This document shows, in pieces, positions 1-64,000 of a stretch of DNA of 64,000 nucleotides (positions within the stretch are counted from its first letter, which is position 1; the number at the start of each line of letters is the position of its first letter). Under the pieces are notes generated by a model. That model was given only the letters and a program-made list of their open reading frames with translations, searched no databases and was not told the DNA's origin. The position numbers and the translations under genes were made by a program. The stretch is taken from NCBI GenBank assembly GCA_030390025.1, contig JASTWF010000070.1:930001-994000 (forward strand). The letters run 5' to 3'. The DNA is from Squalus acanthias (Eukaryota).

Positions 1-239
1 ATTAAAATTATGGGGCAATACTGAGAGTGTCGGCTGTCAATTTGACTCAGCCACTAAACTAGTGCAATGTATTCCATCATGAGGTTTCACTTGTCCAATA
101 TTCGTCGCATTGGCTGGTTTGTCCTTTCACACCCCGGATTTGATGCTCCTTCATTGTAACTGGGTCAAGTTTCTCATCAGATAATCCCAGAATGTAATGA
201 TTTGACCCAACAGCATTTTCTAAGTGTTTATCTCTGTAG

Positions 240-3200
240 GGTGGTGCAGTCCGAGCCTTCTCGTTGCAATAACTATCTCGGTGATCCTGGTTCTAATATT
301 GATTTTCATTTCCATTTGGAATCATAAAAGCGGCAGATCAGGTGAGAATTGACCTTTAGCAGGAATATTTGAATAAATGTTTGTTTCTCGAAGCGTTAAA
401 TACTAATTATAGTTAATTGTTTCAGAAGAACGAGTCAAGGGACCCCACAAGGAAAGGTAAGTAACTGAACCATTTACAAAGTTCATCAGTAACAGTCTCA
501 CTGTATTTAACACTGTCAAAATCAGTTAACCCCAACTTCAATTTCAATATTTTCCACGTTCTCTTAAGATTGAATCAAAGTCCATTCCGCAATTCTGTTC
601 TCGATATTTATGGCATGTGACCAAGGATTTACAAGAAGTAATGCTTGTTTAACATTTTTGTTTGCATATAGTTTTAGTTTGAGAGAGAGAACGATAAGAG
701 CCGGAAGAAATGAACGACACTCAGGTGAGTTAGATTGAAATGTTGGTGGAGATAGAACATCATTTGTGGATTATTTCAAAGATCAATAAGTTAATTTCCC
801 GCCATCAAAATGTCCTGCCATCGTTCTCCTGTCTGACGAATCTACATAAATGCAAATTATTGGTTATTAATGCTAACAATTATGTATCAGATGGATAATA
901 GACGCCAGACACCGGGGGTGGATGATCCATGTCCATTCATTAGCGTATTGGGGTATCATTAGCATAGTGGGGGATAATTGGCATAATGGGGTATCATTGG
1001 GGTATTGTTGGACAATTAGTGGATTGGGGTAATTGGCGTATTGGGGGATTATTGGCTTATTGGGGTACCATTGGCGTATTGCTGGACCATCGTCGTATTG
1101 TATTGGGGTACCATTGGCATATTGGAGTTCCATTGGCGTATTAGGTGAGCATTGGCTTATTGGGGTACCATTGGCGTATTGCTGGATCATTGTTGTATTA
1201 GTGGACCATTGGCGCATGGTGCCTCTATAAATAAATATAGATTAGCCAGAATTTATGATATTTAAATTCATATTCTAAACTGTTAATACACAGGTGACAC
1301 CCGTCAAATGGATGCGAAGCGGACACATCAGGGTGCAATACATGTAAGTAAGTTCATTGAACCTGTTGCAATAATATACAGGAACTTGGTGATTTCTGGG
1401 ATGGGTGCAATGCGCCACATGCGGGATATTTCATGCGGTTGGCATTGAGCAGGTCATAGTCCAGATCATCTTAATCTGCAGCGAATCCCACTCGTTGCTC
1501 CAACTGGAAACAGAACATATCCTGCAGCCCTCTTCCCATCTGATAATAGAAAGGATAGGTTAATGTTCCGTGTATAATGCTTCACCAGACTTTACTGCGG
1601 ATTTCCAGCAGTTTAAGGTTCTATTTCAGATTTCCAGCTTTTTGCTATTTTCTATTCTTTTTATGTCTACATTGAGTCCATGTCCGCTTCCCCCACAAAC
1701 CCCCGCCCCCTCCCATCCGGCAGAGAAACTGTTTTTAATATATTAGCACAGATATTATTATGAAGATTCAGAAATAAGACGACAAACAGAATAGTTTCAC
1801 AGATAAGATAAAATATGTTTATATTGTAAGTCGTCGAAGAAGGAATCAGTTTGGAGTGAATATGTTTGTGTGTGTGTGAGTGTGTGTGTGAGTGTGAGAA
1901 TGTGTGTGTGTGCGTGTGAGTGGGTGAGTGTGAATATGTGTGTGTGTCAGTGTGAGTGTGACTGAGTGTTTGTGTGTGTGTGAGTGTTTGTGTGTGAGTG
2001 TGTGTGTGAGTGTGTGTGTTTGTGTGAGTGTGAAAGACNNNNNNNNNNNNNNNNNNNNNNNNNNNNNNNNNNNNNNNNNNNNNNNNNNNNNNNNNNNNNN
2101 NNNNNNNNNNNNNNNNNNNNNNNNNNNNNNNNNNNNNNNNNNNNNNNNNNNNNNNNNNNNNNNNNNNNNNNNNNNNNNNNNNNNNNNATTAGAATGTGTG
2201 TGTGTGCGTGTGAGAGTGTGTGTGTGTGTGAGAGTGTGTGTGTGAGTCTGTGAGCGAGTGTCTGAGAGAGTGAGTGTGTGTGTGTATGTAAGAGATTTTC
2301 TGTGTGTGTAAGTGTGTGTGATTGTCAGCCATGACTCAGTGGGTGGCACTCTCACCTCTGGGTCAGAAGGTCATGGGTTCAAGTCTCACTCCAGAGACTT
2401 GCACACAAAAATCTAGGCTGACGCTCCCAGTGCGGTACTGAGGAAGCGCCGTACTGTCGGAGGGGCAGTATGGAGGGAGCGCTGCACTGTCAGAGGGGCA
2501 GTAATGAGGAAGTGCTGCACTGTCGGTGGGGCAGTACTGAGGGAGAGCTGCACTGTCGGACGGGCAGGCCTGAGGGAGTGTTGCGCTGTCGGAGGGGCCA
2601 TACTAAGGGAGTGCTGCATCGTCGCAGGTGCCGTCTTTGAGATGAGATGTTAAATTGAGGCACCGTCTGCCCTCTCAGGTGGACGTAAAAGAACTCACGC
2701 CACTATCTCGAAGAAGAGCATAGGAGAGTTCTCCCTGGGGTCCCCGGCCAATATTTATCACTCAACCAACATTATTAAGAAACAGATTATCTGGACGTTA
2801 TCTCATTGCTATTTTTGGGAGCTTGCTGTGCGCAGACTGGTTGCCACCTTTCCTACATTACAACAGTAACTACAATTCAAAAGTAATTCTCTGCTCCAGA
2901 GGGCTGTGGATGCTCAGTCTTTGAGTATATTTAAGACTGAGATAGATAGATTTTTGGACTCATGGGGAATCAAGGGATATGGAGATCGGGCGGGAACGAG
3001 GAGTTGAGGTCGATGATCAGCCATGATCTTATTGAATGGTGGAGCAGGCTCGAGGGGCCGTATGGCATACTCCTGCTCCTAATTCTATGTTCTTCTGTTC
3101 TTATGATCTTTCAAAGAGCCAGCACAGGCACGATGGACCGAATGGCCTGCTTCTGTGCTGCATCGTTCTATGATTCCATGAAACGCGACTGCATGACGAG

Positions 3201-3349
3201 ATAGTTTGACCTGCCTTTAAGTATCTTGAAATGTCAACGTTTAATATATTTTCCTGTCTCAGGGCGGCCCTCGAGACCAGATACTTTACGCCTCTCTGGA
3301 ATTTGCTGCCTCGGAAAAGTCATCAAAGAAGAAGACGGGTCGCGGATGA
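240..3349 (+). CDS. Gene A paralog, 3' part (TM plus cytoplasmic exons with ITIM); 5' exons lie upstream of the window
   Basis: Exons 240-341 (GWCSPSLLVAITISVILVLILIFISIWNHKSGRS), 426-456, 672-724, 1294-1343 and 3263-3349 (GGPRDQILYASLEFAASEKSSKKKTGRG*). Lengths and phases are identical to gene A. Confidence 0.82.
940..1218. repeat. Minisatellite (~19-20-bp unit ATTGGCGTATTGGTGGACC) in gene A intron 6; paralog 45900-46270
   Basis: Tandem degenerate units; accounts for ORFs 873-1217 and 45965-46319. Confidence 0.85.
1862..2320. repeat. (TG)n/(TGAG)n microsatellite containing N run 2039-2187; paralog 46902-47290
   Basis: Direct observation. Confidence 0.9.
2327..2885 (+). mobile_element. tRNA-derived DeuSINE (SacSINE1-like)
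   Basis: A/B-box head (GACTCAGTGGGTGG..GGGTTCAAGTC) and Deu core; other copies at ~34127-34510, 36405-36870, 47302-47860, 59683-60520, and minus-strand ~15655-15900 and 58750-58990. Confidence 0.8.
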
Positions 3350-3568
3350 GAACCCGGAGGGTTTCTTTCCGATGGATGAGGGAGGAGACCGGAATTCCAA
3401 AAGAACCCACAGCCTGCGGGAAAAAAATGGAGCCACGGAGAATCCCGTCAAACATCGAAACTAAACTATCTGAAAAAAACAAAATATTGCAGATGCTGGA
3501 AATCTGAAATAAAAACAGAAAATGCTGGAGATACTCAGCAGGTCAGGCAGCATCTGTGAAGAGAGAAA

Positions 3569-3610
3569 CAGAGTTAACGTTTCAGGTCGATGACCTTTCG
3601 TCAGAACTGG
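3569..3610 (-). ncRNA. Minimal type I hammerhead-ribozyme-like motif
   Basis: The minus strand reads AGTT CTGACGA A AGGTC ATC GACCT GAAAC GTT AACT: CUGANGA/GAAA core, 5-bp stem II and palindromic minimal stem III. Confidence 0.55.
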
Positions 3611-3790
3611 CAAAAAAAAGCAGGAAATGGAACAGAATTTTTAACAAGGGTGGGGGCTGGGAAGTGGGGGAGGGAATGAAAGAACAAAAGTTTTGTTCCC
3701 CTCCCCCATTTCCCAGCCCCTACCTTTGCTTAAAAATCTGTTCCATTTCCTGCTTTTTCCAGTTCTGATGAAAGGTCATCGACCTGAAAC

Positions 3791-4519
3791 AATGGCACAG
3801 AAATTAAACACTGAGCGTTCCTGCGGGGGTAAGGCTTCCCCGCGATATCTCACTGTGCGTCTACCTTTTCCCTCCGGGCCCACACGAACTTTAGTTTCAC
3901 GGCTGCAGCTGTGCAGTGCTTGCGTGACCCACAGACGCAGTTAGTTCGTGCGAGCTCTGGGATCACGTGATTCAGTTAGAGCCAATGGCAGCACACCATC
4001 TTTCATTCATAGTTTTGACAGGAGAACTGTCAAAGCTATGAATACAACTTACCCCCAAAAGAACAGCTAAACCTCAATTAATTTGTTTTTAAAAACCATC
4101 ACGTTAATAAAATAACTATAGTTAAATAAATTAACCACTTTAAACAAAAATGTTCTTTTTGAAAAAATTTAAAATCTTTTTAAAAGTTATAAAAATATAC
4201 TTACCTTTCTTTAAAGTCTCTAAAAAAGGTAAACCTGTTGAATTTTTTTTTAAATAATACTTAATTAACTACTTACCTTGTTAAAAGAGGGTCTTACGCC
4301 TCCTTTCTTCATGTGTAAAATCTTCCATGCTTACCTGCGCGTTCAAAGCACTAAGTGCCTGTAGCGCGCACGCGGTTTACTTAGGAACCGCCCCCTTTTG
4401 AGTTCAGGAAGTGCCGGTTTCCCGCGCATGCGCAGTGCATGCTGGAAACCGGTATTGGAGACCTAAAACGCGAGAGCACACAGTGCGTACTCTCGCGTAT
4501 TAGGTCTAATTTTCGGGCC
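3791..4519. mobile_element. MITE / non-autonomous DNA transposon, copy 1
   Basis: Colinear with 32712-33447; imperfect TIRs; AT-rich core. Confidence 0.8.
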
Positions 4520-6744
4520 GTTAACTCTGTTTCTCTCTTCACAGATGCTGCCTGACCTGCTGAGTATCTCCAGTATTTTCTGTTTTTCTTATCTAAACTA
4601 TCTGCCTGCACTCGCCAGAGTTTGCAAGGACTCTTTCTGTTCAATGTAAATGAACGTGCTTTGAGTATTGTAAAGTTACTACACTGCATTAGTGCAATTC
4701 AAGTGTGAGACAAAATTAAGAGCAGGGACTTCTCGGTTTGGTCTTTCTCTGAACCTTTCCTGCTCATCCTGCAGCTCCAGTTAGTAACAAGATTTTTATT
4801 TGCAAATGCTTGTGTATAAATAAAATAAAGTATTCTTCGAATGTAACGATGCACGAGAGGTTCCTATCGATCAATACTTCACTTATAATTAAATGTGATC
4901 GGTATGAAACTTCAATTACTCTTGAGCTGACAATATCAGTCTTGAATTGAGATACTGTTAGTGGCGATATCCTCTGTCTGAGAAGCGAGATGTGTAATCA
5001 TTTACAGACTAAGATCACCACAGGAGAGAATCGCGGGCAGCAATGCAGGGAATTGTGTCTGGTTCCATTTTACCTTTGGGGTCGTGTGTTTTGTTGTGTG
5101 TAGTAATGTCAAAACTACATGTCAGAGACAGATGGTGAGTGTAGCGTGGCTTGGGAGGAATGGGTGACTTTGGACCTGTGGTTTCCTAAAGCACTCCACC
5201 ACTGGGGGTTTGCACACGAAAGGTCTGGGTTTGTTGTAGACTCATGGATAGGGATGGATTGCCATGACAACCCATTATCATTGTATCATGCGATTACCAG
5301 GATGGTAGAAGGTGAACTCGGTGGACTTTGGCCTTTTCTCGTCTAGCAATTCCTATGTTCAAGATCCCAGGTATGCACAGTATTGGGCGAGAATATTCAA
5401 CTAGAGACAGGATTGCATCATAGGTGGTTATATTGCTTTATCCATCAGAGTCAGATCAGTCTAAGTATTCCCCTTCTGATTAGTTTGGAATCAGCATTTA
5501 CAACCGAATGAGATTCAGGAGCAGCAAAAACTGTTCCTGGCAAAGTCCCTTTCAAATCCATCTCCCAGAAACTGTCTAATAAATCACATGAGGATTTGAA
5601 TAAATTCCTAACAACCGTGTTCTTGTTAATGTTGATTTACATTATATTATAGGGTTATATAAAGCAGATCTAAATTCACCAGGACGATACCGGGGCAAAA
5701 AGGGTTAAATTCTGAGGACAGGTTGCACAGACTCGGATTCTATTCTCTTGAATATAGAAGATTAAGAAGTGATCCAACTGAGGTGTTCAAGATGATTAAA
5801 GGAGTTCATAGGGTAGATAGAGAGAAACTATTTTCTCTGGTGGGCAGAGTCCAGAACAAGGGGGCATGACATTAAAATTAGAGCTGGGCCGTTCAGGGGT
5901 GATGTCAGGAAGCACTTCTTCGCACAAAGGGTGGTGGAAATCTGGAACTCTCTCATCTAAAAGGCTGGGGGTCAATTGAAATTTTCAACACTGAGATTGA
6001 TAGATTTTTGCGAGGCAAGGGTATTCAGCATTGCGCAACCAAACATGTAGATGGAGATAAGATACTGATTGCCATGATCTAATTGAATGGTGGAACAGGT
6101 TCGAGGGGCTGAATGGCCTCCTCCTGTTCCAATGTTCCTGTCGCTAGTAGGATAATTAGTTCGGCAAATTGAAGACTGATTTCTGGAGGTTCATCACACA
6201 AAGAGTGATCAGCTCATGGAATGGTCCTCTGGGTAGGGTGGTGTGAATGAAAACCCCTGGAGTCATTTAGGAAACAGTTTGGCTGCCCTGATGGGCGAGA
6301 AGGTCAGAACCTTTCTGGATTCCTGAGCTACGTTTGGCAGAAAGGCCTTTTTCACCTGCAATGACCTTTTGACAAGTGTCTCCAAATACTCTTTGCAATA
6401 TCTGTGCAGAATATTTTGACAGCAGAATATTGTTAATTTCGGCTAGTTTCTATCCCCTCGGTCCATGAATTACAAGAGCTTCTCGATGAGATCAGAGCCT
6501 AATAACCAGCTCAATTATCCATTAATCATCACACCAAAGGCCTCATACCCAGCTTTTAAATGTGTGTGAAATCGAAGGTGTACCCGAAAAATATCACAGC
6601 ATCTCGGATGAAACAGCCTTTGAATTTTACTCTTATATTTGACCGATTTTCTAATGTGAAGAGCGAATTGTGTTACCGCTGCGAATTATTAACGTCACCA
6701 GCAAACCGCTTTCAGTCACAGCCGAAGGGTTCTGCTTTACAAAG

Positions 6745-8050
6745 TTACAAAGTGTTCACAGCACAGAAATAGGCCATTCGGACCCACTGGTCCGTGCCGG
6801 GGTTTCTGCTCCACACCAGCCTCCTCCCACCCCCCTTCATCTCACCCCATCAGCATAGCCTTCTATTCCTTTCTCGCTCATGTGTTTATCTAGCTTCCCC
6901 TTAAATGCATCTATGCTATTCGCCTCAACCACTCCCTGTGGTAGCGAGTTCCACATTCTCACCATCTCTGGGTGAAGAAGTTTCTGCTGAATTCCTTATT
7001 GGATTTATTAGTGACTATCTTCTATTTAAGGCCCTTAGCTCTGCTGTCCTCACGAGTCAAAATATCTTCTCTTCGTATCAAACCCTTTCATAATCTTAAA
7101 GACCTCAATCAGGTCACGACTCTGTCTTCTCTTTTCTAGAGAAAAGAGCCCCAGCCTGTTCAATCTTACCTGATGGATATAACCTCTCAGTTCTGCATCA
7201 TTCTTGTAAATCTTTTTTTGCACCCTCTCCAGTGCCTCTGTATCCTTTTTGTAATATGGAGACCAGAACTGTGCACAGTGTTCCAAGTGTGGTCTAATCA
7301 AGGTTCAATACAAGTTCAACACAACTTCGCTGCTTTTCAATTCTATCCCTCGAGAAATTAACCCCAGTGCTTTGGTTTGCTGGTTTTAATGGCCATGTTA
7401 ACCTGAGTTACTACTTTTAGTGATTTGTGAAGCAGCACCCCAGATCCTCTACCCCATTTGAAAACGTAGTTTCAAAGAACTAATAGGTACTAATAGCGGG
7501 TAAAAGCAACCATAAATTTGCTGAAGAAATCACTTAACTGCACTATTATAAAAGAGCAGATGGATTTAAAATAATTTACTTTCAATGGTAAATGTGACAG
7601 GTTCACTCCCAGATCAGAAACAGAGAACGCTCGGGGTCCATTTACATAAGAACATAAGAAATAGGAGCGGGAGTAGACCAAGCGGCCCTCGAGCCTGCTC
7701 CGCCATTCAATAAGATCATGGTTGATCTTCTACCTTATCTGCACTTTCCTGAACTTTCCCCATATCCCTTGATTCACTAAATATTAAAAAATCTACCGAT
7801 CTCTGTCTTGAATATACTCAACGACTGAGCCTCCACAGCCCACTGGGGGAGATAATTCCAATGATTCAGCACCCGCTGAGTGAAGAAATTTCTCCTCATC
7901 TGAGTCCTAAATGGCCGACCCCTTATTCTGAGACTGTGACCCTTAGTTCTAGACTCCCCAGCCAGGGGAAACAGCCTCTCAGCATCTACCCTGTCAAGCC
8001 TTGTAAGAATTTTTTATGTTCAATGAGATCACCTTTCATTCTTCTAACGT
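6745..8050 (-). mobile_element. Two CR1 3' fragments between the gene A and gene B tails (paralogs ~52000-53300)
   Basis: ORF 7050-7301 (IRPHLEHCAQFWSP) and a typical CR1 3' UTR at 7645-8050. Confidence 0.8.
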
Positions 8051-8250
8051 CCAGTTTTAATATCAATGCAGCCTAAATCCGGAGGCAGTGCCTGAGCTGC
8101 CCAGTCGGTCCTGAGCCCCACTTTTGAGCCGCACACATTTGCTCTATAACTGTGCATTGTAAATCGGCGTTAGAGATACACTGAGCGCATCTGGACTGAA
8201 CAATCAAAGGGTCGGTATCACAAACACAATGCTGGATTTTGAAAACCTGT

Positions 8251-8256
8251 TTTATT
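8251..8256 (-). terminator. Candidate polyA signal of gene B (paralog 53504-53509)
   Basis: AATAAA on the minus strand ~720 nt after the stop, conserved in both copies. Confidence 0.45.
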
Positions 8257-8973
8257 GCGTTTGTAACTCGGACACTGATGCATTGTAAAGATTATTTGAA
8301 TTATATCGCGCTTACATACAAAGACGCGAAATGAATCTAAAAACGCCAATACAGGATAGGAGAAACATGCCGGGATTGAACCGAAACTGCAGGCGATGTG
8401 TCATCTTAAGAATAGCAGACGATGCGTAAGAGAGAATTTAAATATGTTTAGAATTTCCGCTTTGGGCCGAAATTTCCTGTTTGTAAAATGCGCTTGAAAT
8501 TGCGCCGGTGCTGTTCGGCATTAAGACTCTCCAGTAGGCTATACGCCGGCTCTGCATTGGTCAGTCTGTCTTCCGAGTGAGTGTTAATTATTGATAAATG
8601 TGCATCAAGTCGGTAAGAGAACGTGAGATCGCCGCAGTGAGACGTCAACGAAGATAGCAATTGAATTCTTTCGCTGCACGCCACTGCTTCCAATTGTTGG
8701 ATGTCTGCGGTGCTTTGGACTTGAACCCGGCGTATCAAAGTCTCTGGGAAGGGTTCACACCTCAGGGCTCTACTGCGCCGGTTGGTCTTCTGAATGAGAT
8801 TGCCAATTTCCTGTCAATGGATCCCAAAAGCACGCGGAAGCGGCACACAATTGAGGAACAGGAGGCTTGAATTGTTACTGAGCAGCGTTTCTCACTGATC
8901 CCACAATGAGAGCAAAGCAGAGGGAACTTTCCACAACACGTCATATCCGGCAGCCGCTCGCTTTCCTTTCCCG

Positions 8974-11900
8974 TCAGAGGGTCGGAACCTCATTAAACGC
9001 CAGGTGGGCGTAAAGAGTCTATGAGAGAAAACAGAAACCATTATCATGGCCCACATCATCATCATAGGAACAGAGGGACAGGAGGAGGCTGTTCAGCCCC
9101 TCGAGCCTGTTCTGCCATTCAATCAGATCATGGTTGATCTGTATCTTAACTGCATCTACCCGCCTTGGTTGCCTAACCCTTAATCGCCTTACTCAACAAG
9201 AATCTATCAAAAATCTCTCAGTTTTGCAATTTCCATTTGACCCCCAGCCTCAGCAACTTTATGGGGGAGAGAGTTCCAGATTTCCACTGCCCTTTGTGTG
9301 AAGAAGTGCTTCCCGACATCACCTGTGAACGGCCTGGCTCTAATTTGAAGGTAATGCCCCTTGTTCTGGACTCCCCCCCCGCCACCACCCCCACCAGAGG
9401 AAATTGTTTCTCTCTATCTACCCTATCGAATCCTTTAATCATCTTAAACATCTCAATTAGATCACCCCTTAATCTTCCATACACAAGGGAATACAAGCCC
9501 GAGTCTGTGCAACCTGTCCTCAAAACTTAGCCCTTTTAGTCCCGGGTATCATTCTGGTGAATCATCATTCTGCAATTTCAAATCTCCAGATCTATATTTT
9601 TTTAATCTACGTTCGCAGTTTTACATAAGAGGAAAACAGTGCTATCCTGTAGTGTTCACTATGCAAAGTTTTATAGACTCGTTGACGATGAATCTTAAAC
9701 ATTGTGTTAAAATAAGTGCAAGGTATCAACATTTAACGATTGCATGGATGAACTACAGAATTTGTTCATCCCTGTCTGGCATAAAAATAAAACAAAAAAG
9801 GTGGCGCAAACGTGGCTAACAAAGGAAATTAGCGATAGCATAAGATCCAAGGGGAGGACTTATTAACTGGCCAGAAAAAGCAGCAAACCTGAGGATTGGG
9901 AGTAGTTTAGGATTCAGCAAAGGAGGACAAAAGGATTAATTAAGAGGGGGAAAATAGAGTATGAGAGTAAGCTTGCAGGGAACATAAAAACTGTCTGTAA
10001 AAGCTTCTATAGATATGTGAAGAGAAAAAGATTGGTGAAGTCATGCATAGGTCCCTTGCAGTCAGAAACAGGGGAATTTATAATGGGGAACAAAGAAATG
10101 GCTGACCAAGTAAATACATAATTTGGTTCTGTCTTCACAAAGAAGGACACAAATAACCTCCCAGAGATGTCGGGGAACATAGGATCTAATGAGAGGGAGG
10201 AACTGAATGAAATCAGTATTTGTAGGGAAATGGTGTTAGGGAAATTGACGGGATTACAGGACGATAAATCCCCAGGGCCTGATAATCTACATCCTAGGGT
10301 ACTTAAGGAAGTGGCCCAAGAAATAGTAGATGCATTGCTGGTCATCTTCAAAAATTCTATAGACTCTGGCACAGTTCCCATGAATTGGAGGGTAGCTAAT
10401 ATAACCCCACTATTTAAAAAAGATGGTAGAGAGAAAACGGGGAATTATAGACCGGTAAGCCTGACATCGGTAGTGGGAAAATGCTAGAGTCCATTATAAA
10501 AGATACAATAGCAGAGCACTTGGAAAACAGTGACAGTATCGGACAAAGTCAACATGGATTTACAAAAGGTAAATCGTGCTTGACTAATCTACTGGAATTT
10601 CTTGAGGATGTAACTGGCAGAATAGATAAGGGAGAACCAGTGGATGTGGTGCCTTTGGACTTTCAGAAGGCTTTCGATAAGGTCCCGCATAAGAGATTAG
10701 CGTATAAAATTAAAGCACATGGGATTGGGGGTAAGGTACTGACTTGGATAGAGAACTGGTGGCAGATAGGAAGCAAAGAGTTGGAATAAACGGGGCGTTT
10801 TCCGAGTGGCAGGTAGTGACTAGTGGGGTACCGAAGGGATCTGTGCTAGGACCACAGATATTCACAATATATATTAATGATCTAGACAAGGGAACTAGAT
10901 GTAATATCTCCAAGTTTGTAGACGACACAAAGCTGGGTGGGCGTGTGTGCTGTGAGGAGGATGCAGAGAAACTCCAGTATGATTTGGACAGGTTGGGTGA
11001 TTGGGCAGATGCATGGCAGATGCAGTATAATGTGGATAAATGCGAGGTTATCCACTTTGGTGACAAAAACAGGAAGGCAGATTATTATCTGAACGGCAAC
11101 AGATTGGGAGAAGGGGAAGTGCAACGAGACCTGGGTGTCCTTGTGCAGCAGTCGCTGAAGGTAAGCATGCATGTGCAGCAGGTAGTTAAGAAGGCAAATG
11201 GTATGTTGGCCCTCATCACGAGACGATTCGAGTACAGGAGCAAGGATTTCTTGCTGCAGTTGTACAGGGCCTTGGTGAGACCAGACCTTGAGTATTGTGT
11301 GCAGTTTTGGTCGCCTTATCTGAGGAAGGATGTTTTTGCCATGGAGGGAGTGCAGCGAAGATTCACCAGACTGATACCTGGGATGGCAGGAATGACGTAT
11401 GAAGAGAGATTGGGTCGATTGGGCTTCTATTCGCTGGAGTTTAGAAGAATAAGAGGGGATCTCATTGAAACCTATAAGGTTCTAACAGGACTAGACAGTC
11501 TCGATGCAGGAAGGATGTTCCCGATGGTGGGGGAGTCCAGAACCAGGGGTGACAGTCTAAAGATAAGGGGTAAGCCATTTAGGACAGAGATGAGGAGGAA
11601 TTTCTTCACCCAGAGAGTGGTGAACCTGTGGAATTCACTAGCACAAAAGGCTGTTGAGGCCAATTCATTAAATATATTCAAGAAGGAGTTAGATATATTT
11701 CTTAAGGCTAAAGGGATCAAGGGATATGGGGAGAAAGCAGGGACAAGGTACTGAATTTGGATGATCAGCCATGATCTCATTAAATGTCGCAGCAGGCTCG
11801 AGGGGCCGAATGGCCTACTCCTGCTCCTATCTTCTATGTTTCTATGTTTCTATGTTAAGCAAAAACAATTCTTTTCATATCTACCTCCTTGTCTTGTGCA

Positions 11901-14900
11901 CGTGGTCTCGAATCCGTCAATTTCTGATCGCTGATCGTGTTGCCTGATATAAAGAGAAACTTAATCTAAGTCTAAATGCACACATTTCACACTGAACCGG
12001 CCCACTAACATGTAATGAGCAAATGACACAATAAATGGATTGATTGGGAGCGCCGTGGAGTTGGAGCGCCTCCCGACAACCGCTACCTGACCGCCGGTTC
12101 CTGCAGCTCCTTCCCGCGGCGACAATAACCATCAGCAGAAGCAGAAGCGCCGCCGCCGAACTCCCGTAAAGCAGTACTCTGCAGTTGGTTTGTTGCGGGC
12201 ACACTGAAGAAAGAACAAAAACCTTTTATTTAAAAACATATCCGTAACCCGAGCCTTCTGGTTCTCGCAGAAAGTTCAAAGAGGCCCAACACCACATTCT
12301 CAAACACTAGGGAGGGAGAATCAATGCCAGACTTACCAGCGTCACCCACATCACGAGAACACATTAAAAATGTTGCTGAAAAATCACTAGATAAGTGAAG
12401 ATAAANNNNNNNNNNNNNNNNNNNNNNNNNNNNNNNNNNNNNNNNNNNNNNNNNNNNNNNNNNNNNNNNNNNNNNNNNNNNNNNNNNNNNNNNNNNNNNN
12501 NNNNNNNNNNNNNNNNNNNNNNNNNNNNNNNNNNNNNNNNNNNNNNNNNNNNNNNNNNNNNNNNNNNNNNNNNNNNNNNNNNNNNNNNNNNNNNNNNNNN
12601 NNNNNNNNNNNNNNNNNNNNNNNNNNNNNNNGCCAGGCAGACAAATAGACAGACAGAACTATATAACCATGAATCTATCGAAGGGTGGGACAAAGAAGGA
12701 GACTGAAAGGCCCTCCATGTTTGTGCCGGCTCTTTGCTAGATGGATCCAAAACTAATCCCATTGCCCGGCTCTCTCTCCATATTCCTGTATCAATCCAAA
12801 ACGAATCCCAAAGCCCACTCTGTCCCCTGGGATGCACCACTTCCAATCCTTCGCCAATCCGAGAAATACCCATTTACCCTATCTCCTTATGTTTTGAATG
12901 TCATCTAACTTTCCATCCATGCTGCCACATCTCCTTCACACCAAACCCCTACATTGTTTCCCAACAGCCTTCTTGTGCGACACTTTATCAAACGCCTCCT
13001 GGAATTCCATACACGTTACATCTACTGCAATCCCTTTAACTATCCAATCGGTCCGTTCCACGAAAGCTCTTTTAAATTTGTTAAACACGACTCCACTTTC
13101 ACAAATCGCTGCTGGTTGTCCTTAACTAGCCCAGCCATTTTTAAATGCTCACCACAGTCAGTTCAAATTACGGATTCTAAGAGTTTGTCCGCAACTCATC
13201 TGATATATGGTAGCCCAAGTGACACCTTTCTCCTCTCTTAGATGAAACGTTAGATAGAATCCGTTTGGGTAGTAAGAATAAGGACATCACATACTCCTTG
13301 GAAAATAAGTGTCTAAATGGAGTAGAGGAGCAGGGAGATCTGGAGGTACAGATACTCAAATCACTAAAAGTAGCGACGCAGGTTAATAAGGCCATAACAT
13401 TGCAAACCAAGCACTGGGGTTCATTTCTAGAGGGATAGAATTGAAAAGCAGAGAAGTTATGTTCAATTTCTGTAGAACCTTGGTTGGACCACACTTGGAA
13501 TACTGTGAACATTTCTGGGTTCCATATTATAAAGAGGATATAGAGACACTGGAGAAGATACAAAATCATTGACTCGGATGATACCAGAATTGAGACGTTA
13601 TGCCTATCAGGAAATATTGAACAGGCTGGGGCTCTTTTCTCTACAAAAGTGAAGACTGAGAGGTGACCTGATAGAGGACTTTAGATTATGAAAGGGTTTA
13701 CATCGGATTACATGGGATATACGGCACAGAAACAGGCCATTCGGCCCAACCAGTCCATGCCGGCATGTATGCTCCACTCGAGCCTCCTCCCGTCTTTCCT
13801 CATCTAAATCTATCAGCTTATCCCTCTATTTTCGACTCCCTTACATGCTTGTCCAGCCTCCCCCTCTAAATGCATCTCTACTATTCGCTTCAACCACTCC
13901 TTGTGGTAGCGAGTTCCACATTCTCACCACTCTATGGGTAAAGAGGTTTGTCCTGAATTCCCTATTGAATTTCTTGGTGACTATCTTATATTGATGGCCT
14001 TTAGTTATGCTCTTCCCCACAAGTGGAAACATTGTCTCTCTATCTACTCTATCAAAAACTTTGACAGGGTCGACGTAGAGAAAATGTTTCCCTTGAGGTG
14101 CGGTGTGGACCAGAACTAGGCGCCATAAATACAACATAGTCACTATTAAAGCCAATTGGGAATTCTGGACAAACTTCTTTACCCAGAGAGTGGTGAGAAT
14201 GTGGAACTCGCAACCCCAGGGAGTGTCTGAATCGAAAAGTATAGATGCATTTAAGGGGAAGTCAGATAAATACATGAGGGAGAAACGAATAGATGGATAT
14301 TGATGGGTTTATAATGAAGTGGGATGGGAGGGGACTCGTGAGGAGCATAAACACCAGCACGGACCTGTTGGACCGAATGGCCTGTCTCTGTGCTGCACAT
14401 ACTGTGTAATACAGATACCTACATACAGGCATCGAGAGAGAAAGTGATAAACTGGAAATGGCAATTATATTTTCCAATTTTACCAATGGACAGCTCAGAC
14501 CAAGACATTCTCTCCGACCATATACGTATGGCCGAGCTAAACAGATGGACTTTATAATTCAGAAAGCTCAACACTGCTACATTGAGAGGGGTAAATGATA
14601 GGGTAATTCTACATGGAGAGGCAGAAAGGGAGAGACTTTGAATGTATAAAGTGATATTGCTAACAATTAACTCTTACATCAGCATGGAAGATATTAGTAA
14701 AGGGTCACTGCCACTAGTTACCTCTCTGAGATGAGACACTTTCACTGATCAAATCCCCAGGGGAGTTGATTGGAACGGCGCAAGTACAGACAGCGCCGCT
14801 GCACCAAGTTTCCACCGAGACGCTGATGTGACTCCTGACAGTGTAGGTCCCGTCCGGGTCTATTGTCCCGGAATCGCTCGGTCCCTCGGTAACCCGTCCG

Positions 14901-16112
14901 GAAACATTCCAGCGAATGGGAAGGGAATCGGGAGACAGGCTTTTCACCAAACACATCAATGGGACCCTTTCAAGCGAGGGAATTTCATCCGGCGGCGGTG
15001 CTAAGAGAAAGATTTCCGGAGACCCTGGGAGTTTGGGAGGTTAAGATACCATTACTATTCGACGCAAAATTCGTCGTTATTTATGATGAAATGAGTAAAA
15101 CAATTGCAATTCTAACCTGCAATGAGCATTGTCGAGCCTTTTCCGAATATCAAGGGCATTCCGCTATATTTCTTAGCTGCGCAGTAATACACCCCCGAAT
15201 CATTCCTCTGGACATCTTTCACAATCAGAGAGTAAATACTGGATTCGTCGTTAACTTTTCCGGAAAATCTTCCTTCAGGAGGGATGTGCTTCCACACGGT
15301 GTAAACCAGCTGTAGATGCTCTCGGTGCTGCCGCTTATACCAGTGCACTGCTCCTGCTTTCAACCAACCCGTGTGACAATCCATGTTAAAGATACTTCCA
15401 ACGGAAACAGTCTTAACTGGAGGATTCTGGCGGAAAACTTCCTGACAGACAATAACTGAGAGAAAAACATATTCACAAGAGGGTCTGTTACACGGCAGAA
15501 ATAAACACCGCTTCCTAAAAAGAAACGGGTACAGCGGTAAACTGTGAATAGGACCATTCGATCATTAATGATTATGGATACTAATATCCAAATGATGGGG
15601 GTTAAATTTGAGTCTATAACAGTAGAAAGAATGAAAGGAAGAAAGAAAAGAAGAAAGATCTTTACAGCCAATGAATTACCTTTTGCAGTGTAGTCACTGT
15701 TGTAATGTAGGAAACGCGGCAACCAAATTGCGCACAGAAAGCTCCCACAAACAGCAATGTGATAATGACCAGGTAATCTGTGATGTTGATTGAGGAATAT
15801 AATATTGGCCCCAGGACACCGGGTAGAACTCCCCTGCTCTCCTTCCAATAGTAGCCGCGGGATCATTTCCCTACAGCTGAGAGAGCAGACGGGGCATCCG
15901 ATAGATGGAAAATATTGACATTTGGTCTAATTTCATTCGCCTGAGATAATCCAATCCATCAACATGACTCTGATATTACAGAATACAGCGCGCTATCTTC
16001 TACTTGTCTGACTCTTTCAATGATCATACGCTTGAACTCCGTCATGTATTAGAAGCACATAAGACTGACCTGGAAAGAGATGGAACAGCACGCAGGGAGT
16101 TAAGAAGCTCAT
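8974..16112 (-). CDS. Gene B copy 1 (complete): non-rearranging VJ-C1-TM receptor with ITIM/ITSM-like tail, PRARP/VJC1-like, 301 aa
   Basis: Six in-phase exons: 16070-16112 leader MSFLTPCVLFHLFP; 15117-15455 VJ ([39 protein letters not shown]); 14722-15024 C1 ([39 protein letters not shown]); 12087-12203 stalk+[41 protein letters not shown]; 11885-11943; 8974-9018 [14 protein letters not shown]. Total 906 nt. The V donor is a weaker GTTAGA. Confidence 0.85.
9735..11856 (+). mobile_element. CR1 LINE, 5'-truncated, RT-encoding; in the last intron of gene B copy 1
   Basis: ORFs 10167-10487, 10481-10789 and 10744-11754 (KSPGPD, GVPKGSVLGP, FVDDTKL); tail (TTTCTATG)n; absent at the homologous site ~54968. 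Confidence 0.95.
12406..12631. other. N run (others at 2039-2187, 46902-47120 and 55507-55719)
   Basis: N runs fall at homologous intronic positions in both duplicate copies. Confidence 0.95.
13245..14410. mobile_element. Cluster of CR1 fragments in both orientations in the gene B C1-TM intron (paralog ~56290-57460)
   Basis: CR1 motifs [12 protein letters not shown] on both strands. Confidence 0.8.
14722..15024 (-). CDS. Gene B copy 1 C1 exon
   Basis: ORF 14714-14959, extended in frame to the acceptor at 15025-15026. Confidence 0.9.
15117..15455 (-). CDS. Gene B copy 1 VJ exon
   Basis: ORF 15112-15384; V-set motifs and FGKG J motif in one exon. Confidence 0.9.
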
Positions 16113-16470
16113 TGTCTGCGACCGAGGCGATTGCTGTGAGCTGCACACTGAACACTTTGCTGGGATATCTTTGCGCTGGGCCCGGCTCGCAAGAGATGTG
16201 AAAAGCAGAGCTGCGGAAATTGCGTGCTTGCGTTTTAAAATTAGCAGGCCTGGAAAATACAGTGTAATGTCAAGGCTCGCTGCGGGTTTCCTGTTGACAC
16301 GTTAAACGCCCACGCACAGGTCTGCCTGCAAAGGGCAATGCATTCCAGCTCGTGTTAAACAGGCGTGAAAGGCGGCGTGCAGTGCAGGCTGATTAAACAG
16401 TGAACTGAAGGCAGGCAGTGCTGAATTGCACGCACCGGATTGGTTGTGTAATTCGCGTGGGCGCGAGGAC
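16113..16470 (-). promoter_or_regulatory. Gene B promoter region (paralogs at ~59207-59565 and, diverged, ~39230-39400)
   Basis: CpG-rich block directly 5' of the leader. The motifs AAGAGATGTG, TGCGGAAA, CTGGAAAATA and TTTCCTGTT are kept in order in all three copies. Confidence 0.55.
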
Positions 16471-16587
16471 ATGATTCTATTCCGAGTGTTGCTTCTTATT
16501 GTTCCAGAACCCATTCATTCATACACCCTTACTTGTATCAACAAAAATAGACCAGATTGAAGAAAGTGCAATCATCTGTTATTATAC

Positions 16588-17703
16588 CAGCCGCGGCTCA
16601 GTGGGCAGCACTCTCGCCTCCGAGTCAGAAGGTCGTGGGTTCATAGTTCCACTTCAGAGACTTGAGCACAAAAATCTATGCCGACAGTCCAGTGCCAGGA
16701 TTGGGACGTGCTATAAGGGGTGACAGTCTTTCTTTCTTTAACTGTTTCACCCAGGATCTGAACGCCACCTGTCTCTTTGATGCAGAATTTGATCCTGTTA
16801 CTCATTATGTGTCAGCCGTGGCTCAGTGGGACGGAATCTCGCTCTGAGGTAGAAGGTCAGAGATTTGTTCAGGTCCCACTCCAGCGACTTGAGCACATAA
16901 TCCAGGCCGACACTCCCAGTGCGGTACTGAGGGAGTGCTGCACTGTCGGAGGGTCAGTACTGAGGGATTGCCGCACTGTCGGAGGGTCTGTACTGAGGGA
17001 GCTCTGCACTGTCGGAAGGGCAGTACTGATGGAGTGCCGCACTGTCGGAGCGTCAGTACTGAGAGAGCGCCGCACCATCGGAGGGGCAGTACTGAGGGAG
17101 CGCCGCACTTTCGGAGGGGCAGTATTGAGAGAGCGCTGCACTGTTGGAGGGGCAGTACTGAGGGAGCGCCGCACTGTCGGAAGAGTAATACTGAGGGAGC
17201 GCCGAACTCTCGGAGGAGCATTACTGAGGGAGCGCTACACTTTCGGAGGGGCTGTACTGAGGAAGCGCAACACTGTCGGAGGGGCAGTACTGAGTGCGCG
17301 CTGCACTGTCGGAGGGGCAGTACTGATGGAGTGCCGCACTGTCGGAGCGTCAGTACTGAGGAGTAGCCGCACTGTTGGAGGGGCGGTACTGAGGGAGCGC
17401 CGCACTCTCGGAAGAGCAGTCCTGAGGGAGCGCCGAACTGTCGGAGGGACAGTACTGAGGGAGCGCTGCACTTTCGGAGGGGCAGTACTGAAATGTCTCC
17501 GCACTGTTGGAGGGGGCCGACTTTCGGATTCAACGTTAAGCCGAGGCCCCGTCTTCTCTCTCAGGTGGCTGTGAAAGATCCCAGGGCCACTATTGTAAGA
17601 AGAGCAGGGGATTTCTCGTCGGTGTCCTGGGCCAATATTTATACGTCAGTCAGCATTAATAAAAGAGATGTCCTGCTGATTATCACACTGCTGTTTTTGG
17701 GAG
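16588..17703 (+). mobile_element. DeuSINE heads plus a SINE with an internally expanded 30-bp minisatellite
   Basis: About 20 units of GCAGTACTGAGGGAGCGCCGCACTGTCGGAGGG-like sequence at 16920-17515; accounts for ORFs 16777-17574 and 16823-17533. Confidence 0.88.
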
Positions 17704-18469
17704 TTTGATTGCATTCAATGTCTTGCAACACATTCTTGTTGTGTCAGACACTTTGTCTGAGCAATCAAACACTGCATTAATATAGAATACCTTAACTTTG
17801 ATAAAGATTGAATCAAATTTGCCAATATTACATTTGGTGTATCAAACTAAAATGAGGTTGGACCCTTTGGTATTTTGCACATAGGTAGTTGGTGATCACC
17901 CCCTTCGACTGGGATGAATGGGAAAGGGTTTCGGACACTGGAATTATGCAAAATGAGAATTAACTGATAGTTTTTCCCGTTGCATTCAAAAGCAATCAAT
18001 TAAAAAGACTTGTGTCCATCGGAGTTCCTTGTAATGGGAGTGAGTGCGGGGAAGGGTCGCTCCCTTTGAATTCTATACATGTAAAATGAGCAGCAAGAGA
18101 GTTTGTGTATTGAGGTTCTATATAATTACAACGAATGGACAGTTTGTTAATTAAATTAGAATCACGCCGCTCAGGAAGCACTTCTTCACACAAAGGGTAG
18201 TGAAAATCTGGAACTCTCTCCCCCAAAAAGCTGTGGAGGCTGGGGATCAATTGCAAATTTCAAAACTGAGATCGGAAGATTTTTGTTGGGTGAGGGTATT
18301 AAGGGTCACAGAACCAAGGCGGTTAAATGGAGTTAAGATACAGATCAGCCATAATCTGATTGAGTTGTGGGACAGGCTCGACGGGCTGAATGGCCTCCTC
18401 CTATTCCTATGTTCATGGACTTTAATCTTTGTATCAAACCTGTACGGAGTCGGCACGAAAGTAGCAAAA

Positions 18470-18730
18470 ACCCCATTACTGCAAATTCAAAGTTTATTGA
18501 AAGGACACAGTCTCCTTACTGTGTTTGGTCAGTGGTGTTTCCTCGAACCGGATTGCTATTTTCTGGGATGTTTCCGGACAGGGTTACAGAGCGACGCACC
18601 GAATCCCGGTACAATAGACCCGGACGGGACCGACAGCAACAGAAGTCACATCAGTGTCTCGGTGCAAACTTGGAGCAGCGGCGCTGTCTGTACTTTGTGC
18701 TGTTCCACTAGGCTTCTCCAGCTAAAATAT
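18470..18730 (+). pseudogene. Degenerate C1 exon of a third VJ-C1 family member
   Basis: KDTVSLLCLVSGVSSNRIAIFWDVSGQ /frameshifts/ GTIDPDGTDSNRSHISVSVQTWSSGAVCT; clear homology to the gene A and B C1 exons; no V exon seen. Confidence 0.8.
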
Positions 18731-21700
18731 GGAGAAGAACGTGTCGCGGAAAACTGTAGAGAAAGCCAGGAAAGAGTGAGAGATGTGTAAAAGACTCTTT
18801 CACTGCAATCCCTTCACTACATCGAATTGCATAGAATGTGCAGCACAGAAACAGGCCATTCGGCCCAACATGTCCATGCCGGTGTTTATGCTTCACACGA
18901 GCCTCCTCCCATCCCTTTTCATCTCATCCTATCACCATATCCTTCTATTGCTTTCTGCCTCACGTGTTTATCTAACTTCTCCTTAAATGCATCTATGCTA
19001 TTTGCCTCAACCACTCCCTGTGGTAGCGAGTTCCACATTCTAACCACACTGTGTAAAAAAAAGTTTCTCCTCAATTCCCTATTGGATTTTTTAGTGACTA
19101 TCTTATATTGATAGCCCCTAGTTCTGGTCTCCCCCAGAAGTGGAAAATCTCCTCTATGTCTACCCTATCAAACCCTTTCATAATCTTAAAGACCTCTGTC
19201 AGCTCACCCCTCAGCCTTCTCCTTTCTAGAGAAAAGAACCCCAGCCTGTTCAATCTTGCCTGATAGTTATAATCTATAAACAGGGATGGACAATTAATGG
19301 AGACTGAATAAACGGAGTTCAACTGGGTGCTGTCTAAAATCCACATTTCTTAATTCCCAGAATTATCCAGGTAACAAATTATTCACAGGACTGAATCCAG
19401 GTAAATAAGATGAACTCGCAGCATAATTCAGTGTAAAATCAAATGGCCATGTTTTAGGTAACTGTTTGATAAACCTTTACATCTGAATAATATACTTTTT
19501 AAAATAACAACTTATGCCAGAAAATAGCAGTAAGAGTGTGTACCTCTTGGCTGGGGAGTCTATAACCAGGGGTCACAGTCTCAGAATAAGGTGTCGGCCA
19601 TTTAGGACTGAGATGAGGGGAAATTTCTTCACTCAGAGGGTGGTGAATCTTTGGAATTCTCTACCCCAGAGGGTTGTAGAGGCTCAGTCGTTGCGTATAT
19701 TCAAGATATAGATCGATAGATTTGTGAATATTAAGGGAATCAAGGGTTATGGGTATAGTTCTGGAAAGTGCAGATGAGGTAGAAGATTAGCCATGATCTT
19801 TTTGAATGGCGGAGCAGGCTCAAAGGGCGGAATGGTCTACTCCTGCCCCTATTTCATATGTTCTTATGTACCACGCTGTAATTCACAAACTCCCACCATC
19901 AAAGTGCTTGAATATTTCATAATAACAATGTGAAACAACATTCATTTTTTCGCTCTGAATCCCAACGACTCAATAATTATTTCCAGTCAATTAGTCTCAA
20001 AATAGATTAATGATTCAATTTTTATATAGCTGAAACTTAAATCTGAATGTGGTCGTTCATTTAACCAAACGCCCCCTGGAGGTACCATGTGATAAGGGTG
20101 TGTGTGTCGGATGGCGCTTCTCTGTCACCCCCTGGCGGCTCCTTTTCACTCTTCAGAGCTGAGGTTTGGAAGCAGCGTGAGCACCACTTCCTTCCTGTGA
20201 TTCCCAGATATATTGCAATGTTCAATGGACAATGATACCTAAAATGCACAATCAATTCAGGACTTCAGTGGAGCCCGTAGTGGTAGAGCGGTCGTTCGGA
20301 GTAAATTTGGTTCTGGGATGCTGGTATCCCAGTCTCTGTAAAGGAGAATAATCAGGGGTGCAAACTCTGTTGGCCTGTATCCTAACTCGCACCAAGTCCC
20401 ATTCAGCCATCACCCCCTGTGCTCGCTGACCTACATTGGCTCCCGGTCCGGCAACACAGCACTCTTCTCAGGGGTCTGGTTGGGCCAGAATTCCCGATTA
20501 GTATTCCAAGTTACTGCGAGATGGAAACTGATTCGTATTCTGGCTAACTTTTGAGTATAGAAGCCCCCCACATAAGACATGGGAGATATCCCAGCCCTAG
20601 GTCAGCTTCAGAGTAGAGTCAAAAACCTTCAGGAGGTGGAATTACCATTAAAGACTGGAGAAATCTGGAGAGATTGGAGTAAAATCACTCACTGTTGAGC
20701 ATATGGAAGCATATGCACTAAACGGCACAAGAGACCAAACCAAACGCTACTGCGGCCAAAAAGGGTGAGATTTGCACACACTAGGCTAAAATCCACTTGA
20801 ATACAGAAGATTAAGTGCGATCTAATTGAGCTGCTTAAGATGATTAAAGGATTCGATAGGGTAGAGAGAGAGAAACTATTTCCTCTGGTGAGGGGGGGGG
20901 GGGGGGGCGGGGGGAGTCCAGAACAAGGAGGCATCACCTTAAAATTAGAGCCAGGCCGTTCAGGGGTGATGTCAGGAAGCACTTCTTCACACAAAGGAAA
21001 TCTGGAAATCTGTCGCACAAAAAGTTGTTGAGGCTGGGGGTCAATTGAAAATAGCAAAACTCAGATTTGATAGTTTTTAGTTGGGTAAGGGTATTAAGGG
21101 TTACGGAACCAAGACAGGTAGATGGAGTTAAGATACAGATCAGCCATGATCTAATTGAATTGCGGAACAGGCTCGAGGAGCTGAATGGTCTCCTCCTGTT
21201 CCTGTGATCCTAACTGGGAAAATAAGGTGCACGATTCTCTGCCTGAACTATGGGTGTGTTGATTCTGAGGCAGTCTCTTATGTATCACTGTTACCGTCTG
21301 TCGTGCGGATTATCTCACTGACCGTAACTGTATATGTACCAGTGGGAGGGGTGAGGTGGGTCGGGGTACCGATTAGTAACGTCAATACTGAGCTCTCCCC
21401 CAGTCTGAATTAAAATAGCGCCAAACCGTGTGTAGCTGGGAAATGCCAGGATGACCCCGCTCTGCTGGCTCCAGATCACATCTGGCTGAAGCTGACAACA
21501 TCTGAAATCGAGGTGGCCGAGCTTGTCACCTGTACCTGAATGTGGTCTCCATGTAGTGTTTTGGAACTTTAAACAAGGGAATCTTTTCCCGGGGAGAGCA
21601 CGCTCTCACCACAGACTCGCCACCCTCGCCCATTGATTCCACCACCTTCCCGGTCTCAATCGACCCAGACTGTTCGCAATCTCAGGGCCTTATTGCACTA

Positions 21701-22971
21701 ATATCTGAGTTCCCCGGCCCATGACCTGTCCGTCTCAAAGGCCGCCTACTTTCAAGTCGCTAACCTTTCCTGCCTTCCCCGCTAACTCAGTCCACCTGCC
21801 GTTAAACCCTCATCCAAGCCTTTGTTACCTCCTAACGTGACTTGTCCAATGCTCGCGGCACCCCTACCGAAGACTCTTGGTAATCTTGAGCTGATCCAGA
21901 ACTTTTCCGCCCGTAGCCCATCCCCCACAAGTCCCACTCACTCACCATCCACGGTCTTGCTGAACTGCAGGGACTGCTCATCCCCCAAGGCCCCCAGTTT
22001 AAAATTGTCATCCCCTTGTTCAAATCCGTTCATAGCTTCGCCCCTCCCTATCTCTGTAACCCCATCCATCACTATCTACCCCCAGCTCTCTGTGCCCCCC
22101 GAATCTGGCACTGGAGAAGGTGCAATAAAAGATTTACAAGGATGATACACAACTGAGAGGTTATAACTATCAGGAAAGACTGAAGTATGGAGCTCTTTTC
22201 TCTAGAAAAGAGGAGGCTGAGGGGTGACCTGATAGAGGTCTTAACGATTATGAAAGGGTTTGATGGGGTAGACATAGAGAAGATGTTTCCACTTGTGGGA
22301 AAGATCCAGAACTAGGGGCCATCAATATATGATAGATACTAAGAAATCCAATGGGGAATTCAGGAGAAACTGCTTTCCCCAGAGAGTGGTGAGAATGTGG
22401 AACTCACTACCACAGGGAATAGTTGAGGCGAAGAGCATAGCTGCATTTAATTGGACGCTAGATAAAAACATGAGGGAGAAGGGAATAGAGGATTATGCTG
22501 ATAGTGTTAGATGAGGAAGGATGGGATGAGGCGCGAGTGGAGTATAAACACCGGCATGGTCTGATTGGGCTGAAAGGCCTGTTTGTTCTTTACATTCTAT
22601 GTAATCCACTCAATGTCCCTTTAAGTGCTGAGTAGTGACGGACCACTTTAAGCTCGTGGCAGCATTTCATGTTTATTAAGAGCTGTGTTACACAAGTTCG
22701 CAATCACAATATGGTCACCGAAGAAAGGGAAATCTGTCCCCATTCTACACACAGCGAAAGTTTACACACAAGATATTGGGGACAGTTGCACAGAAATTTC
22801 CACAGAATCATTTCAGTCACTTCAGTTATTAAACATTTGCATTGTTTGCCAAAAACTGAAATTGCTGCAGCGATTACATTGCAAAAAAGGTAGATTGCAC
22901 ACATCGAATGATCTGTTTCATTGCATTAAACACGAGCAAAAATCAAACTTCCACTGCCAAATCGCACCGCC

Positions 22972-23300
22972 TCAGCCTGAACACGTGGAGGCGCTGATGG
23001 TCTTGAGAAGAGGCGAGCTCAGGGAGCCGTGGCTGACGCTGCAGGAATAGCTGGAACCCTTGTTCCAGGCGGCGGCGGGGACTCTCAGGTAACTGCTCAG
23101 GCTGTAGGTTTGATCGCTGTCCGGAGACACGGCGCCTGTCGTCACCCCGCTGTCTGTCTCTTGGCCAACCACGCTCCAGCGGAGCCGCACCAAGCCCGGC
23201 TTGAAGCGACTGGCCAGGCAGGAAAGAGTGGCCGATCCCGAGCCGATTTCTTCCGAGGAGGGAGGGAGGAGAAGAACCGAGAGGCTTCGATCCTCGCTGC
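22972..23300 (-). CDS. Ig light chain type I (sigma-cart) constant exon, open frame
   Basis: SSEDRSLSVLLLPPSSEEIGSGSATLSCLASRFKPGLVRLRWSV..DQTYSLSSYLRVPAAAWNKGSSYSCSVSHGSLSSPLLKTISASTCSG*; the near-terminal Cys would bond to the heavy chain; AATAAA on the minus strand at 22672-22677. Confidence 0.93.
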
Positions 23301-24097
23301 CTGTGGGTGGGGGGAGAGAAAATTCATTAGTTTATAGAATCATTCAGCAGTGGGACGCTCTGATCTGAAATCAAAGACGCCAAAGAACCCCCGAACAACA
23401 TTCACTTTAAAATAAATTACTGATTAATACAGGAGTTCCAATAAATTCTTAAATCTCTAATTCTTCTGCTCCTCTGCCAATTCTTGTCCCTACATTACAA
23501 CAGTGACTTGGTTCAAAAGTATTTCATTGGCTGTAAAGTGCTTAGGGACGTCGTGAGGTCGTGAAAGGAGCTGTAGAAATACAAGTCTCCCTTTCTTTCA
23601 TTCTTCCTTCCTTTCTTCCTTCTTTTCTTTCTTTGAATCTATCTTTCTTTCATTCTTTCTTTCTTTCTTTCTTTCTTTATTTCTTTCTATCTTGTAAAAT
23701 AACAACGGAAAATGCTGGAAATACAGACCGGGTCAGTCAGCATCTGTGAGGTGGAAAGATCAGTAACTGACCAGTTCAGGTGCAGGTTACACTCCCGGAA
23801 CCGCACTAACCTGTCTGTTCCCGTGACAGACACTGACCGAACGGGCCGTGTATTCCCAGCATTTTCTGATTTTATTTAATTTCCTATAATTGCAATTTTT
23901 TCCCTTTTTACTTGAATATAATAAAGCGTTTGATTGTCTTAAAATACGGTCAGTGTTAACTTTAAAGTGGTGAATTCACGGAGCTGTAATCCGCTTTTCA
24001 CCGATAGTCCACATATGTTCTGATACCTCAAACTGATGCAGCCCTTTCAAAGAGCCGCCACAGGCACGATGTGCCGAATGGCCTCCTGCATCATTCT

Positions 24098-24875
24098 CAT
24101 AGAGTCATAGAGTTATACAGCACGGATAGAGGCCCTTCGGCCCATCGTGTCCGCGCCGGCCATCAAGCCCTGTCTAATCTAATCCCATATTCCAGCATTT
24201 GGTCCGTAGCCTTGTATGCTATGGCATTTCAAGTGCTCATCCAAATGCTTCTTGAATGTTGTGAGGGTTCCTGCCTCCACAACCCTTTCAGGCAGTGAGT
24301 TCCAGACTCCAACCACCCTCTGGGTGAAAAAGTTCTTTCTTAAATCCCTTCTAAACCACCCGCCCTTTACCTTGAATCTATGCCCCCTTGTTATAGACCC
24401 CTCTACTAAGGGAAAAAGCTCCTTAGTATCCATCCTATCTATGCCCCTCATAATTTTGTACACCTCAATCATGTCCCCCCTCAGCCTCCTCTGCTCCAAG
24501 GAAAACAAACCCAATCTGCCCAGTATCTCTTCATAGCTGAAGCACTCCAGCCCGGGTAACATTCTGGTGAATCTCCTCTGCACCCTCTCCAAAGCGATCA
24601 CATCCTTCCTGTAGTGTGGCGACCAGAACTGCACACAGTATTCCAGATGTGGCCTAACCAGTGTTTTATACAGCTCCATCATAACCTCCTTGCTCTTATA
24701 TTCTATGCCTCGGCTAATAAATGCAGGTATCCCATATGCCTTTTTTACCACCTTATCCACCTGTTCCGCCGCCTTCAGGGATCTGTGTACTTGCACACCA
24801 AGATCCCTCTGACCCTCCGTCTTGCCTAGGTTCTTACCATTCATTGTGTATTCCCTTGCCTTGTTAGTCTCTCCA
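24098..24875 (-). mobile_element. CR1 LINE 3' fragment in the IgL J-C intron
   Basis: ORF 24179-24844 ([29 protein letters not shown]). Confidence 0.92.
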
Positions 24876-27287
24876 TTCTATAAGAGTCCGGAACTTTTAT
24901 TACGATTCATATTTTTTTAGAATTGCGAGTTAGATTCTGATCAGCTTTAAATGTTGCGGCGATGATAATTGAGCCGGGTCTGTTACCAGGTATTGAAGAG
25001 CTCACTGAATAAAGGGAGGACATTATACACGGGCTGGGAATTAATGTAGTGAGTCTGCCCAACAATATTGTAAATGGTTTACAAAGAATTACACAGAATA
25101 TACAGCACAGAATCAGGCCATTCGGACCAACCAGTCCATGCCGGTGTTTATGCTCCACTCGAGCCTTCTCCCATCCTTCCTCATCTAACTCTATCAGCAT
25201 AACCCTCTATTCCCTTCTCCCTCATGTGCTTATCCAGCCTCCCCTTAAATGCATCTATACTATTCGCCCCAGCACTCCCTGTGGTAGCGAGTTCCACATT
25301 CTCACCACTCTCTGGGTAAAGAAGTTTCTCCTGAATTCCCTATTTGATTTCTTTGGTGACTATCTTATATTGATGGCTCCTAGTTTTGCTCTTCCCCAGA
25401 AGTCGAAACATTCTCTCTGTGTCTACTCTATCAAAGCGTTTCGTAATTATAAAGACCTCTATTCGGCCAACCCTCCGCCTTCTCTTTTCCCCGGTTTGAT
25501 GAAGGGTTTTCAGAGTTCGATATTTCTAGTGAAAGGGGGAGCAATGATTGTAAAAGAATCTTGCTACAGAGGCAAGTAATGATTCACTTTCTCGCGGGTG
25601 AACTGATTTCTCTCTCGGGATCAGGTCTGTCTCGCTGTTCCCGGAGCGATTCGTTCAAACCTGGGAGGTAGCGGGACCCGACAGATCAACCCAGGAGAAT
25701 CGGCGCTATCCCCGGGGGGACACTGGACAGGGAGAGTCAGCAGACACAGCCTGGGGGAGGGAGAGGGTCAGCAGCAACTGAATGAAGTGGAGAGAAAGCT
25801 CCCTTCAACAAGCATCACCCAGTCTCACTCACACACACGGCGCTGGTCAGTAATTGTCATTGCGCCGCTCCATGGTAAAGCGGCGGTTCTGCTCTATAAA
25901 CAGCGGGGAGATTGCAAATAATGACCTGAGACAGATTAAATATCGCAGCACGAAATTCTCAATAAAACCAGTCCCGGCAAACGAATATAATCCCGATTAT
26001 TCCCGGTGTTGCTGGCGACAGGGAGTTGATCCAACCGGTTGTGTGCTGGGACAGCGGGTCGCGGGTGGGTCCTCTCTCTCTCCAAGCCCAGAGCCGGACA
26101 CCCGACGGCTGCGGTCAGGGGGACAATACGCCACAGGAATAAAACCAGCAGCAACATTGAAAGTTGTAAATGACGGTAAACGGGTTGGGATTCCCCGGGA
26201 TCTCTCCCGGCGGCTCCGAGCAATCTATATAAAATCGGGCGGTGCCGACTCTGGACAATAGGAATAATTCCACATACACATAAAGAAGTAAGGGACAGTA
26301 TAGAATCATACAGCACAGAAGGAGGCCATTCGACCCATCGTGCCAGTGCCGGCCCTTTGAAAGAGCTCTCCAATTCGTCCCACTCCCCTGCTCTATCCGC
26401 GGGGCCCTGCAATGTTCTCTTGTTCAAGTCTCAGTGTAACATAGTGACATATGCAGTGTCCACTGTCAGAACTACACAGTGCAGCTCAGAACTTTCCTCT
26501 CTCTCTCTCTCTGTCTCTGTCTCTTGCCGCACCCGAATGATACCGGCGCTTAGAGGGTTAAATTACGAGGACGGGTTGCAGAAACTTGTCCTGTATTCCC
26601 TTGAGGTTAGAAGATTCAGAGTTGATCTGATCGAGGTGTTTAAAATGTGAAAAAGGATTCGATCGGGTCAACACAGAGAAACGATTTCCTCCGGTCGGGG
26701 AATCAAGAACCAGGGGAGATCAACTTAAAATTAGAGCCCGGCCATTGAGGAGGGAAGCACTTTTTCACACAGTCTCGAGTGGCAGAATGGCCTCCTACTG
26801 TTCCTATGTCGCTGTGTTATCAATCAGTGCCACTCGAAGGACATTCAGCCCATCGTGCCAGTGCCGGCTCTTTGAATAGAGCTCTCCAATTATTCCCACT
26901 ACCCTGCACTTTCCCTAAAGCTCTGTATTTTTCCTTTTCAAGTATTTATCCAATTCCTTTTTGAAAGTTACTATTCAATCTGCTTCCACCGCCCTTTCAG
27001 GCAGCGCGTTCCAGATCACAACAACTCGCTGCGTAAAAAGAACACTTCTCCTCATCTCCCCTATTGAATGGGAGCAGGAAATGGTGTCAAACTTCATTTC
27101 AGCGCAGTATTATTCCCCGCTGCGCTTCAACAATTCCAATTCTGACCAGTTTAACATTTTTTGGGTATAAATAGATCCAACATCAAAATTCACTGAATCG
27201 AGATTTCTCTGGCGCCCGGGAATGAAAGCGACTGTAAATTAATAATAATTGAAACAATGTGAATGATAGAATGAGAGAGTCACTTAC

Positions 27288-27640
27288 TCTTTACACTCAG
27301 GGCGGTCCCCGGTCCGAAGAAGTATCCCGTGTCCCACACAGCACAGCAATACACGGCGGAGTCACCGGGCACCAGGGTTCCGATGGTCAGAATGTAACTG
27401 TTACCGGAGGCGTTCTGGAAGATTGAAAACGGTCTGTGAAGCCGGAGCCACGGTAGATGGTGCCATCATGCTTGTGATATATCAAATACACCGGAGCTTC
27501 CCCGGGTCGATGTCGGAACCATTCCACGCTTTTGCTGCCCACAGCCCCGTTCTCCATCGCACACTGTAGCCGGGCGGTCTGACCCGCGGAGACAGGATCG
27601 GATATTGGGGACTGATTGAGGACGGGAGCCGCCATGACAC
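27288..27640 (-). pseudogene. Ig light chain pre-joined VJ exon with FR3 frameshift
   Basis: ORF 27387-27635 stops early. The rest of the V and J continue in the shifted frame (TCC AGA AC GCC, where GAC is expected). YYC reads YCC. Confidence 0.85.
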
Positions 27641-27950
27641 CTTCAATAAAAGAAAAAAGTCAACCCATTCAGAGACTTGGAGCTAATAGGACGTTAATGC
27701 GTCAATAAACACGGAGAGAAAACCGCTCGATATTGAACCGATTTAGATGCGGATAAACCCGTGACTAAAACCATCCGTCTGTCACCTGTTAAATGGATCA
27801 GCAGAGCCCACAGGAGATGCATCGCTGGAGCCATTTCCTCCGGAGAAGCTCCAAAAGCCACCGCTCAAATTTCCGACTGAACCGTGCGCTGTTCCTGTAA
27901 ACTCCGGGACCCGGTCCGGTTACAGTGTCTGCAAACCCGAGACTCCGGGT

Positions 27951-27974
27951 CTATTTATTACCCGGTAAGCAAAT
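27951..27974 (-). promoter_or_regulatory. IgL promoter: octamer variant ATTTGCTT plus TATA-like TAATAAATAG
   Basis: About 120-140 nt upstream of the leader ATG, in light-chain orientation; one mismatch to ATTTGCAT. Confidence 0.55.
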
Positions 27975-29299
27975 GGCTGGGAGGGGCCAGGAAAAGGAAG
28001 GAGGCAGATTTTCAATTAGGGATTTTTATATAAATCAATTTGTGCCTGATTAAAATATTAGAATCTTCAACCTTTCATTTAAAAATGTTTAAACTCCAAT
28101 TGGAGTATCTGCTAAAAAAAAGTTCCAAGATTCCAAGATTTTTGCGTTTAATGAATATTTAGTCTGTGTTCTACCCCAGAAAAATGAGGGGCGGATTGTA
28201 GAGATACGGATCAGCTGATGCACTTCGGCCGGAATCGTTCTGATGACGCGCTGTTATTCTTGGATATAGTGCATCAGATTTTAAAATAATCTTTTCCCCC
28301 TAAAATAAATATTTCATAATAGACTGACGTCCCTTTCTCTAAATCAGCAGCAAGACAAGCCTGAATTTGTCAATCCCTTTAAAATTGAGTTTTCAATTGA
28401 TAAATATGATTTGGGCTTCAGTCTGTAAATACATTTCTGATGAGAATATTCCTCAGGCGGAGTAAAGAGCGAATTAGATGAAGGAGAAAGAGGGGAAGAA
28501 AGCGGCATTTTACACCCTGCTCCGGATTAAAGAGAAGTTGTTCTATTATAGTCTGACTCGCCCCCTTTAAAACTCAAGAGGAAAAATAAAACTCTGCACA
28601 ATATTAACAACATGACACCTTGCCTTTAATTTGCTGCGGGTCCGATTAATGCGCGCAGTTCCCATTTTAAACACTGTTCCAGTTGAATTATTAAGCGGCG
28701 GGGTCAGTTGTTTCTGGGGCTCTGTGATGTTGAACACTTCCCCTGTTTGGAGTCAATCCCTAATTCCCCACACTGAGTCCTGGTTCATGTTTGAAAAGTC
28801 AGATTGGAACTGGTTGGTGTTAGTTACTTGAGGGCGAAAGAAAATGCATTAAATTGTTAATAAATGTGTTGGCTCGAGATATTAGCGTCAAAGGAATAAT
28901 ATTTTTTGTTTCATAAATAAATATCTGAATTGTGTAACTGTGAAGTTAGATATGTTCCTGTTTCTTAGAAAATCACACAGAGGGGCCGGAGGGATTCTCG
29001 CCCCTGGGAGTAGCCGGCACTGAATTCGGGCAGGGATTGGTTCTCACCTGGACAAGGGGCTTTTCGGTGAAGCCCAGGTGCTTGGTTCTGTTTCTGCGCT
29101 TGAACTGATCACTGATTCCTCTGGTCTGTTAAAATTATTAAAGGGGCTTTGGTGCTGTGACTGGAGCTGCTCTCTCAAACTTGCACAGGGAGCAAGAGCT
29201 TTTGTCACTGCTGACAGTGAAACGGTTGACTGGAGAACCAATCATTGCAGAGCACTAGCCACACAGCGCACTGCACCTTGGGAACTGTAGTTCCACATA

Positions 29300-31395
29300 G
29301 AATGCAACAGTTATCCATTCCTTTCTGGCGAAAATACACAAAAGGAAAAGCGGCCCAACCATGGCGAACAAATGAAATTAAGGACAGTATTAGATCAAAA
29401 GAGGAGTCATATAAAGTTGCCAGAAAAAGTAGCAAGGCTGAGGATTGGGAACATTTTAGAATTCAGCAAAAAAGGACCAAGAGATTGATTAAGAGGGGAA
29501 AAATAGAGTATGAGAGTAAAATTGCAAGTTACATAAAAGCGGACTGTAAAAGCTTCTACAGTTATGTAAAAATAAAAAAGATTAGTGGAGAAAAATTTAG
29601 GTCCCTTACAGTCAGAAACGGGAGAATTTATAATGAGTAACAAGGAAATGGAAAGCAATTAAACAAATACTTTTGTTCTGTCTTCACGGAAGAGGACACA
29701 AATAACTTCCCAGAAATGCTAGGGAACGAAGGGTTTCGTCAGAAGGAGGAATTAGAGGAAGTTAGTATTCGTAAAATATTAGCGCTGGGGAAATTAACGG
29801 GACTGAAAGCTGATAAATCTCCAGGGCCTGATAATTTGCATCCCAGAGTACTAAAAGAGGTAGCCATGGAAATAGTGGATGCATTGTTTGTCATCTTCCC
29901 CAATTCTATAGATTATGGAACAGTTCCTGCAGATTGGAGGGTGGCAAATGTAACCCCACTATTTAAAAAGGAGAGAGAGAGAAAACAGGGAACTACAGAC
30001 CGGTTAGCCTAACATCAGTAGTAGGGAAAATGCTAGAGTCTGTTATAAAGAATGTGATAACAGCACACTTAGAAAATATCAATGGGATTAGACAAAGTCA
30101 ACATCGATTTATGAAAGGGAAATCGTGTTTGACAAACCTACTGGAGTTTTTTGAGGATGTAACTGGTAGAATAGATTAGGGAAAACCAGTGGATGTGGTG
30201 TATTTGGATTTTCAGAAGGCCTTTGATAAAGTCTCACATAAGAGCTAATGTGTGCAGAATTAAAGCACGTGCGATTAGAGGTAATATACTGGCATGGATA
30301 GAAAATTGGTTAACAGAGAGGAATCAGAGAGTAGGAATAAATGGGTCTTTTTCGGGGAGGCAGGCAGTGACTAGTGGGGTACCGCAGGGATCAGTGCTTG
30401 CGCTCCAGCTATTCACAATATATATCAATGATTTGGATGAGGGAATCAAATGTAATATTTCCAAGTATGCTGACGACACGAAACTAGGTGGGATTGTGAG
30501 TTGTGAGGAGGATGCAAAGAGGCTTCAAGGCGATTTGGACAAGTTGAGTGAGTGGGCAAATACATGGCAGATGCAGGTGGATAAATGTGAAGTTATCCAC
30601 TTCGGTAGGAAAAACAGAAAGGCAGAGTATTATTTAAATGGTGATAGATTGGGAAATGTTGATGTACAAAGGGACCTGGATGTCCTTGTACACCAGTCAC
30701 TGAAAGCAAACATGCAGGTACAGCAAGCAGTTAGAAATGGAAATGGTATGTTGGCCTTCATTGCAAGCGGATTTGAGTAAAGGAACAAGGATGTCTTACT
30801 ACAGTTAGACAGGGCCTTGGTGAGACGACGCCTGGACTCCTGTGTGCAGTTTTGGTCTCTTGCCTAAGAAAGGATATACTTGCCATAGAGGGAGTGCAGC
30901 GAAGGTTCACCAGACTGATTCATGGGATGGCAGGACTGTCGTTTGAGAAGAGATTGGGTCGACTAGGCCTGTATTCACCAGAGTTTGAAGAATGAGAGGG
31001 GATCTCATTGAAACGTATACAATTCTGACAGGACTAGACAGACTGGATGCAGGGAGGATGTTTCCCCTGGCTGGGAGGTCTAGAACGAGGGGTCACAGTC
31101 TCAGGATACGGGATAGGACATTTAGGACTGAGATGAGGAGAAATGTCTTCACTCCGAGGGTGATGAACCTGTGGAATTCTCTACCACAGACAGCTGTGGA
31201 GGCCAAGTCACTGAATATACTTAAGCAGGAAATAGATGATTTCTAGACACAAAAGGCATTAAGGGGTATGGGGTGAGAGCGGGAATATGGTATTGAGATA
31301 GAGGATCAGAGATGATCATATTGAATGGCAGAGCACGCTCGAGGGGCCGAATGGCCTACTCCTGCGACTATTTTTCTATGTTCCTATGTTTCTAT
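29300..31395 (+). mobile_element. CR1 LINE, 5'-truncated, degenerate RT
   Basis: ORFs 29716-30012 and 30193-30780 (YADDTKL); same family as 9735-11856. Confidence 0.95.
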
Positions 31396-31440
31396 GGCGT
31401 TTAGACAATCAGCGCATCTATTGACACCAATGTGTCACAT

Positions 31441-32375
31441 CTATCTCACCACCACCTCTTTTGACCCATCCACTGTCTCTAAATTGTCACACTGCTTGTC
31501 CAACATCCAGCACTGGATGAGCAGAAATGTACACCAACTAAATATTGGGAAGACCGAAGCCACTGTCTTTTGTCCCCGGCACAAATTCCGCTCCCTTGCC
31601 ATGGACTCCATCCTACTCCCTGGTAGAACCAGACTGTTCACAACCTTTTTGTCATATCTGACCCTGAGATGATCTTCGGACCACATATCTGCACCATAAC
31701 TAAGACTGCCTATTTCCACCTCTGTAACATCGCCCATCCCCGGCCTTGCCTCAGCTCAGCTGCGGCTGAAACCCTCATCCATACCTTTGTGACCTCTAGA
31801 CTTGACTATTCCAAAGCACTTCTGGCCGGCCTCCTGCATTCCAGCCTACTTAAATTGAGGTCATCCGAAACTCGGCTGCCCGTGTCCTAATTCTAACCAA
31901 TACCTGTTCAATCATCACCGCTGTACTCGCTGACCTACATTGGCTCCCGTTTAGGCAACACCTCGATTTTAAATGTCTCATCCTTGTTTTCAAATTCCTC
32001 CACGTCCTCACTATCCCTATCTCTGTAATTTCCTCCAGTCCCACAATCCTCCGAGATATCTGTGCTCCTCTAATTCTGGCCTATTTGACATCCCCAATTA
32101 TAATCTCTCAACCATTGCCGGCTGTGCTTTCAGCTACCAGTGCCCTAAGCTCTGGAAATCCCTCCATAAACCTACCCACCTCCCTATCACTGTCTCCTCT
32201 TCTAACACGCTCCTTAAAACCTACCTTATTGAACAAGCTTTTGGTTATCTGCCCAAATAAATCGTTAGTTCTTACGTGTCTTGGAGTCATTTTTTTCTGA
32301 AAACGCTGCTGTGAAGCACCCTGCGACATTTATTACGTTAAAAGCGCTATATAAATACCAGTTCTTGCTGTTGTT
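31441..32375 (+). mobile_element. L2-clade LINE 3' fragment
   Basis: LNIGKTE and AETLIHTFVTSRLDY motifs; 3' end AAAGCGCTATATAAAT..GTTGTTG. Confidence 0.85.
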
Positions 32376-32711
32376 GGAGTTGGATCGGGACTTAAGGCAG
32401 GACTCACAGCAAACAGCCTATTTTACAGCAAACAAACTTTATTTGCTCAGCAAACAGAGTATATTTAAGCAGCGCAGTACAGCAAACAGTCTCCAGAGTC
32501 TATTTAAAAAGATTCTGTACGAACTACAGCAAATAGAATTCCTGACCCAAACTACAGCAACTCTCCCTCTCTCACTCTGTCTTTCTGATTCTCTCTTTCT
32601 CTGTCTCCCTTTCTTCCTCTCTCTGTCTCTCTCTCTTTCTCTTTCTCTCTGATAGCTCAGTGAACATGCGCAGGAAGTACAATGAGACATAGTTTACAAT
32701 TTTACTTTGAT

Positions 32712-33447
32712 AATGGCCCAGAAATTGATCTCGCTCTGTTCCCGCGTGGGTAAGCCTTCCCCGCGATGTCTCACCTCGCTTATGCTTTTTCTGATCCAGC
32801 TCGCACGAAATTGATGTTCCAGACATCAGCTGTGCTGGGCTTGCGTATCCCAGCGGCGTAGTTAATTCGTGCGAGCTGTGGGATCACGTGACTCAGTTAG
32901 AGCCAATGGCAGCACACCATCTTCCATTCATAAGTCTCACAGCACAGCTGTGAGACTTATGAATCTTACACCCCCCCAAAATAACAGCTAAACCTCAATT
33001 AAATAAAAAAAAAACCATCACATTAATAAAATAAGTATAGTTAATTAAATTAACCATTTTAAATAAAAAATTAAATTTTTGAAAAAATTTAAAATCTTTT
33101 AAAAAGTTATAAAAATAAACTTACCTGTCTTTAAAGTCTATAAAAAAGATATACCTGTAAAAAAAAATTCAAAAAAATACTTAATTCACTACTTACCTTC
33201 TTAAAAGCGGGTCTTACTCCTCCTTTTTACATTTCCAAAATCTTCCCTACTTACCTGCGCGTCCAAAGCATGAAGTGCACAGCGTGCGCGCAGCCTGTAG
33301 CGCGCACGCGATGCACTCAAGCCCCGCCCCCTTTTCGGAAGAGCAATTGCCGGTTTTCAGCGCATGCGCAGGGCATGCAGAAAAGTGGGAATACGCGAGA
33401 GTATGCAGTGCGTACTCTCGCGTCCCGGGATCAATTTTCGGCCCATT
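32712..33447. mobile_element. MITE / non-autonomous DNA transposon, copy 2
   Basis: ~19-bp TIRs AATGGCCCAGAAATTGATC ... GATCAATTTTCGGCCCATT. Confidence 0.82.
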
Positions 33448-36400
33448 GTGATTCACACACATCTAAAAACTTAATCATGATTCTAGAAACAAAAATTGGG
33501 GAATAAGCATTATTCAATAAAGCATTTTCGCGACAACAAATTTTTCAATTAAATGCAAGCAATGGTTTCACACAAAACCATCATGAATTAATAGAAAGGT
33601 GTGTTTCGATCATCAGGTAATGAATAATAAGCAGATCCATTAGATTTAAACCTCCCTTTCCAACTGCCAGTAATGCTAACTAACACATTTCAGAAGAAAA
33701 GATCTCTGGAAATTTCTCCTCTACTCCCTTACACAAGCAAACTCCAGCAGTACATGGTTACCAACAATTCCAGTCATACTTAAAATACCTTCGACTGACT
33801 GCAATGTGTCATTACTGGATATTTCTTAAATTGTGAAATAGAATAGATTGCTGCAACACTTTCTTTTGCACAAAGTGTAGGTTGTCTTTAAACACACACA
33901 TACAGATACCGGTATGCATTTATTTATTGTGGATTACCTTTTATTCACTAGAACAATTTTTAGAAAACTTCTCCCAGGTATCATCGGAGGGGTTCAGGCC
34001 TTCCCAAGGAAGGCCAGGTACTGGTCGGTTAAGTAGTGGATTTTCTGTCCTCAAATGGCCTTGTGGTTGATATTTCTGTTCGGAGAGCGTTCAATTCAGC
34101 AGTTACAGAATATAATTACCTCTCCTGCTCGCCTCTGATTCAGAAGGTTGTGGTTTCAAGTCGCACTCCAGAGGCTTGAGCACATAATCCAGGCTGACAA
34201 CCCAGTGCCAGTACTGAGGGAGCGCTGCACTGTCGGAGGTGCCGCCTTTCGGATGAAATGTTAAACCACGGCCCCATCTGCCCACTCAGGTGGACGTACA
34301 AGATCCCTCGGCACTATTTCGAAGAAGAGCTGGGGTTCACCTGGTTACAATTTATCCCTCAACCAACATCACTAAAACAAATTATCTGGAAACTATAACG
34401 TTGCTGTTTGTGGGAGCTTGCATTGCGCAATATGGCTGCAGCGTTTCCTACATTACAACAGTGACTGTACTTTAAAAGTACTGCCTTGTCTCTAAGCGTT
34501 TTGGGACATCCTGAAATCTGGACTGGGAGCTGGGCCCACAAACTTCCGAATCAAGAGGCGAGAGTGCTATCAACTGCACCACTGCTAACACCTCAACAAG
34601 CAGTGGTTTACTTATCCTAGTTCAGTGTGAATCACTACTGTACTCTGGGGAAGAACACGGTTTCCCAACCTTTTATTTCAGAAATATAACGGGCGTGAAC
34701 AAAACCTCTCAAGAAATAAGCCAAATTAATGTACCGTTAATCAATCAGTCCCGTTTACTTAATTAGTCTAAGGTAAAAGGGTCAGAATGCACCGTGCTCC
34801 GAATGGTGGGGCCTGGTTTTAATATGTACTGAATGGAAACTCGCGACACAGCGCCCCTATCAGCCAACATAAATATCTACTAAAATCAAGAACTTCTTTG
34901 AGGGACCTGCTGGCCAATTAGGAGGTAGGATGTTTGGCCACATATTTATCATATCCAGCATCAGCAATCCTCTTCTCATTCAAAAAATCATGACGGAATC
35001 TAAATGCAAAATAACAATCGATCAATTCCAGGAATGAGGGACTTCAGTTACGTGGATAGACTGGAGAAGCTGGGGTTGTTCTCCTCAGAGCAGAGAAGGT
35101 TGAGAGTAGATTTGATACAGGTGTTCAAAATCATGAGGGAACCAGACAGAGTAGATGGAGAGAAATTGTTCCCATTGGCGGAAGGGTCGAGAACCAGAGG
35201 ACAGAGATTTAAGGTGATTGGCAAAAGAAACAAAGCGACATAAGGAAAATGTTTTCTACGCAGCGAGTTGTTAGGATCTGGAATGCATTGCTTGAAAGGG
35301 TGGTGGAGGCTGACTCAATCATGGCTTTCGAAAGGGAGTTGGATAAGTTCCTGAAGGAAAAACTACGGGTAAAGGGCGGGAGAGTGGGACTAGCTGAAGT
35401 GCTCTTGCAGAGAGCCGGCACCGGCTCGATCGGCCGAATGGCCTCCTTCTGTGCTGTAACCATTCTATGATCCGATGATTCTAAACTTCGAGTGCATTGT
35501 TCTATTTTAGGAAAACTTTTTAAAATTTGCTTGCGGGAAGTTTACAACAAACTGGCCATTACCTGGTGCTACAGTCATAGTCATAGAGTCATAGAGTCAT
35601 ACGGCACAGAAGGAGGTCATTCGGCCTATCGAGTCCGTGCCGGCTCTCTGTAGAGCAATCCAGTCAGTCCCATTCCCCTGCTCTATCCCCATAGCTGTGC
35701 AAGTTTATTTCCCTCAAGTGCCTATCCAGTCTCCCCTTGAAAACATTGAGTGTCTCCGCTTCCACCACTTCCATCGGCAGCGAATTCCAGGTCCTCACCA
35801 CTCGCTGTATAAAACATTTTTCCCTCACATCCCCCTGTATCTCTTGCCCAAAACCTTAAATCTGTCTCCTCTAGTCCTTGTACCATCAACTAGTGGGAAC
35901 AGCCTTTCCCCATCTCGCCACCAGTCAAGGCAAAAAGTTCAGGAAAATGCGAGACCAGAAAGTCCTTGTTGTTTAATGTTAGTTGCATACTGCCATCGTA
36001 CTGATACACTGGATTATCTTTATAATACGCCAAGCGGTGTTTGAAAAAGCAATACCTTCTACATAAATCCTGGCAAGCGCAAAGCGATAGGAAAATAGGA
36101 AAAGGAGGAGGCCGTTCAATTAGATCACTGCTGATCTGTACCTTAACTCCATCTACCCGCCCTGGTTCCTTAACCCTTATTACCCTTACCCAACAAAAGT
36201 CTTTCAATCTCAGTTTTGAAATTTTCAAATGACCCCCAGCCTCAACGCTTTTGGGAGAGAGAGTTCCAGATTTCCACTGCACTTTTTGTGAAAAAGTGCT
36301 TCCTGACATCACCCCTGAACGGCCTGACTCTAATTTAAGATTATGCCCCCTTGTTCTGGACTCCGCCCACCAGATGAAATATTTTCTCTCTGTCGAAATG

Positions 36401-36964
36401 GAGTCAGCTGTGGCCGAGTTTCTAGCACCCTCGCTTTTGAGACTGAAGGTTGTAGGTTCAAGTCCCACTCCAGAGACACTTGAGCCCAAAAATCTGGGCT
36501 GACATTCCAGTGCAGTGTTGAGGGAGCGCTGCACTGTCAGAGCTGCCGTCTTTCAGATGAGGCCTTACACTGAGGCCCTGTCTGCCCTATTAGGTTGACG
36601 CAACAGATGCAATGACAATATTTCAAGGAAATGCAGGGGAGTTCACCCTGGAGTCCTGGCCAATATCTATCCCTCATCCAGAATCACTAAAAAGCATACG
36701 ATCTGGTCATTATGACATTGGTCTTTGTGGGAGGTTTGCTGTGTGCAAATTGTCTGTTGCGTTTCCTACATTACAACAGTGACTACACTTCAAAAAGTAC
36801 TTCATTGGCTGTAAAGCGCTTTGGGACGTCCAGTGTTGGTCAGAGGCGCTATATAAATGCAAGTCTTTTTATTTTCTATCAACTTCAATATTCTTAAGCT
36901 CCTTAGTTTGAGATAGCTTAGGTGTTTGTTGAGAGTCTCTGTGGCTTTACATTGAAGTTAAATT

Positions 36965-39400
36965 ACTGTTTCCGCCTGCTGTGGATTCTTTCGTAAATCT
37001 GATTGATCCCATTCGAGTTCGCGTCTCTTTCCCGCCTTCTTTTTTGATGACATTTTCAATACAGCAAAATCCGCCGATGTGTCGAGTCTGGTCACTCCGG
37101 CCTCCCCGAGCCTGGGAAACATATTAAAACAAGGAAATATATAGATATTTAAATCATGTTTATATCAGCTGACTCGTTCTCCATCAGACCCGGATCTGGC
37201 TTACTGTTTATCGGCAACAGTAGACTGATATTAATCATAAATAATCTCAAATTAGAAACCAACAAGATTCATTTTAAAATCAAACTATCCATTCAGACAA
37301 CTGCACTGTTTGATTGGTTGACACGTACACCCAATCCAATCAGCCGTTTCATCATACGCCATCAGCTAGGAGAAGTGTTTCTAGGGTCAAGGGGCATAGT
37401 TCCGAATAATGGACCCAGGTCATTGGTTTAAGAGAATGGAAACTGGTGATATGGCGCCCCTACCGGCAAGCTAAGAGTCTGCTTGTGCCTGGGGCTCAAT
37501 GAAAAAGCTGTTTGCCAATTCGGTGGGCCAAGCTCGCTGCTTAGTGGCGTAGACAGATAGCAACAGCTTCCCGTCATAGCACACAGAAATGTACAGATAC
37601 AAAAACACATACACGCACTTACATACACACATACACACACACAAACACATACACACATACATACACATAAACACAAACACACTTACACACAAACACCTAC
37701 ACACATAAACATACGCCCAGAAGGACAAAGGCAGCAGGCGCATGGGAACACCACCACCTCCAAGTTCCCCTCCAAGTCACACATCCTGACGTGATAATAT
37801 ATCGGCCGTTCCTTCATCGTCGCTGGGTCAAAATCCTGGGACTCCTTCCCTAACAGCACTGTGGGAGCACTTTCACCACACGGACTGCAGCGGTTCAAGA
37901 AGGCCGCTCACCACCACCTTCTCAACGGCAACTAGGGATGGGCAATACATCCAGGCCTTGCCAGCGACGCCCACATCCCGTGAATAAAGAAAAATACTCT
38001 CACTTACACATACATACACACGTATATATATACACACAAAGACACACACAGACGCACACAAATATGAACACACTCACCAAATATAAACACAGACATACAC
38101 ACGCACATAAATGCATGCTTAAGTCTTGCATATCGACTTCGCATGGAAGCCATTTAGGAACATAATTTGAGTTATCTTCACAATTATCCAGGATTGTCGT
38201 CGCATTTCTGCATCTCTACTATAATTCCTGTGGCTAAAGTATTAAAATCAATCACCCCACAGGGGGCCGGGGCGGGGGTTCCTCGACTCCCTGTAGAGAT
38301 AATAAAAATACTTTAAAATCTGGCTATCTGAAATACAAACAAAAACTGCTGGAATGACACTGCCGATGAGTGTCTGTCCAAGGCATGATGCCAGAAATAT
38401 TAACTGATCATTTCTATCAGTAGATGCCAGTGCGGTTGATGGATTCGCTCTGTTTCCAATCGGAGCGCCAATGGGGATTGGATGGAAATTAAGATGACGT
38501 AGACATCGGTCTGCTTTCTGTTCACGGGGCGAAACATTCCTTTGAAGCTAAAACTGTACGCGAACAAAATATGAAACAAGCATTAATTCTGGTAAATCCT
38601 TGGTCACGTGCCATAAATATTGAGAATAGAATTGTGGGATGGTCTTTCAATCAATCTTAAAAGAACGTGGAAAATATAAAAAATATACAATTGAAATCGG
38701 AGTTGGGGTTGACTGGTTTGATACAATGCTGGAAAGCTACCACAGGGAGTGGTTGAGGCGAATAGCATAGATGCAATTAAGGGAAGCTGGATAAACACAT
38801 GAGGGAGAAAGGGATAGAAGGATATGCTGATGGGGTGAGATGAAGTGGGGTGGGAGGAGGCTCCAGTGGAGGATGAACACCGGCATGGACCGGTTGGGCC
38901 GAATGGCCTGTGTCTGTGCTGCACATTCTGTGTAATTCTATGGAAGGCGCCTATAGAATCTATGTCAAGGGTTTCCATCTTCAGAAGAATGAAGCGGTAT
39001 GGCAACTTTGAACTAAGAGAAAGTTACATCAATTTTAATTTTAGAATGAATTTCTGGTAGAACTGGTTTTGAATTGAGCAGACCATTTAGTACCTCACTG
39101 AATTTCTGAACAGTGATGCGGAAATGCCTGACCTCAACTGACAAAGAAGCGAGCCTGAGCGTGAAGCAGAGAGGGGCCAGCTCGTTGGCAGCGAAGAGGC
39201 GCTTTGACTGTGAGACGCGCCTGTTGCTCTGAATACCACAGATCACGCTGCTCGGGCCGCTTGAGAAGAGATGTGCAAAGTGCAGCGAGTTGCGGAAACG
39301 GCTGGCCGAGATTCTGAATTGAGCTGGAAAATAATGGCCGAGCTAGAAGCTCTCTGTGGTTTTCCTGTTTCTGCAGCTTAGCCGCTCACACACAGAAAGG
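36965..39400 (-). pseudogene. Inverted, internally deleted relic of a VJ-C1 family gene (promoter, dead leader, cytoplasmic-exon remnants)
   Basis: 37032-37051 is an exact 20-nt reverse complement of gene A last exon 49049-49068, within longer homology at 36965-37130. 38540-38725 is the reverse complement of gene A intron 5/exon 6 acceptor (45480-45645). 39133-39185 resembles the gene B leader with ATG>ACG and donor GTCAGG. 39230-39400 resembles the gene B promoter. Confidence 0.65.
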
Positions 39401-39597
39401 TCAAACAGTGAGTCGCCATGTTCAACCGCACTCAGAAGACAGTTGCTACCCAGGGTAGATTCAACTGAACAGAGAGCAGACTCGAGTACATTGACCTCAA
39501 TTACATCCGCCCCTTCCATGTGACACCGCGTCCTGTTCATCTGCATTGCCCAGTGTTTGCACAGGAGTTATTGATACTTTTCTGACCCTCAATATCA

Positions 39598-40018
39598 TTC
39601 ATTAAATATCCACTCCCTCCACCACCGGCGCACCATGGCTGCAGTGTGTACTATCTCCATACAGGCTGCACTGCAGCAACTCACCAAGGCTTCTCCGGCA
39701 GCACCTCCCAAAACCCGCGACCTCCACCACCAAGAAGGACAAGTAGAGCAGGCGCATGGGAAGACCACCACCTCCAAGTTCCGCCCTCCAAGACAGACAC
39801 ACCAACCTGACTTGGACAAATATCGGCCGTTCCTTCATCGTCGCTGGGTCAAAATCCTGGAACTTCCTCCCTGACAGAGCTGTGGGAGCACCTTCACCAC
39901 ACGGACTGCAGCGGTTCAAGTAAGAAGTCCACCACCACCTTCTCAAAGACAATTAAGGGTGGATAATAAATACCGGCCTTGCCAGCGATGCCCACATCCC
40001 ACGAAAGAATAAAAATAA
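39598..40018 (+). mobile_element. LINE 3' fragment; shorter copies at ~37715-37990 and ~40395-41060
   Basis: Shared GCATGGGAACACCACCACCTCCAAG..GGACTGCAGCGGTTCAAGAAG..CCCACATCCC. Confidence 0.7.
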
Positions 40019-41187
40019 ACGACCAGGTTCTTACTTTGATCAAAAGGTAAAGAAAGTGTGTTTACATCAAATTCTTATAAACTTTGCCCCCACCGTCCCT
40101 CGGTTTCATTCCTCTAAGGATTTTCCAAGTGCAGATTCTCGGAGATTTGCTCTGTAGGGCAACTGCTGAATTTCCTCTGATAAGTATTTCCGGTGAAATC
40201 CCAAGCCAGCTCTTTCTGGAATACCTTTACGGTCCAATAGCAATAGCGAACATAAGACATCTTTATTCACGATGCTGCTAACAGATTGTAGCCAGGGTTC
40301 AATGTCCCTCACTTATTCGGTGTATGGAAACGCTTCCGTGTCGTGACTACTTTTGGATAACATTCTGAACTTCTGGCTTTCAGCTCCCAATCCCGCGACC
40401 ACCACCACCTCGAAGGACAGGGGCAGCATGTGAATGGGAACACCAACACCTCCAATTTCCCCTCCAGGTCACACACACAGAATCACAGAATCATAGATTG
40501 TTTGCAGCACAGAAGGAGGCCATTCGGCCCATCGATCCCGTGCCGGCTCTATGCAAGAGCACTTCAGCTAGTCCCACTCCCCCGCCCTTTCCCCGTCGCC
40601 CTGCATTAATTTCCCTTCAGATACTTATCCAATTCCGTTTTTGAAAGCCATGATTGATTCTGCTTCCACCACCCTTTCAGGCAGTGCATTCCACATCTTA
40701 AATAATTGCTGAGTACAAAAGTTTTTCCTCATGTCGCCTTTGGTTCTTTTGCCAATCACCTTAAATCTGTGTCCTCTGGTTGTCGGCCCTCCTACCAATG
40801 GGAACAGTTTCTCTCTATCTACTCTGTGTAGAACCCTCATGATTTTGAATCATCCTGACTTGGAAATAAATCGGCCTTCCCTTCATAGTCGCTGGGTGAA
40901 AATCCTGGAACTCCCTCCCGAACAGCACTGTGGGAGCACCTTCACCATACGGGACAGCAGCGGTTCAAGAAGGCGGCTCACCACCACCTTCTCAAGGGCA
41001 ACTAGGAATGGGCAATAAATGACGGCTTTGTCAGCGACGACCTCATTCCGTGAATGAAGTAAATACAATTCTAAACTTTAACTGCAAAATTAAAATTCAG
41101 AAAAATGACAAATGCGCACATCCATACCATAACCTTTCTGTCTTTCGCTCCGAACTATAATCGAAAGCTCTTTATGGCCACTCTGCA

Positions 41188-41195
41188 ATTTGCAT
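41188..41195 (+). promoter_or_regulatory. Perfect octamer ATTTGCAT upstream of gene A
   Basis: About 220 nt 5' of the ATG at 41418, in a CpG-containing non-repeat stretch; Ets-like CGGAAAT near 41386. Confidence 0.45.
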
Positions 41196-41417
41196 TAGAC
41201 TGATCGCTGTGACGCACAGACACTGCCCACATGTAAAATGCATGAGGCGTGGGATGCAACAGGATACTGCACCCAACGGCTTAGCTCGTAATAGTTTCCA
41301 ACGTATCTGAGGGGGGTGTAACCAACTGTGTGTGCGCTCGGGTCACTCGGCGCCCACTCCGACTGCAGAATGTTGGGAGAGATCACGGAAATAACTGAGC
41401 GCGGTTCCGGCCTCAAG

Positions 41418-44400
41418 ATGTTAAAGGAAGCTTTTTCCCTGATCCTCATTGTCCACGTGTTCTGGCCTTATGGTGAGTGAGACACGGTTGCGAGCTCCTA
41501 AATGGAATCAGCCAAAAACTGGAAACAATGGACTCTGTTTGCTAAGTTGAAAATGTGACCCAGCTAACAGCTTTTGGGCTGATATTTTCGCCCATTCCCT
41601 ATCTCTGTAACCTCCGCCAGTCCTGCTGCTCTCCGAGATCACTGCGCTCCTCCAATTCTGGCCTCTTGAACAACCCCGATTTTAATCGCTCCACCATTGG
41701 CGGGTCGTGCCTTAAGCTGCCTGGGCCCTCAGCTCTGAAATTCCCTCCCTAAACCTCTCCACCTCTCTCTCCTCCTTTAAGACGCTCCTTAAAACCTACC
41801 TCTTTGACCAAGCTTTTGGTCACCTGTCCTAATATCTCAGTTTGTGGTTCGGAGTCAAATTTCTGTAAAGCGCCTGGGGTCCTTTAATTACGTTAAAGGC
41901 GCTGTATCAAAGAAAGTTGTTGTTGATCATGTTGGTTTACTGTCTGGTCCTTTTATAAGGCGAAGTAAAGGCAAACTAGAGAATGGATATAACCAGCAAT
42001 AACTGAAGGCAATAATGATGCTGTTCTTAAATTACAGGCAAGGTGTTTCAACGCGGCTTCTTTCTATCGCTCAATAATCAGTTCTAATATAACAATAATC
42101 CCTCTAGTTGCAGAATCCCAGCCCATCCTGTCTCGGAGCCCCTTCACAGTGACAGCCGGAGTCGGCCAGTCGGTTGAATTTGAATGTCGCCAGATTTATG
42201 AAGTGGAATTTGTGAATAGCTATTTCTGGTACAAGCAGCGTGTGGGTGAAGCCCCGAGACTAATCGATATCCCATCCTGTGATAGGACCGATTGCAAGTT
42301 TACTTCTAAAAAAGGACACACCAAAGAAATACTGATCCTGGAAATCCGCAATGTGCAGGTGGCTGACACCGGCTCCTATTACTGTGCTGATAGGGATAGC
42401 AATGCTCCGCTCCGGAATGGATCCACACTGCTGGTTGGAGGTAAGAGCAAAACCAAATTGAATTCAGATTATGCACAGCAATATCATTCGGTGTAAACTA
42501 AGAGTTAACTGTGTCCCAATCCCTGTCCAGACAGTTCCACACCCAAGACGGCTGTGCTGGTGTTTGCTCCGCCGGGGGAGCCGCATTTAAGGGACACCGT
42601 CCCCTTGGTGTGTTTGGTCACTGGCGTCTCCTCGAACCAGATTGCTATTTACTGGAACGTTACCGGACAGTTGACCGAGGGACGGAGCGATTCCGGTACA
42701 CTGGACCCGGACGGGACCTACAGCATCAGAAGCCATGTGATGGTCTCGGGGGAAGCCTGGAGAAGCGGCGGGGTCTGCACCTGTATTGTTGAGCTGGGTT
42801 CCAAGGACAAATCTTGGGTCAAGAGCGTGTCGCGCCCCAAAACAGTGGCAGGTGAGTCGGTGATCTGTATAGCGAAGATTAGTATTCAGCTTTTGCGTCA
42901 TTTGGAGTAGTTCAATCGCTCCTAAGCGCCTCACGGCTGTAAATAAAGCAACACCACAGGATGAGCATGAATGTCTATATATCAGGAGAAATAGTGCGAT
43001 CAGTCAGTTAAAAAATACATTGAAATAAACAACGGTTACCCTCCGTCCCAGGTCTTGTAAATACTTTCTCCACTCTTGGCTGACTTTTGATTTCTGCGTG
43101 TCATCTTAGAATCATAGAATGATACAACACAGAAGGAGGCCATTCGGCCCATCGTACCTGTGCCGGCTCTTTGAAAGATCTATCCAAATAATCCCACTCT
43201 CCCCTGCTCTTTCCCCACAGCCCTTGCAAGATTCTCGCCTTCAAGTATTTAGCCGGTTCCCTTTTGAAAGTTATTAGTGAATCAGCTTCCATCGCCCTTT
43301 CAGGCAGCGCATCTACAACAACAACAACAACTTGTATTTATATAGCACCTTTAACGTAGTAAAACGTCCCAAGGCGCTGCACAGGAGTATTTTAATACAA
43401 CAAATTTGACACCGATCCACATAAGGATAAATTAGGGCAGGTGACCAAAAGCTTGGTCAAAGAGATAGGTTTGAAGGAGCGTCTTAAAGGAGGAAAGAGA
43501 GGTGGAGAGGTTTAGGGAGGGAATTCCAAAGCTTAAGGCATTGGCAACAGAAGGCACGGCCAACAATGGTGGAGCGATTATAATCAGGAATGCTCAGGAG
43601 GGCAGAATTAGAGGAGCACAGATATCTCAGGGGGTTGTAGGGGCTGGAGGAGATTACAGAGATAGTAAGGGGCGAGGCCATGGAGGGATTTGAAAACAAG
43701 GATGAGAATTTTGAAATCGAGGTGCTTCTTAACCGGCAGCCATTGTAGGTCAGCGAGCACAGCAGGTGATGGGTGAACGGGACTCGGCGTGAGTTGGGAC
43801 ACGAGAGCAGCCGAATTTTGGATGACCTCAAGTTTACGTAGGGTGGAATGTGGGAGGCCAGCCAAGAGTGCGTTGGAATAGTCAAGTCTAGAGGTAACAA
43901 AGGCATGGATGAGGGTTTCAGCAGCGGATGAGCTGAGGCAATGGCAGATACGGGCGATGGAATGGATTGGAGTGAACGCGCTTTCTGACCTGAAGCTAGT
44001 CAATAGATGCGGTGAAATAGTTGGCTGAACGCGTCTGCTGGGATCAGACGCTCGCTCATTTCCACCCGTTTATTTTTTCGTTTCCTGTTTTAAAGACCTG
44101 AACCACCCTTATCAATCCCCACTTTCCCCGTGAAATAGATTTTCGTTTAATCGGGTTATGAAGCTTCACTGAAATTTGGTAATCATTCCAGTTTATCATT
44201 CATAAAACATGGGGGTGTATGTGCACAAATATTTGAAGGTAGCAGGACAAGTCGAGAAGATTGTTAAAAAACATATGGACTCTTTGGCTTTATTAATAGA
44301 GGATTAGAGTACAGAAGCAAGGAAGTTATGCTAAACCTTTATAAAGCAATGGTTGGGCCACAGCTGGAGTATTGTGTCCAGTTCTGGGCACCACAATTTA

Positions 44401-47400
44401 GGAAGGATGTAAAGGCTTGGAGAGGGATGCAGAGGAGATTTGCCAGAATGGTACCACAGATGAGGGACTTCAGTTATGTGGAGAGATTGGAGAAGCTGGG
44501 ATTGTATTCCTTAGAGCAGAGAAGATTAAGAGGAGATTAAATAGAGGTGTTCAATCATGAATCATGATGGGTTGTGATAGAATAAATAAGGAGAAACTTT
44601 TTCCAGTGGCAGAAGGGTCGGTCGCCAAAGGACACAGATTTAAGGTGATTGGCAAAAGAACCAGAGGGGAGATGAGGAAACATTTTTTTATGCAGCGAGT
44701 TGTTGTGATCTGGAATGCGCTGCCTGAAAGGGCGGTGGAAGCAAATTCAATAATAACTTTCAGAATAGAACTGGATAAATACTTGAAGGGATAACATTAA
44801 CAGGGCTATGGGGAAAGAGAAGGGGAGTGGTTCTAATTGGGTAGCTCCACCAACGAGCCGGCACAGCCACGATGGGTTGAATGGCCTCCTTCTGATCTGT
44901 AATCATTCTATGTTTCAGTTTTCAAATAGTATGTTTTCATTGTGTATTATTAAAATTATGGGGCATAACTAAGAGAGCCGTCTGTCAATTTGTCTATCCA
45001 CCAAACTAGTGCAATGTATTCCAATATGAGCTTTCACTTGTCCAATATGCGTCGTATTGGCTGATTTGTCCTTTCACACCCCGGGTTTGATGCTCCTACA
45101 TTGTAACTGGATCACGTTTCTCATAAGAGAATCCCAGAAAGTAATGATTTGACCCAGAAGCATTTTCTAAGTGTTTCTCTCTGTAGGGTGGTGCATCCCG
45201 ACCCTTCCCTTTGCTATAACTGTCTCGGTGAGCCTGGTTCTGGTATTGATCCTCATTTCCATTTGGAATCATAAAAGCGGCAGATCAGGTGAGAATTTAC
45301 GTTTATCAGGAATATTTGAATAAATGTTTGTTTAATGTGACTCCCTTCTCGAAGCGTTAAATACTAATTACAGTTAATTTTTTCAGAAGAACGAGTGAAG
45401 AGACCCCAGAATGAAAGGTGAGTAACTGAACCATTTACAAATTTCATCAGTAACAGTCTCACTGTATTTAACACTGTGTCAAAGCCAGTTAACCCCGACT
45501 CCAATTTCAATATTTTCCACGTTCTTTTAAGATTGAATCAAAGTCCATTCCGCAATTCTGTTCTCGATATTTATGGCATGTGACCAAGGATTTACAAGAA
45601 GTAATGTTTGTTTAACATTTTTGTTTGCATATAGCTTTAGTTTGACAGAGAGAACGATAAGAGCCGGAAGAAATGAACGACACTCAGGTGAGCTGGATTG
45701 AAATGTTGGTGGAGTGAGAACATCAATTGTGGGATATTTCAAAGATCAATAAGTGCATTTCCCGCCATCAAAATGTCCTGCCATCATTCCCCTGTCTGCC
45801 AGATCTACAGAAAGGCAAATTATTGGTTATTAATGCTAACAAATATGTAACAGTTGGACAATAGACGCCAGACACCGGGGGTGGATCATCCATGTCCATC
45901 CATTGGTGTATTGGGATACCATTAGCGTAGTGGGGGATAATTGGCATAATGGGGGATCATTGACCTATTGGGGTATCATTGGGGTATTGGTGGACCATTG
46001 GCTTATTGTGTGATCAACGGCGTTTTGGGGTACCATTAACGTATTGGTGGACCTTTGGCATATGGTGGACCATTGGCATATTGGCGTACCATTGTCGTTA
46101 TGCTGGACCATTGTCGCATTGGTGGACCATTGGCATATGGGTGGACCATTGGTATATTGGGGTACCATTGGCATATTGGGGTGCCGTTGGCGTATTTCTC
46201 GACCATTGTCGTATTGCGGTACCATTGGCATATTGCTGGACCATTGGCGTATTATGGGACCATTGGCTCATGCTGCATCTGTAATTAAATATCGATTAGC
46301 CAGAATTGATAATCTTTAAATTCATATTTTTAACTGTTGATACACAGGTGACACCCGTCAAATGGAGGTGAAGCGGACACATCAGGGTGCAATACATGTA
46401 AGTAAGTTCATTGAACCTGTTGCAATAATATGCAGGAACTTGGTGATTTCTGGGATGGGTGCAATGCGCCACATGCGGAATATTTCACACGGTCCAGATC
46501 ATTTTAATCTGCAGCGAATCCCACTCGTTGCTCCAACTGGAAACAGAACATATCCCGCAGCCCTCTTCCCATCTGATAATAGAAAGAACAGTTAATGTTC
46601 CGGGTAGAATGCATTCGCCAGACTTTACTGCGGATTTCCAGCAGTTTCAGGTTCTATTTCAGATTTCCAGCTTTTTGCTATTTTTTATTCTTTTTATATC
46701 TACATTGAGGCCATGTCCGCTCCCTCCACAATCCCCCGCCTCCTCCCATCAGGCGGAGATACTGTTTTTAATATATTAGCAAAGTTATTATTATGAAGAT
46801 TCAGAAATAAGACGATACCCAGAATAGTTTCACCGATAAGTCAAAATATGTTTCTATGATAAGTCGTCAAAGATAGAATAATTTTGGAGAGAATGTGATT
46901 GNNNNNNNNNNNNNNNNNNNNNNNNNNNNNNNNNNNNNNNNNNNNNNNNNNNNNNNNNNNNNNNNNNNNNNNNNNNNNNNNNNNNNNNNNNNNNNNNNNN
47001 NNNNNNNNNNNNNNNNNNNNNNNNNNNNNNNNNNNNNNNNNNNNNNNNNNNNNNNNNNNNNNNNNNNNNNNNNNNNNNNNNNNNNNNNNNNNNNNNNNNN
47101 NNNNNNNNNNNNNNNNNNNNGTGAGAGTGTAAGTGTGTGTGCGTATTGGAATGTGTGTGTTTGTGTGAGTGTGTTTGTGCGTGTGAGAGTGTGTGTGGAT
47201 GTGTGAGTGGGTGTGTGTGTGTCTGTAAGTGAGTGTCTGAGAGAGTGAGTGTGTGTGTGTATGTATGAGATTTTGTGAGTGTGTAAGTGCGTCTGATTAT
47301 CAGCCGTGCCTCAGTGGATAGCACTCTCGCCTCTGGGTCAGAAGGTCATGGGTTCAAGTCTCCCTCCAGAGACTTGCGCACAAAAATCTAGGCTGACGCT

Positions 47401-48175
47401 GCCAGTGCAGTACTGAGGAAGCGTCGCACAGTCGGAGGGGTATACTGAGGGAGCGCTGTAATGTCAGAGGGGCAGTACTGAGGGAGTGCTGCACTGTCAG
47501 AGGGGCAGTACTAAGGGAGCACTGCACCGTCGCAGGTGCCGTCTTTGAGATGATATGTTAAATTGAGCCCCATTCTGCCCTCTCAGGTCGACGTAAAAGG
47601 ACTCACGCCACTATCTCGAAGAAGAGCATAGGAGAGTTCTCCCTGGTGTGCTTGGCCAATATTTATCCCTCAACCAACATTATTAAAAAGACAGTTTATC
47701 TGGAAATTATCTCATTGCTCTTTGTGGGAGCTTGCTGAGCGCAGACTGGCTGCCACGTTTCCTACATTACAACAGTAACTACAATTCAAAAGTATTTCAT
47801 TGGCTGTAAAGCGCTTTGGAGCGTGCTGAGGTCATGGAAGATGCTGTGGAAATGCAAGTCTATCTTTCTTTTAGGACGTGTGATGGCGTGTGATTCTGTC
47901 TGGGTATGATTGATTGTGTGTGTGTCATTGAGTGTGAGTGTGAGTGTATTTGAGTGTGTAATTGAGTTTGTGTGTGCAATATTCTGTCTGGGTATGATTG
48001 ATTGTGTGTGTGTCTTTGAGTGTGTGAGTGCATGTGATTATGTCTGATTATGATTGATTGAGTGTGTCTGTGATTGATTAAGTGTCAGCATGTGTGTGAT
48101 TATATCTGGGTATGATTGATTATGTGTGCGTCATTGAGTGTGTGAGTGCGTGTGCTTCTGTCTGGGTGTGATTGA

Positions 48176-48210
<35 letters not shown>

Positions 48211-49079
48211 TGATTGAGTAAGGAAGTCTTGCTGCAATTGTACAGTGCCTTGGTGAGACCACACCTGGAGTACTGTGCACCGTTTTGGTCTCCTTATCTA
48301 AGGAAGGATGTACTTGCATTGGAGGCGGTGCAACAAAGATTCACTAGATTGATTCCTGGGATGAGAGGGCTGTCTTATGATGAGCGATTGTGTAGATTGG
48401 GCCTATACTCTCTGGAGTTTAGAAGAATGAGAGGTGATCTCATTGAAACATACAAAATTCTGAAGTGGATTGATTGACAGGGTAGATGCTGAGAGGTTGT
48501 TTTCCCTGGCTGGCATGTCGAGAACTAGGGGGCATAGTCTCAGGATAAGGGGTAGGCCATTTAAGACGAAGATTAGGAGGAATTTCTTCACTCAGAGTGT
48601 TGTGAATCTTTGGAATTCTCTGCCCCAGAGGGCTGTCGATGCTCAGTCTTTGAGTATATTCAAGACTGAGATAGATAGATTTTTGGACTCTAGGGGAATC
48701 AAGGGATATGGAGATCGGGTTGGAAAGAGGAGTTGAGGTCGATGGTCAGCCATGATCTTATTGAATGGTGGAGCAGTCTCGAGGGGCCGAATGGCCAACT
48801 CCTGCTCCTAATTCTTATGTTCTTATGTTCTTATGATCTTTCAAAGAGCCAGCACAGGCACGATGGACCGAATGGCCTGCTTCTGTGCTGCATCGTTCTA
48901 TGATTGCATGAAACGCGACTGCAGGACGAGATAGTTTGACCTGCCTTTAAATATCTTGAAATGTCAATGTTTAAGATATTTTCCTGTCTCAGGGCGGCCC
49001 TCAAGACCAGATACTTTACGCCTCTCTGGAATTTGCTGCCTCGGAAAAGTCATCAAAAAAGAAGGCGGATCGCGGATGA
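41418..49079 (+). CDS. Gene A (complete): non-rearranging VJ-C1-TM-ITIM Ig-superfamily receptor, PRARP/VJC1-like, 343 aa
   Basis: Eight GT-AG exons splice in phase without stops: 41418-41472 leader MLKEAFSLILIVHVFWPY; 42108-42440 V(J) (VEFEC..YFWYKQ..DTGSYYCADRDSNAPLRNGSTLLVG); 42531-42851 C1 (PLVCLV..IYWNV..DGTYSIRSHVMV..VCTCIV); 45187-45288 stalk+TM GWCIPTLPFAITVSVSLVLVLILISIWNHKSGRS; 45387-45417; 45635-45687; 46348-46397; 48993-49079 GGPQDQILYASLEFAASEKSSKKKADRG*. Total 1032 nt. The last five exons are conserved in the paralog at 240-3349. Confidence 0.85.
42108..42440 (+). CDS. Gene A exon 2: V-set Ig domain with fused J-like G strand
   Basis: Covered by ORF 42149-42496; canonical Cys, WYKQ and DxGxYYC; acceptor ctctag and donor G|GTAAGA; no RSS. 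Confidence 0.9.
42531..42851 (+). CDS. Gene A exon 3: C1-set Ig domain
   Basis: Covered by ORF 42554-42910; LVCLV, W, DGTYS..S.V.V..W and CTC C1 motifs; acceptor ccag and donor GTGAGT. Confidence 0.9.
43315..43965 (-). mobile_element. L2-clade LINE 3' fragment
   Basis: ORF 43608-44003 (AETLIHAFVTSRLDYSNALLAGLP); (CAA)n tail. Confidence 0.88.
44205..44915 (+). mobile_element. CR1 LINE 3' fragment
   Basis: ORFs 44328-44540 and 44564-44794. Confidence 0.9.
48215..48905 (+). mobile_element. CR1 LINE 3' fragment
   Basis: ORFs 48214-48477 and 48470-48736; (TTCTTATG)n tail; only its 3' part remains at ~2885-3175. Confidence 0.9.
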
Positions 49080-49412
49080 GAACCCGGAGGGTTTCTATCC
49101 GATGGATGCGGGCGGAGACAGGACTTACAAAAGAACCCACAGCCTGCTGGAAAAAGAATGGAGCCACGGAGAATCCCGTCAAACGTCTAAACTATCTGCC
49201 TGCACTCGCCAGAGTTTGCAAAAACTCTTTCTCTTCAATGTAACGAACGTGCTTTGAGTATTGTAAAGATACTCCACTGCATTAGTGTAATTCAAGTGTG
49301 AGACAAACATTAAGAGCAGGGACTTCTCGGTTTGGTGTTTCTCTGAACCTTTCCTGCTCATCCTGCAGCTCCAGTTAATAACAAGATTTTCGTTTGCAAA
49401 TGCTTGTGTATT

Positions 49413-49418
49413 AATAAA
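49413..49418 (+). terminator. Candidate polyA signal of gene A (paralog 4819-4829)
   Basis: Overlapping AATAAA motifs ~330 nt after the stop, conserved in both copies. Confidence 0.5.
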
Positions 49419-49534
49419 ATAAAATTTTCTCCGAATTTAAAGATGCACGAGAGGTTCCTTTCGACCAATACTTCACTTATATTTAAATGTGATCAGGATA
49501 AAACTTCAATGACTATTGAGGTGACAATATCGGT

Positions 49535-50176
49535 TTATTGCAAGGGGGTTGGAGTATAAAAGCAGGGAACTCCTGCTACAACTGTACAGGATATTGTTGA
49601 GACCACACCCTGAGTACTGCGTACAGTTTTGGTCTCCTTAGTTAAGGAAGGATATACTTTCATTGGAGGCTGTTCAGAGACGATTCACTAGGTTAATTCC
49701 AGAGATGAGGGGGTTGACTTATGAGGAAAGGTTGAGCAGATTGGGCCTATACTCATTGGAATTTAGAAGAATGAGAGGGGATCTTATTGAAACATCTAAG
49801 ATATTGAGGGGGCTCGACAAGGTAGATGCAGAGAGAATGTTTCCCCTCGTGGGGAAATCTAGAACACGGGGGCATAGTTTCAGAATAAAGGTTCGCCCTT
49901 TTAGAACTGAGATGAGGAGGAATTTCTTCTCTCAGATTGTCGTAAATCATTGGAATTCTCTTCCCCAGACAGCCGTGGAGGCTGGGTCATTAAATAAATT
50001 TAAGGTGGAGATAGACAGATTTTTACAAGATAAGGGAGTCAAGGGTTATGGGGAGTGGACAGGGAAGTGGCTTTGAGCCCAAGATCAGCCATGATCTTAT
50101 TGAATGGCAGAGCAGGCTCGAGGGGCCAAGTGGCCTATTCCTGCTCCTATTTCTTAACTTCCTATGTTCTTATGTC
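49535..50176 (+). mobile_element. CR1 LINE 3' fragment specific to copy 2
   Basis: ORF 49663-50076; empty site at ~4940 in copy 1. Confidence 0.88.
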
Positions 50177-53100
50177 CTGAATTAAGATACTTTTAGTGGC
50201 GATATCCTCTGTCTGAGAAGCGAGATGCTTAATCATTTACAGACTAAGAACACAACAGGAGAGATTCGCGGACAGAGATGCGGGGAATTGTGCCTGGTTC
50301 AATTTGACCTTTGGGGTAGTGTGTTTTGCTATATGTAGTAATGTCAAAACTACATGTCAGAGACAGATGGTGAGTGCAGCGTGGCTTGGGAGGAATGGGT
50401 GATATTGGACCTGTGGTTTTCTAAAGCTCTCCACCACTGGGGTTTGCTTACGTCAGGTCTGGGTCTGTTGTGGACTCGTGGGTAGGGATGGATTGCCATG
50501 ACAACCCCATTATCATTGTATCATGCGACCACCAGGATGGTAGAAGGTGAACTCGGTGGACCTTGGCCTTTTTCCGTCTAGCAATTCCTATGTTCAAGAT
50601 CCCAGGTATGCACAGTATTGGGCGAGAATATTCAACCAGAGACAGGATTGCACCATAGGTGGTTATATTGCTTTATCCATCAGAGTCAGATCAGTCTAAG
50701 TATTCCCCTGCTGATTAGTTTGGAATTAGCATGTACAACCGAATGAGATCCAAGAGCAGCAAAAACTGTTCCTGGCAAAGACCCTTTCAAATCCATCTCC
50801 CAGTATCTGTCCAATAAATCATATGAGGATTTGAATAAATTCCTAACAACCGTGTTCTTCTTAATGTTAGTTTATACTGTAGGGTTCTATAAAGCAGATC
50901 TAAGTTCACCAGGACGATACCGGGGCAAAGAGGGTTACATTCTAAGAACAAGTTGCATAGAGTAGGCTTGTATTATTTTGAGTTTAGAAGATTAAGGTGA
51001 ACTAATTGAGATGTTAAAGATGATTAAAGGATTCGATAGGGTAGATAGAGAGAAACTATTTCCTCTGGTGGGGAGAGTCCAGAACAAGAGGGCAGGATCT
51101 TAAAATGAGAGCCAGGTCGTTCAGGGGTGATGTCAGATGCACATCTTCACACAAAACCTAGTGGAAATCTAGAACTCTCTCATCCAAAAAGTTGTTGAGG
51201 CTGGGGGTCAATTGGAAATATCAAAACTCAGGTTGATAAATTTTTGTTGGGTAAGGGTATTAAAGGTTACGGAAACAAGGCGGGTAAATGGAGTTAAGAT
51301 ACAGATCAGCCGCGATCTAATTGAATGGTGGATCAGTCTCCAAAGGCTGAATGGCCTCCTCCTGTTCCAATGTTCCTGTCGCAAGTAGGATAATTAGTTC
51401 GGACGACTAAAAGGCAAGTTGAAGACTGATTTTTGGAGGTTCATCACACAAAGAGTGATCAGCACATGGAATGGTCCTCTTGGTGGGGTGGTGTGAATGA
51501 AAACCCCTGGAGTCATTTAGGAAACAGTTTGGCTGCCCTGATGGGCGAGAAGGTCAGAACCTTTCTGGATTCCTGAGCTAAGTTTGGCAGAATGGCTTTT
51601 TTCACCTGCAGTGATCTTGTGACAAGTGTCTCCAAATACGCTTTGCAATAACTGTGCAGAATATTTTGACAGCAGAATATTGTTAATTTCGGCTAGTTTC
51701 TATCCCCTCGGTACATGAATTACAAGAGATTCTCGATGAGATCAGAGCCTAATAAACAGCTCCATTATCCATTAATCACCACACCAACGGCCTCATACCC
51801 AGCTTTTAAATGTGTATGAAATCGAAGGTGTGCCCGAAAAATATCACAGCATCTCAGCGAAACAGCCTTTGAATTTTACTCTTGTATTTGACAGATTTCC
51901 TAATGTGAAGAGCGTATTGTGTTACCGCTGCGAATTATTAGCATCACCAGCAAAACGCTTTCAGTCACAGCCGAAGGGTTCTGCTTTACAAAGTTACGAA
52001 GTGTTCACAGCACAGAAACAGGCCATTCGGCCCCACTGGTCCGTGCCGGGGTTTCTGCTCCACACCAGCCTCCTCCCACCCCCCTTCATCTCACCCCATC
52101 AGCATAGCCTTCTATTCCTTTCTCCCTCATGTGTTTATCAAGCTTCCCCTTAAATGCATCTATGCTATTCGCCTCAACCACTCCCTGTGGCAGCGAGTTC
52201 CACATTCTCACCACTGTCTGGGTAAAGAGGTTTCTGCTGAATTCCTTATTGGATTTATTAGTGACTATCTTATATTTATGGCCCCTAGTTCTGGTCACTT
52301 CACAAGTCAAAACAACTTCTCTTCCTATCAAACCCTTTCATAATCTTAAAGGCCTCGATCATGTCACCCCTCAGCCTTCCCTTTTCAGGAGAAAAGAGCC
52401 CCAGCCTGTTCAATCTTTCCTGATGTGTATAACCTCTCAGTTCTGTATCATCCGTGTACATCTTTTTTGCACCTTCTCCAGTGCCTCTATATCCTTTTTA
52501 TAATATGGAGACCAGAAGTGTGCACAGTGTTCCAAGTGTGGTCTAACCAAGGTTCGATACAAGTTCAACATATCTTCTCTGCTTTTCAATTCTATTCCTC
52601 TAGAAATGAAACCCAGTGCTTTGGTTGGCTTGTTTTAATGTCCTTGTTAACCTGTGTCGCTACTTTTAGTGATTTGTGTACCTGCACCCCAGATCCTCTA
52701 CCCCATATCAAAACGTATTTTCTGAGAACTAATAGAAACTAATAGTGGGTAAAAGCCACCATAAATTTGGTGACGAAATCACTTAACTGCATTATTAAAA
52801 AAGAGCAGATAGATTTAAAATAATCTACTTTCAATTATAAATGTGACAGAGTTCACTCGTAGGACAGAAGCAGAGAACGTTCGGGATCCAGTTACACAAG
52901 AACATAAAAAATAGTAGCAGGAGTCGGCCAAGCGGCCCCTCGAGCCTGCTCCGCCATTCAATAAGATCATTGCTGATTTTTTACCTCATCTCCACTTTCC
53001 TGCACTATCGCCATATCCCTTGATTTCCTTGGAGTCCAAAAATCTATCGATCTCTGTTTTGAATATACTCAACGACTGAGCCTCCACAGCCCTCTGGGGT

Positions 53101-54226
53101 AGAGAATTTCAAAGATTCACCATCCTCTGAGTGAAGAAATTTCTCCTCACCTCAGTCCTAAATGGCCGACCCCTTATTCTGAGACTGTGACCTCTTGTTC
53201 TGGACTCCAAAGCCAGGGGAAACATGCTCCCAGCATCTACCCTGTCAACCCCTGTAAGAATTTTGTATGTTTCAATGAGATCACCTCACATTCTTCTAAA
53301 CTCCAGCTTTAATATCAATGCAGCCTAAATCCGGAGGCAGTGCCTGAGCTGCCCAGTCGGTCCTGAGCCCCACTTTTGAACCGCATACATTTACTCTATA
53401 AATGTGCATTGTAAATCGGCGGTAGAGATACACTGAGCGCATCTGGACTGAACGATCAAAGGGCTGGAATCACAAACACAATGCTGGAGTTTGAAAAACC
53501 TGTTTTATTGCGTTTGTAACTCGGACACTGATGCATTGTAAAGATTATTTGAATTATATCGTGCTCACATACAAAGACGCGAAATGATTCTAAAAACGCC
53601 AATACAGGACAGGAGAAGCATGTCGAGATTGAACCGAAGCTGCAGGCGATGTGTCATCTTAAGAGTAGCGGACGATGTGTAAGAGAGAATTTAAATATGT
53701 TTAGAATTTCCGCTTTGGGCCGAAATTTGCCATTTGCAAAATGCGCTTGAATTTGCGCCGGTTCTATTCGGCGTTAAGACTGTGCAGTAGACGATACGCC
53801 GTTACTGCATTGATCAGTATGTCTTTCGAGTGAGTGTTAATTATTGATAAATGTGCATCAAGTCGGTAAGAGAACGTGAGATCGCCGCAGTGAGACATCA
53901 ATGAAGATAGCAATTGAACACTTTAGCTTCACGTCACTGCTTCCAATAGTCGGATTTCTGCCGTGCTTTGGGACTTGAACACGGCGTATCAAAGTCTCTC
54001 GGAAGGGTTCACACCTCAGGGCTCTACTGCGCTGGTTGGTCTTCTGAATGAGATTGCCAATTTCCTGTCAATGGATCCCAAATGCACGCGGAAGCGGCAC
54101 ACAATTGAGGAACTGCAGGCTTGAATTGTTACTGAGCAGCGTGTCGTACTGATCCCACAATGAGAGCAAAGCAGAGGGAACTTTCCACAACACGTCATAT
54201 CCGGCAGGCGCTCGCTTTCCTTTCCG

Positions 54227-57200
54227 TCAGAGGGTCGGAACCGCATTAAACGCCAGGTGCGCGTAAAGAGTCTATGAGAGAAAACATAAACCATTATCAT
54301 GGCCCACATCATCATCATACGAACAGAGGGACAGGAGGAGGCTGTTCAGCCCCTCGAGCCTGTTCCGACATTCAGTCAGATCATGGCTGATCTGTATCTT
54401 AACTCCATCTACCCGCCTTGGTTGCCTCACCCTTAATCCCCTTACCCAACAAGAATCTATCAAAAATCTCTCAGTTTTGGATATCCAATTGACCCCCAGC
54501 CTCGACAGCTTTATCGGGGAGAGATTTCCAGATTTCCATCACCCTTTGTGTGAAGAAGTACTTCCTGACATCACCGCTAAACGGCCTGGCTCTAATTTTA
54601 AGGTGATGCCCCCTTTGTTCTGGACTCCCCCCACCAGAGGAAATAGTTTCTGTCTATCTACCCCATCAAATCCTTTAAACATCTTAAACACCACCATTAG
54701 ATCACCCCTTAATATTCTATACTAGAAGGAATATAAGCCTAGTCTGTGCAACCTGTCCTCATAACTTGGCCCTTTTAGCCCCGGGTATCACTCTGGTGAA
54801 TCATCATTCTGTAACTTAAGATATCCAGATCTATATTTTTTAATCTACGTTCGCAGTTTTACATTAAAGGAAAACAGTGCTATCCTGCAGTGCTCACGAT
54901 GCAAAGTTTTATAGAATCATTAATTATGAATCTTAAACATTGGGTTAAAACCAGTGCAAGTTATCGACTTATGTTGAGCAAAAACAATTATTTTCATAAC
55001 TACCTCCTTGTCTTGTGCACGTGGTCTCGAATCCGTCAATTTCTGATCGCTGTTCGTGTTGCCTGATATAAAGAGAAACTCAATCTAAGTCTAAATGCAC
55101 ACATTTCACACTGAAAGGACCCACTAACATGTAATGAGCAAACAACACAATAAATGGATTGATTGGGAGCGCCGTGGAGTTGGAGCGCCTCCCGACAACC
55201 GCTACCTGACCGCCGGTTCCTGCAGCTCCTTCCCGCGGCGACAATAACCACCGGCAGAAGGAGAAGCGCCGCCGCCGAACTCCCGTAAAGCAGTAACCTG
55301 CAGCTGGTTTGTAGCGGGGGCTCTGAAGAAAGAAAAAAAACTTTATTTTTTTTAAAACCCGTAACCCGAGCCTTCTGGTTCTCGCAGAAGGTTCAAGGTG
55401 GCCCAACACCACCTTCTCAGGACCACTAGGGATGGACAATCTATGGCAGACTTACCAGCGTCACACACACCACGAGAACAAATTAAAAATGTTGCTGAAA
55501 ATCATTNNNNNNNNNNNNNNNNNNNNNNNNNNNNNNNNNNNNNNNNNNNNNNNNNNNNNNNNNNNNNNNNNNNNNNNNNNNNNNNNNNNNNNNNNNNNNN
55601 NNNNNNNNNNNNNNNNNNNNNNNNNNNNNNNNNNNNNNNNNNNNNNNNNNNNNNNNNNNNNNNNNNNNNNNNNNNNNNNNNNNNNNNNNNNNNNNNNNNN
55701 NNNNNNNNNNNNNNNNNNNAACCTATCGAAGGGTAGGGCACTGAAGGAGACTATAAGGCCCTCCATGTTTGTGCCGGCTCTTTGGTAGATGGATCCAAAA
55801 CCAATCCCATTACCCGGCTCTCCCTCCATATTCCTGTATCAATCCAAAACTAATCCCAAATCCCACTCTGTCCTTTGGAATGCACTAGTTACCACCCATC
55901 GCCGATCTGAGGAATACCCATTTACCCTATCCCCTTATTTCTTGTCTGTCATCTTACTTTCCATCCAGGCTGCCACATCTCCTTCACACCATACGTCTAT
56001 ATTGTTTCCCAACAGCCTTCTTGTGCGACACCTTTTCAAACGCCTCCTGGAATTCCATACACGTTACATCTACTGCAATCCCTTTAACTATCCAATCGGT
56101 CAATTCTACAAAAGCTCTATTAAATTAGTTAAACACGACTCCACTTTCACAAATCGGTGCTGGTTGTCCTTAACTAGCCCAGCCATTTAGAAATGCTCAC
56201 CACTTTCATTTCAAATTACGGATTCTAAGCGTTTGTCCGCAACTCATCTGATCTATGGTAGCCCAAGTGACACCTTTCTCCTCTCTTAGATGAAACGTTA
56301 GATTGAATCCGTTTGGGTCGGAAGAATAAGGAGGTCACATACTCCTTTGAAAATTAGTGTCTAAACGGAGTAGAGGATCAGTGGGATCTGGAGGTACAGA
56401 TACACAAATCACTAAAATTAGCGACGCAGGTTAATACGGCCATAAAAAAGCAAACCAAGAACTGGGGTTCATTTCTAGAGGGATAGAATTGAAACGCATT
56501 AAATAATGTTCAATTTCTATAGAACCTTGGTTAGACCACACTTGGAATACTGTGAACATTTCTGGGCTCCATATTATAAAGAGGATATAGAGACACTGGA
56601 GAAGATACAAAAAGATTTACTAGGATGATATCAGAATTGAGACATTGTACCTATCAGGAAAGATTGAATAGGCTGGGGCTCTTTTGTCTACAAAAGTGAA
56701 GACTGAGAGATGACCTGATAGAGGAATTTAGGTTATGAAAGGGCTTACAGAGGATTACATAGGATATATGGCACAAAAACAGGCCATTCGGTCCAACCAG
56801 TCCATGTCGTCGTTTATGCTCCACTCGAGCCTCCTCCCGTCTTTCCTCAACTAAATCTATCAGCTTGTCCCTCTATTCCCTTCTCCCTCATACGCTTAGC
56901 TCGCCTCCCCTTAAAATGCATCTATACTATTCGCTTCAGACACTCCCTGTGGTAGCGAGTTCCACATTCTCACCACTCTCTGGGTAAAGTTGTTTCTCCT
57001 GAATTACCTTTGGATTGCTTGGCGACTATCTTATATTGATGGCCTCTAGTTATGCTCTTCCCCAGAAATGGAAACATTCTCTCTCTATCTACTCTATCAA
57101 AACCTTTGATAGGGTAGACTTGGAGAAGTTGTTTCCCTTGTGGTGCGGGGGAGACCAGAACTAGACGCCATAAATATAAGATAGTCACTATTAAAGCCAA

Positions 57201-59206
57201 TTGGGAATCCTGGAGAAACTTCTTTACCCAGAGATTGGTGAGAATGTGGAACTCGCTACCACAGGGAGTGGTTGAGGCGAATAGTATAGATGCCTTTAAG
57301 GGGAAGTTCGATAAACAGATGAGGGAGAAAGGAATAGATGGATATTGATGGGTTTATAATGAAGTGGGATGGGAGGGGACTCGTGTGGAGCATATACACC
57401 GGCACGGACCTGTTGGGCCAAATGGTCTGTCTCTGTGCTGTACATACTGTGTAATACAGATACCTACATACAGGCATCGAGAGAGAAAGTGATAAACTGG
57501 AAATGGCATTATACTTTCCAATTTTACCCATGGACAGCTCAGACAGATTCCTTCTCTCCCAACATATAAGTATGGCTTAGCTGGAAAAATTGACTTTTAT
57601 AATTCAGAAAGCTCAACCCTGCAACATTGAGAGAGGTAAATGATTGGGTAATTCTACATGGACACGCAGAAAGGGAGTGACTTTGAATGTAAAAAGTGAT
57701 ATTGCTAACAATTAACTCTTACATCAGCATAGAAGATATTACTGAAGGGTCACTGCCACTAGTTACCTCTCTGAGATGAGACATTTTCACTGATCAGATC
57801 CCCAGTGGAGTTGATTGGAACGGCGCAAGTACAGACAGTGCCGCTGCTCCAAGTTTCCGCCGAGACGCTGATGTGACTCCTGACAGTATAGGTCCCGTCC
57901 TGATCTATTGTCCCGGAATCGCTCGGTTCCTCGGTAAACTGTCCGGAAACATTCCAGCGAATGGGAATGGAATCGGGAGACAGGCTTTTCACCAAACACA
58001 TCAATGGGACCCTTTCCAGCGAGGGAATTTCATCTGGCGGCGGAGCTAAGAGAAAGATTTCCGGAGACCCTGCGGAGTTTGGGGGGTTAAAATACCATTA
58101 ATATTCTACGTAAATTCGTCGTTATTTATGATAAAATGAGTGAAGCAATCGCAATTCTTACCTGCAATGAACAATTTCGAGCCGTTTCCGAATATCAAGG
58201 GCATTCCGCTAGATTTCTTAGCTGCGCAGTAATACACCCCCGCATCATTCCTCTGGACATCTTTCACAATCAGAGAGTAAATACTGGATTCGTTGTTAAC
58301 CTGTCCGGAAAATCTTCCTTCAGGCGGCATGTGCTTCCACACGGTGTAAACTAGCTGTAGATGCTCTCGGTGCTGTCGCTTATACCAAAGTACAGCTCTT
58401 GCTGCTAACCAACCCGTGTGACAATCCACCTTAAAGATACTTCCAACGGAGACAGTCTGAACCGGCGAATTCTGCCGGAAAACTTCCTGAGAGACAATAA
58501 CTGAGAGAAGAACATATTCACAAGAGGGTCTGTTACACGGCAGAAATAAACACCGCTTCCTAAAAAGAAACGGGTACAGTGTTAAACTGTGAATAGGACC
58601 ATCCGATCATTAATGATCATGGATCCTAATATCTAAATGAGTCAAAAGCTGGGGGTTAAAATTGAGCCAATGAAATGAAGGAAGGAAGAATGAAAGAAAG
58701 AATGAAAGAGAGAAAGAAAGAAAGCAAGAAAGAAAGAAGGAAATAAAGAAAGATCTTTACAGCCAATGAAATACCTTTTGAAGTGTAGTCACTGTTGTAA
58801 TGTAGGAAACGCGGCAGCCAAATTGCGCACAGCAAGCTTCCACAAACAGCAATGTGATAATGACCAGGTAATCTGTGATGTTGATTGAGTGATATAATAT
58901 TGGCCCCAGGATACCGGGGAGAACTCCCCAGCTCTCCTTCCAATAGTGGCCGTGGGATCTTTTACATCCACCTGAGAGGACAGACGGGACATCCGATAGA
59001 TGGAAAATATTGACATTTGGTCTAATTTAATTCGCCTGAGATAATCCAGTCCTTCAACAGGACACTAATATTAGAGAATAAAGCGCGCACTCTTCTACTT
59101 GTCTGACTAGCTCAATGATCTTACGCCGGAATTCCGCCATGAAGTTAATGCACATACACTGACCTGGAAAGAGATGGAACAGCGGGCAGGGAGTTAAGAA
59201 GCTCAT
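54227..59206 (-). CDS. Gene B copy 2 (complete): non-rearranging VJ-C1-TM receptor, 301 aa
   Basis: Exons 59164-59206, 58162-58500 ([24 protein letters not shown]), 57767-58069, 55206-55322 ([31 protein letters not shown]), 55004-55062 and 54227-54271 ([14 protein letters not shown]). All have the same lengths as in copy 1 and the frame is open. Confidence 0.87.
57767..58069 (-). CDS. Gene B copy 2 C1 exon
   Basis: ORF 57759-58004, extended in frame to the acceptor. Confidence 0.9.
58162..58500 (-). CDS. Gene B copy 2 VJ exon
   Basis: ORF 58106-58429; FGNG J motif; donor GTAAGA. Confidence 0.9.
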
Positions 59207-61399
59207 TGTCTGCGACCGAGGCGCTTGCTGTGAGCTGCACACTGAACACTTTGCTGGGATATCTTTGCGCTGGGCCCGGCTCGCAAGAGATGTGAAAGGC
59301 ACAGCTGCGGAAATTGCGTGCTTGCGTTTTAAAAATAGCAGGCCTGGAAAATACAGCGTAATGTCAAGACTGGCTGCGGGTTTCCTGTTGACACATTAAA
59401 CGCCCACGCACAGGTTTGCCTGCAAAGGGCAATACATTCCAATTCGTGTTAAACAGGCGTGAAAGGCGGCGTGCAGTGCAGGCTGATTAAACTGTGAACT
59501 GAAGGCAGGCAGCGCTGAATTGCAAGCACCGGATTGGTTGTGTCATTCGCGTGGGCGCGAGGAAATGATTATATCCCGAGTGTTGCTTCTTATTGGTCCA
59601 GAACGCATTCATTCATACACCCTTACTTGTACCAACAAAAATAGGCCAGATTGAAGAAAGGTGCAATCATCTGTTATTATACCAGCCGCGGCTCAGTGGG
59701 CAGCACTCTCGCCTCCGAGTCAGAAGGTCGTGGGTTCATGATTTCTCTCCAGAGACTTGAGCACAAAAATCTAGGCCGACACTCCAGTGCCAGTATTGGG
59801 ACGTGCTATAAGATGTGACAGTCTTTCTTTCTTTTACTATTTCACCCAGTATCTGAATGCCGCCTGTCTCTTTGTAGCAGGATTTGATTCTGTTACTTAT
59901 GCTGTGTCAGCCGTGGCTCAGTGGGTAGTGCTCTCGCTTCTGAGGCAGAAGATCAGAGTTTTGTTCAGGTCCCGCTCAAGAGACTGAGCGCCGCACTGTC
60001 GGAGGGGCAGAACTGAGGGAGCGCTGCACTGTCGGAGGGGCAGTACTGACGGAGCGCCGCACTGTCGGAGAGGCAGCACTGAGGGAGCGCTGCACTGTCG
60101 GAGGGGCAGTACTGAGGGAGCACCGCACTGTCGGAGGTGCCGACTTTCGGATGCAACGTTGAACCGAGGCTCCATCTGCCCTCTCAGGTGGATGTGAAAG
60201 ATCCCAGGGCCACTATTGGAAGAAGAGATGGGGTAGGTCTCCCCGGTGTCCTGGGCCAATATATATACCTCAATTAACATCAACAAAAGCGATGTCCTGA
60301 TGATTATCACATTGCTGTTTGTGGGAGCTTGCTGTGCAAAAATTCACAGCCGTAATCACTGCATTACAACAGTGACTACAGCTCAAAAGTACTTCATTTT
60401 CTGTAAAGCGCTTTGGGACGTCCTGAGGTCGTGAAAGGAGATTCTTAAAAGCAATTTCTATCTTTCGTTCTTTGGGACGTCCTGAGGTGGTGAAAGGCGC
60501 TATAGAAATGCAAGTTCTTCCTTACCTCTTGCCCCAGGTTTTACTCCGGCGTGTTATTAACCAAACCTCGCCGCTGGGTGAGCATCATTTATGGGCACTG
60601 AGTGCGATTTTTGCCGCGCTCCTGTTCTTATTTACACGCTCAGCCTCCTGGTTCCTGGATTCTGCGCCCCTCTCATCGCCGCTGCACCATAAGGCGCAAT
60701 TCACATCTTGATTGCGTCAATGTTTTGCAACACATTCTTGTTGTGTCAGATACTGTGTCTGAGCAATCAAATACTGCATTAATATTGAATACCTTGACTT
60801 TGATAAATATTGAAGCAAAGTTGCCAATATTATATTTGGTGTATCAAACAATAATGAGGTTTGAACCTTTGGTATTTTGCACATAGGTAGCTGATATTTT
60901 ACCCGTTGCATTCAAAAGCAATCAATTAAAAAGACTTGTGTCCATCGGAGTCCCTTGTAATGGGAGTGAGTGCGGGGAAGGGTCGCTCCCTTTGAATTCT
61001 ACACATGTAAAATGAGCAGCAAGAGGGTTTGTGTGTTCAGGTTCTATATAATTACAACGAATGGACAGTTTGTCAATTAAATTAGAGCCAGGCCGTTCAG
61101 GGGTGATGTCAGGAAGCAATTATTCACACAAAAGGTAGTGCCAATCTGGAACTCTCTCCCCGAAAAAGCTGTTGAGGCTGGGGGTCAATTGAAATCTCAA
61201 AACTGAGATTGATGGATTTTTGTTGGGTAAAGATATTAAGGGTCACGGAAACAAGGCGGTTCGCTGGATTTAAGATACAGATCAGCCATGATCTAATTGA
61301 GTTGAGGGACAGACACGAGGGGCTGAATGGCCTCCTACTGTTCCTATGTTCATGGACTTTAATCTTTGTATCAAACCTGTACGGAGTCGGCAAGAAAGT

Positions 61400-61670
61400 A
61401 AGAAAAGCCCAGTACTGCAATTTCAAAGTTTATTAGAAGGACACAGCCTCCTTACTGTGTTTTGTCAGTGGTGTTTCCTCGAACCGGAATGCTATTTTCT
61501 GGGATGTTTCCGGACGGGGTTACAGAGCGACGCACCGATTCCCGGTACAATAGACGCGGACGGGACCTACGGTAACAGAAGTCACATCAGTGTCTCGGTG
61601 CAAGCTTGGAGCAGCGGCGCTGTCTGTAATTTGTGCTGTTCCACTAGACTTCCCCAGCTAAAATATGGAG
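61400..61670 (+). pseudogene. Degenerate C1 exon, duplicate of 18470-18730
   Basis: Same sequence with the same frameshift pattern (GTIDADGTYGNRSHISVSVQAWSSGAVC). Confidence 0.8.
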
Positions 61671-64000
61671 ACGAGCGTGTCGGGGAAAACTGTAGAGAAA
61701 GCCAGGAAAGAGTGAGAGATGTGCAAATGGCCCTTTCACTGCAACCCCTTCACTACATCTAATTACATAGAATGTGCAGCAAAGAAACAGGCCATTCGGC
61801 CCAACAGGTCTATGCCGGTGTTTATGCTTCACACGAGCCTTCTCCCATTCTTTTACATCTCACCCTATCAACATATCCTTCTATTCCTTTCTGCCTCACG
61901 AGTTTGTATAACTTCTCCTTAAATGCATCTATGCTATTTGCCTCAACCACTCCCTGTGGTAGCGAGTTCCACATTCTAAACACACTCTGTAAAAAGAAGA
62001 TTCTCCTGAATCCCCTATTGAATTTATCAATGACTATCTTATATTTAAGTGACTGAAATGATTGTGTGCCTTTCTGAGATGGTCTCCCCTAGAAGTGGAA
62101 ACATCTCCTCTATGTCTACCTTATCAAACACTTTCATAATCTTAAATACCTCTGTCAGGTCACCCCTCAGCCTTCTCTTTTCTAGAGAAAAGAGACCCAA
62201 CCTGCTCTATCTCTGTAGATGTTGAGAGGCTGTTTCCCCCTGGCTGGAGAGTCTAGAACCTGCGGTCACAGTCTCAGAATAAGGGGTCGGCCATTTAGGA
62301 CTGAGATGAGGAGAAATTTCTTCACTCAGAGGGTGGTGAATCTTTGGAATTCTCCATCCCAGAGGGCTGTAGATGCTCGGTCGTTGAGTATATTCAAGAT
62401 AGAGATCGATAGATTTTTGAATATTAAGGGATCCAGGTATATGGGGATAGTTCAGGAAAGTGGAGATGAGGTAGAAGATTAGCCATGATCTTATTGAATG
62501 GCGGAGCAGGCTCAAAAGGCGGAATGGTCTGCTCCTGCTCCTATTTCTTATGTTCTTATGTACCACTCTATAATCCACAATCTTCCACCATCAAAGTACT
62601 TGAATATTTCATAATAATAATGTAAAACAACATTCATTTTATCGCTCTGACATCCCAACGACTCATTAACTATTTCCAGTCAATTAGATTCAAAACAGAG
62701 TAATGACTCAATTTTTTAGTAGCTGAAACTTAGAGCTGAATGGGGTGGTTTACTTAACCAAACGCCCCCTGGAGGCAACATGTGATAAGGATGTGTGTCT
62801 GATGGCGTTTCTCTATCACCCCCTGGCGACTCCTTTTCATAATTTGGAGCTGAGGTTTGGAAGCAGCGTGAGCACCACTTCCTTCCTGTGACTCCCAGAT
62901 ATCTTGCAATGTTCAATAGAGAATGATACCCACAATGCACAATCAATTCAGGACTTCAGTGGAGCCCGTAGTGGTGGAACGGTCGTTCGTGGTGAATGTT
63001 GTTCTGGGATGCTGGTATCCCAGTCTCTGTAAAGGAGAATAATCAGGGGTGTAAACTCTGCTGGCCTGTATCCTAACTGTCACCAAGTCCTGTTCACCCA
63101 TCACCCCCTGTGCTCGCTGACCTACATTGGCTCCCAGTCCGGCAACACAGCACTCCTCTCAGGGGTCCGGTTCGGCCACAATTCCCGATGAGTATTACAC
63201 GTTACTGTGAGATGGAAACTGATTTGTAGTATGCCTAACTTTTGAGTATAGAAGCGCCCCATAACACGTGGGAGATATCCCAGCCCTAGGCCAGCTTCAG
63301 AGTAGAGTCAAAAAACGTCAGGAGATGGAATTACCATTAAAGACCGGAGAAAGCTGGAGAGATTGGAGTAAAATCACTCACTGTTGAGCATATGGAAGCA
63401 CATGCAATAAACGGCACAAGAGACCAAACCAAACGCTTGTGCGGGCAAAAAGGGTGAGAGTTGCACAGACTAGGCTAGAATCCCATTGAATATAGAAGAT
63501 TAAGGGGCGATTTAATTGAGGTGTTTAAGATGATTAAAGGACTCGATAGGGTAGAGAGAGAGAAACTATTTCATCTGGTGGGGGTGTCCAGAACAAGGGG
63601 CATCACCTTAAAATTTGAGTCAGGCCGTTCAGGGATGATGTCAGAAAGCACTTCTTCACACAATAGGTAGTGGAAATCGGGAACTCTCTCCCCCAAAAAG
63701 ATGTTGAGGCTGGGTGTCAATTGCAAATTTCAAAACTGAGATTTGATACATTTTTGTTGGGTAAGGGTATTAAGGGTTACGGAACCAAGACAGGTAGATG
63801 GAGTTAAGATACAGATCAGCCATGATCTAATTGAATGGAGGAATAGGTTCGAGGTGCTGAATGGCCTCTTCCTGTTCCTATGTAACAGGCTTGAGGGGCT
63901 GAATGGCCTCTTCCTGTTCCTGTGTAACAGGCTCCTGGGGCTGAATGGTCTCCTCCTGTTCCTGTGATCCGAACTGGGAAAATAAGATGCACGATTCTCT

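Follow-up and report, generated by a model that had tools for sequence, protein, structure and literature searches.

A probable birth-and-death array of germline-joined sigma-2-type light-chain genes and predicted paired inhibitory receptor genes in Squalus acanthias

Paired, non-rearranging genes in which V and J are already joined have reportedly been described by Fu et al. in 2019 (PRARP1/PRARP2) and by Ohta et al. in 2019 (Xenopus VJC1), and are said to have a V-C1 structure outside birds. The PRARP/VJC1 proteins reportedly form disulfide-linked dimers with ITIM/ITSM tails and have relatives in non-teleost bony fish, amphibians and reptiles; each chicken PRARP chain is said to carry two tyrosine motifs. 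In elasmobranchs, UrIg has three C1 domains and UrIg2 nine to eleven, both being homodimers encoded in the MHC or the TCR alpha-delta/IgH complex (PMC12227049). The sigma-2 light chains (NS5, type I or sigma-cart), which are arranged in miniclusters holding a single V, J and C each, driven by an octamer promoter, have CDR1 and CDR2 of eight and seven residues (PMC5985310), and are represented by three expressed genes and a pseudogene in the nurse shark, by split genes in the horn shark and by germline-joined genes in skates (PMC5192425).

Here we analysed a stretch of 64,000 nucleotides of Squalus acanthias DNA (the window), which probably spans two periods of a birth-and-death array, 1.39 Mb in length, where joined sigma-2-type IgL genes alternate with a pair of receptor genes, A and B, predicted to encode a disulfide-linked inhibitory heterodimer. 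The features of the window, with negative positions lying before its first nucleotide, are as follows.

1 to 21240, no strand assigned: copy 1 of a duplicated segment (A tail and B), from self-BLAST and global alignment.
44949 to 64000, no strand assigned: copy 2 of the same segment (A tail and B), which extends beyond the end of the window as far as the next IgL, from the same alignments and the flank.
240 to 3349, plus strand: gene A copy 1, with TM exon, three cytoplasmic exons and ITIM exon (ILYASL); the complete, stop-free model of 339 aa includes L, V and C1 exons at -2871 to -1454.
41418 to 49079, plus strand: gene A copy 2, with L 41418-41472, VJ 42114-42440, C1 42531-42851, TM 45187-45288, cytoplasmic exons 45387-45417, 45635-45687 and 46348-46397, and ITIM exon 48993-49079.
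8974 to 16112, minus strand: gene B copy 1, with L 16070-16112, VJ 15117-15455, C1 14722-15024, TM 12087-12203, cytoplasmic exon 11885-11943 and tail 8974-9018 (TLYAHL).
54227 to 59206, minus strand: gene B copy 2, an intact model of 301 aa with L 59164-59206, VJ 58162-58500, C1 57767-58069, TM 55206-55322, cytoplasmic exon 55004-55062 and tail 54227-54271.
18496 to 18715, plus strand: orphan, broken A/B-type C1 exon fragment, with a second copy near 61437-61651.
22972 to 27834, minus strand: germline-joined sigma-2-type IgL, with L 27786-27834, VJ 27288-27640 and C 22972-23300.

A and B are non-rearranging VJ-C1-TM genes placed tail to tail, each with a single-exon VJ, Pfam V-set and C1-set domains, and one C1 exon followed by the TM exon. 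Gene A copy 2 (341 aa, with an octamer approximately 230 bp 5' of the ATG) and gene B copy 1 (301 aa) are both stop-free with GT/AG splice sites throughout. Each chain ends in one ITIM-like tyrosine motif, ILYASL in A and TLYAHL in B. The FGxG motif of J is kept in B and has degenerated to LxNG, lacking its phenylalanine, in A. Contigs from four runs guessed to be RNA, all from other organisms and with repeats swamping the joint tables, cover the repeat-free C1 bin of A in four of four and its TM bin in three of four; no splice was seen in them, and the V/C bin of B is uncovered in the same runs, which is no evidence either way.

Matched to the described features of PRARP/VJC1, the A/B pair is likely to be the elasmobranch form of these receptors, as both have a single-exon VJ without RSS, a V-C1-TM layout, ITIM-like tails and two linked paralogues. 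The present pair differs in its roughly 20-fold amplification, in alternating with some 50 IgL genes, and in having one tyrosine motif per chain where chicken PRARP is said to have two. UrIg and UrIg2 share with A and B an elasmobranch host, the absence of rearrangement, a single-exon VJ followed by C1 and a split leader (PMC12227049), but those proteins have three or more C1 domains, whereas in A and B a single C1 exon precedes the TM exon; A and B also have ITIM-like tails, many copies and a different location. TCR alpha/beta and gamma/delta chains have the same L-VJ-C1-Cys-TM layout, and V-V and C-C pairing is predicted for A and B as well. A and B differ from TCR chains in lacking both RSS-flanked segments and the central basic TM residue for CD3; their tails are also longer, with an inhibitory motif of their own. 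A scan of the surroundings of 91 V exons revealed no RSS. A sequence search of the PDB returned generic antibody and TCR V matches only, and databases label the A/B family just 'Ig kappa-like' or 'uncharacterized'.

Both families are multi-copy in sharks and rays, and the neighbourhood seems to occur in rays too; in one stingray gene model (P0087) a B-type receptor is fused with a joined IgL whose type is that seen here. A-type proteins together with B-like proteins were also found in lungfish, paddlefish, sturgeon, caecilian, turtles and lizards. In a quick tree the A clade had an SH-aLRT of 94, and the link between elasmobranch B and the B-type of bony vertebrates was weak.

A and B probably encode the two chains of one inhibitory receptor, as suggested by a fold model of the catshark orthologues. 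The A+B model scored 0.63 against 0.16 for the best control, with at least 67% of contacts agreeing between runs, a partner pLDDT of at least 79 and both cysteines inside the interface. It thereby passed a dimer mark that is reached by 51 of 78 solved pairs and 2 of 108 mismatched pairs, although the pass may stem from likeness to the V-C1 pairs of Fab and TCR. Such a receptor would bind its ligand via CDR-like loops diversified by gene duplication rather than by RAG, and would signal through SHP-type phosphatases. The strongest competing explanation, to which we give roughly one chance in four, is that the two genes encode inhibitory receptors that act independently, as single chains or homodimers, or that they form a mostly decaying family hitch-hiking neutrally on the expansion of IgL. 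About half of the gene copies in the array are indeed broken (complete, stop-free models were obtained for 11 of 21 A genes, 9 of 22 B V hits and 26 of 48 IgL), the FGxG phenylalanine of A is lost, and dN/dS within the array is near 1 across most of A. Against neutral decay, dN/dS is 0.46 in the C1 and 0.49 in the framework of B, and in A it reaches 2.8 in the CDR-like loops against 0.83 in the framework, with 3.0 in the leader and 1.2 in C1; these values are pairwise and not independent, and the B loops showed no excess over dS. Moreover, the pair, the tyrosine tail and the cysteine just outside the membrane are kept from sharks to turtles, the cysteine being present in all 24 A-type and all 23 B-type proteins, and the A+B model passes its controls.

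The array extends from 8 kb to 1.39 Mb of its contig (C3553) and contains 21 A genes (counted by V exons), 17 B and 5 B2 genes, 48 IgL VJ exons and 50 IgL C exons. The first-pass annotation had proposed that [IgL + A + B] units of 43-45 kb, amplified together, stand here in tandem. The array is real, and three-gene blocks were duplicated within it, but neither the proposed period nor a fixed composition describes it. Successive A genes lie a median of 59.3 kb apart, the 44.3 kb interval of the window is the shortest, and IgL number per interval varies from one to five, with two IgL C exons in 12 of the 20 intervals; this array map rules out a fixed 44 kb period. The usual unit is about 59 kb long and has two IgL. 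Joint amplification holds well for A with B, whose distances are correlated (Mantel rho 0.57, p=0.0002, 15 units) and which agree in being either intact or broken in 11 of 15 units. IgL distances correlate with those of A or B weakly or not at all (rho -0.09 to 0.24; unsupported in three of four comparisons and marginal in one, p=0.046), so that the idea of one cassette is only partly true, and IgL genes are reshuffled partly on their own. It is therefore improbable, though somewhat less so than an assembly artefact, that a strict cassette of approximately 44 kb was amplified whole with the IgL functionally tied to the receptors through shared regulation or as a partner chain. Duplicated blocks do carry all three genes (100 kb, inverted, at 98.1% identity; 74 kb at 98.8%; 48 kb at 96.4%), B and IgL are adjacent in the stingray gene model, and 45 of 48 IgL and 10 of 21 A genes have an upstream octamer. 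Other blocks, however, contain A and B only or IgL only, and in the window itself the A and B genes on either side of the frameshifted IgL are intact.

That IgL has an L-VJ-C cluster layout, a single C1 exon with a terminal Cys, a 1-bp frameshift in VJ and an imperfect octamer. Its CDR1 and CDR2, counted by hand on an alignment with IMGT-style landmarks, have the eight and seven residues of sigma-2, and it groups with the IgL of P0087 (support 100) in a quick tree built without named sigma-2 references; between its C exon and the remaining IgL-like C exons of the genome, identity is no more than 39-53%. It differs from described sigma-2 genes in being one of 48 joined copies and in being embedded among non-Ig receptor genes. 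The eight best partners of its C side are all B-proximal copies, whereas seven of the eight best matches of its V side are A-proximal IgL, and the gene is likely to be a crossover hybrid of the two. The array likely grew by unequal crossing-over, in which misaligned crossovers would copy blocks of 20-100 kb with breakpoints often inside the near-identical IgL genes; this would account for the variable number of IgL per unit and for hybrids like that of the window. A and B would stay together because they are close and probably are two chains of one receptor.

The duplication that led to the array being proposed is borne out. Self-BLAST of the window gave collinear blocks, from 1-1868 against 44949-46901 up to 19548-21206 against 62241-63882, at 85-94% identity and with an offset shifting between approximately 45.7 and 42.7 kb. 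Global alignment of 1-21240 with 44949-64000 gave 14,930 matches and 1,520 mismatches (90.8% identity), 78 gaps and eight copy-specific insertions of at least 150 bp, among them a LINE-like piece of 2.1 kb at 9731. The homology continues past both ends, with 14.4 kb of left flank (-14.4 kb to 0) matching 30.4-44.9 kb of the window at 84-91% and the right flank (64001-66671) matching 21241-23914 at 92%. As predicted, the expected V and C1 exons of gene A lie 1.5-2.2 kb upstream, and the IgL C exon forecast about 1.7 kb past the end is present, frameshifted, at 65716-66037. The two copies are not sisters, each having relatives of 93-98% elsewhere in the array, and together with their 90.8% identity and private insertions this led us to reject two haplotypes placed in tandem. 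That the repeat at large is mostly such an artefact, of haplotypes or uncollapsed alleles, is very unlikely: blocks of 98.8-99.6% identity exist (1-75 kb against 223-297 kb, and C24:48.84-48.91 Mb against 109-178 kb, the C24 block beginning at a 200-N gap), but the window pair carries kilobase-sized insertions, units differ from one another by a median of 5.4% in A and 6.5% in B, the two nearest assembly-type gaps (at 277 kb and 1,361 kb) enclose 17 of the 21 A genes, and the families are multi-copy in other sharks and rays. The near-identical blocks, one starting at a scaffold gap, nevertheless suggest that a few units may be allelic.

The genes flanking the array are PEX11, MRPL24 and a methyltransferase, which presumably correspond to the human 1q21-23 CD1 region; the PEX11 exon lies at the right end of the contig and is not repeated near-identically elsewhere in the genome. 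A RAS-like ORF was also seen in a flank, and Pfam gave no match for 150 lower-ranked flank ORFs (the scan covered 300 of 498 candidates).

We did not find the array described in the literature searched, although the PRARP, VJC1 and UrIg papers and their supplements might already refer to orthologues in sharks or to the linkage with IgL. One consequence of the array is that counts of shark IgL genes and automatic annotation in this region are unreliable.

A broader and tentative reading, which we consider possible but rather doubtful, is that the elasmobranch germline encodes a TCR-shaped repertoire of two-chain inhibitory receptors (in this array about 10 intact A by 9 intact B, with diversified CDR-like loops), amplified with joined sigma-2 in one ancient CD1-type-region locus kept since sharks and rays split. 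If so, the locus would represent a second antigen-receptor complex joining a true Ig isotype to non-rearranging relatives of antigen receptors. Single-exon VJ-C1 genes have been sought as kin of the gene targeted by the RAG transposon (PMC12227049), and the A/B/sigma-2 locus would then be a candidate neighbourhood of the RAG-invaded gene. With one V and one C1, the A/B pair is shaped like a TCR or light chain, and it sits amid real light-chain genes. The array makes it possible to test whether the chains pair freely, what their ligands are, which cells carry them and whether the link to sigma-2 is ancestral.

The first-pass annotation had aligned 1-21.2 kb of the window with 44.9-64 kb, and self-BLAST bears this out: the two stretches are collinear, and a global alignment shows them to be 90.8% identical, with 78 gaps and with private insertions of at least 150 bp at 8 places. 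As had also been claimed, the homology passes both window ends (14 kb leftward and at least 2.7 kb rightward, at 84-92% identity), and the exons expected in the flanks are present, namely the L, V and C1 exons of gene A at -2871 to -1454 (left of the window) and, at 65716-66037, a frameshifted IgL C exon. This divergence is too great for alleles, which rules out an allelic origin of the window pair and agrees with the earlier view that it is no simple assembly duplication. The feature, in a 3.7 Gb genome, is real and larger than that annotation had envisaged.

Gene models in the window (A and B exon models were built with guidance from RefSeq models of other sharks)
41418-49079, plus strand: gene A, 8 exons, 341 aa, all splice sites GT/AG, stop-free
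8974-16112, minus strand: gene B, copy 1, 6 exons, 301 aa, all splice sites GT/AG, stop-free
54227-59206, minus strand: gene B, copy 2, 6 exons, 301 aa, all splice sites GT/AG, stop-free
22972-27834, minus strand: IgL, V and J joined in a single exon, 1-bp frameshift in the window copy

A and B lie tail to tail, and each encodes a V-set and a single C1-set domain, a cysteine just outside the membrane, a TM segment without a central basic residue and a single tyrosine motif (ILYASL in A, TLYAHL in B). The IgL has CDR1/CDR2 lengths of 8/7, counted by hand on the alignment, like the sigma-2 signature in PMC5985310 (other sigma-2 background: PMC4279169, PMC2193156 and PMC5192425). The 91 V exons of A, B and IgL on the contig, C3553, were scanned together with the 80 bases that follow each, and no RSS was found. 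A perfect octamer stands upstream in 45/48 IgL, 10/21 A and 0/15 B, which for A is a weak hint of B-cell expression. LINE (CR1-like) reverse-transcriptase fragments occupy 9767-11854, a piece private to copy 1, and 29316-31396. Between B and IgL lies an orphan broken C1 exon (18496-18715 and 61437-61651), with like sites in other units, and orphan A-type TM exons occur 5' of A in several units; we regard these orphan exons as remains of a lost A/B-family gene.

Sequence of C3553, on which the window occupies 930001-994000, was covered from 1 to 1,664,000, with exons mapped in the first 1,464,000 bases. The array extends from 8 kb to 1.39 Mb. It contains 50 IgL C exons, and complete gene models were obtained for 11 of its 21 A V exons, 9 of its 22 B-type V hits and 26 of its 48 IgL VJ exons. 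The B-type hits represent 17 B genes (two are each interrupted by an insertion) and 3 copies of the more distant B2, of which 2 more were found besides. B2 is a third receptor type, whose V is 44-51% identical to that of B; it has a TM exon of its own and the motif QILYARL in its tail, and B2-like proteins occur in sawshark and sawfish. One junction length is common to 25 of the 26 complete IgL genes, which suggests a single main germline joining followed by amplification; the remaining gene, with its longer junction, possibly reflects a second germline joining event.

Further features of the same genome
C3553:502112, minus strand: longer-junction IgL, complete, three residues more than the other 25
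C3553:105759, 131691, 1067606, ~1227.8 kb and 1339.9 kb, and contig C24 near 48.887 Mb: B2 V exon starts, some copies broken

Units usually run A> <B <IgL <IgL, and near 380 kb there is an inversion. A period of about 43-45 kb, as had been predicted, proved not to be typical: the spacing from one A to the next has a median of 59.3 kb over 20 intervals (44.3-116.4 kb). Two IgL C exons are present in 12 of these intervals, and that of the window is the shortest, with one. When stretches with 93% identity or more are chained, the blocks in which IgL, A and B occur together include one of 100 kb (98.1%, in inverted orientation), one of 74 kb (98.8%) and one of 48 kb (96.4%), and blocks longer than 25 kb with part of this content comprise about ten with A+B only and two with IgL only. 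Distances of A and B correlate across 15 units (rho 0.57, p=0.0002); those of IgL against A or B give rho of only -0.09 to 0.24. The proposed cassette of IgL, A and B holds in part, for A+B and for some blocks with all three genes; a three-gene unit with a fixed length of 44 kb is rejected.

The repeat copies in the window do not form a sister pair: units at 764-880 kb show 94-99% similarity to copy 1, and for copy 2 the similarity is 91-97%, to units at 333-353, 405-480 and 574-594 kb. The window IgL resembles B-proximal IgL copies on its C side and A-proximal copies on its V side. An unequal crossover between two IgL of misaligned units would explain this hybrid, and the same event would have removed one IgL and shortened the period.

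Of the A genes, 17 are located between two assembly-type gaps, one at 277 kb and one at 1,361 kb (four N stretches inside the window were left unclassed), and no near-identical second copy of the PEX11 exon at 1.47 Mb was found. Positions 1-75 kb and 223-297 kb of C3553 are 98.8% identical, and on C24 a unit of 67 kb, starting at a 200-N gap, shows ~99% identity; these blocks may be allelic, and the unit count could therefore be a few units high. More A/B/IgL units, mostly broken and 88-90% identical to the main array, lie on C185 (525-535 and 760-820 kb) and C3349. Another two IgL of the array type lie 2 Mb away from that C24 unit, at C24:46.638-46.647 Mb (loci L151-L152): the first looks split and decayed and has a 23-spacer RSS-like site at J, and the second is a divergent joined gene with 66% V identity. 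Other clusters of Ig C1 exons (light-chain and heavy-chain-like loci) occupy contigs apart from the array (C13:52.9-54.8 Mb, C19:4.6-4.7 Mb, C75, C3243 and C29:16.7-17.7 Mb).

Past the array lie dermatopontin-like, PEX11, perilipin, RAS-like, TLR2-like, methyltransferase and MRPL24 genes. We take PEX11B, RRNAD1 and MRPL24 to be markers of human 1q21-23, the CD1 region. Near 1.60 Mb, a TIR frame comes directly after a long open frame with LRRs (L174:7954-10000, L175:1-566), together a predicted TLR2/TLR1-family gene positioned between the RAS-like gene and the methyltransferase/MRPL24 pair.

Multiple copies of A and B are present in the horn, basking, cat, zebra, epaulette, bamboo, whale and smooth-hound sharks as well as several rays, where databases label them, for instance, 'Ig kappa light chain-like' or 'uncharacterized'. 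The stingray gene model P0087 combines a B-type receptor with a joined IgL, and this IgL groups with that of the array. The sawfish B2-type model XP_051901910 directly precedes in accession number XP_051901911, which is IgLS2 in the available part of PMC12227049; this order is only a hint that the two genes are adjacent. A profile search (20 of 150 listed matches named) recovered full-length relatives, among the matches listed, in lungfish, coelacanth, gar, paddlefish, sturgeon, caecilian, turtles and lizards. A quick 46-row tree puts the A and B copies of S. acanthias in clades of their own and elasmobranch A with a bony-vertebrate A type (SH-aLRT 94); between elasmobranch and bony-vertebrate B the link is weak. 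A third group of V-C1-TM proteins (P0138, P0166, P0185, P0199 and P0168), from coelacanth, lungfish, gar and sturgeon, falls outside the A and B clades, and several have a tyrosine tail motif.

The best match of A/B is the PRARP/VJC1 pair, reportedly described by Fu 2019 and Ohta 2019. PRARP is mentioned in PMC10751288. The identification of A and B as UrIg/UrIg2 was rejected on comparison with the accessible part of PMC12227049, whose table S1 assigns a single sigma-prime IgL to the neighbourhood of the IgH/TCR complex in the white shark; three A/B locus-tag prefixes were not found in either of its supplements. We consider the array a variant of known gene kinds, of whose interleaved sigma-2/receptor arrangement no account was found in the literature searched, and Fu 2019 or Ohta 2019 could contain one.

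The juxtamembrane cysteine is invariant in the aligned proteins (24/24 A-type, 23/23 B-type). A model of the catshark A+B ectodomains places both cysteines in the interface and scores 0.63, against 0.16 for the best control, in a benchmark whose dimer mark was reached by 51/78 solved pairs and 2/108 mismatched pairs, and outside which antibody-like chains lie, so that the score may reflect Fab likeness; runs share at least 67% of contacts, with partner pLDDT of at least 79. In pairwise, non-independent comparisons, the CDR-like loops of A have a dN/dS of 2.8 (bootstrap dN-dS 0.02-0.18) against 0.83 in the framework, the A leader being high too, and B gives 0.49 in the framework, 0.46 in C1 and 1.2 in the loops. 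The reading that we find most likely, and hold with some though far from full confidence, is that A and B are the chains of a predicted two-chain inhibitory receptor.

What the first reader, a model, noticed from the sequence alone, without database searches (positions are those of the whole stretch)
45187..55322. Membrane-proximal cysteines and uncharged TM cores suggest a disulfide-linked A/B heterodimer that does not use CD3
Seen: the A stalk has GWC in both copies; the B stalk has QTNC/QTSC, with an extra Cys in copy 1. Neither hydrophobic core has the Lys/Arg that TCR chains use to bind CD3; B has only an Arg at the outer edge. Inference: a TCR-shaped dimer that signals through its own tyrosine motifs.
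Basis: inference. Interest (0 to 1): 0.7.

Follow-up and report, generated by a model that had tools for sequence, protein, structure and literature searches.

The report
Shark two-chain non-rearranging immune receptor
Two neighbouring shark genes encode antibody-shaped membrane proteins that never rearrange, each with a cysteine at the membrane surface conserved from sharks to turtles, and they likely join into a two-chain inhibitory receptor that works without the T-cell receptor's CD3 partners.

Summary
Genes A and B are intact, tail-to-tail, single-exon VJ + C1 + transmembrane genes. Each has a Cys just outside an uncharged membrane helix and one tail tyrosine: an ITIM in A, an ITIM/ITSM-like motif in B, and no ITAM. 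The Cys is kept in every full-length homolog examined, from sharks to turtles. A and B form separate ancient lineages (moderate tree support) that stay linked. They carry complementary Pro/Leu residues at a V-V interface position, and 20 of 21 A copies on this scaffold have a convergent B. A disulfide-linked A:B heterodimer is therefore likely, but not shown: the complex predictor was unavailable, and homodimers remain possible. Four of 23 A paralogues have a transmembrane Lys, three of them without the ITIM, and turtles have an Arg-bearing short-tailed subgroup, so this is a paired-receptor family. It most resembles chicken PRARP1/2 (description recalled; orthology not tested), here amplified about 20-fold among Ig light-chain clusters.

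The parts
41418..41472 (+). Gene A copy 2, leader exon
   Evidence: ATG, phase-1 GT donor; matches NCBI models of shark homologs
42108..42440 (+). Gene A copy 2, single-exon VJ domain, with an extra Cys pair and a degenerate J-like motif
   Evidence: Pfam V-set E=1.4e-9; no RSS found in the window
42531..42851 (+). Gene A copy 2, C1 domain exon; F strand reads C-x-C
   Evidence: Pfam C1-set E=1.4e-10
45187..45288 (+). Gene A copy 2, stalk-Cys + uncharged TM exon (Cys codon 45192-45194)
45387..46397 (+). Gene A copy 2, three small tail exons (45387-45417, 45641-45687, 46348-46397), no Tyr
48993..49079 (+). Gene A copy 2, last exon with ITIM ILYASL (Tyr 49017-49019) and stop; protein 341 aa
59164..59206 (-). 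Gene B copy 2, leader exon
   Evidence: same start in homologs
58162..58500 (-). Gene B copy 2, single-exon VJ domain with canonical FGxG J motif
   Evidence: Pfam V-set E=2.1e-11
57767..58069 (-). Gene B copy 2, C1 domain exon; F strand reads C-x-C
   Evidence: Pfam C1-set E=1.7e-11
55206..55322 (-). Gene B copy 2, stalk-Cys + TM exon (Cys 55300-55302, Arg 55297-55299), plus a cytoplasm-side Cys that is a possible palmitoylation site (inferred)
55004..55062 (-). Gene B copy 2, tail exon 1
54227..54271 (-). Gene B copy 2, last exon with TLYAHL (Tyr 54263-54265) and stop; protein 301 aa
240..3349 (+). Gene A copy 1, TM and tail exons (240-341, 426-456, 678-724, 1294-1343, 3263-3349); leader, V and C lie upstream of the window and are intact
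   Evidence: L130
8974..16112 (-). Gene B copy 1, intact (16070-16112, 15117-15455, 14722-15024, 12087-12203, 11885-11943, 8974-9018); extra stalk Cys 12199-12201
22972..27640 (-). Ig light-chain minicluster, probably sigma-2, between the two A/B pairs: germline-joined VJ exon 27288-27640 with a frameshift, and open C exon 22972-23300
   Evidence: isotype inferred from recall and from accession adjacency in sawfish

Best explanation
A and B are intact non-rearranging VJ-C1 membrane genes with one inhibitory-type tyrosine motif each, and their products likely form a Fab/TCR-shaped heterodimer, locked by a predicted disulfide at the outer membrane surface, that would dampen cell activation without CD3. 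Steps: (1) shown: gene structure, V and C1 folds, uncharged TM, single Tyr motifs, conserved stalk Cys. (2) Inferred: V-V and C1-C1 packing as in a Fab, with A giving the light-chain-type Pro and B a Leu at that position, bringing the two Cys together at equal depth. (3) Inferred: the dimer needs no adaptor to reach the surface. On ligand binding, the A ITIM and the B ITIM/ITSM-like motif are phosphorylated and recruit SH2 phosphatases (SHP-1/2), possibly one SH2 per chain. (4) Inferred: rarer paralogues with a TM Lys (A) or Arg (B) and no tail Tyr are activating counterparts that use DAP12 or FcR-gamma/zeta-type adaptors. With about 9 intact inhibitory A and 9 intact B genes on the scaffold, mixing in trans could give a small germline combinatorial repertoire.
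For: Stalk Cys in 30 of 30 A TM loci and 21 of 22 B TM loci here, the 22nd being frameshifted. Also in 15 of 15 and 20 of 20 elasmobranch-type homologs, and 107 of 107 turtle/crocodilian/caecilian A-type proteins with an aligned hydrophobic TM (120 examined, 13 set aside). The Cys lies mostly 24-27 residues from the cytoplasmic boundary in both chains, at the start of the predicted TM helix (basking-shark orthologs). V-interface position: Pro in 21 of 24 A rows, Leu in 22 of 28 B rows; it aligns with the Pro of antibody light chains. In the tree, shark A groups with lungfish, sturgeon, caecilian, turtle and alligator A-types (92/88), apart from B-types (91/90). A- and B-types share contigs, judged by equal contig length, in basking shark, catshark, zebra shark, sterlet, caecilian and turtles. 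20 of 21 A TM exons on the scaffold face a B within 8-18 kb. A and B are intact together or not together in 17 of 20 cassettes (Fisher p=0.0045; p=0.09 after merging near-identical duplicates). One Tyr per tail, no ITAM. Activating receptors need a basic TM residue (PMC1440944, passages).
Against: No complex model, biochemistry or co-expression data. Tree supports are below the starred threshold. The 1:1 pairing follows partly from block duplication. By overall fold both chains match antibody light chains best, so B is not heavy-chain-like beyond one residue, and light-chain-like proteins can homodimerise. The shark non-rearranging receptor UrIg2 is a homodimer with a non-Fv interface (PMC12227049, passage). 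Chicken PRARPs reportedly gave monomers and homodimers as well as heterodimers (recalled). A's J motif lacks the interface Phe in sharks (Leu 12, Phe 11 of 24 rows). Activating-type copies sit in cassettes whose partner is damaged, so they may be decaying.
Confidence: 0.55

Rival explanations
1. A and B are two linked but independent inhibitory receptors that form disulfide homodimers (A:A, B:B) or pair promiscuously, as CD8 alpha does.
For: A symmetric stalk Cys fits a homodimer equally well. Each chain has its own Tyr motif. Both fold like light chains. CD8 exists as both alpha-beta and alpha-alpha (PMC7596257, passage). Three cassettes keep one intact inhibitory gene beside a dead partner.
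Against: Pro/Leu complementarity is kept across jawed vertebrates. The two lineages stay linked from sharks to turtles. Selection is asymmetric: A CDR loops pN/pS 3.1 against framework 0.84, while B V is 0.6 throughout, as expected of a variable chain with a conserved partner.
Confidence: 0.27
2. The two copies in the window are passengers, multiplied with the Ig light-chain clusters and now decaying. The Cys and motifs persist only because the duplications are recent.
For: Only 7 of 20 cassettes keep both inhibitory genes intact. There are many stops, frameshifts and a LINE insertion. About 55 light-chain C matches lie in the same array. A C exons show pN/pS 2.6 on 7 sequences.
Against: Both window pairs are intact in all exons. 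B shows purifying selection (pN/pS 0.5-0.6). Orthologs are intact across elasmobranchs and bony vertebrates. This rival concerns copy number, not the protein design.
Confidence: 0.1
3. The pair is a surrogate or invariant TCR-like chain set that joins CD3 or a true TCR chain, like pre-T-alpha, or acts as a co-receptor.
For: V-C1-TM layout; TCR chains appear among weaker fold matches for B; linkage to an antigen-receptor (IgL) locus.
Against: No basic residue in either core. The Cys sits at the helix start with no connecting peptide, unlike TCR chains (TCR layout recalled). The tails are long and Tyr-bearing.
Confidence: 0.05

Closest known systems
Chicken PRARP1/PRARP2 (Fu et al. 2019, J Immunol 202:1992) and Xenopus VJC1 genes (Ohta et al. 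2019). Titles seen in the reference list of PMC10751288; texts not held; content recalled.
   Same: Gene pair, unsplit VJ exon, V-C1 in non-avian species, one ITIM or ITSM per chain, disulfide-linked dimers reported, homologs in bony fish, amphibians and reptiles (range found here).
   Different: Here both chains keep a full C1. The pair is amplified about 20-fold among IgL clusters, and Lys/Arg-bearing ITIM-less members exist. PMC10751288 lists PRARP among VJ genes in the MHC, whereas no MHC class I match lay on C24 or C3553 (0 of 46). Sequence orthology to chicken was not tested.
T-cell receptor chains
   Same: V-C1-stalk Cys-TM layout in two different chains, split leader, J-like motif.
   Different: No RSS or rearrangement, no basic TM residues, no connecting peptide between Cys and helix, long tails with inhibitory-type Tyr motifs.
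UrIg and UrIg2 of elasmobranchs (PMC12227049, sections and passages read)
   Same: Non-rearranging single-exon VJ followed by C1, linked to antigen-receptor or MHC regions.
   Different: UrIg has 3 C1 domains and is secreted; UrIg2 has 9-11 C1 domains. Both are homodimers of one gene. A/B have one C1 each and come as a two-gene pair with signalling tails.
CD8 alpha-beta (PMC7596257, passages)
   Same: Disulfide-linked heterodimer of V-set chains, homodimer option, cytoplasm-side Cys for palmitoylation.
   Different: CD8 has an O-glycosylated stalk instead of C1 and binds Lck; A/B carry Tyr motifs.
Paired receptors (KIR, LILR/PIR, CD94-NKG2, SIRP) (PMC1440944, PMC2413239, passages)
   Same: ITIM-bearing uncharged members beside members with a central Lys (DAP12 type) or N-terminal Arg (FcR-gamma type); multigene birth and death.
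   Different: Built from antigen-receptor-type VJ-C1 domains, with an inhibitory motif on each of two different chains.

Membership tests
TCR chain | V and J segments joined by RAG at RSS | tested here: not met
   V and J in one exon; the RSS scan (perfect heptamer, nonamer within 2 mismatches) found none in the window
TCR chain | Basic TM residues for CD3 assembly | tested here: not met
   No K/R in the cores of the four window copies
TCR chain | V + C1 ectodomain with a stalk Cys | tested here: met
PRARP/VJC1 pair (features recalled) | Linked pair of non-rearranging VJ genes, V-C1 outside birds | tested here: met
PRARP/VJC1 pair (features recalled) | One ITIM or ITSM per tail | tested here: met
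   ILYASL in A, TLYAHL in B; bony B-types have T-x-Y-A-x-V/L
PRARP/VJC1 pair (features recalled) | Orthologs in bony fish, amphibians, reptiles and birds | tested here: inconclusive
   Found in sturgeons, bichirs, lungfish, coelacanth, newt, caecilian, turtles, lizards and alligators; no bird among the named hits seen
PRARP/VJC1 pair (features recalled) | Sequence or syntenic orthology to the chicken genes | not tested
   No chicken sequence came from any call; papers not held. MHC class I matches lie on other contigs
PRARP/VJC1 pair (features recalled) | Disulfide-linked dimer at the cell surface | not testable with these tools
   Needs biochemistry; the complex predictor was not available
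Paired activating/inhibitory receptor family | Members with a basic TM residue and no ITIM beside uncharged ITIM members | tested here: met
   Own genome: 3 of 4 Lys copies lack an in-frame ITIM, against 1 of 19 others (p=0.009; 0.056 after merging duplicates). Turtle-dominated set: 11 of 16 Arg(Cys+6) rows lack a Tyr motif, against 11 of 91 (rows not independent)
UrIg/UrIg2 | Three or more tandem C1 domains, homodimer of one gene | tested here: not met
   One C1 exon per gene

The most novel reading that the evidence does not exclude
A/B is a surviving pre-RAG, TCR-shaped heterodimeric receptor. About 20 tandem pairs beside Ig light-chain clusters give sharks a germline, mix-and-match V-pair repertoire, with diversifying A loops on a conserved B chain. 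Its inhibitory form splits an ITIM and an ITSM over two chains, and its activating forms gained adaptor-binding charges independently, showing how a two-chain antigen-receptor scaffold could signal before CD3.
Probability: 0.25. Interest if true: 0.85.

Novelty: new variant of a known kind. Interest (0 to 1): 0.55.

Why it matters
Unsplit VJ genes are sought as relatives of the gene that the RAG transposon invaded (PMC12227049). The shark candidates described there, UrIg and UrIg2, are homodimers. A conserved two-chain VJ-C1 membrane pair next to Ig light-chain clusters offers a testable model of a heterodimeric ancestor and of signalling without CD3. It is also a candidate NK-like paired receptor family in sharks and turtles that databases mislabel as immunoglobulin chains. 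My literature searches found no description of this pair in cartilaginous fish. The two most relevant papers and all supplements were unseen, so prior mention cannot be excluded.

Tried and rejected
RNA: no RNA holder was listed. Laying four small-share runs of other organisms gave low cover over the V, C and TM exons and no exon joint among the rows shown; not used as evidence. The first B exon boundary was one base off and gave a false frameshift, corrected. A first Arg/ITIM count in turtles dropped 52 rows through a poor window and was redone on an alignment. 'B is heavy-chain-like' was rejected as a general claim because fold matches are mostly light chains. B's outer Arg as an adaptor site was rejected as not conserved. 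The extra Cys of B copy 1 as a family feature was rejected (2 of 22). The unpaired first Cys of the C1 C-x-C motif was considered as an alternative interchain bond. It occupies the inward-facing aromatic position of the F strand (Phe/Val in other rows), so it is judged buried (inference). The MHC II beta search rang nowhere, including controls, and is uninformative. The TM exons matched no Pfam family. The Atlas search gave only V/C1 clusters, SIRP and NCR3-like look-alikes. The search for 'prarp' alone returned unrelated papers in the 30 listed of 123; one search on TCR connecting peptides returned none.
Full report
Setting. The window is G000:C3553:930001-994000 of a 3.7-Gb genome. The homologs are all elasmobranch at 45-76% identity, so it is a shark-type genome. 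It holds two copies of a roughly 43-45 kb block, each with a plus-strand gene A and a convergent minus-strand gene B. An Ig light-chain minicluster with a frameshifted germline-joined VJ exon lies between them.

Gene anatomy (shown). A copy 2 has eight exons and 341 codons: leader, VJ, C1, TM, three small tail exons and a last exon with ILYASL. B copy 2 has six exons and 301 codons, ending in TLYAHL. All junctions are GT-AG with consistent phases, and the models match NCBI models of other sharks. Pfam gives V-set and C1-set for the two ectodomain exons of each gene. AlphaFold models of basking-shark orthologs show two Ig domains and one helix that begins at about the stalk Cys. Fold searches return mostly antibody light chains for both. 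No RSS was found in the window. Each tail has a single Tyr, so there is no ITAM. ITIM and ITSM consensus definitions are recalled.

The observation. The stalk Cys is present in 30 of 30 A TM loci read (of 32 matches; 23 bona fide copies and 7 broken inverted fragments) and 21 of 22 B loci. These copies are young, so the cross-species data carry more weight. The Cys is in 15 of 15 A and 20 of 20 B elasmobranch-type homologs. In bony vertebrates an automatic window found it in 11 of 14 B-types and 8 of 9 A-types; the four misses show the Cys in the printed segments. It is in 107 of 107 mostly turtle A-types with an aligned TM (120 examined). Flanking stalk columns vary freely. A third, lungfish-rich group is less consistent (3 of 6). 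The extra Cys of B copy 1 and the Arg after the Cys are not conserved.

Is it a heterodimer? The evidence is indirect. (a) In a tree of 51 V+C1 sequences (two more were left out for lack of the anchor motif), shark A joins bony-vertebrate A-types (92/88) and is separated from all B-types (91/90). Support is moderate, the root is midpoint only and there is one IgL outgroup. (b) A- and B-types share contigs in several sharks, sterlet, caecilian and turtles, judged by equal contig lengths. (c) At the V position that aligns with the light-chain interface Pro, A has Pro in 21 of 24 rows and B has Leu in 22 of 28; the Pro/Leu pairing of VL/VH is recalled. (d) 20 of 21 A copies on the scaffold face a B, and intactness is concordant in 17 of 20 cassettes (p=0.0045, or 0.09 after merging duplicates; statuses read by hand). 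(e) A CDR loops show pN/pS 3.1 against 0.84 in framework (11 sequences), while B V is about 0.6 (13 sequences). Pairwise counts are not independent, and A's C exon also gave 2.6 on 7 sequences. Against: both chains fold like light chains, UrIg2 is a non-Fv homodimer (PMC12227049), CD8 forms both dimer types (PMC7596257), and no complex model could be run. I put the preferential heterodimer at about 0.55.

CD3 and signalling. Assembly with signalling dimers needs a properly placed basic TM residue: a central Lys for DAP12, an N-terminal Arg for FcR-gamma (PMC1440944, passages; PMC2413239, passages). The window copies lack it, so CD3 use is unlikely, and their Tyr motifs point to inhibition through SH2 phosphatases (inference).

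The family is not uniformly uncharged. Four of 23 A copies have Lys at Cys+9, two base changes from the usual Thr codon (AAG in three, AAA in one). Two of them lost the ITIM Tyr, and their B neighbours changed Tyr to Phe. One has an intact ectodomain and a tail ending after a few residues. One keeps the ITIM. One B with intact leader, V and C has Arg at Cys+7 (a single base change) and lacks tail exon 1, which removes the in-frame Tyr motif. These copies have damaged partners: the two Tyr-to-Phe B genes have a LINE insertion in V, and of their A neighbours one has a V frameshift and the other lost a canonical V Cys. They may therefore be decaying. In the turtle-dominated set, Arg at Cys+6 goes with loss of the Tyr motif (11 of 16 against 11 of 91). 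Lungfish, sturgeon and skate members show a similar Arg without a tail Tyr motif. A paired-receptor design is thus recurrent.

Genomic context. About 20 pairs are interleaved with light-chain C exons of one type (56 matches at 76% identity or more on C3553, C24, C185 and C3349). A sawfish B protein has accession XP_051901910.1, next to XP_051901911, which PMC12227049 lists as sawfish IgL sigma-2. This suggests the linkage is shared with rays. None of 46 MHC class I matches lay on C24 or C3553. Some near-identical copies may be assembly duplicates.

Comparison and novelty. The pair works like the chicken PRARP pair, whose paper I could not read. I saw its title and one sentence naming PRARP in PMC10751288 (passages); the rest is recalled, including the report of homo- and heterodimers. 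Architecture, motifs and non-avian range fit, but orthology was not tested, so I file this as a probable shark variant of that kind. It is not a TCR chain and not UrIg. PMC12227049 was read in two of eight parts plus passages; no supplement of any paper was opened, and its locus tables could mention these genes. Earlier notes of this scan reached similar readings; they are not independent support.

Verdict. Real and conserved features, a plausible but unproven heterodimer, an inhibitory rather than TCR-like signal, and a family with activating-type members. Interest 0.55.

Noticed in passing
window 27288-27640 and 22972-23300 (-): Ig light-chain minicluster, probably sigma-2, with a germline-joined VJ exon carrying a frameshift; co-amplified with the A/B pairs across the scaffold.
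   Followed up: partly
window about 18440-18790 and 61380-61740 (+): Degenerate A-type C1 exon remnants upstream of each B gene, with frameshifts and stops.
   Followed up: partly
L019, L020, L021, L023, L025, L029, L030, L075-L082; window about 37030-37150 (-): Inverted, broken copies of A's TM and last exons lie about 4-8 kb upstream of many A genes.
   Followed up: partly
G000:C3553:131693, 1067272, 1227518, 1339556; C24:48886536: A second, divergent B-type V (49-54% identity) with broken C exons: an older B sub-lineage.
   Followed up: partly
L105, L108 (C3553 about 1215 kb and 1332 kb): A LINE reverse-transcriptase fragment is inserted in the B V exon of both cassettes that carry the Lys-TM, Tyr-less A.
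   Followed up: yes
window 42533-42850 (+) and 57768-58067 (-): Both C1 domains have Cys in place of the usual F-strand aromatic (C-x-C). B copy 1 and some other sharks add a further Cys five residues earlier, a possible extra intradomain bond. A's V has an extra Cys pair conserved in most sharks.
   Followed up: partly
P0091: A caecilian B-type member is auto-named 'programmed cell death protein 1', reflecting its ITSM-like tail.
   Followed up: no
window 9930-11750, 29230-31300, 16820-17610: Long LINE (CR1-like, by recall) reverse-transcriptase remnants and a 33-bp tandem array attached to a SINE-like repeat.
   Followed up: no
G000:C24:46.64 Mb and 48.85-48.89 Mb versus C3553:128-166 kb: One cassette on chromosome-scale C24 is nearly identical to one on unplaced C3553, so the array probably belongs on C24 or is partly a haplotype duplicate.
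   Followed up: partly
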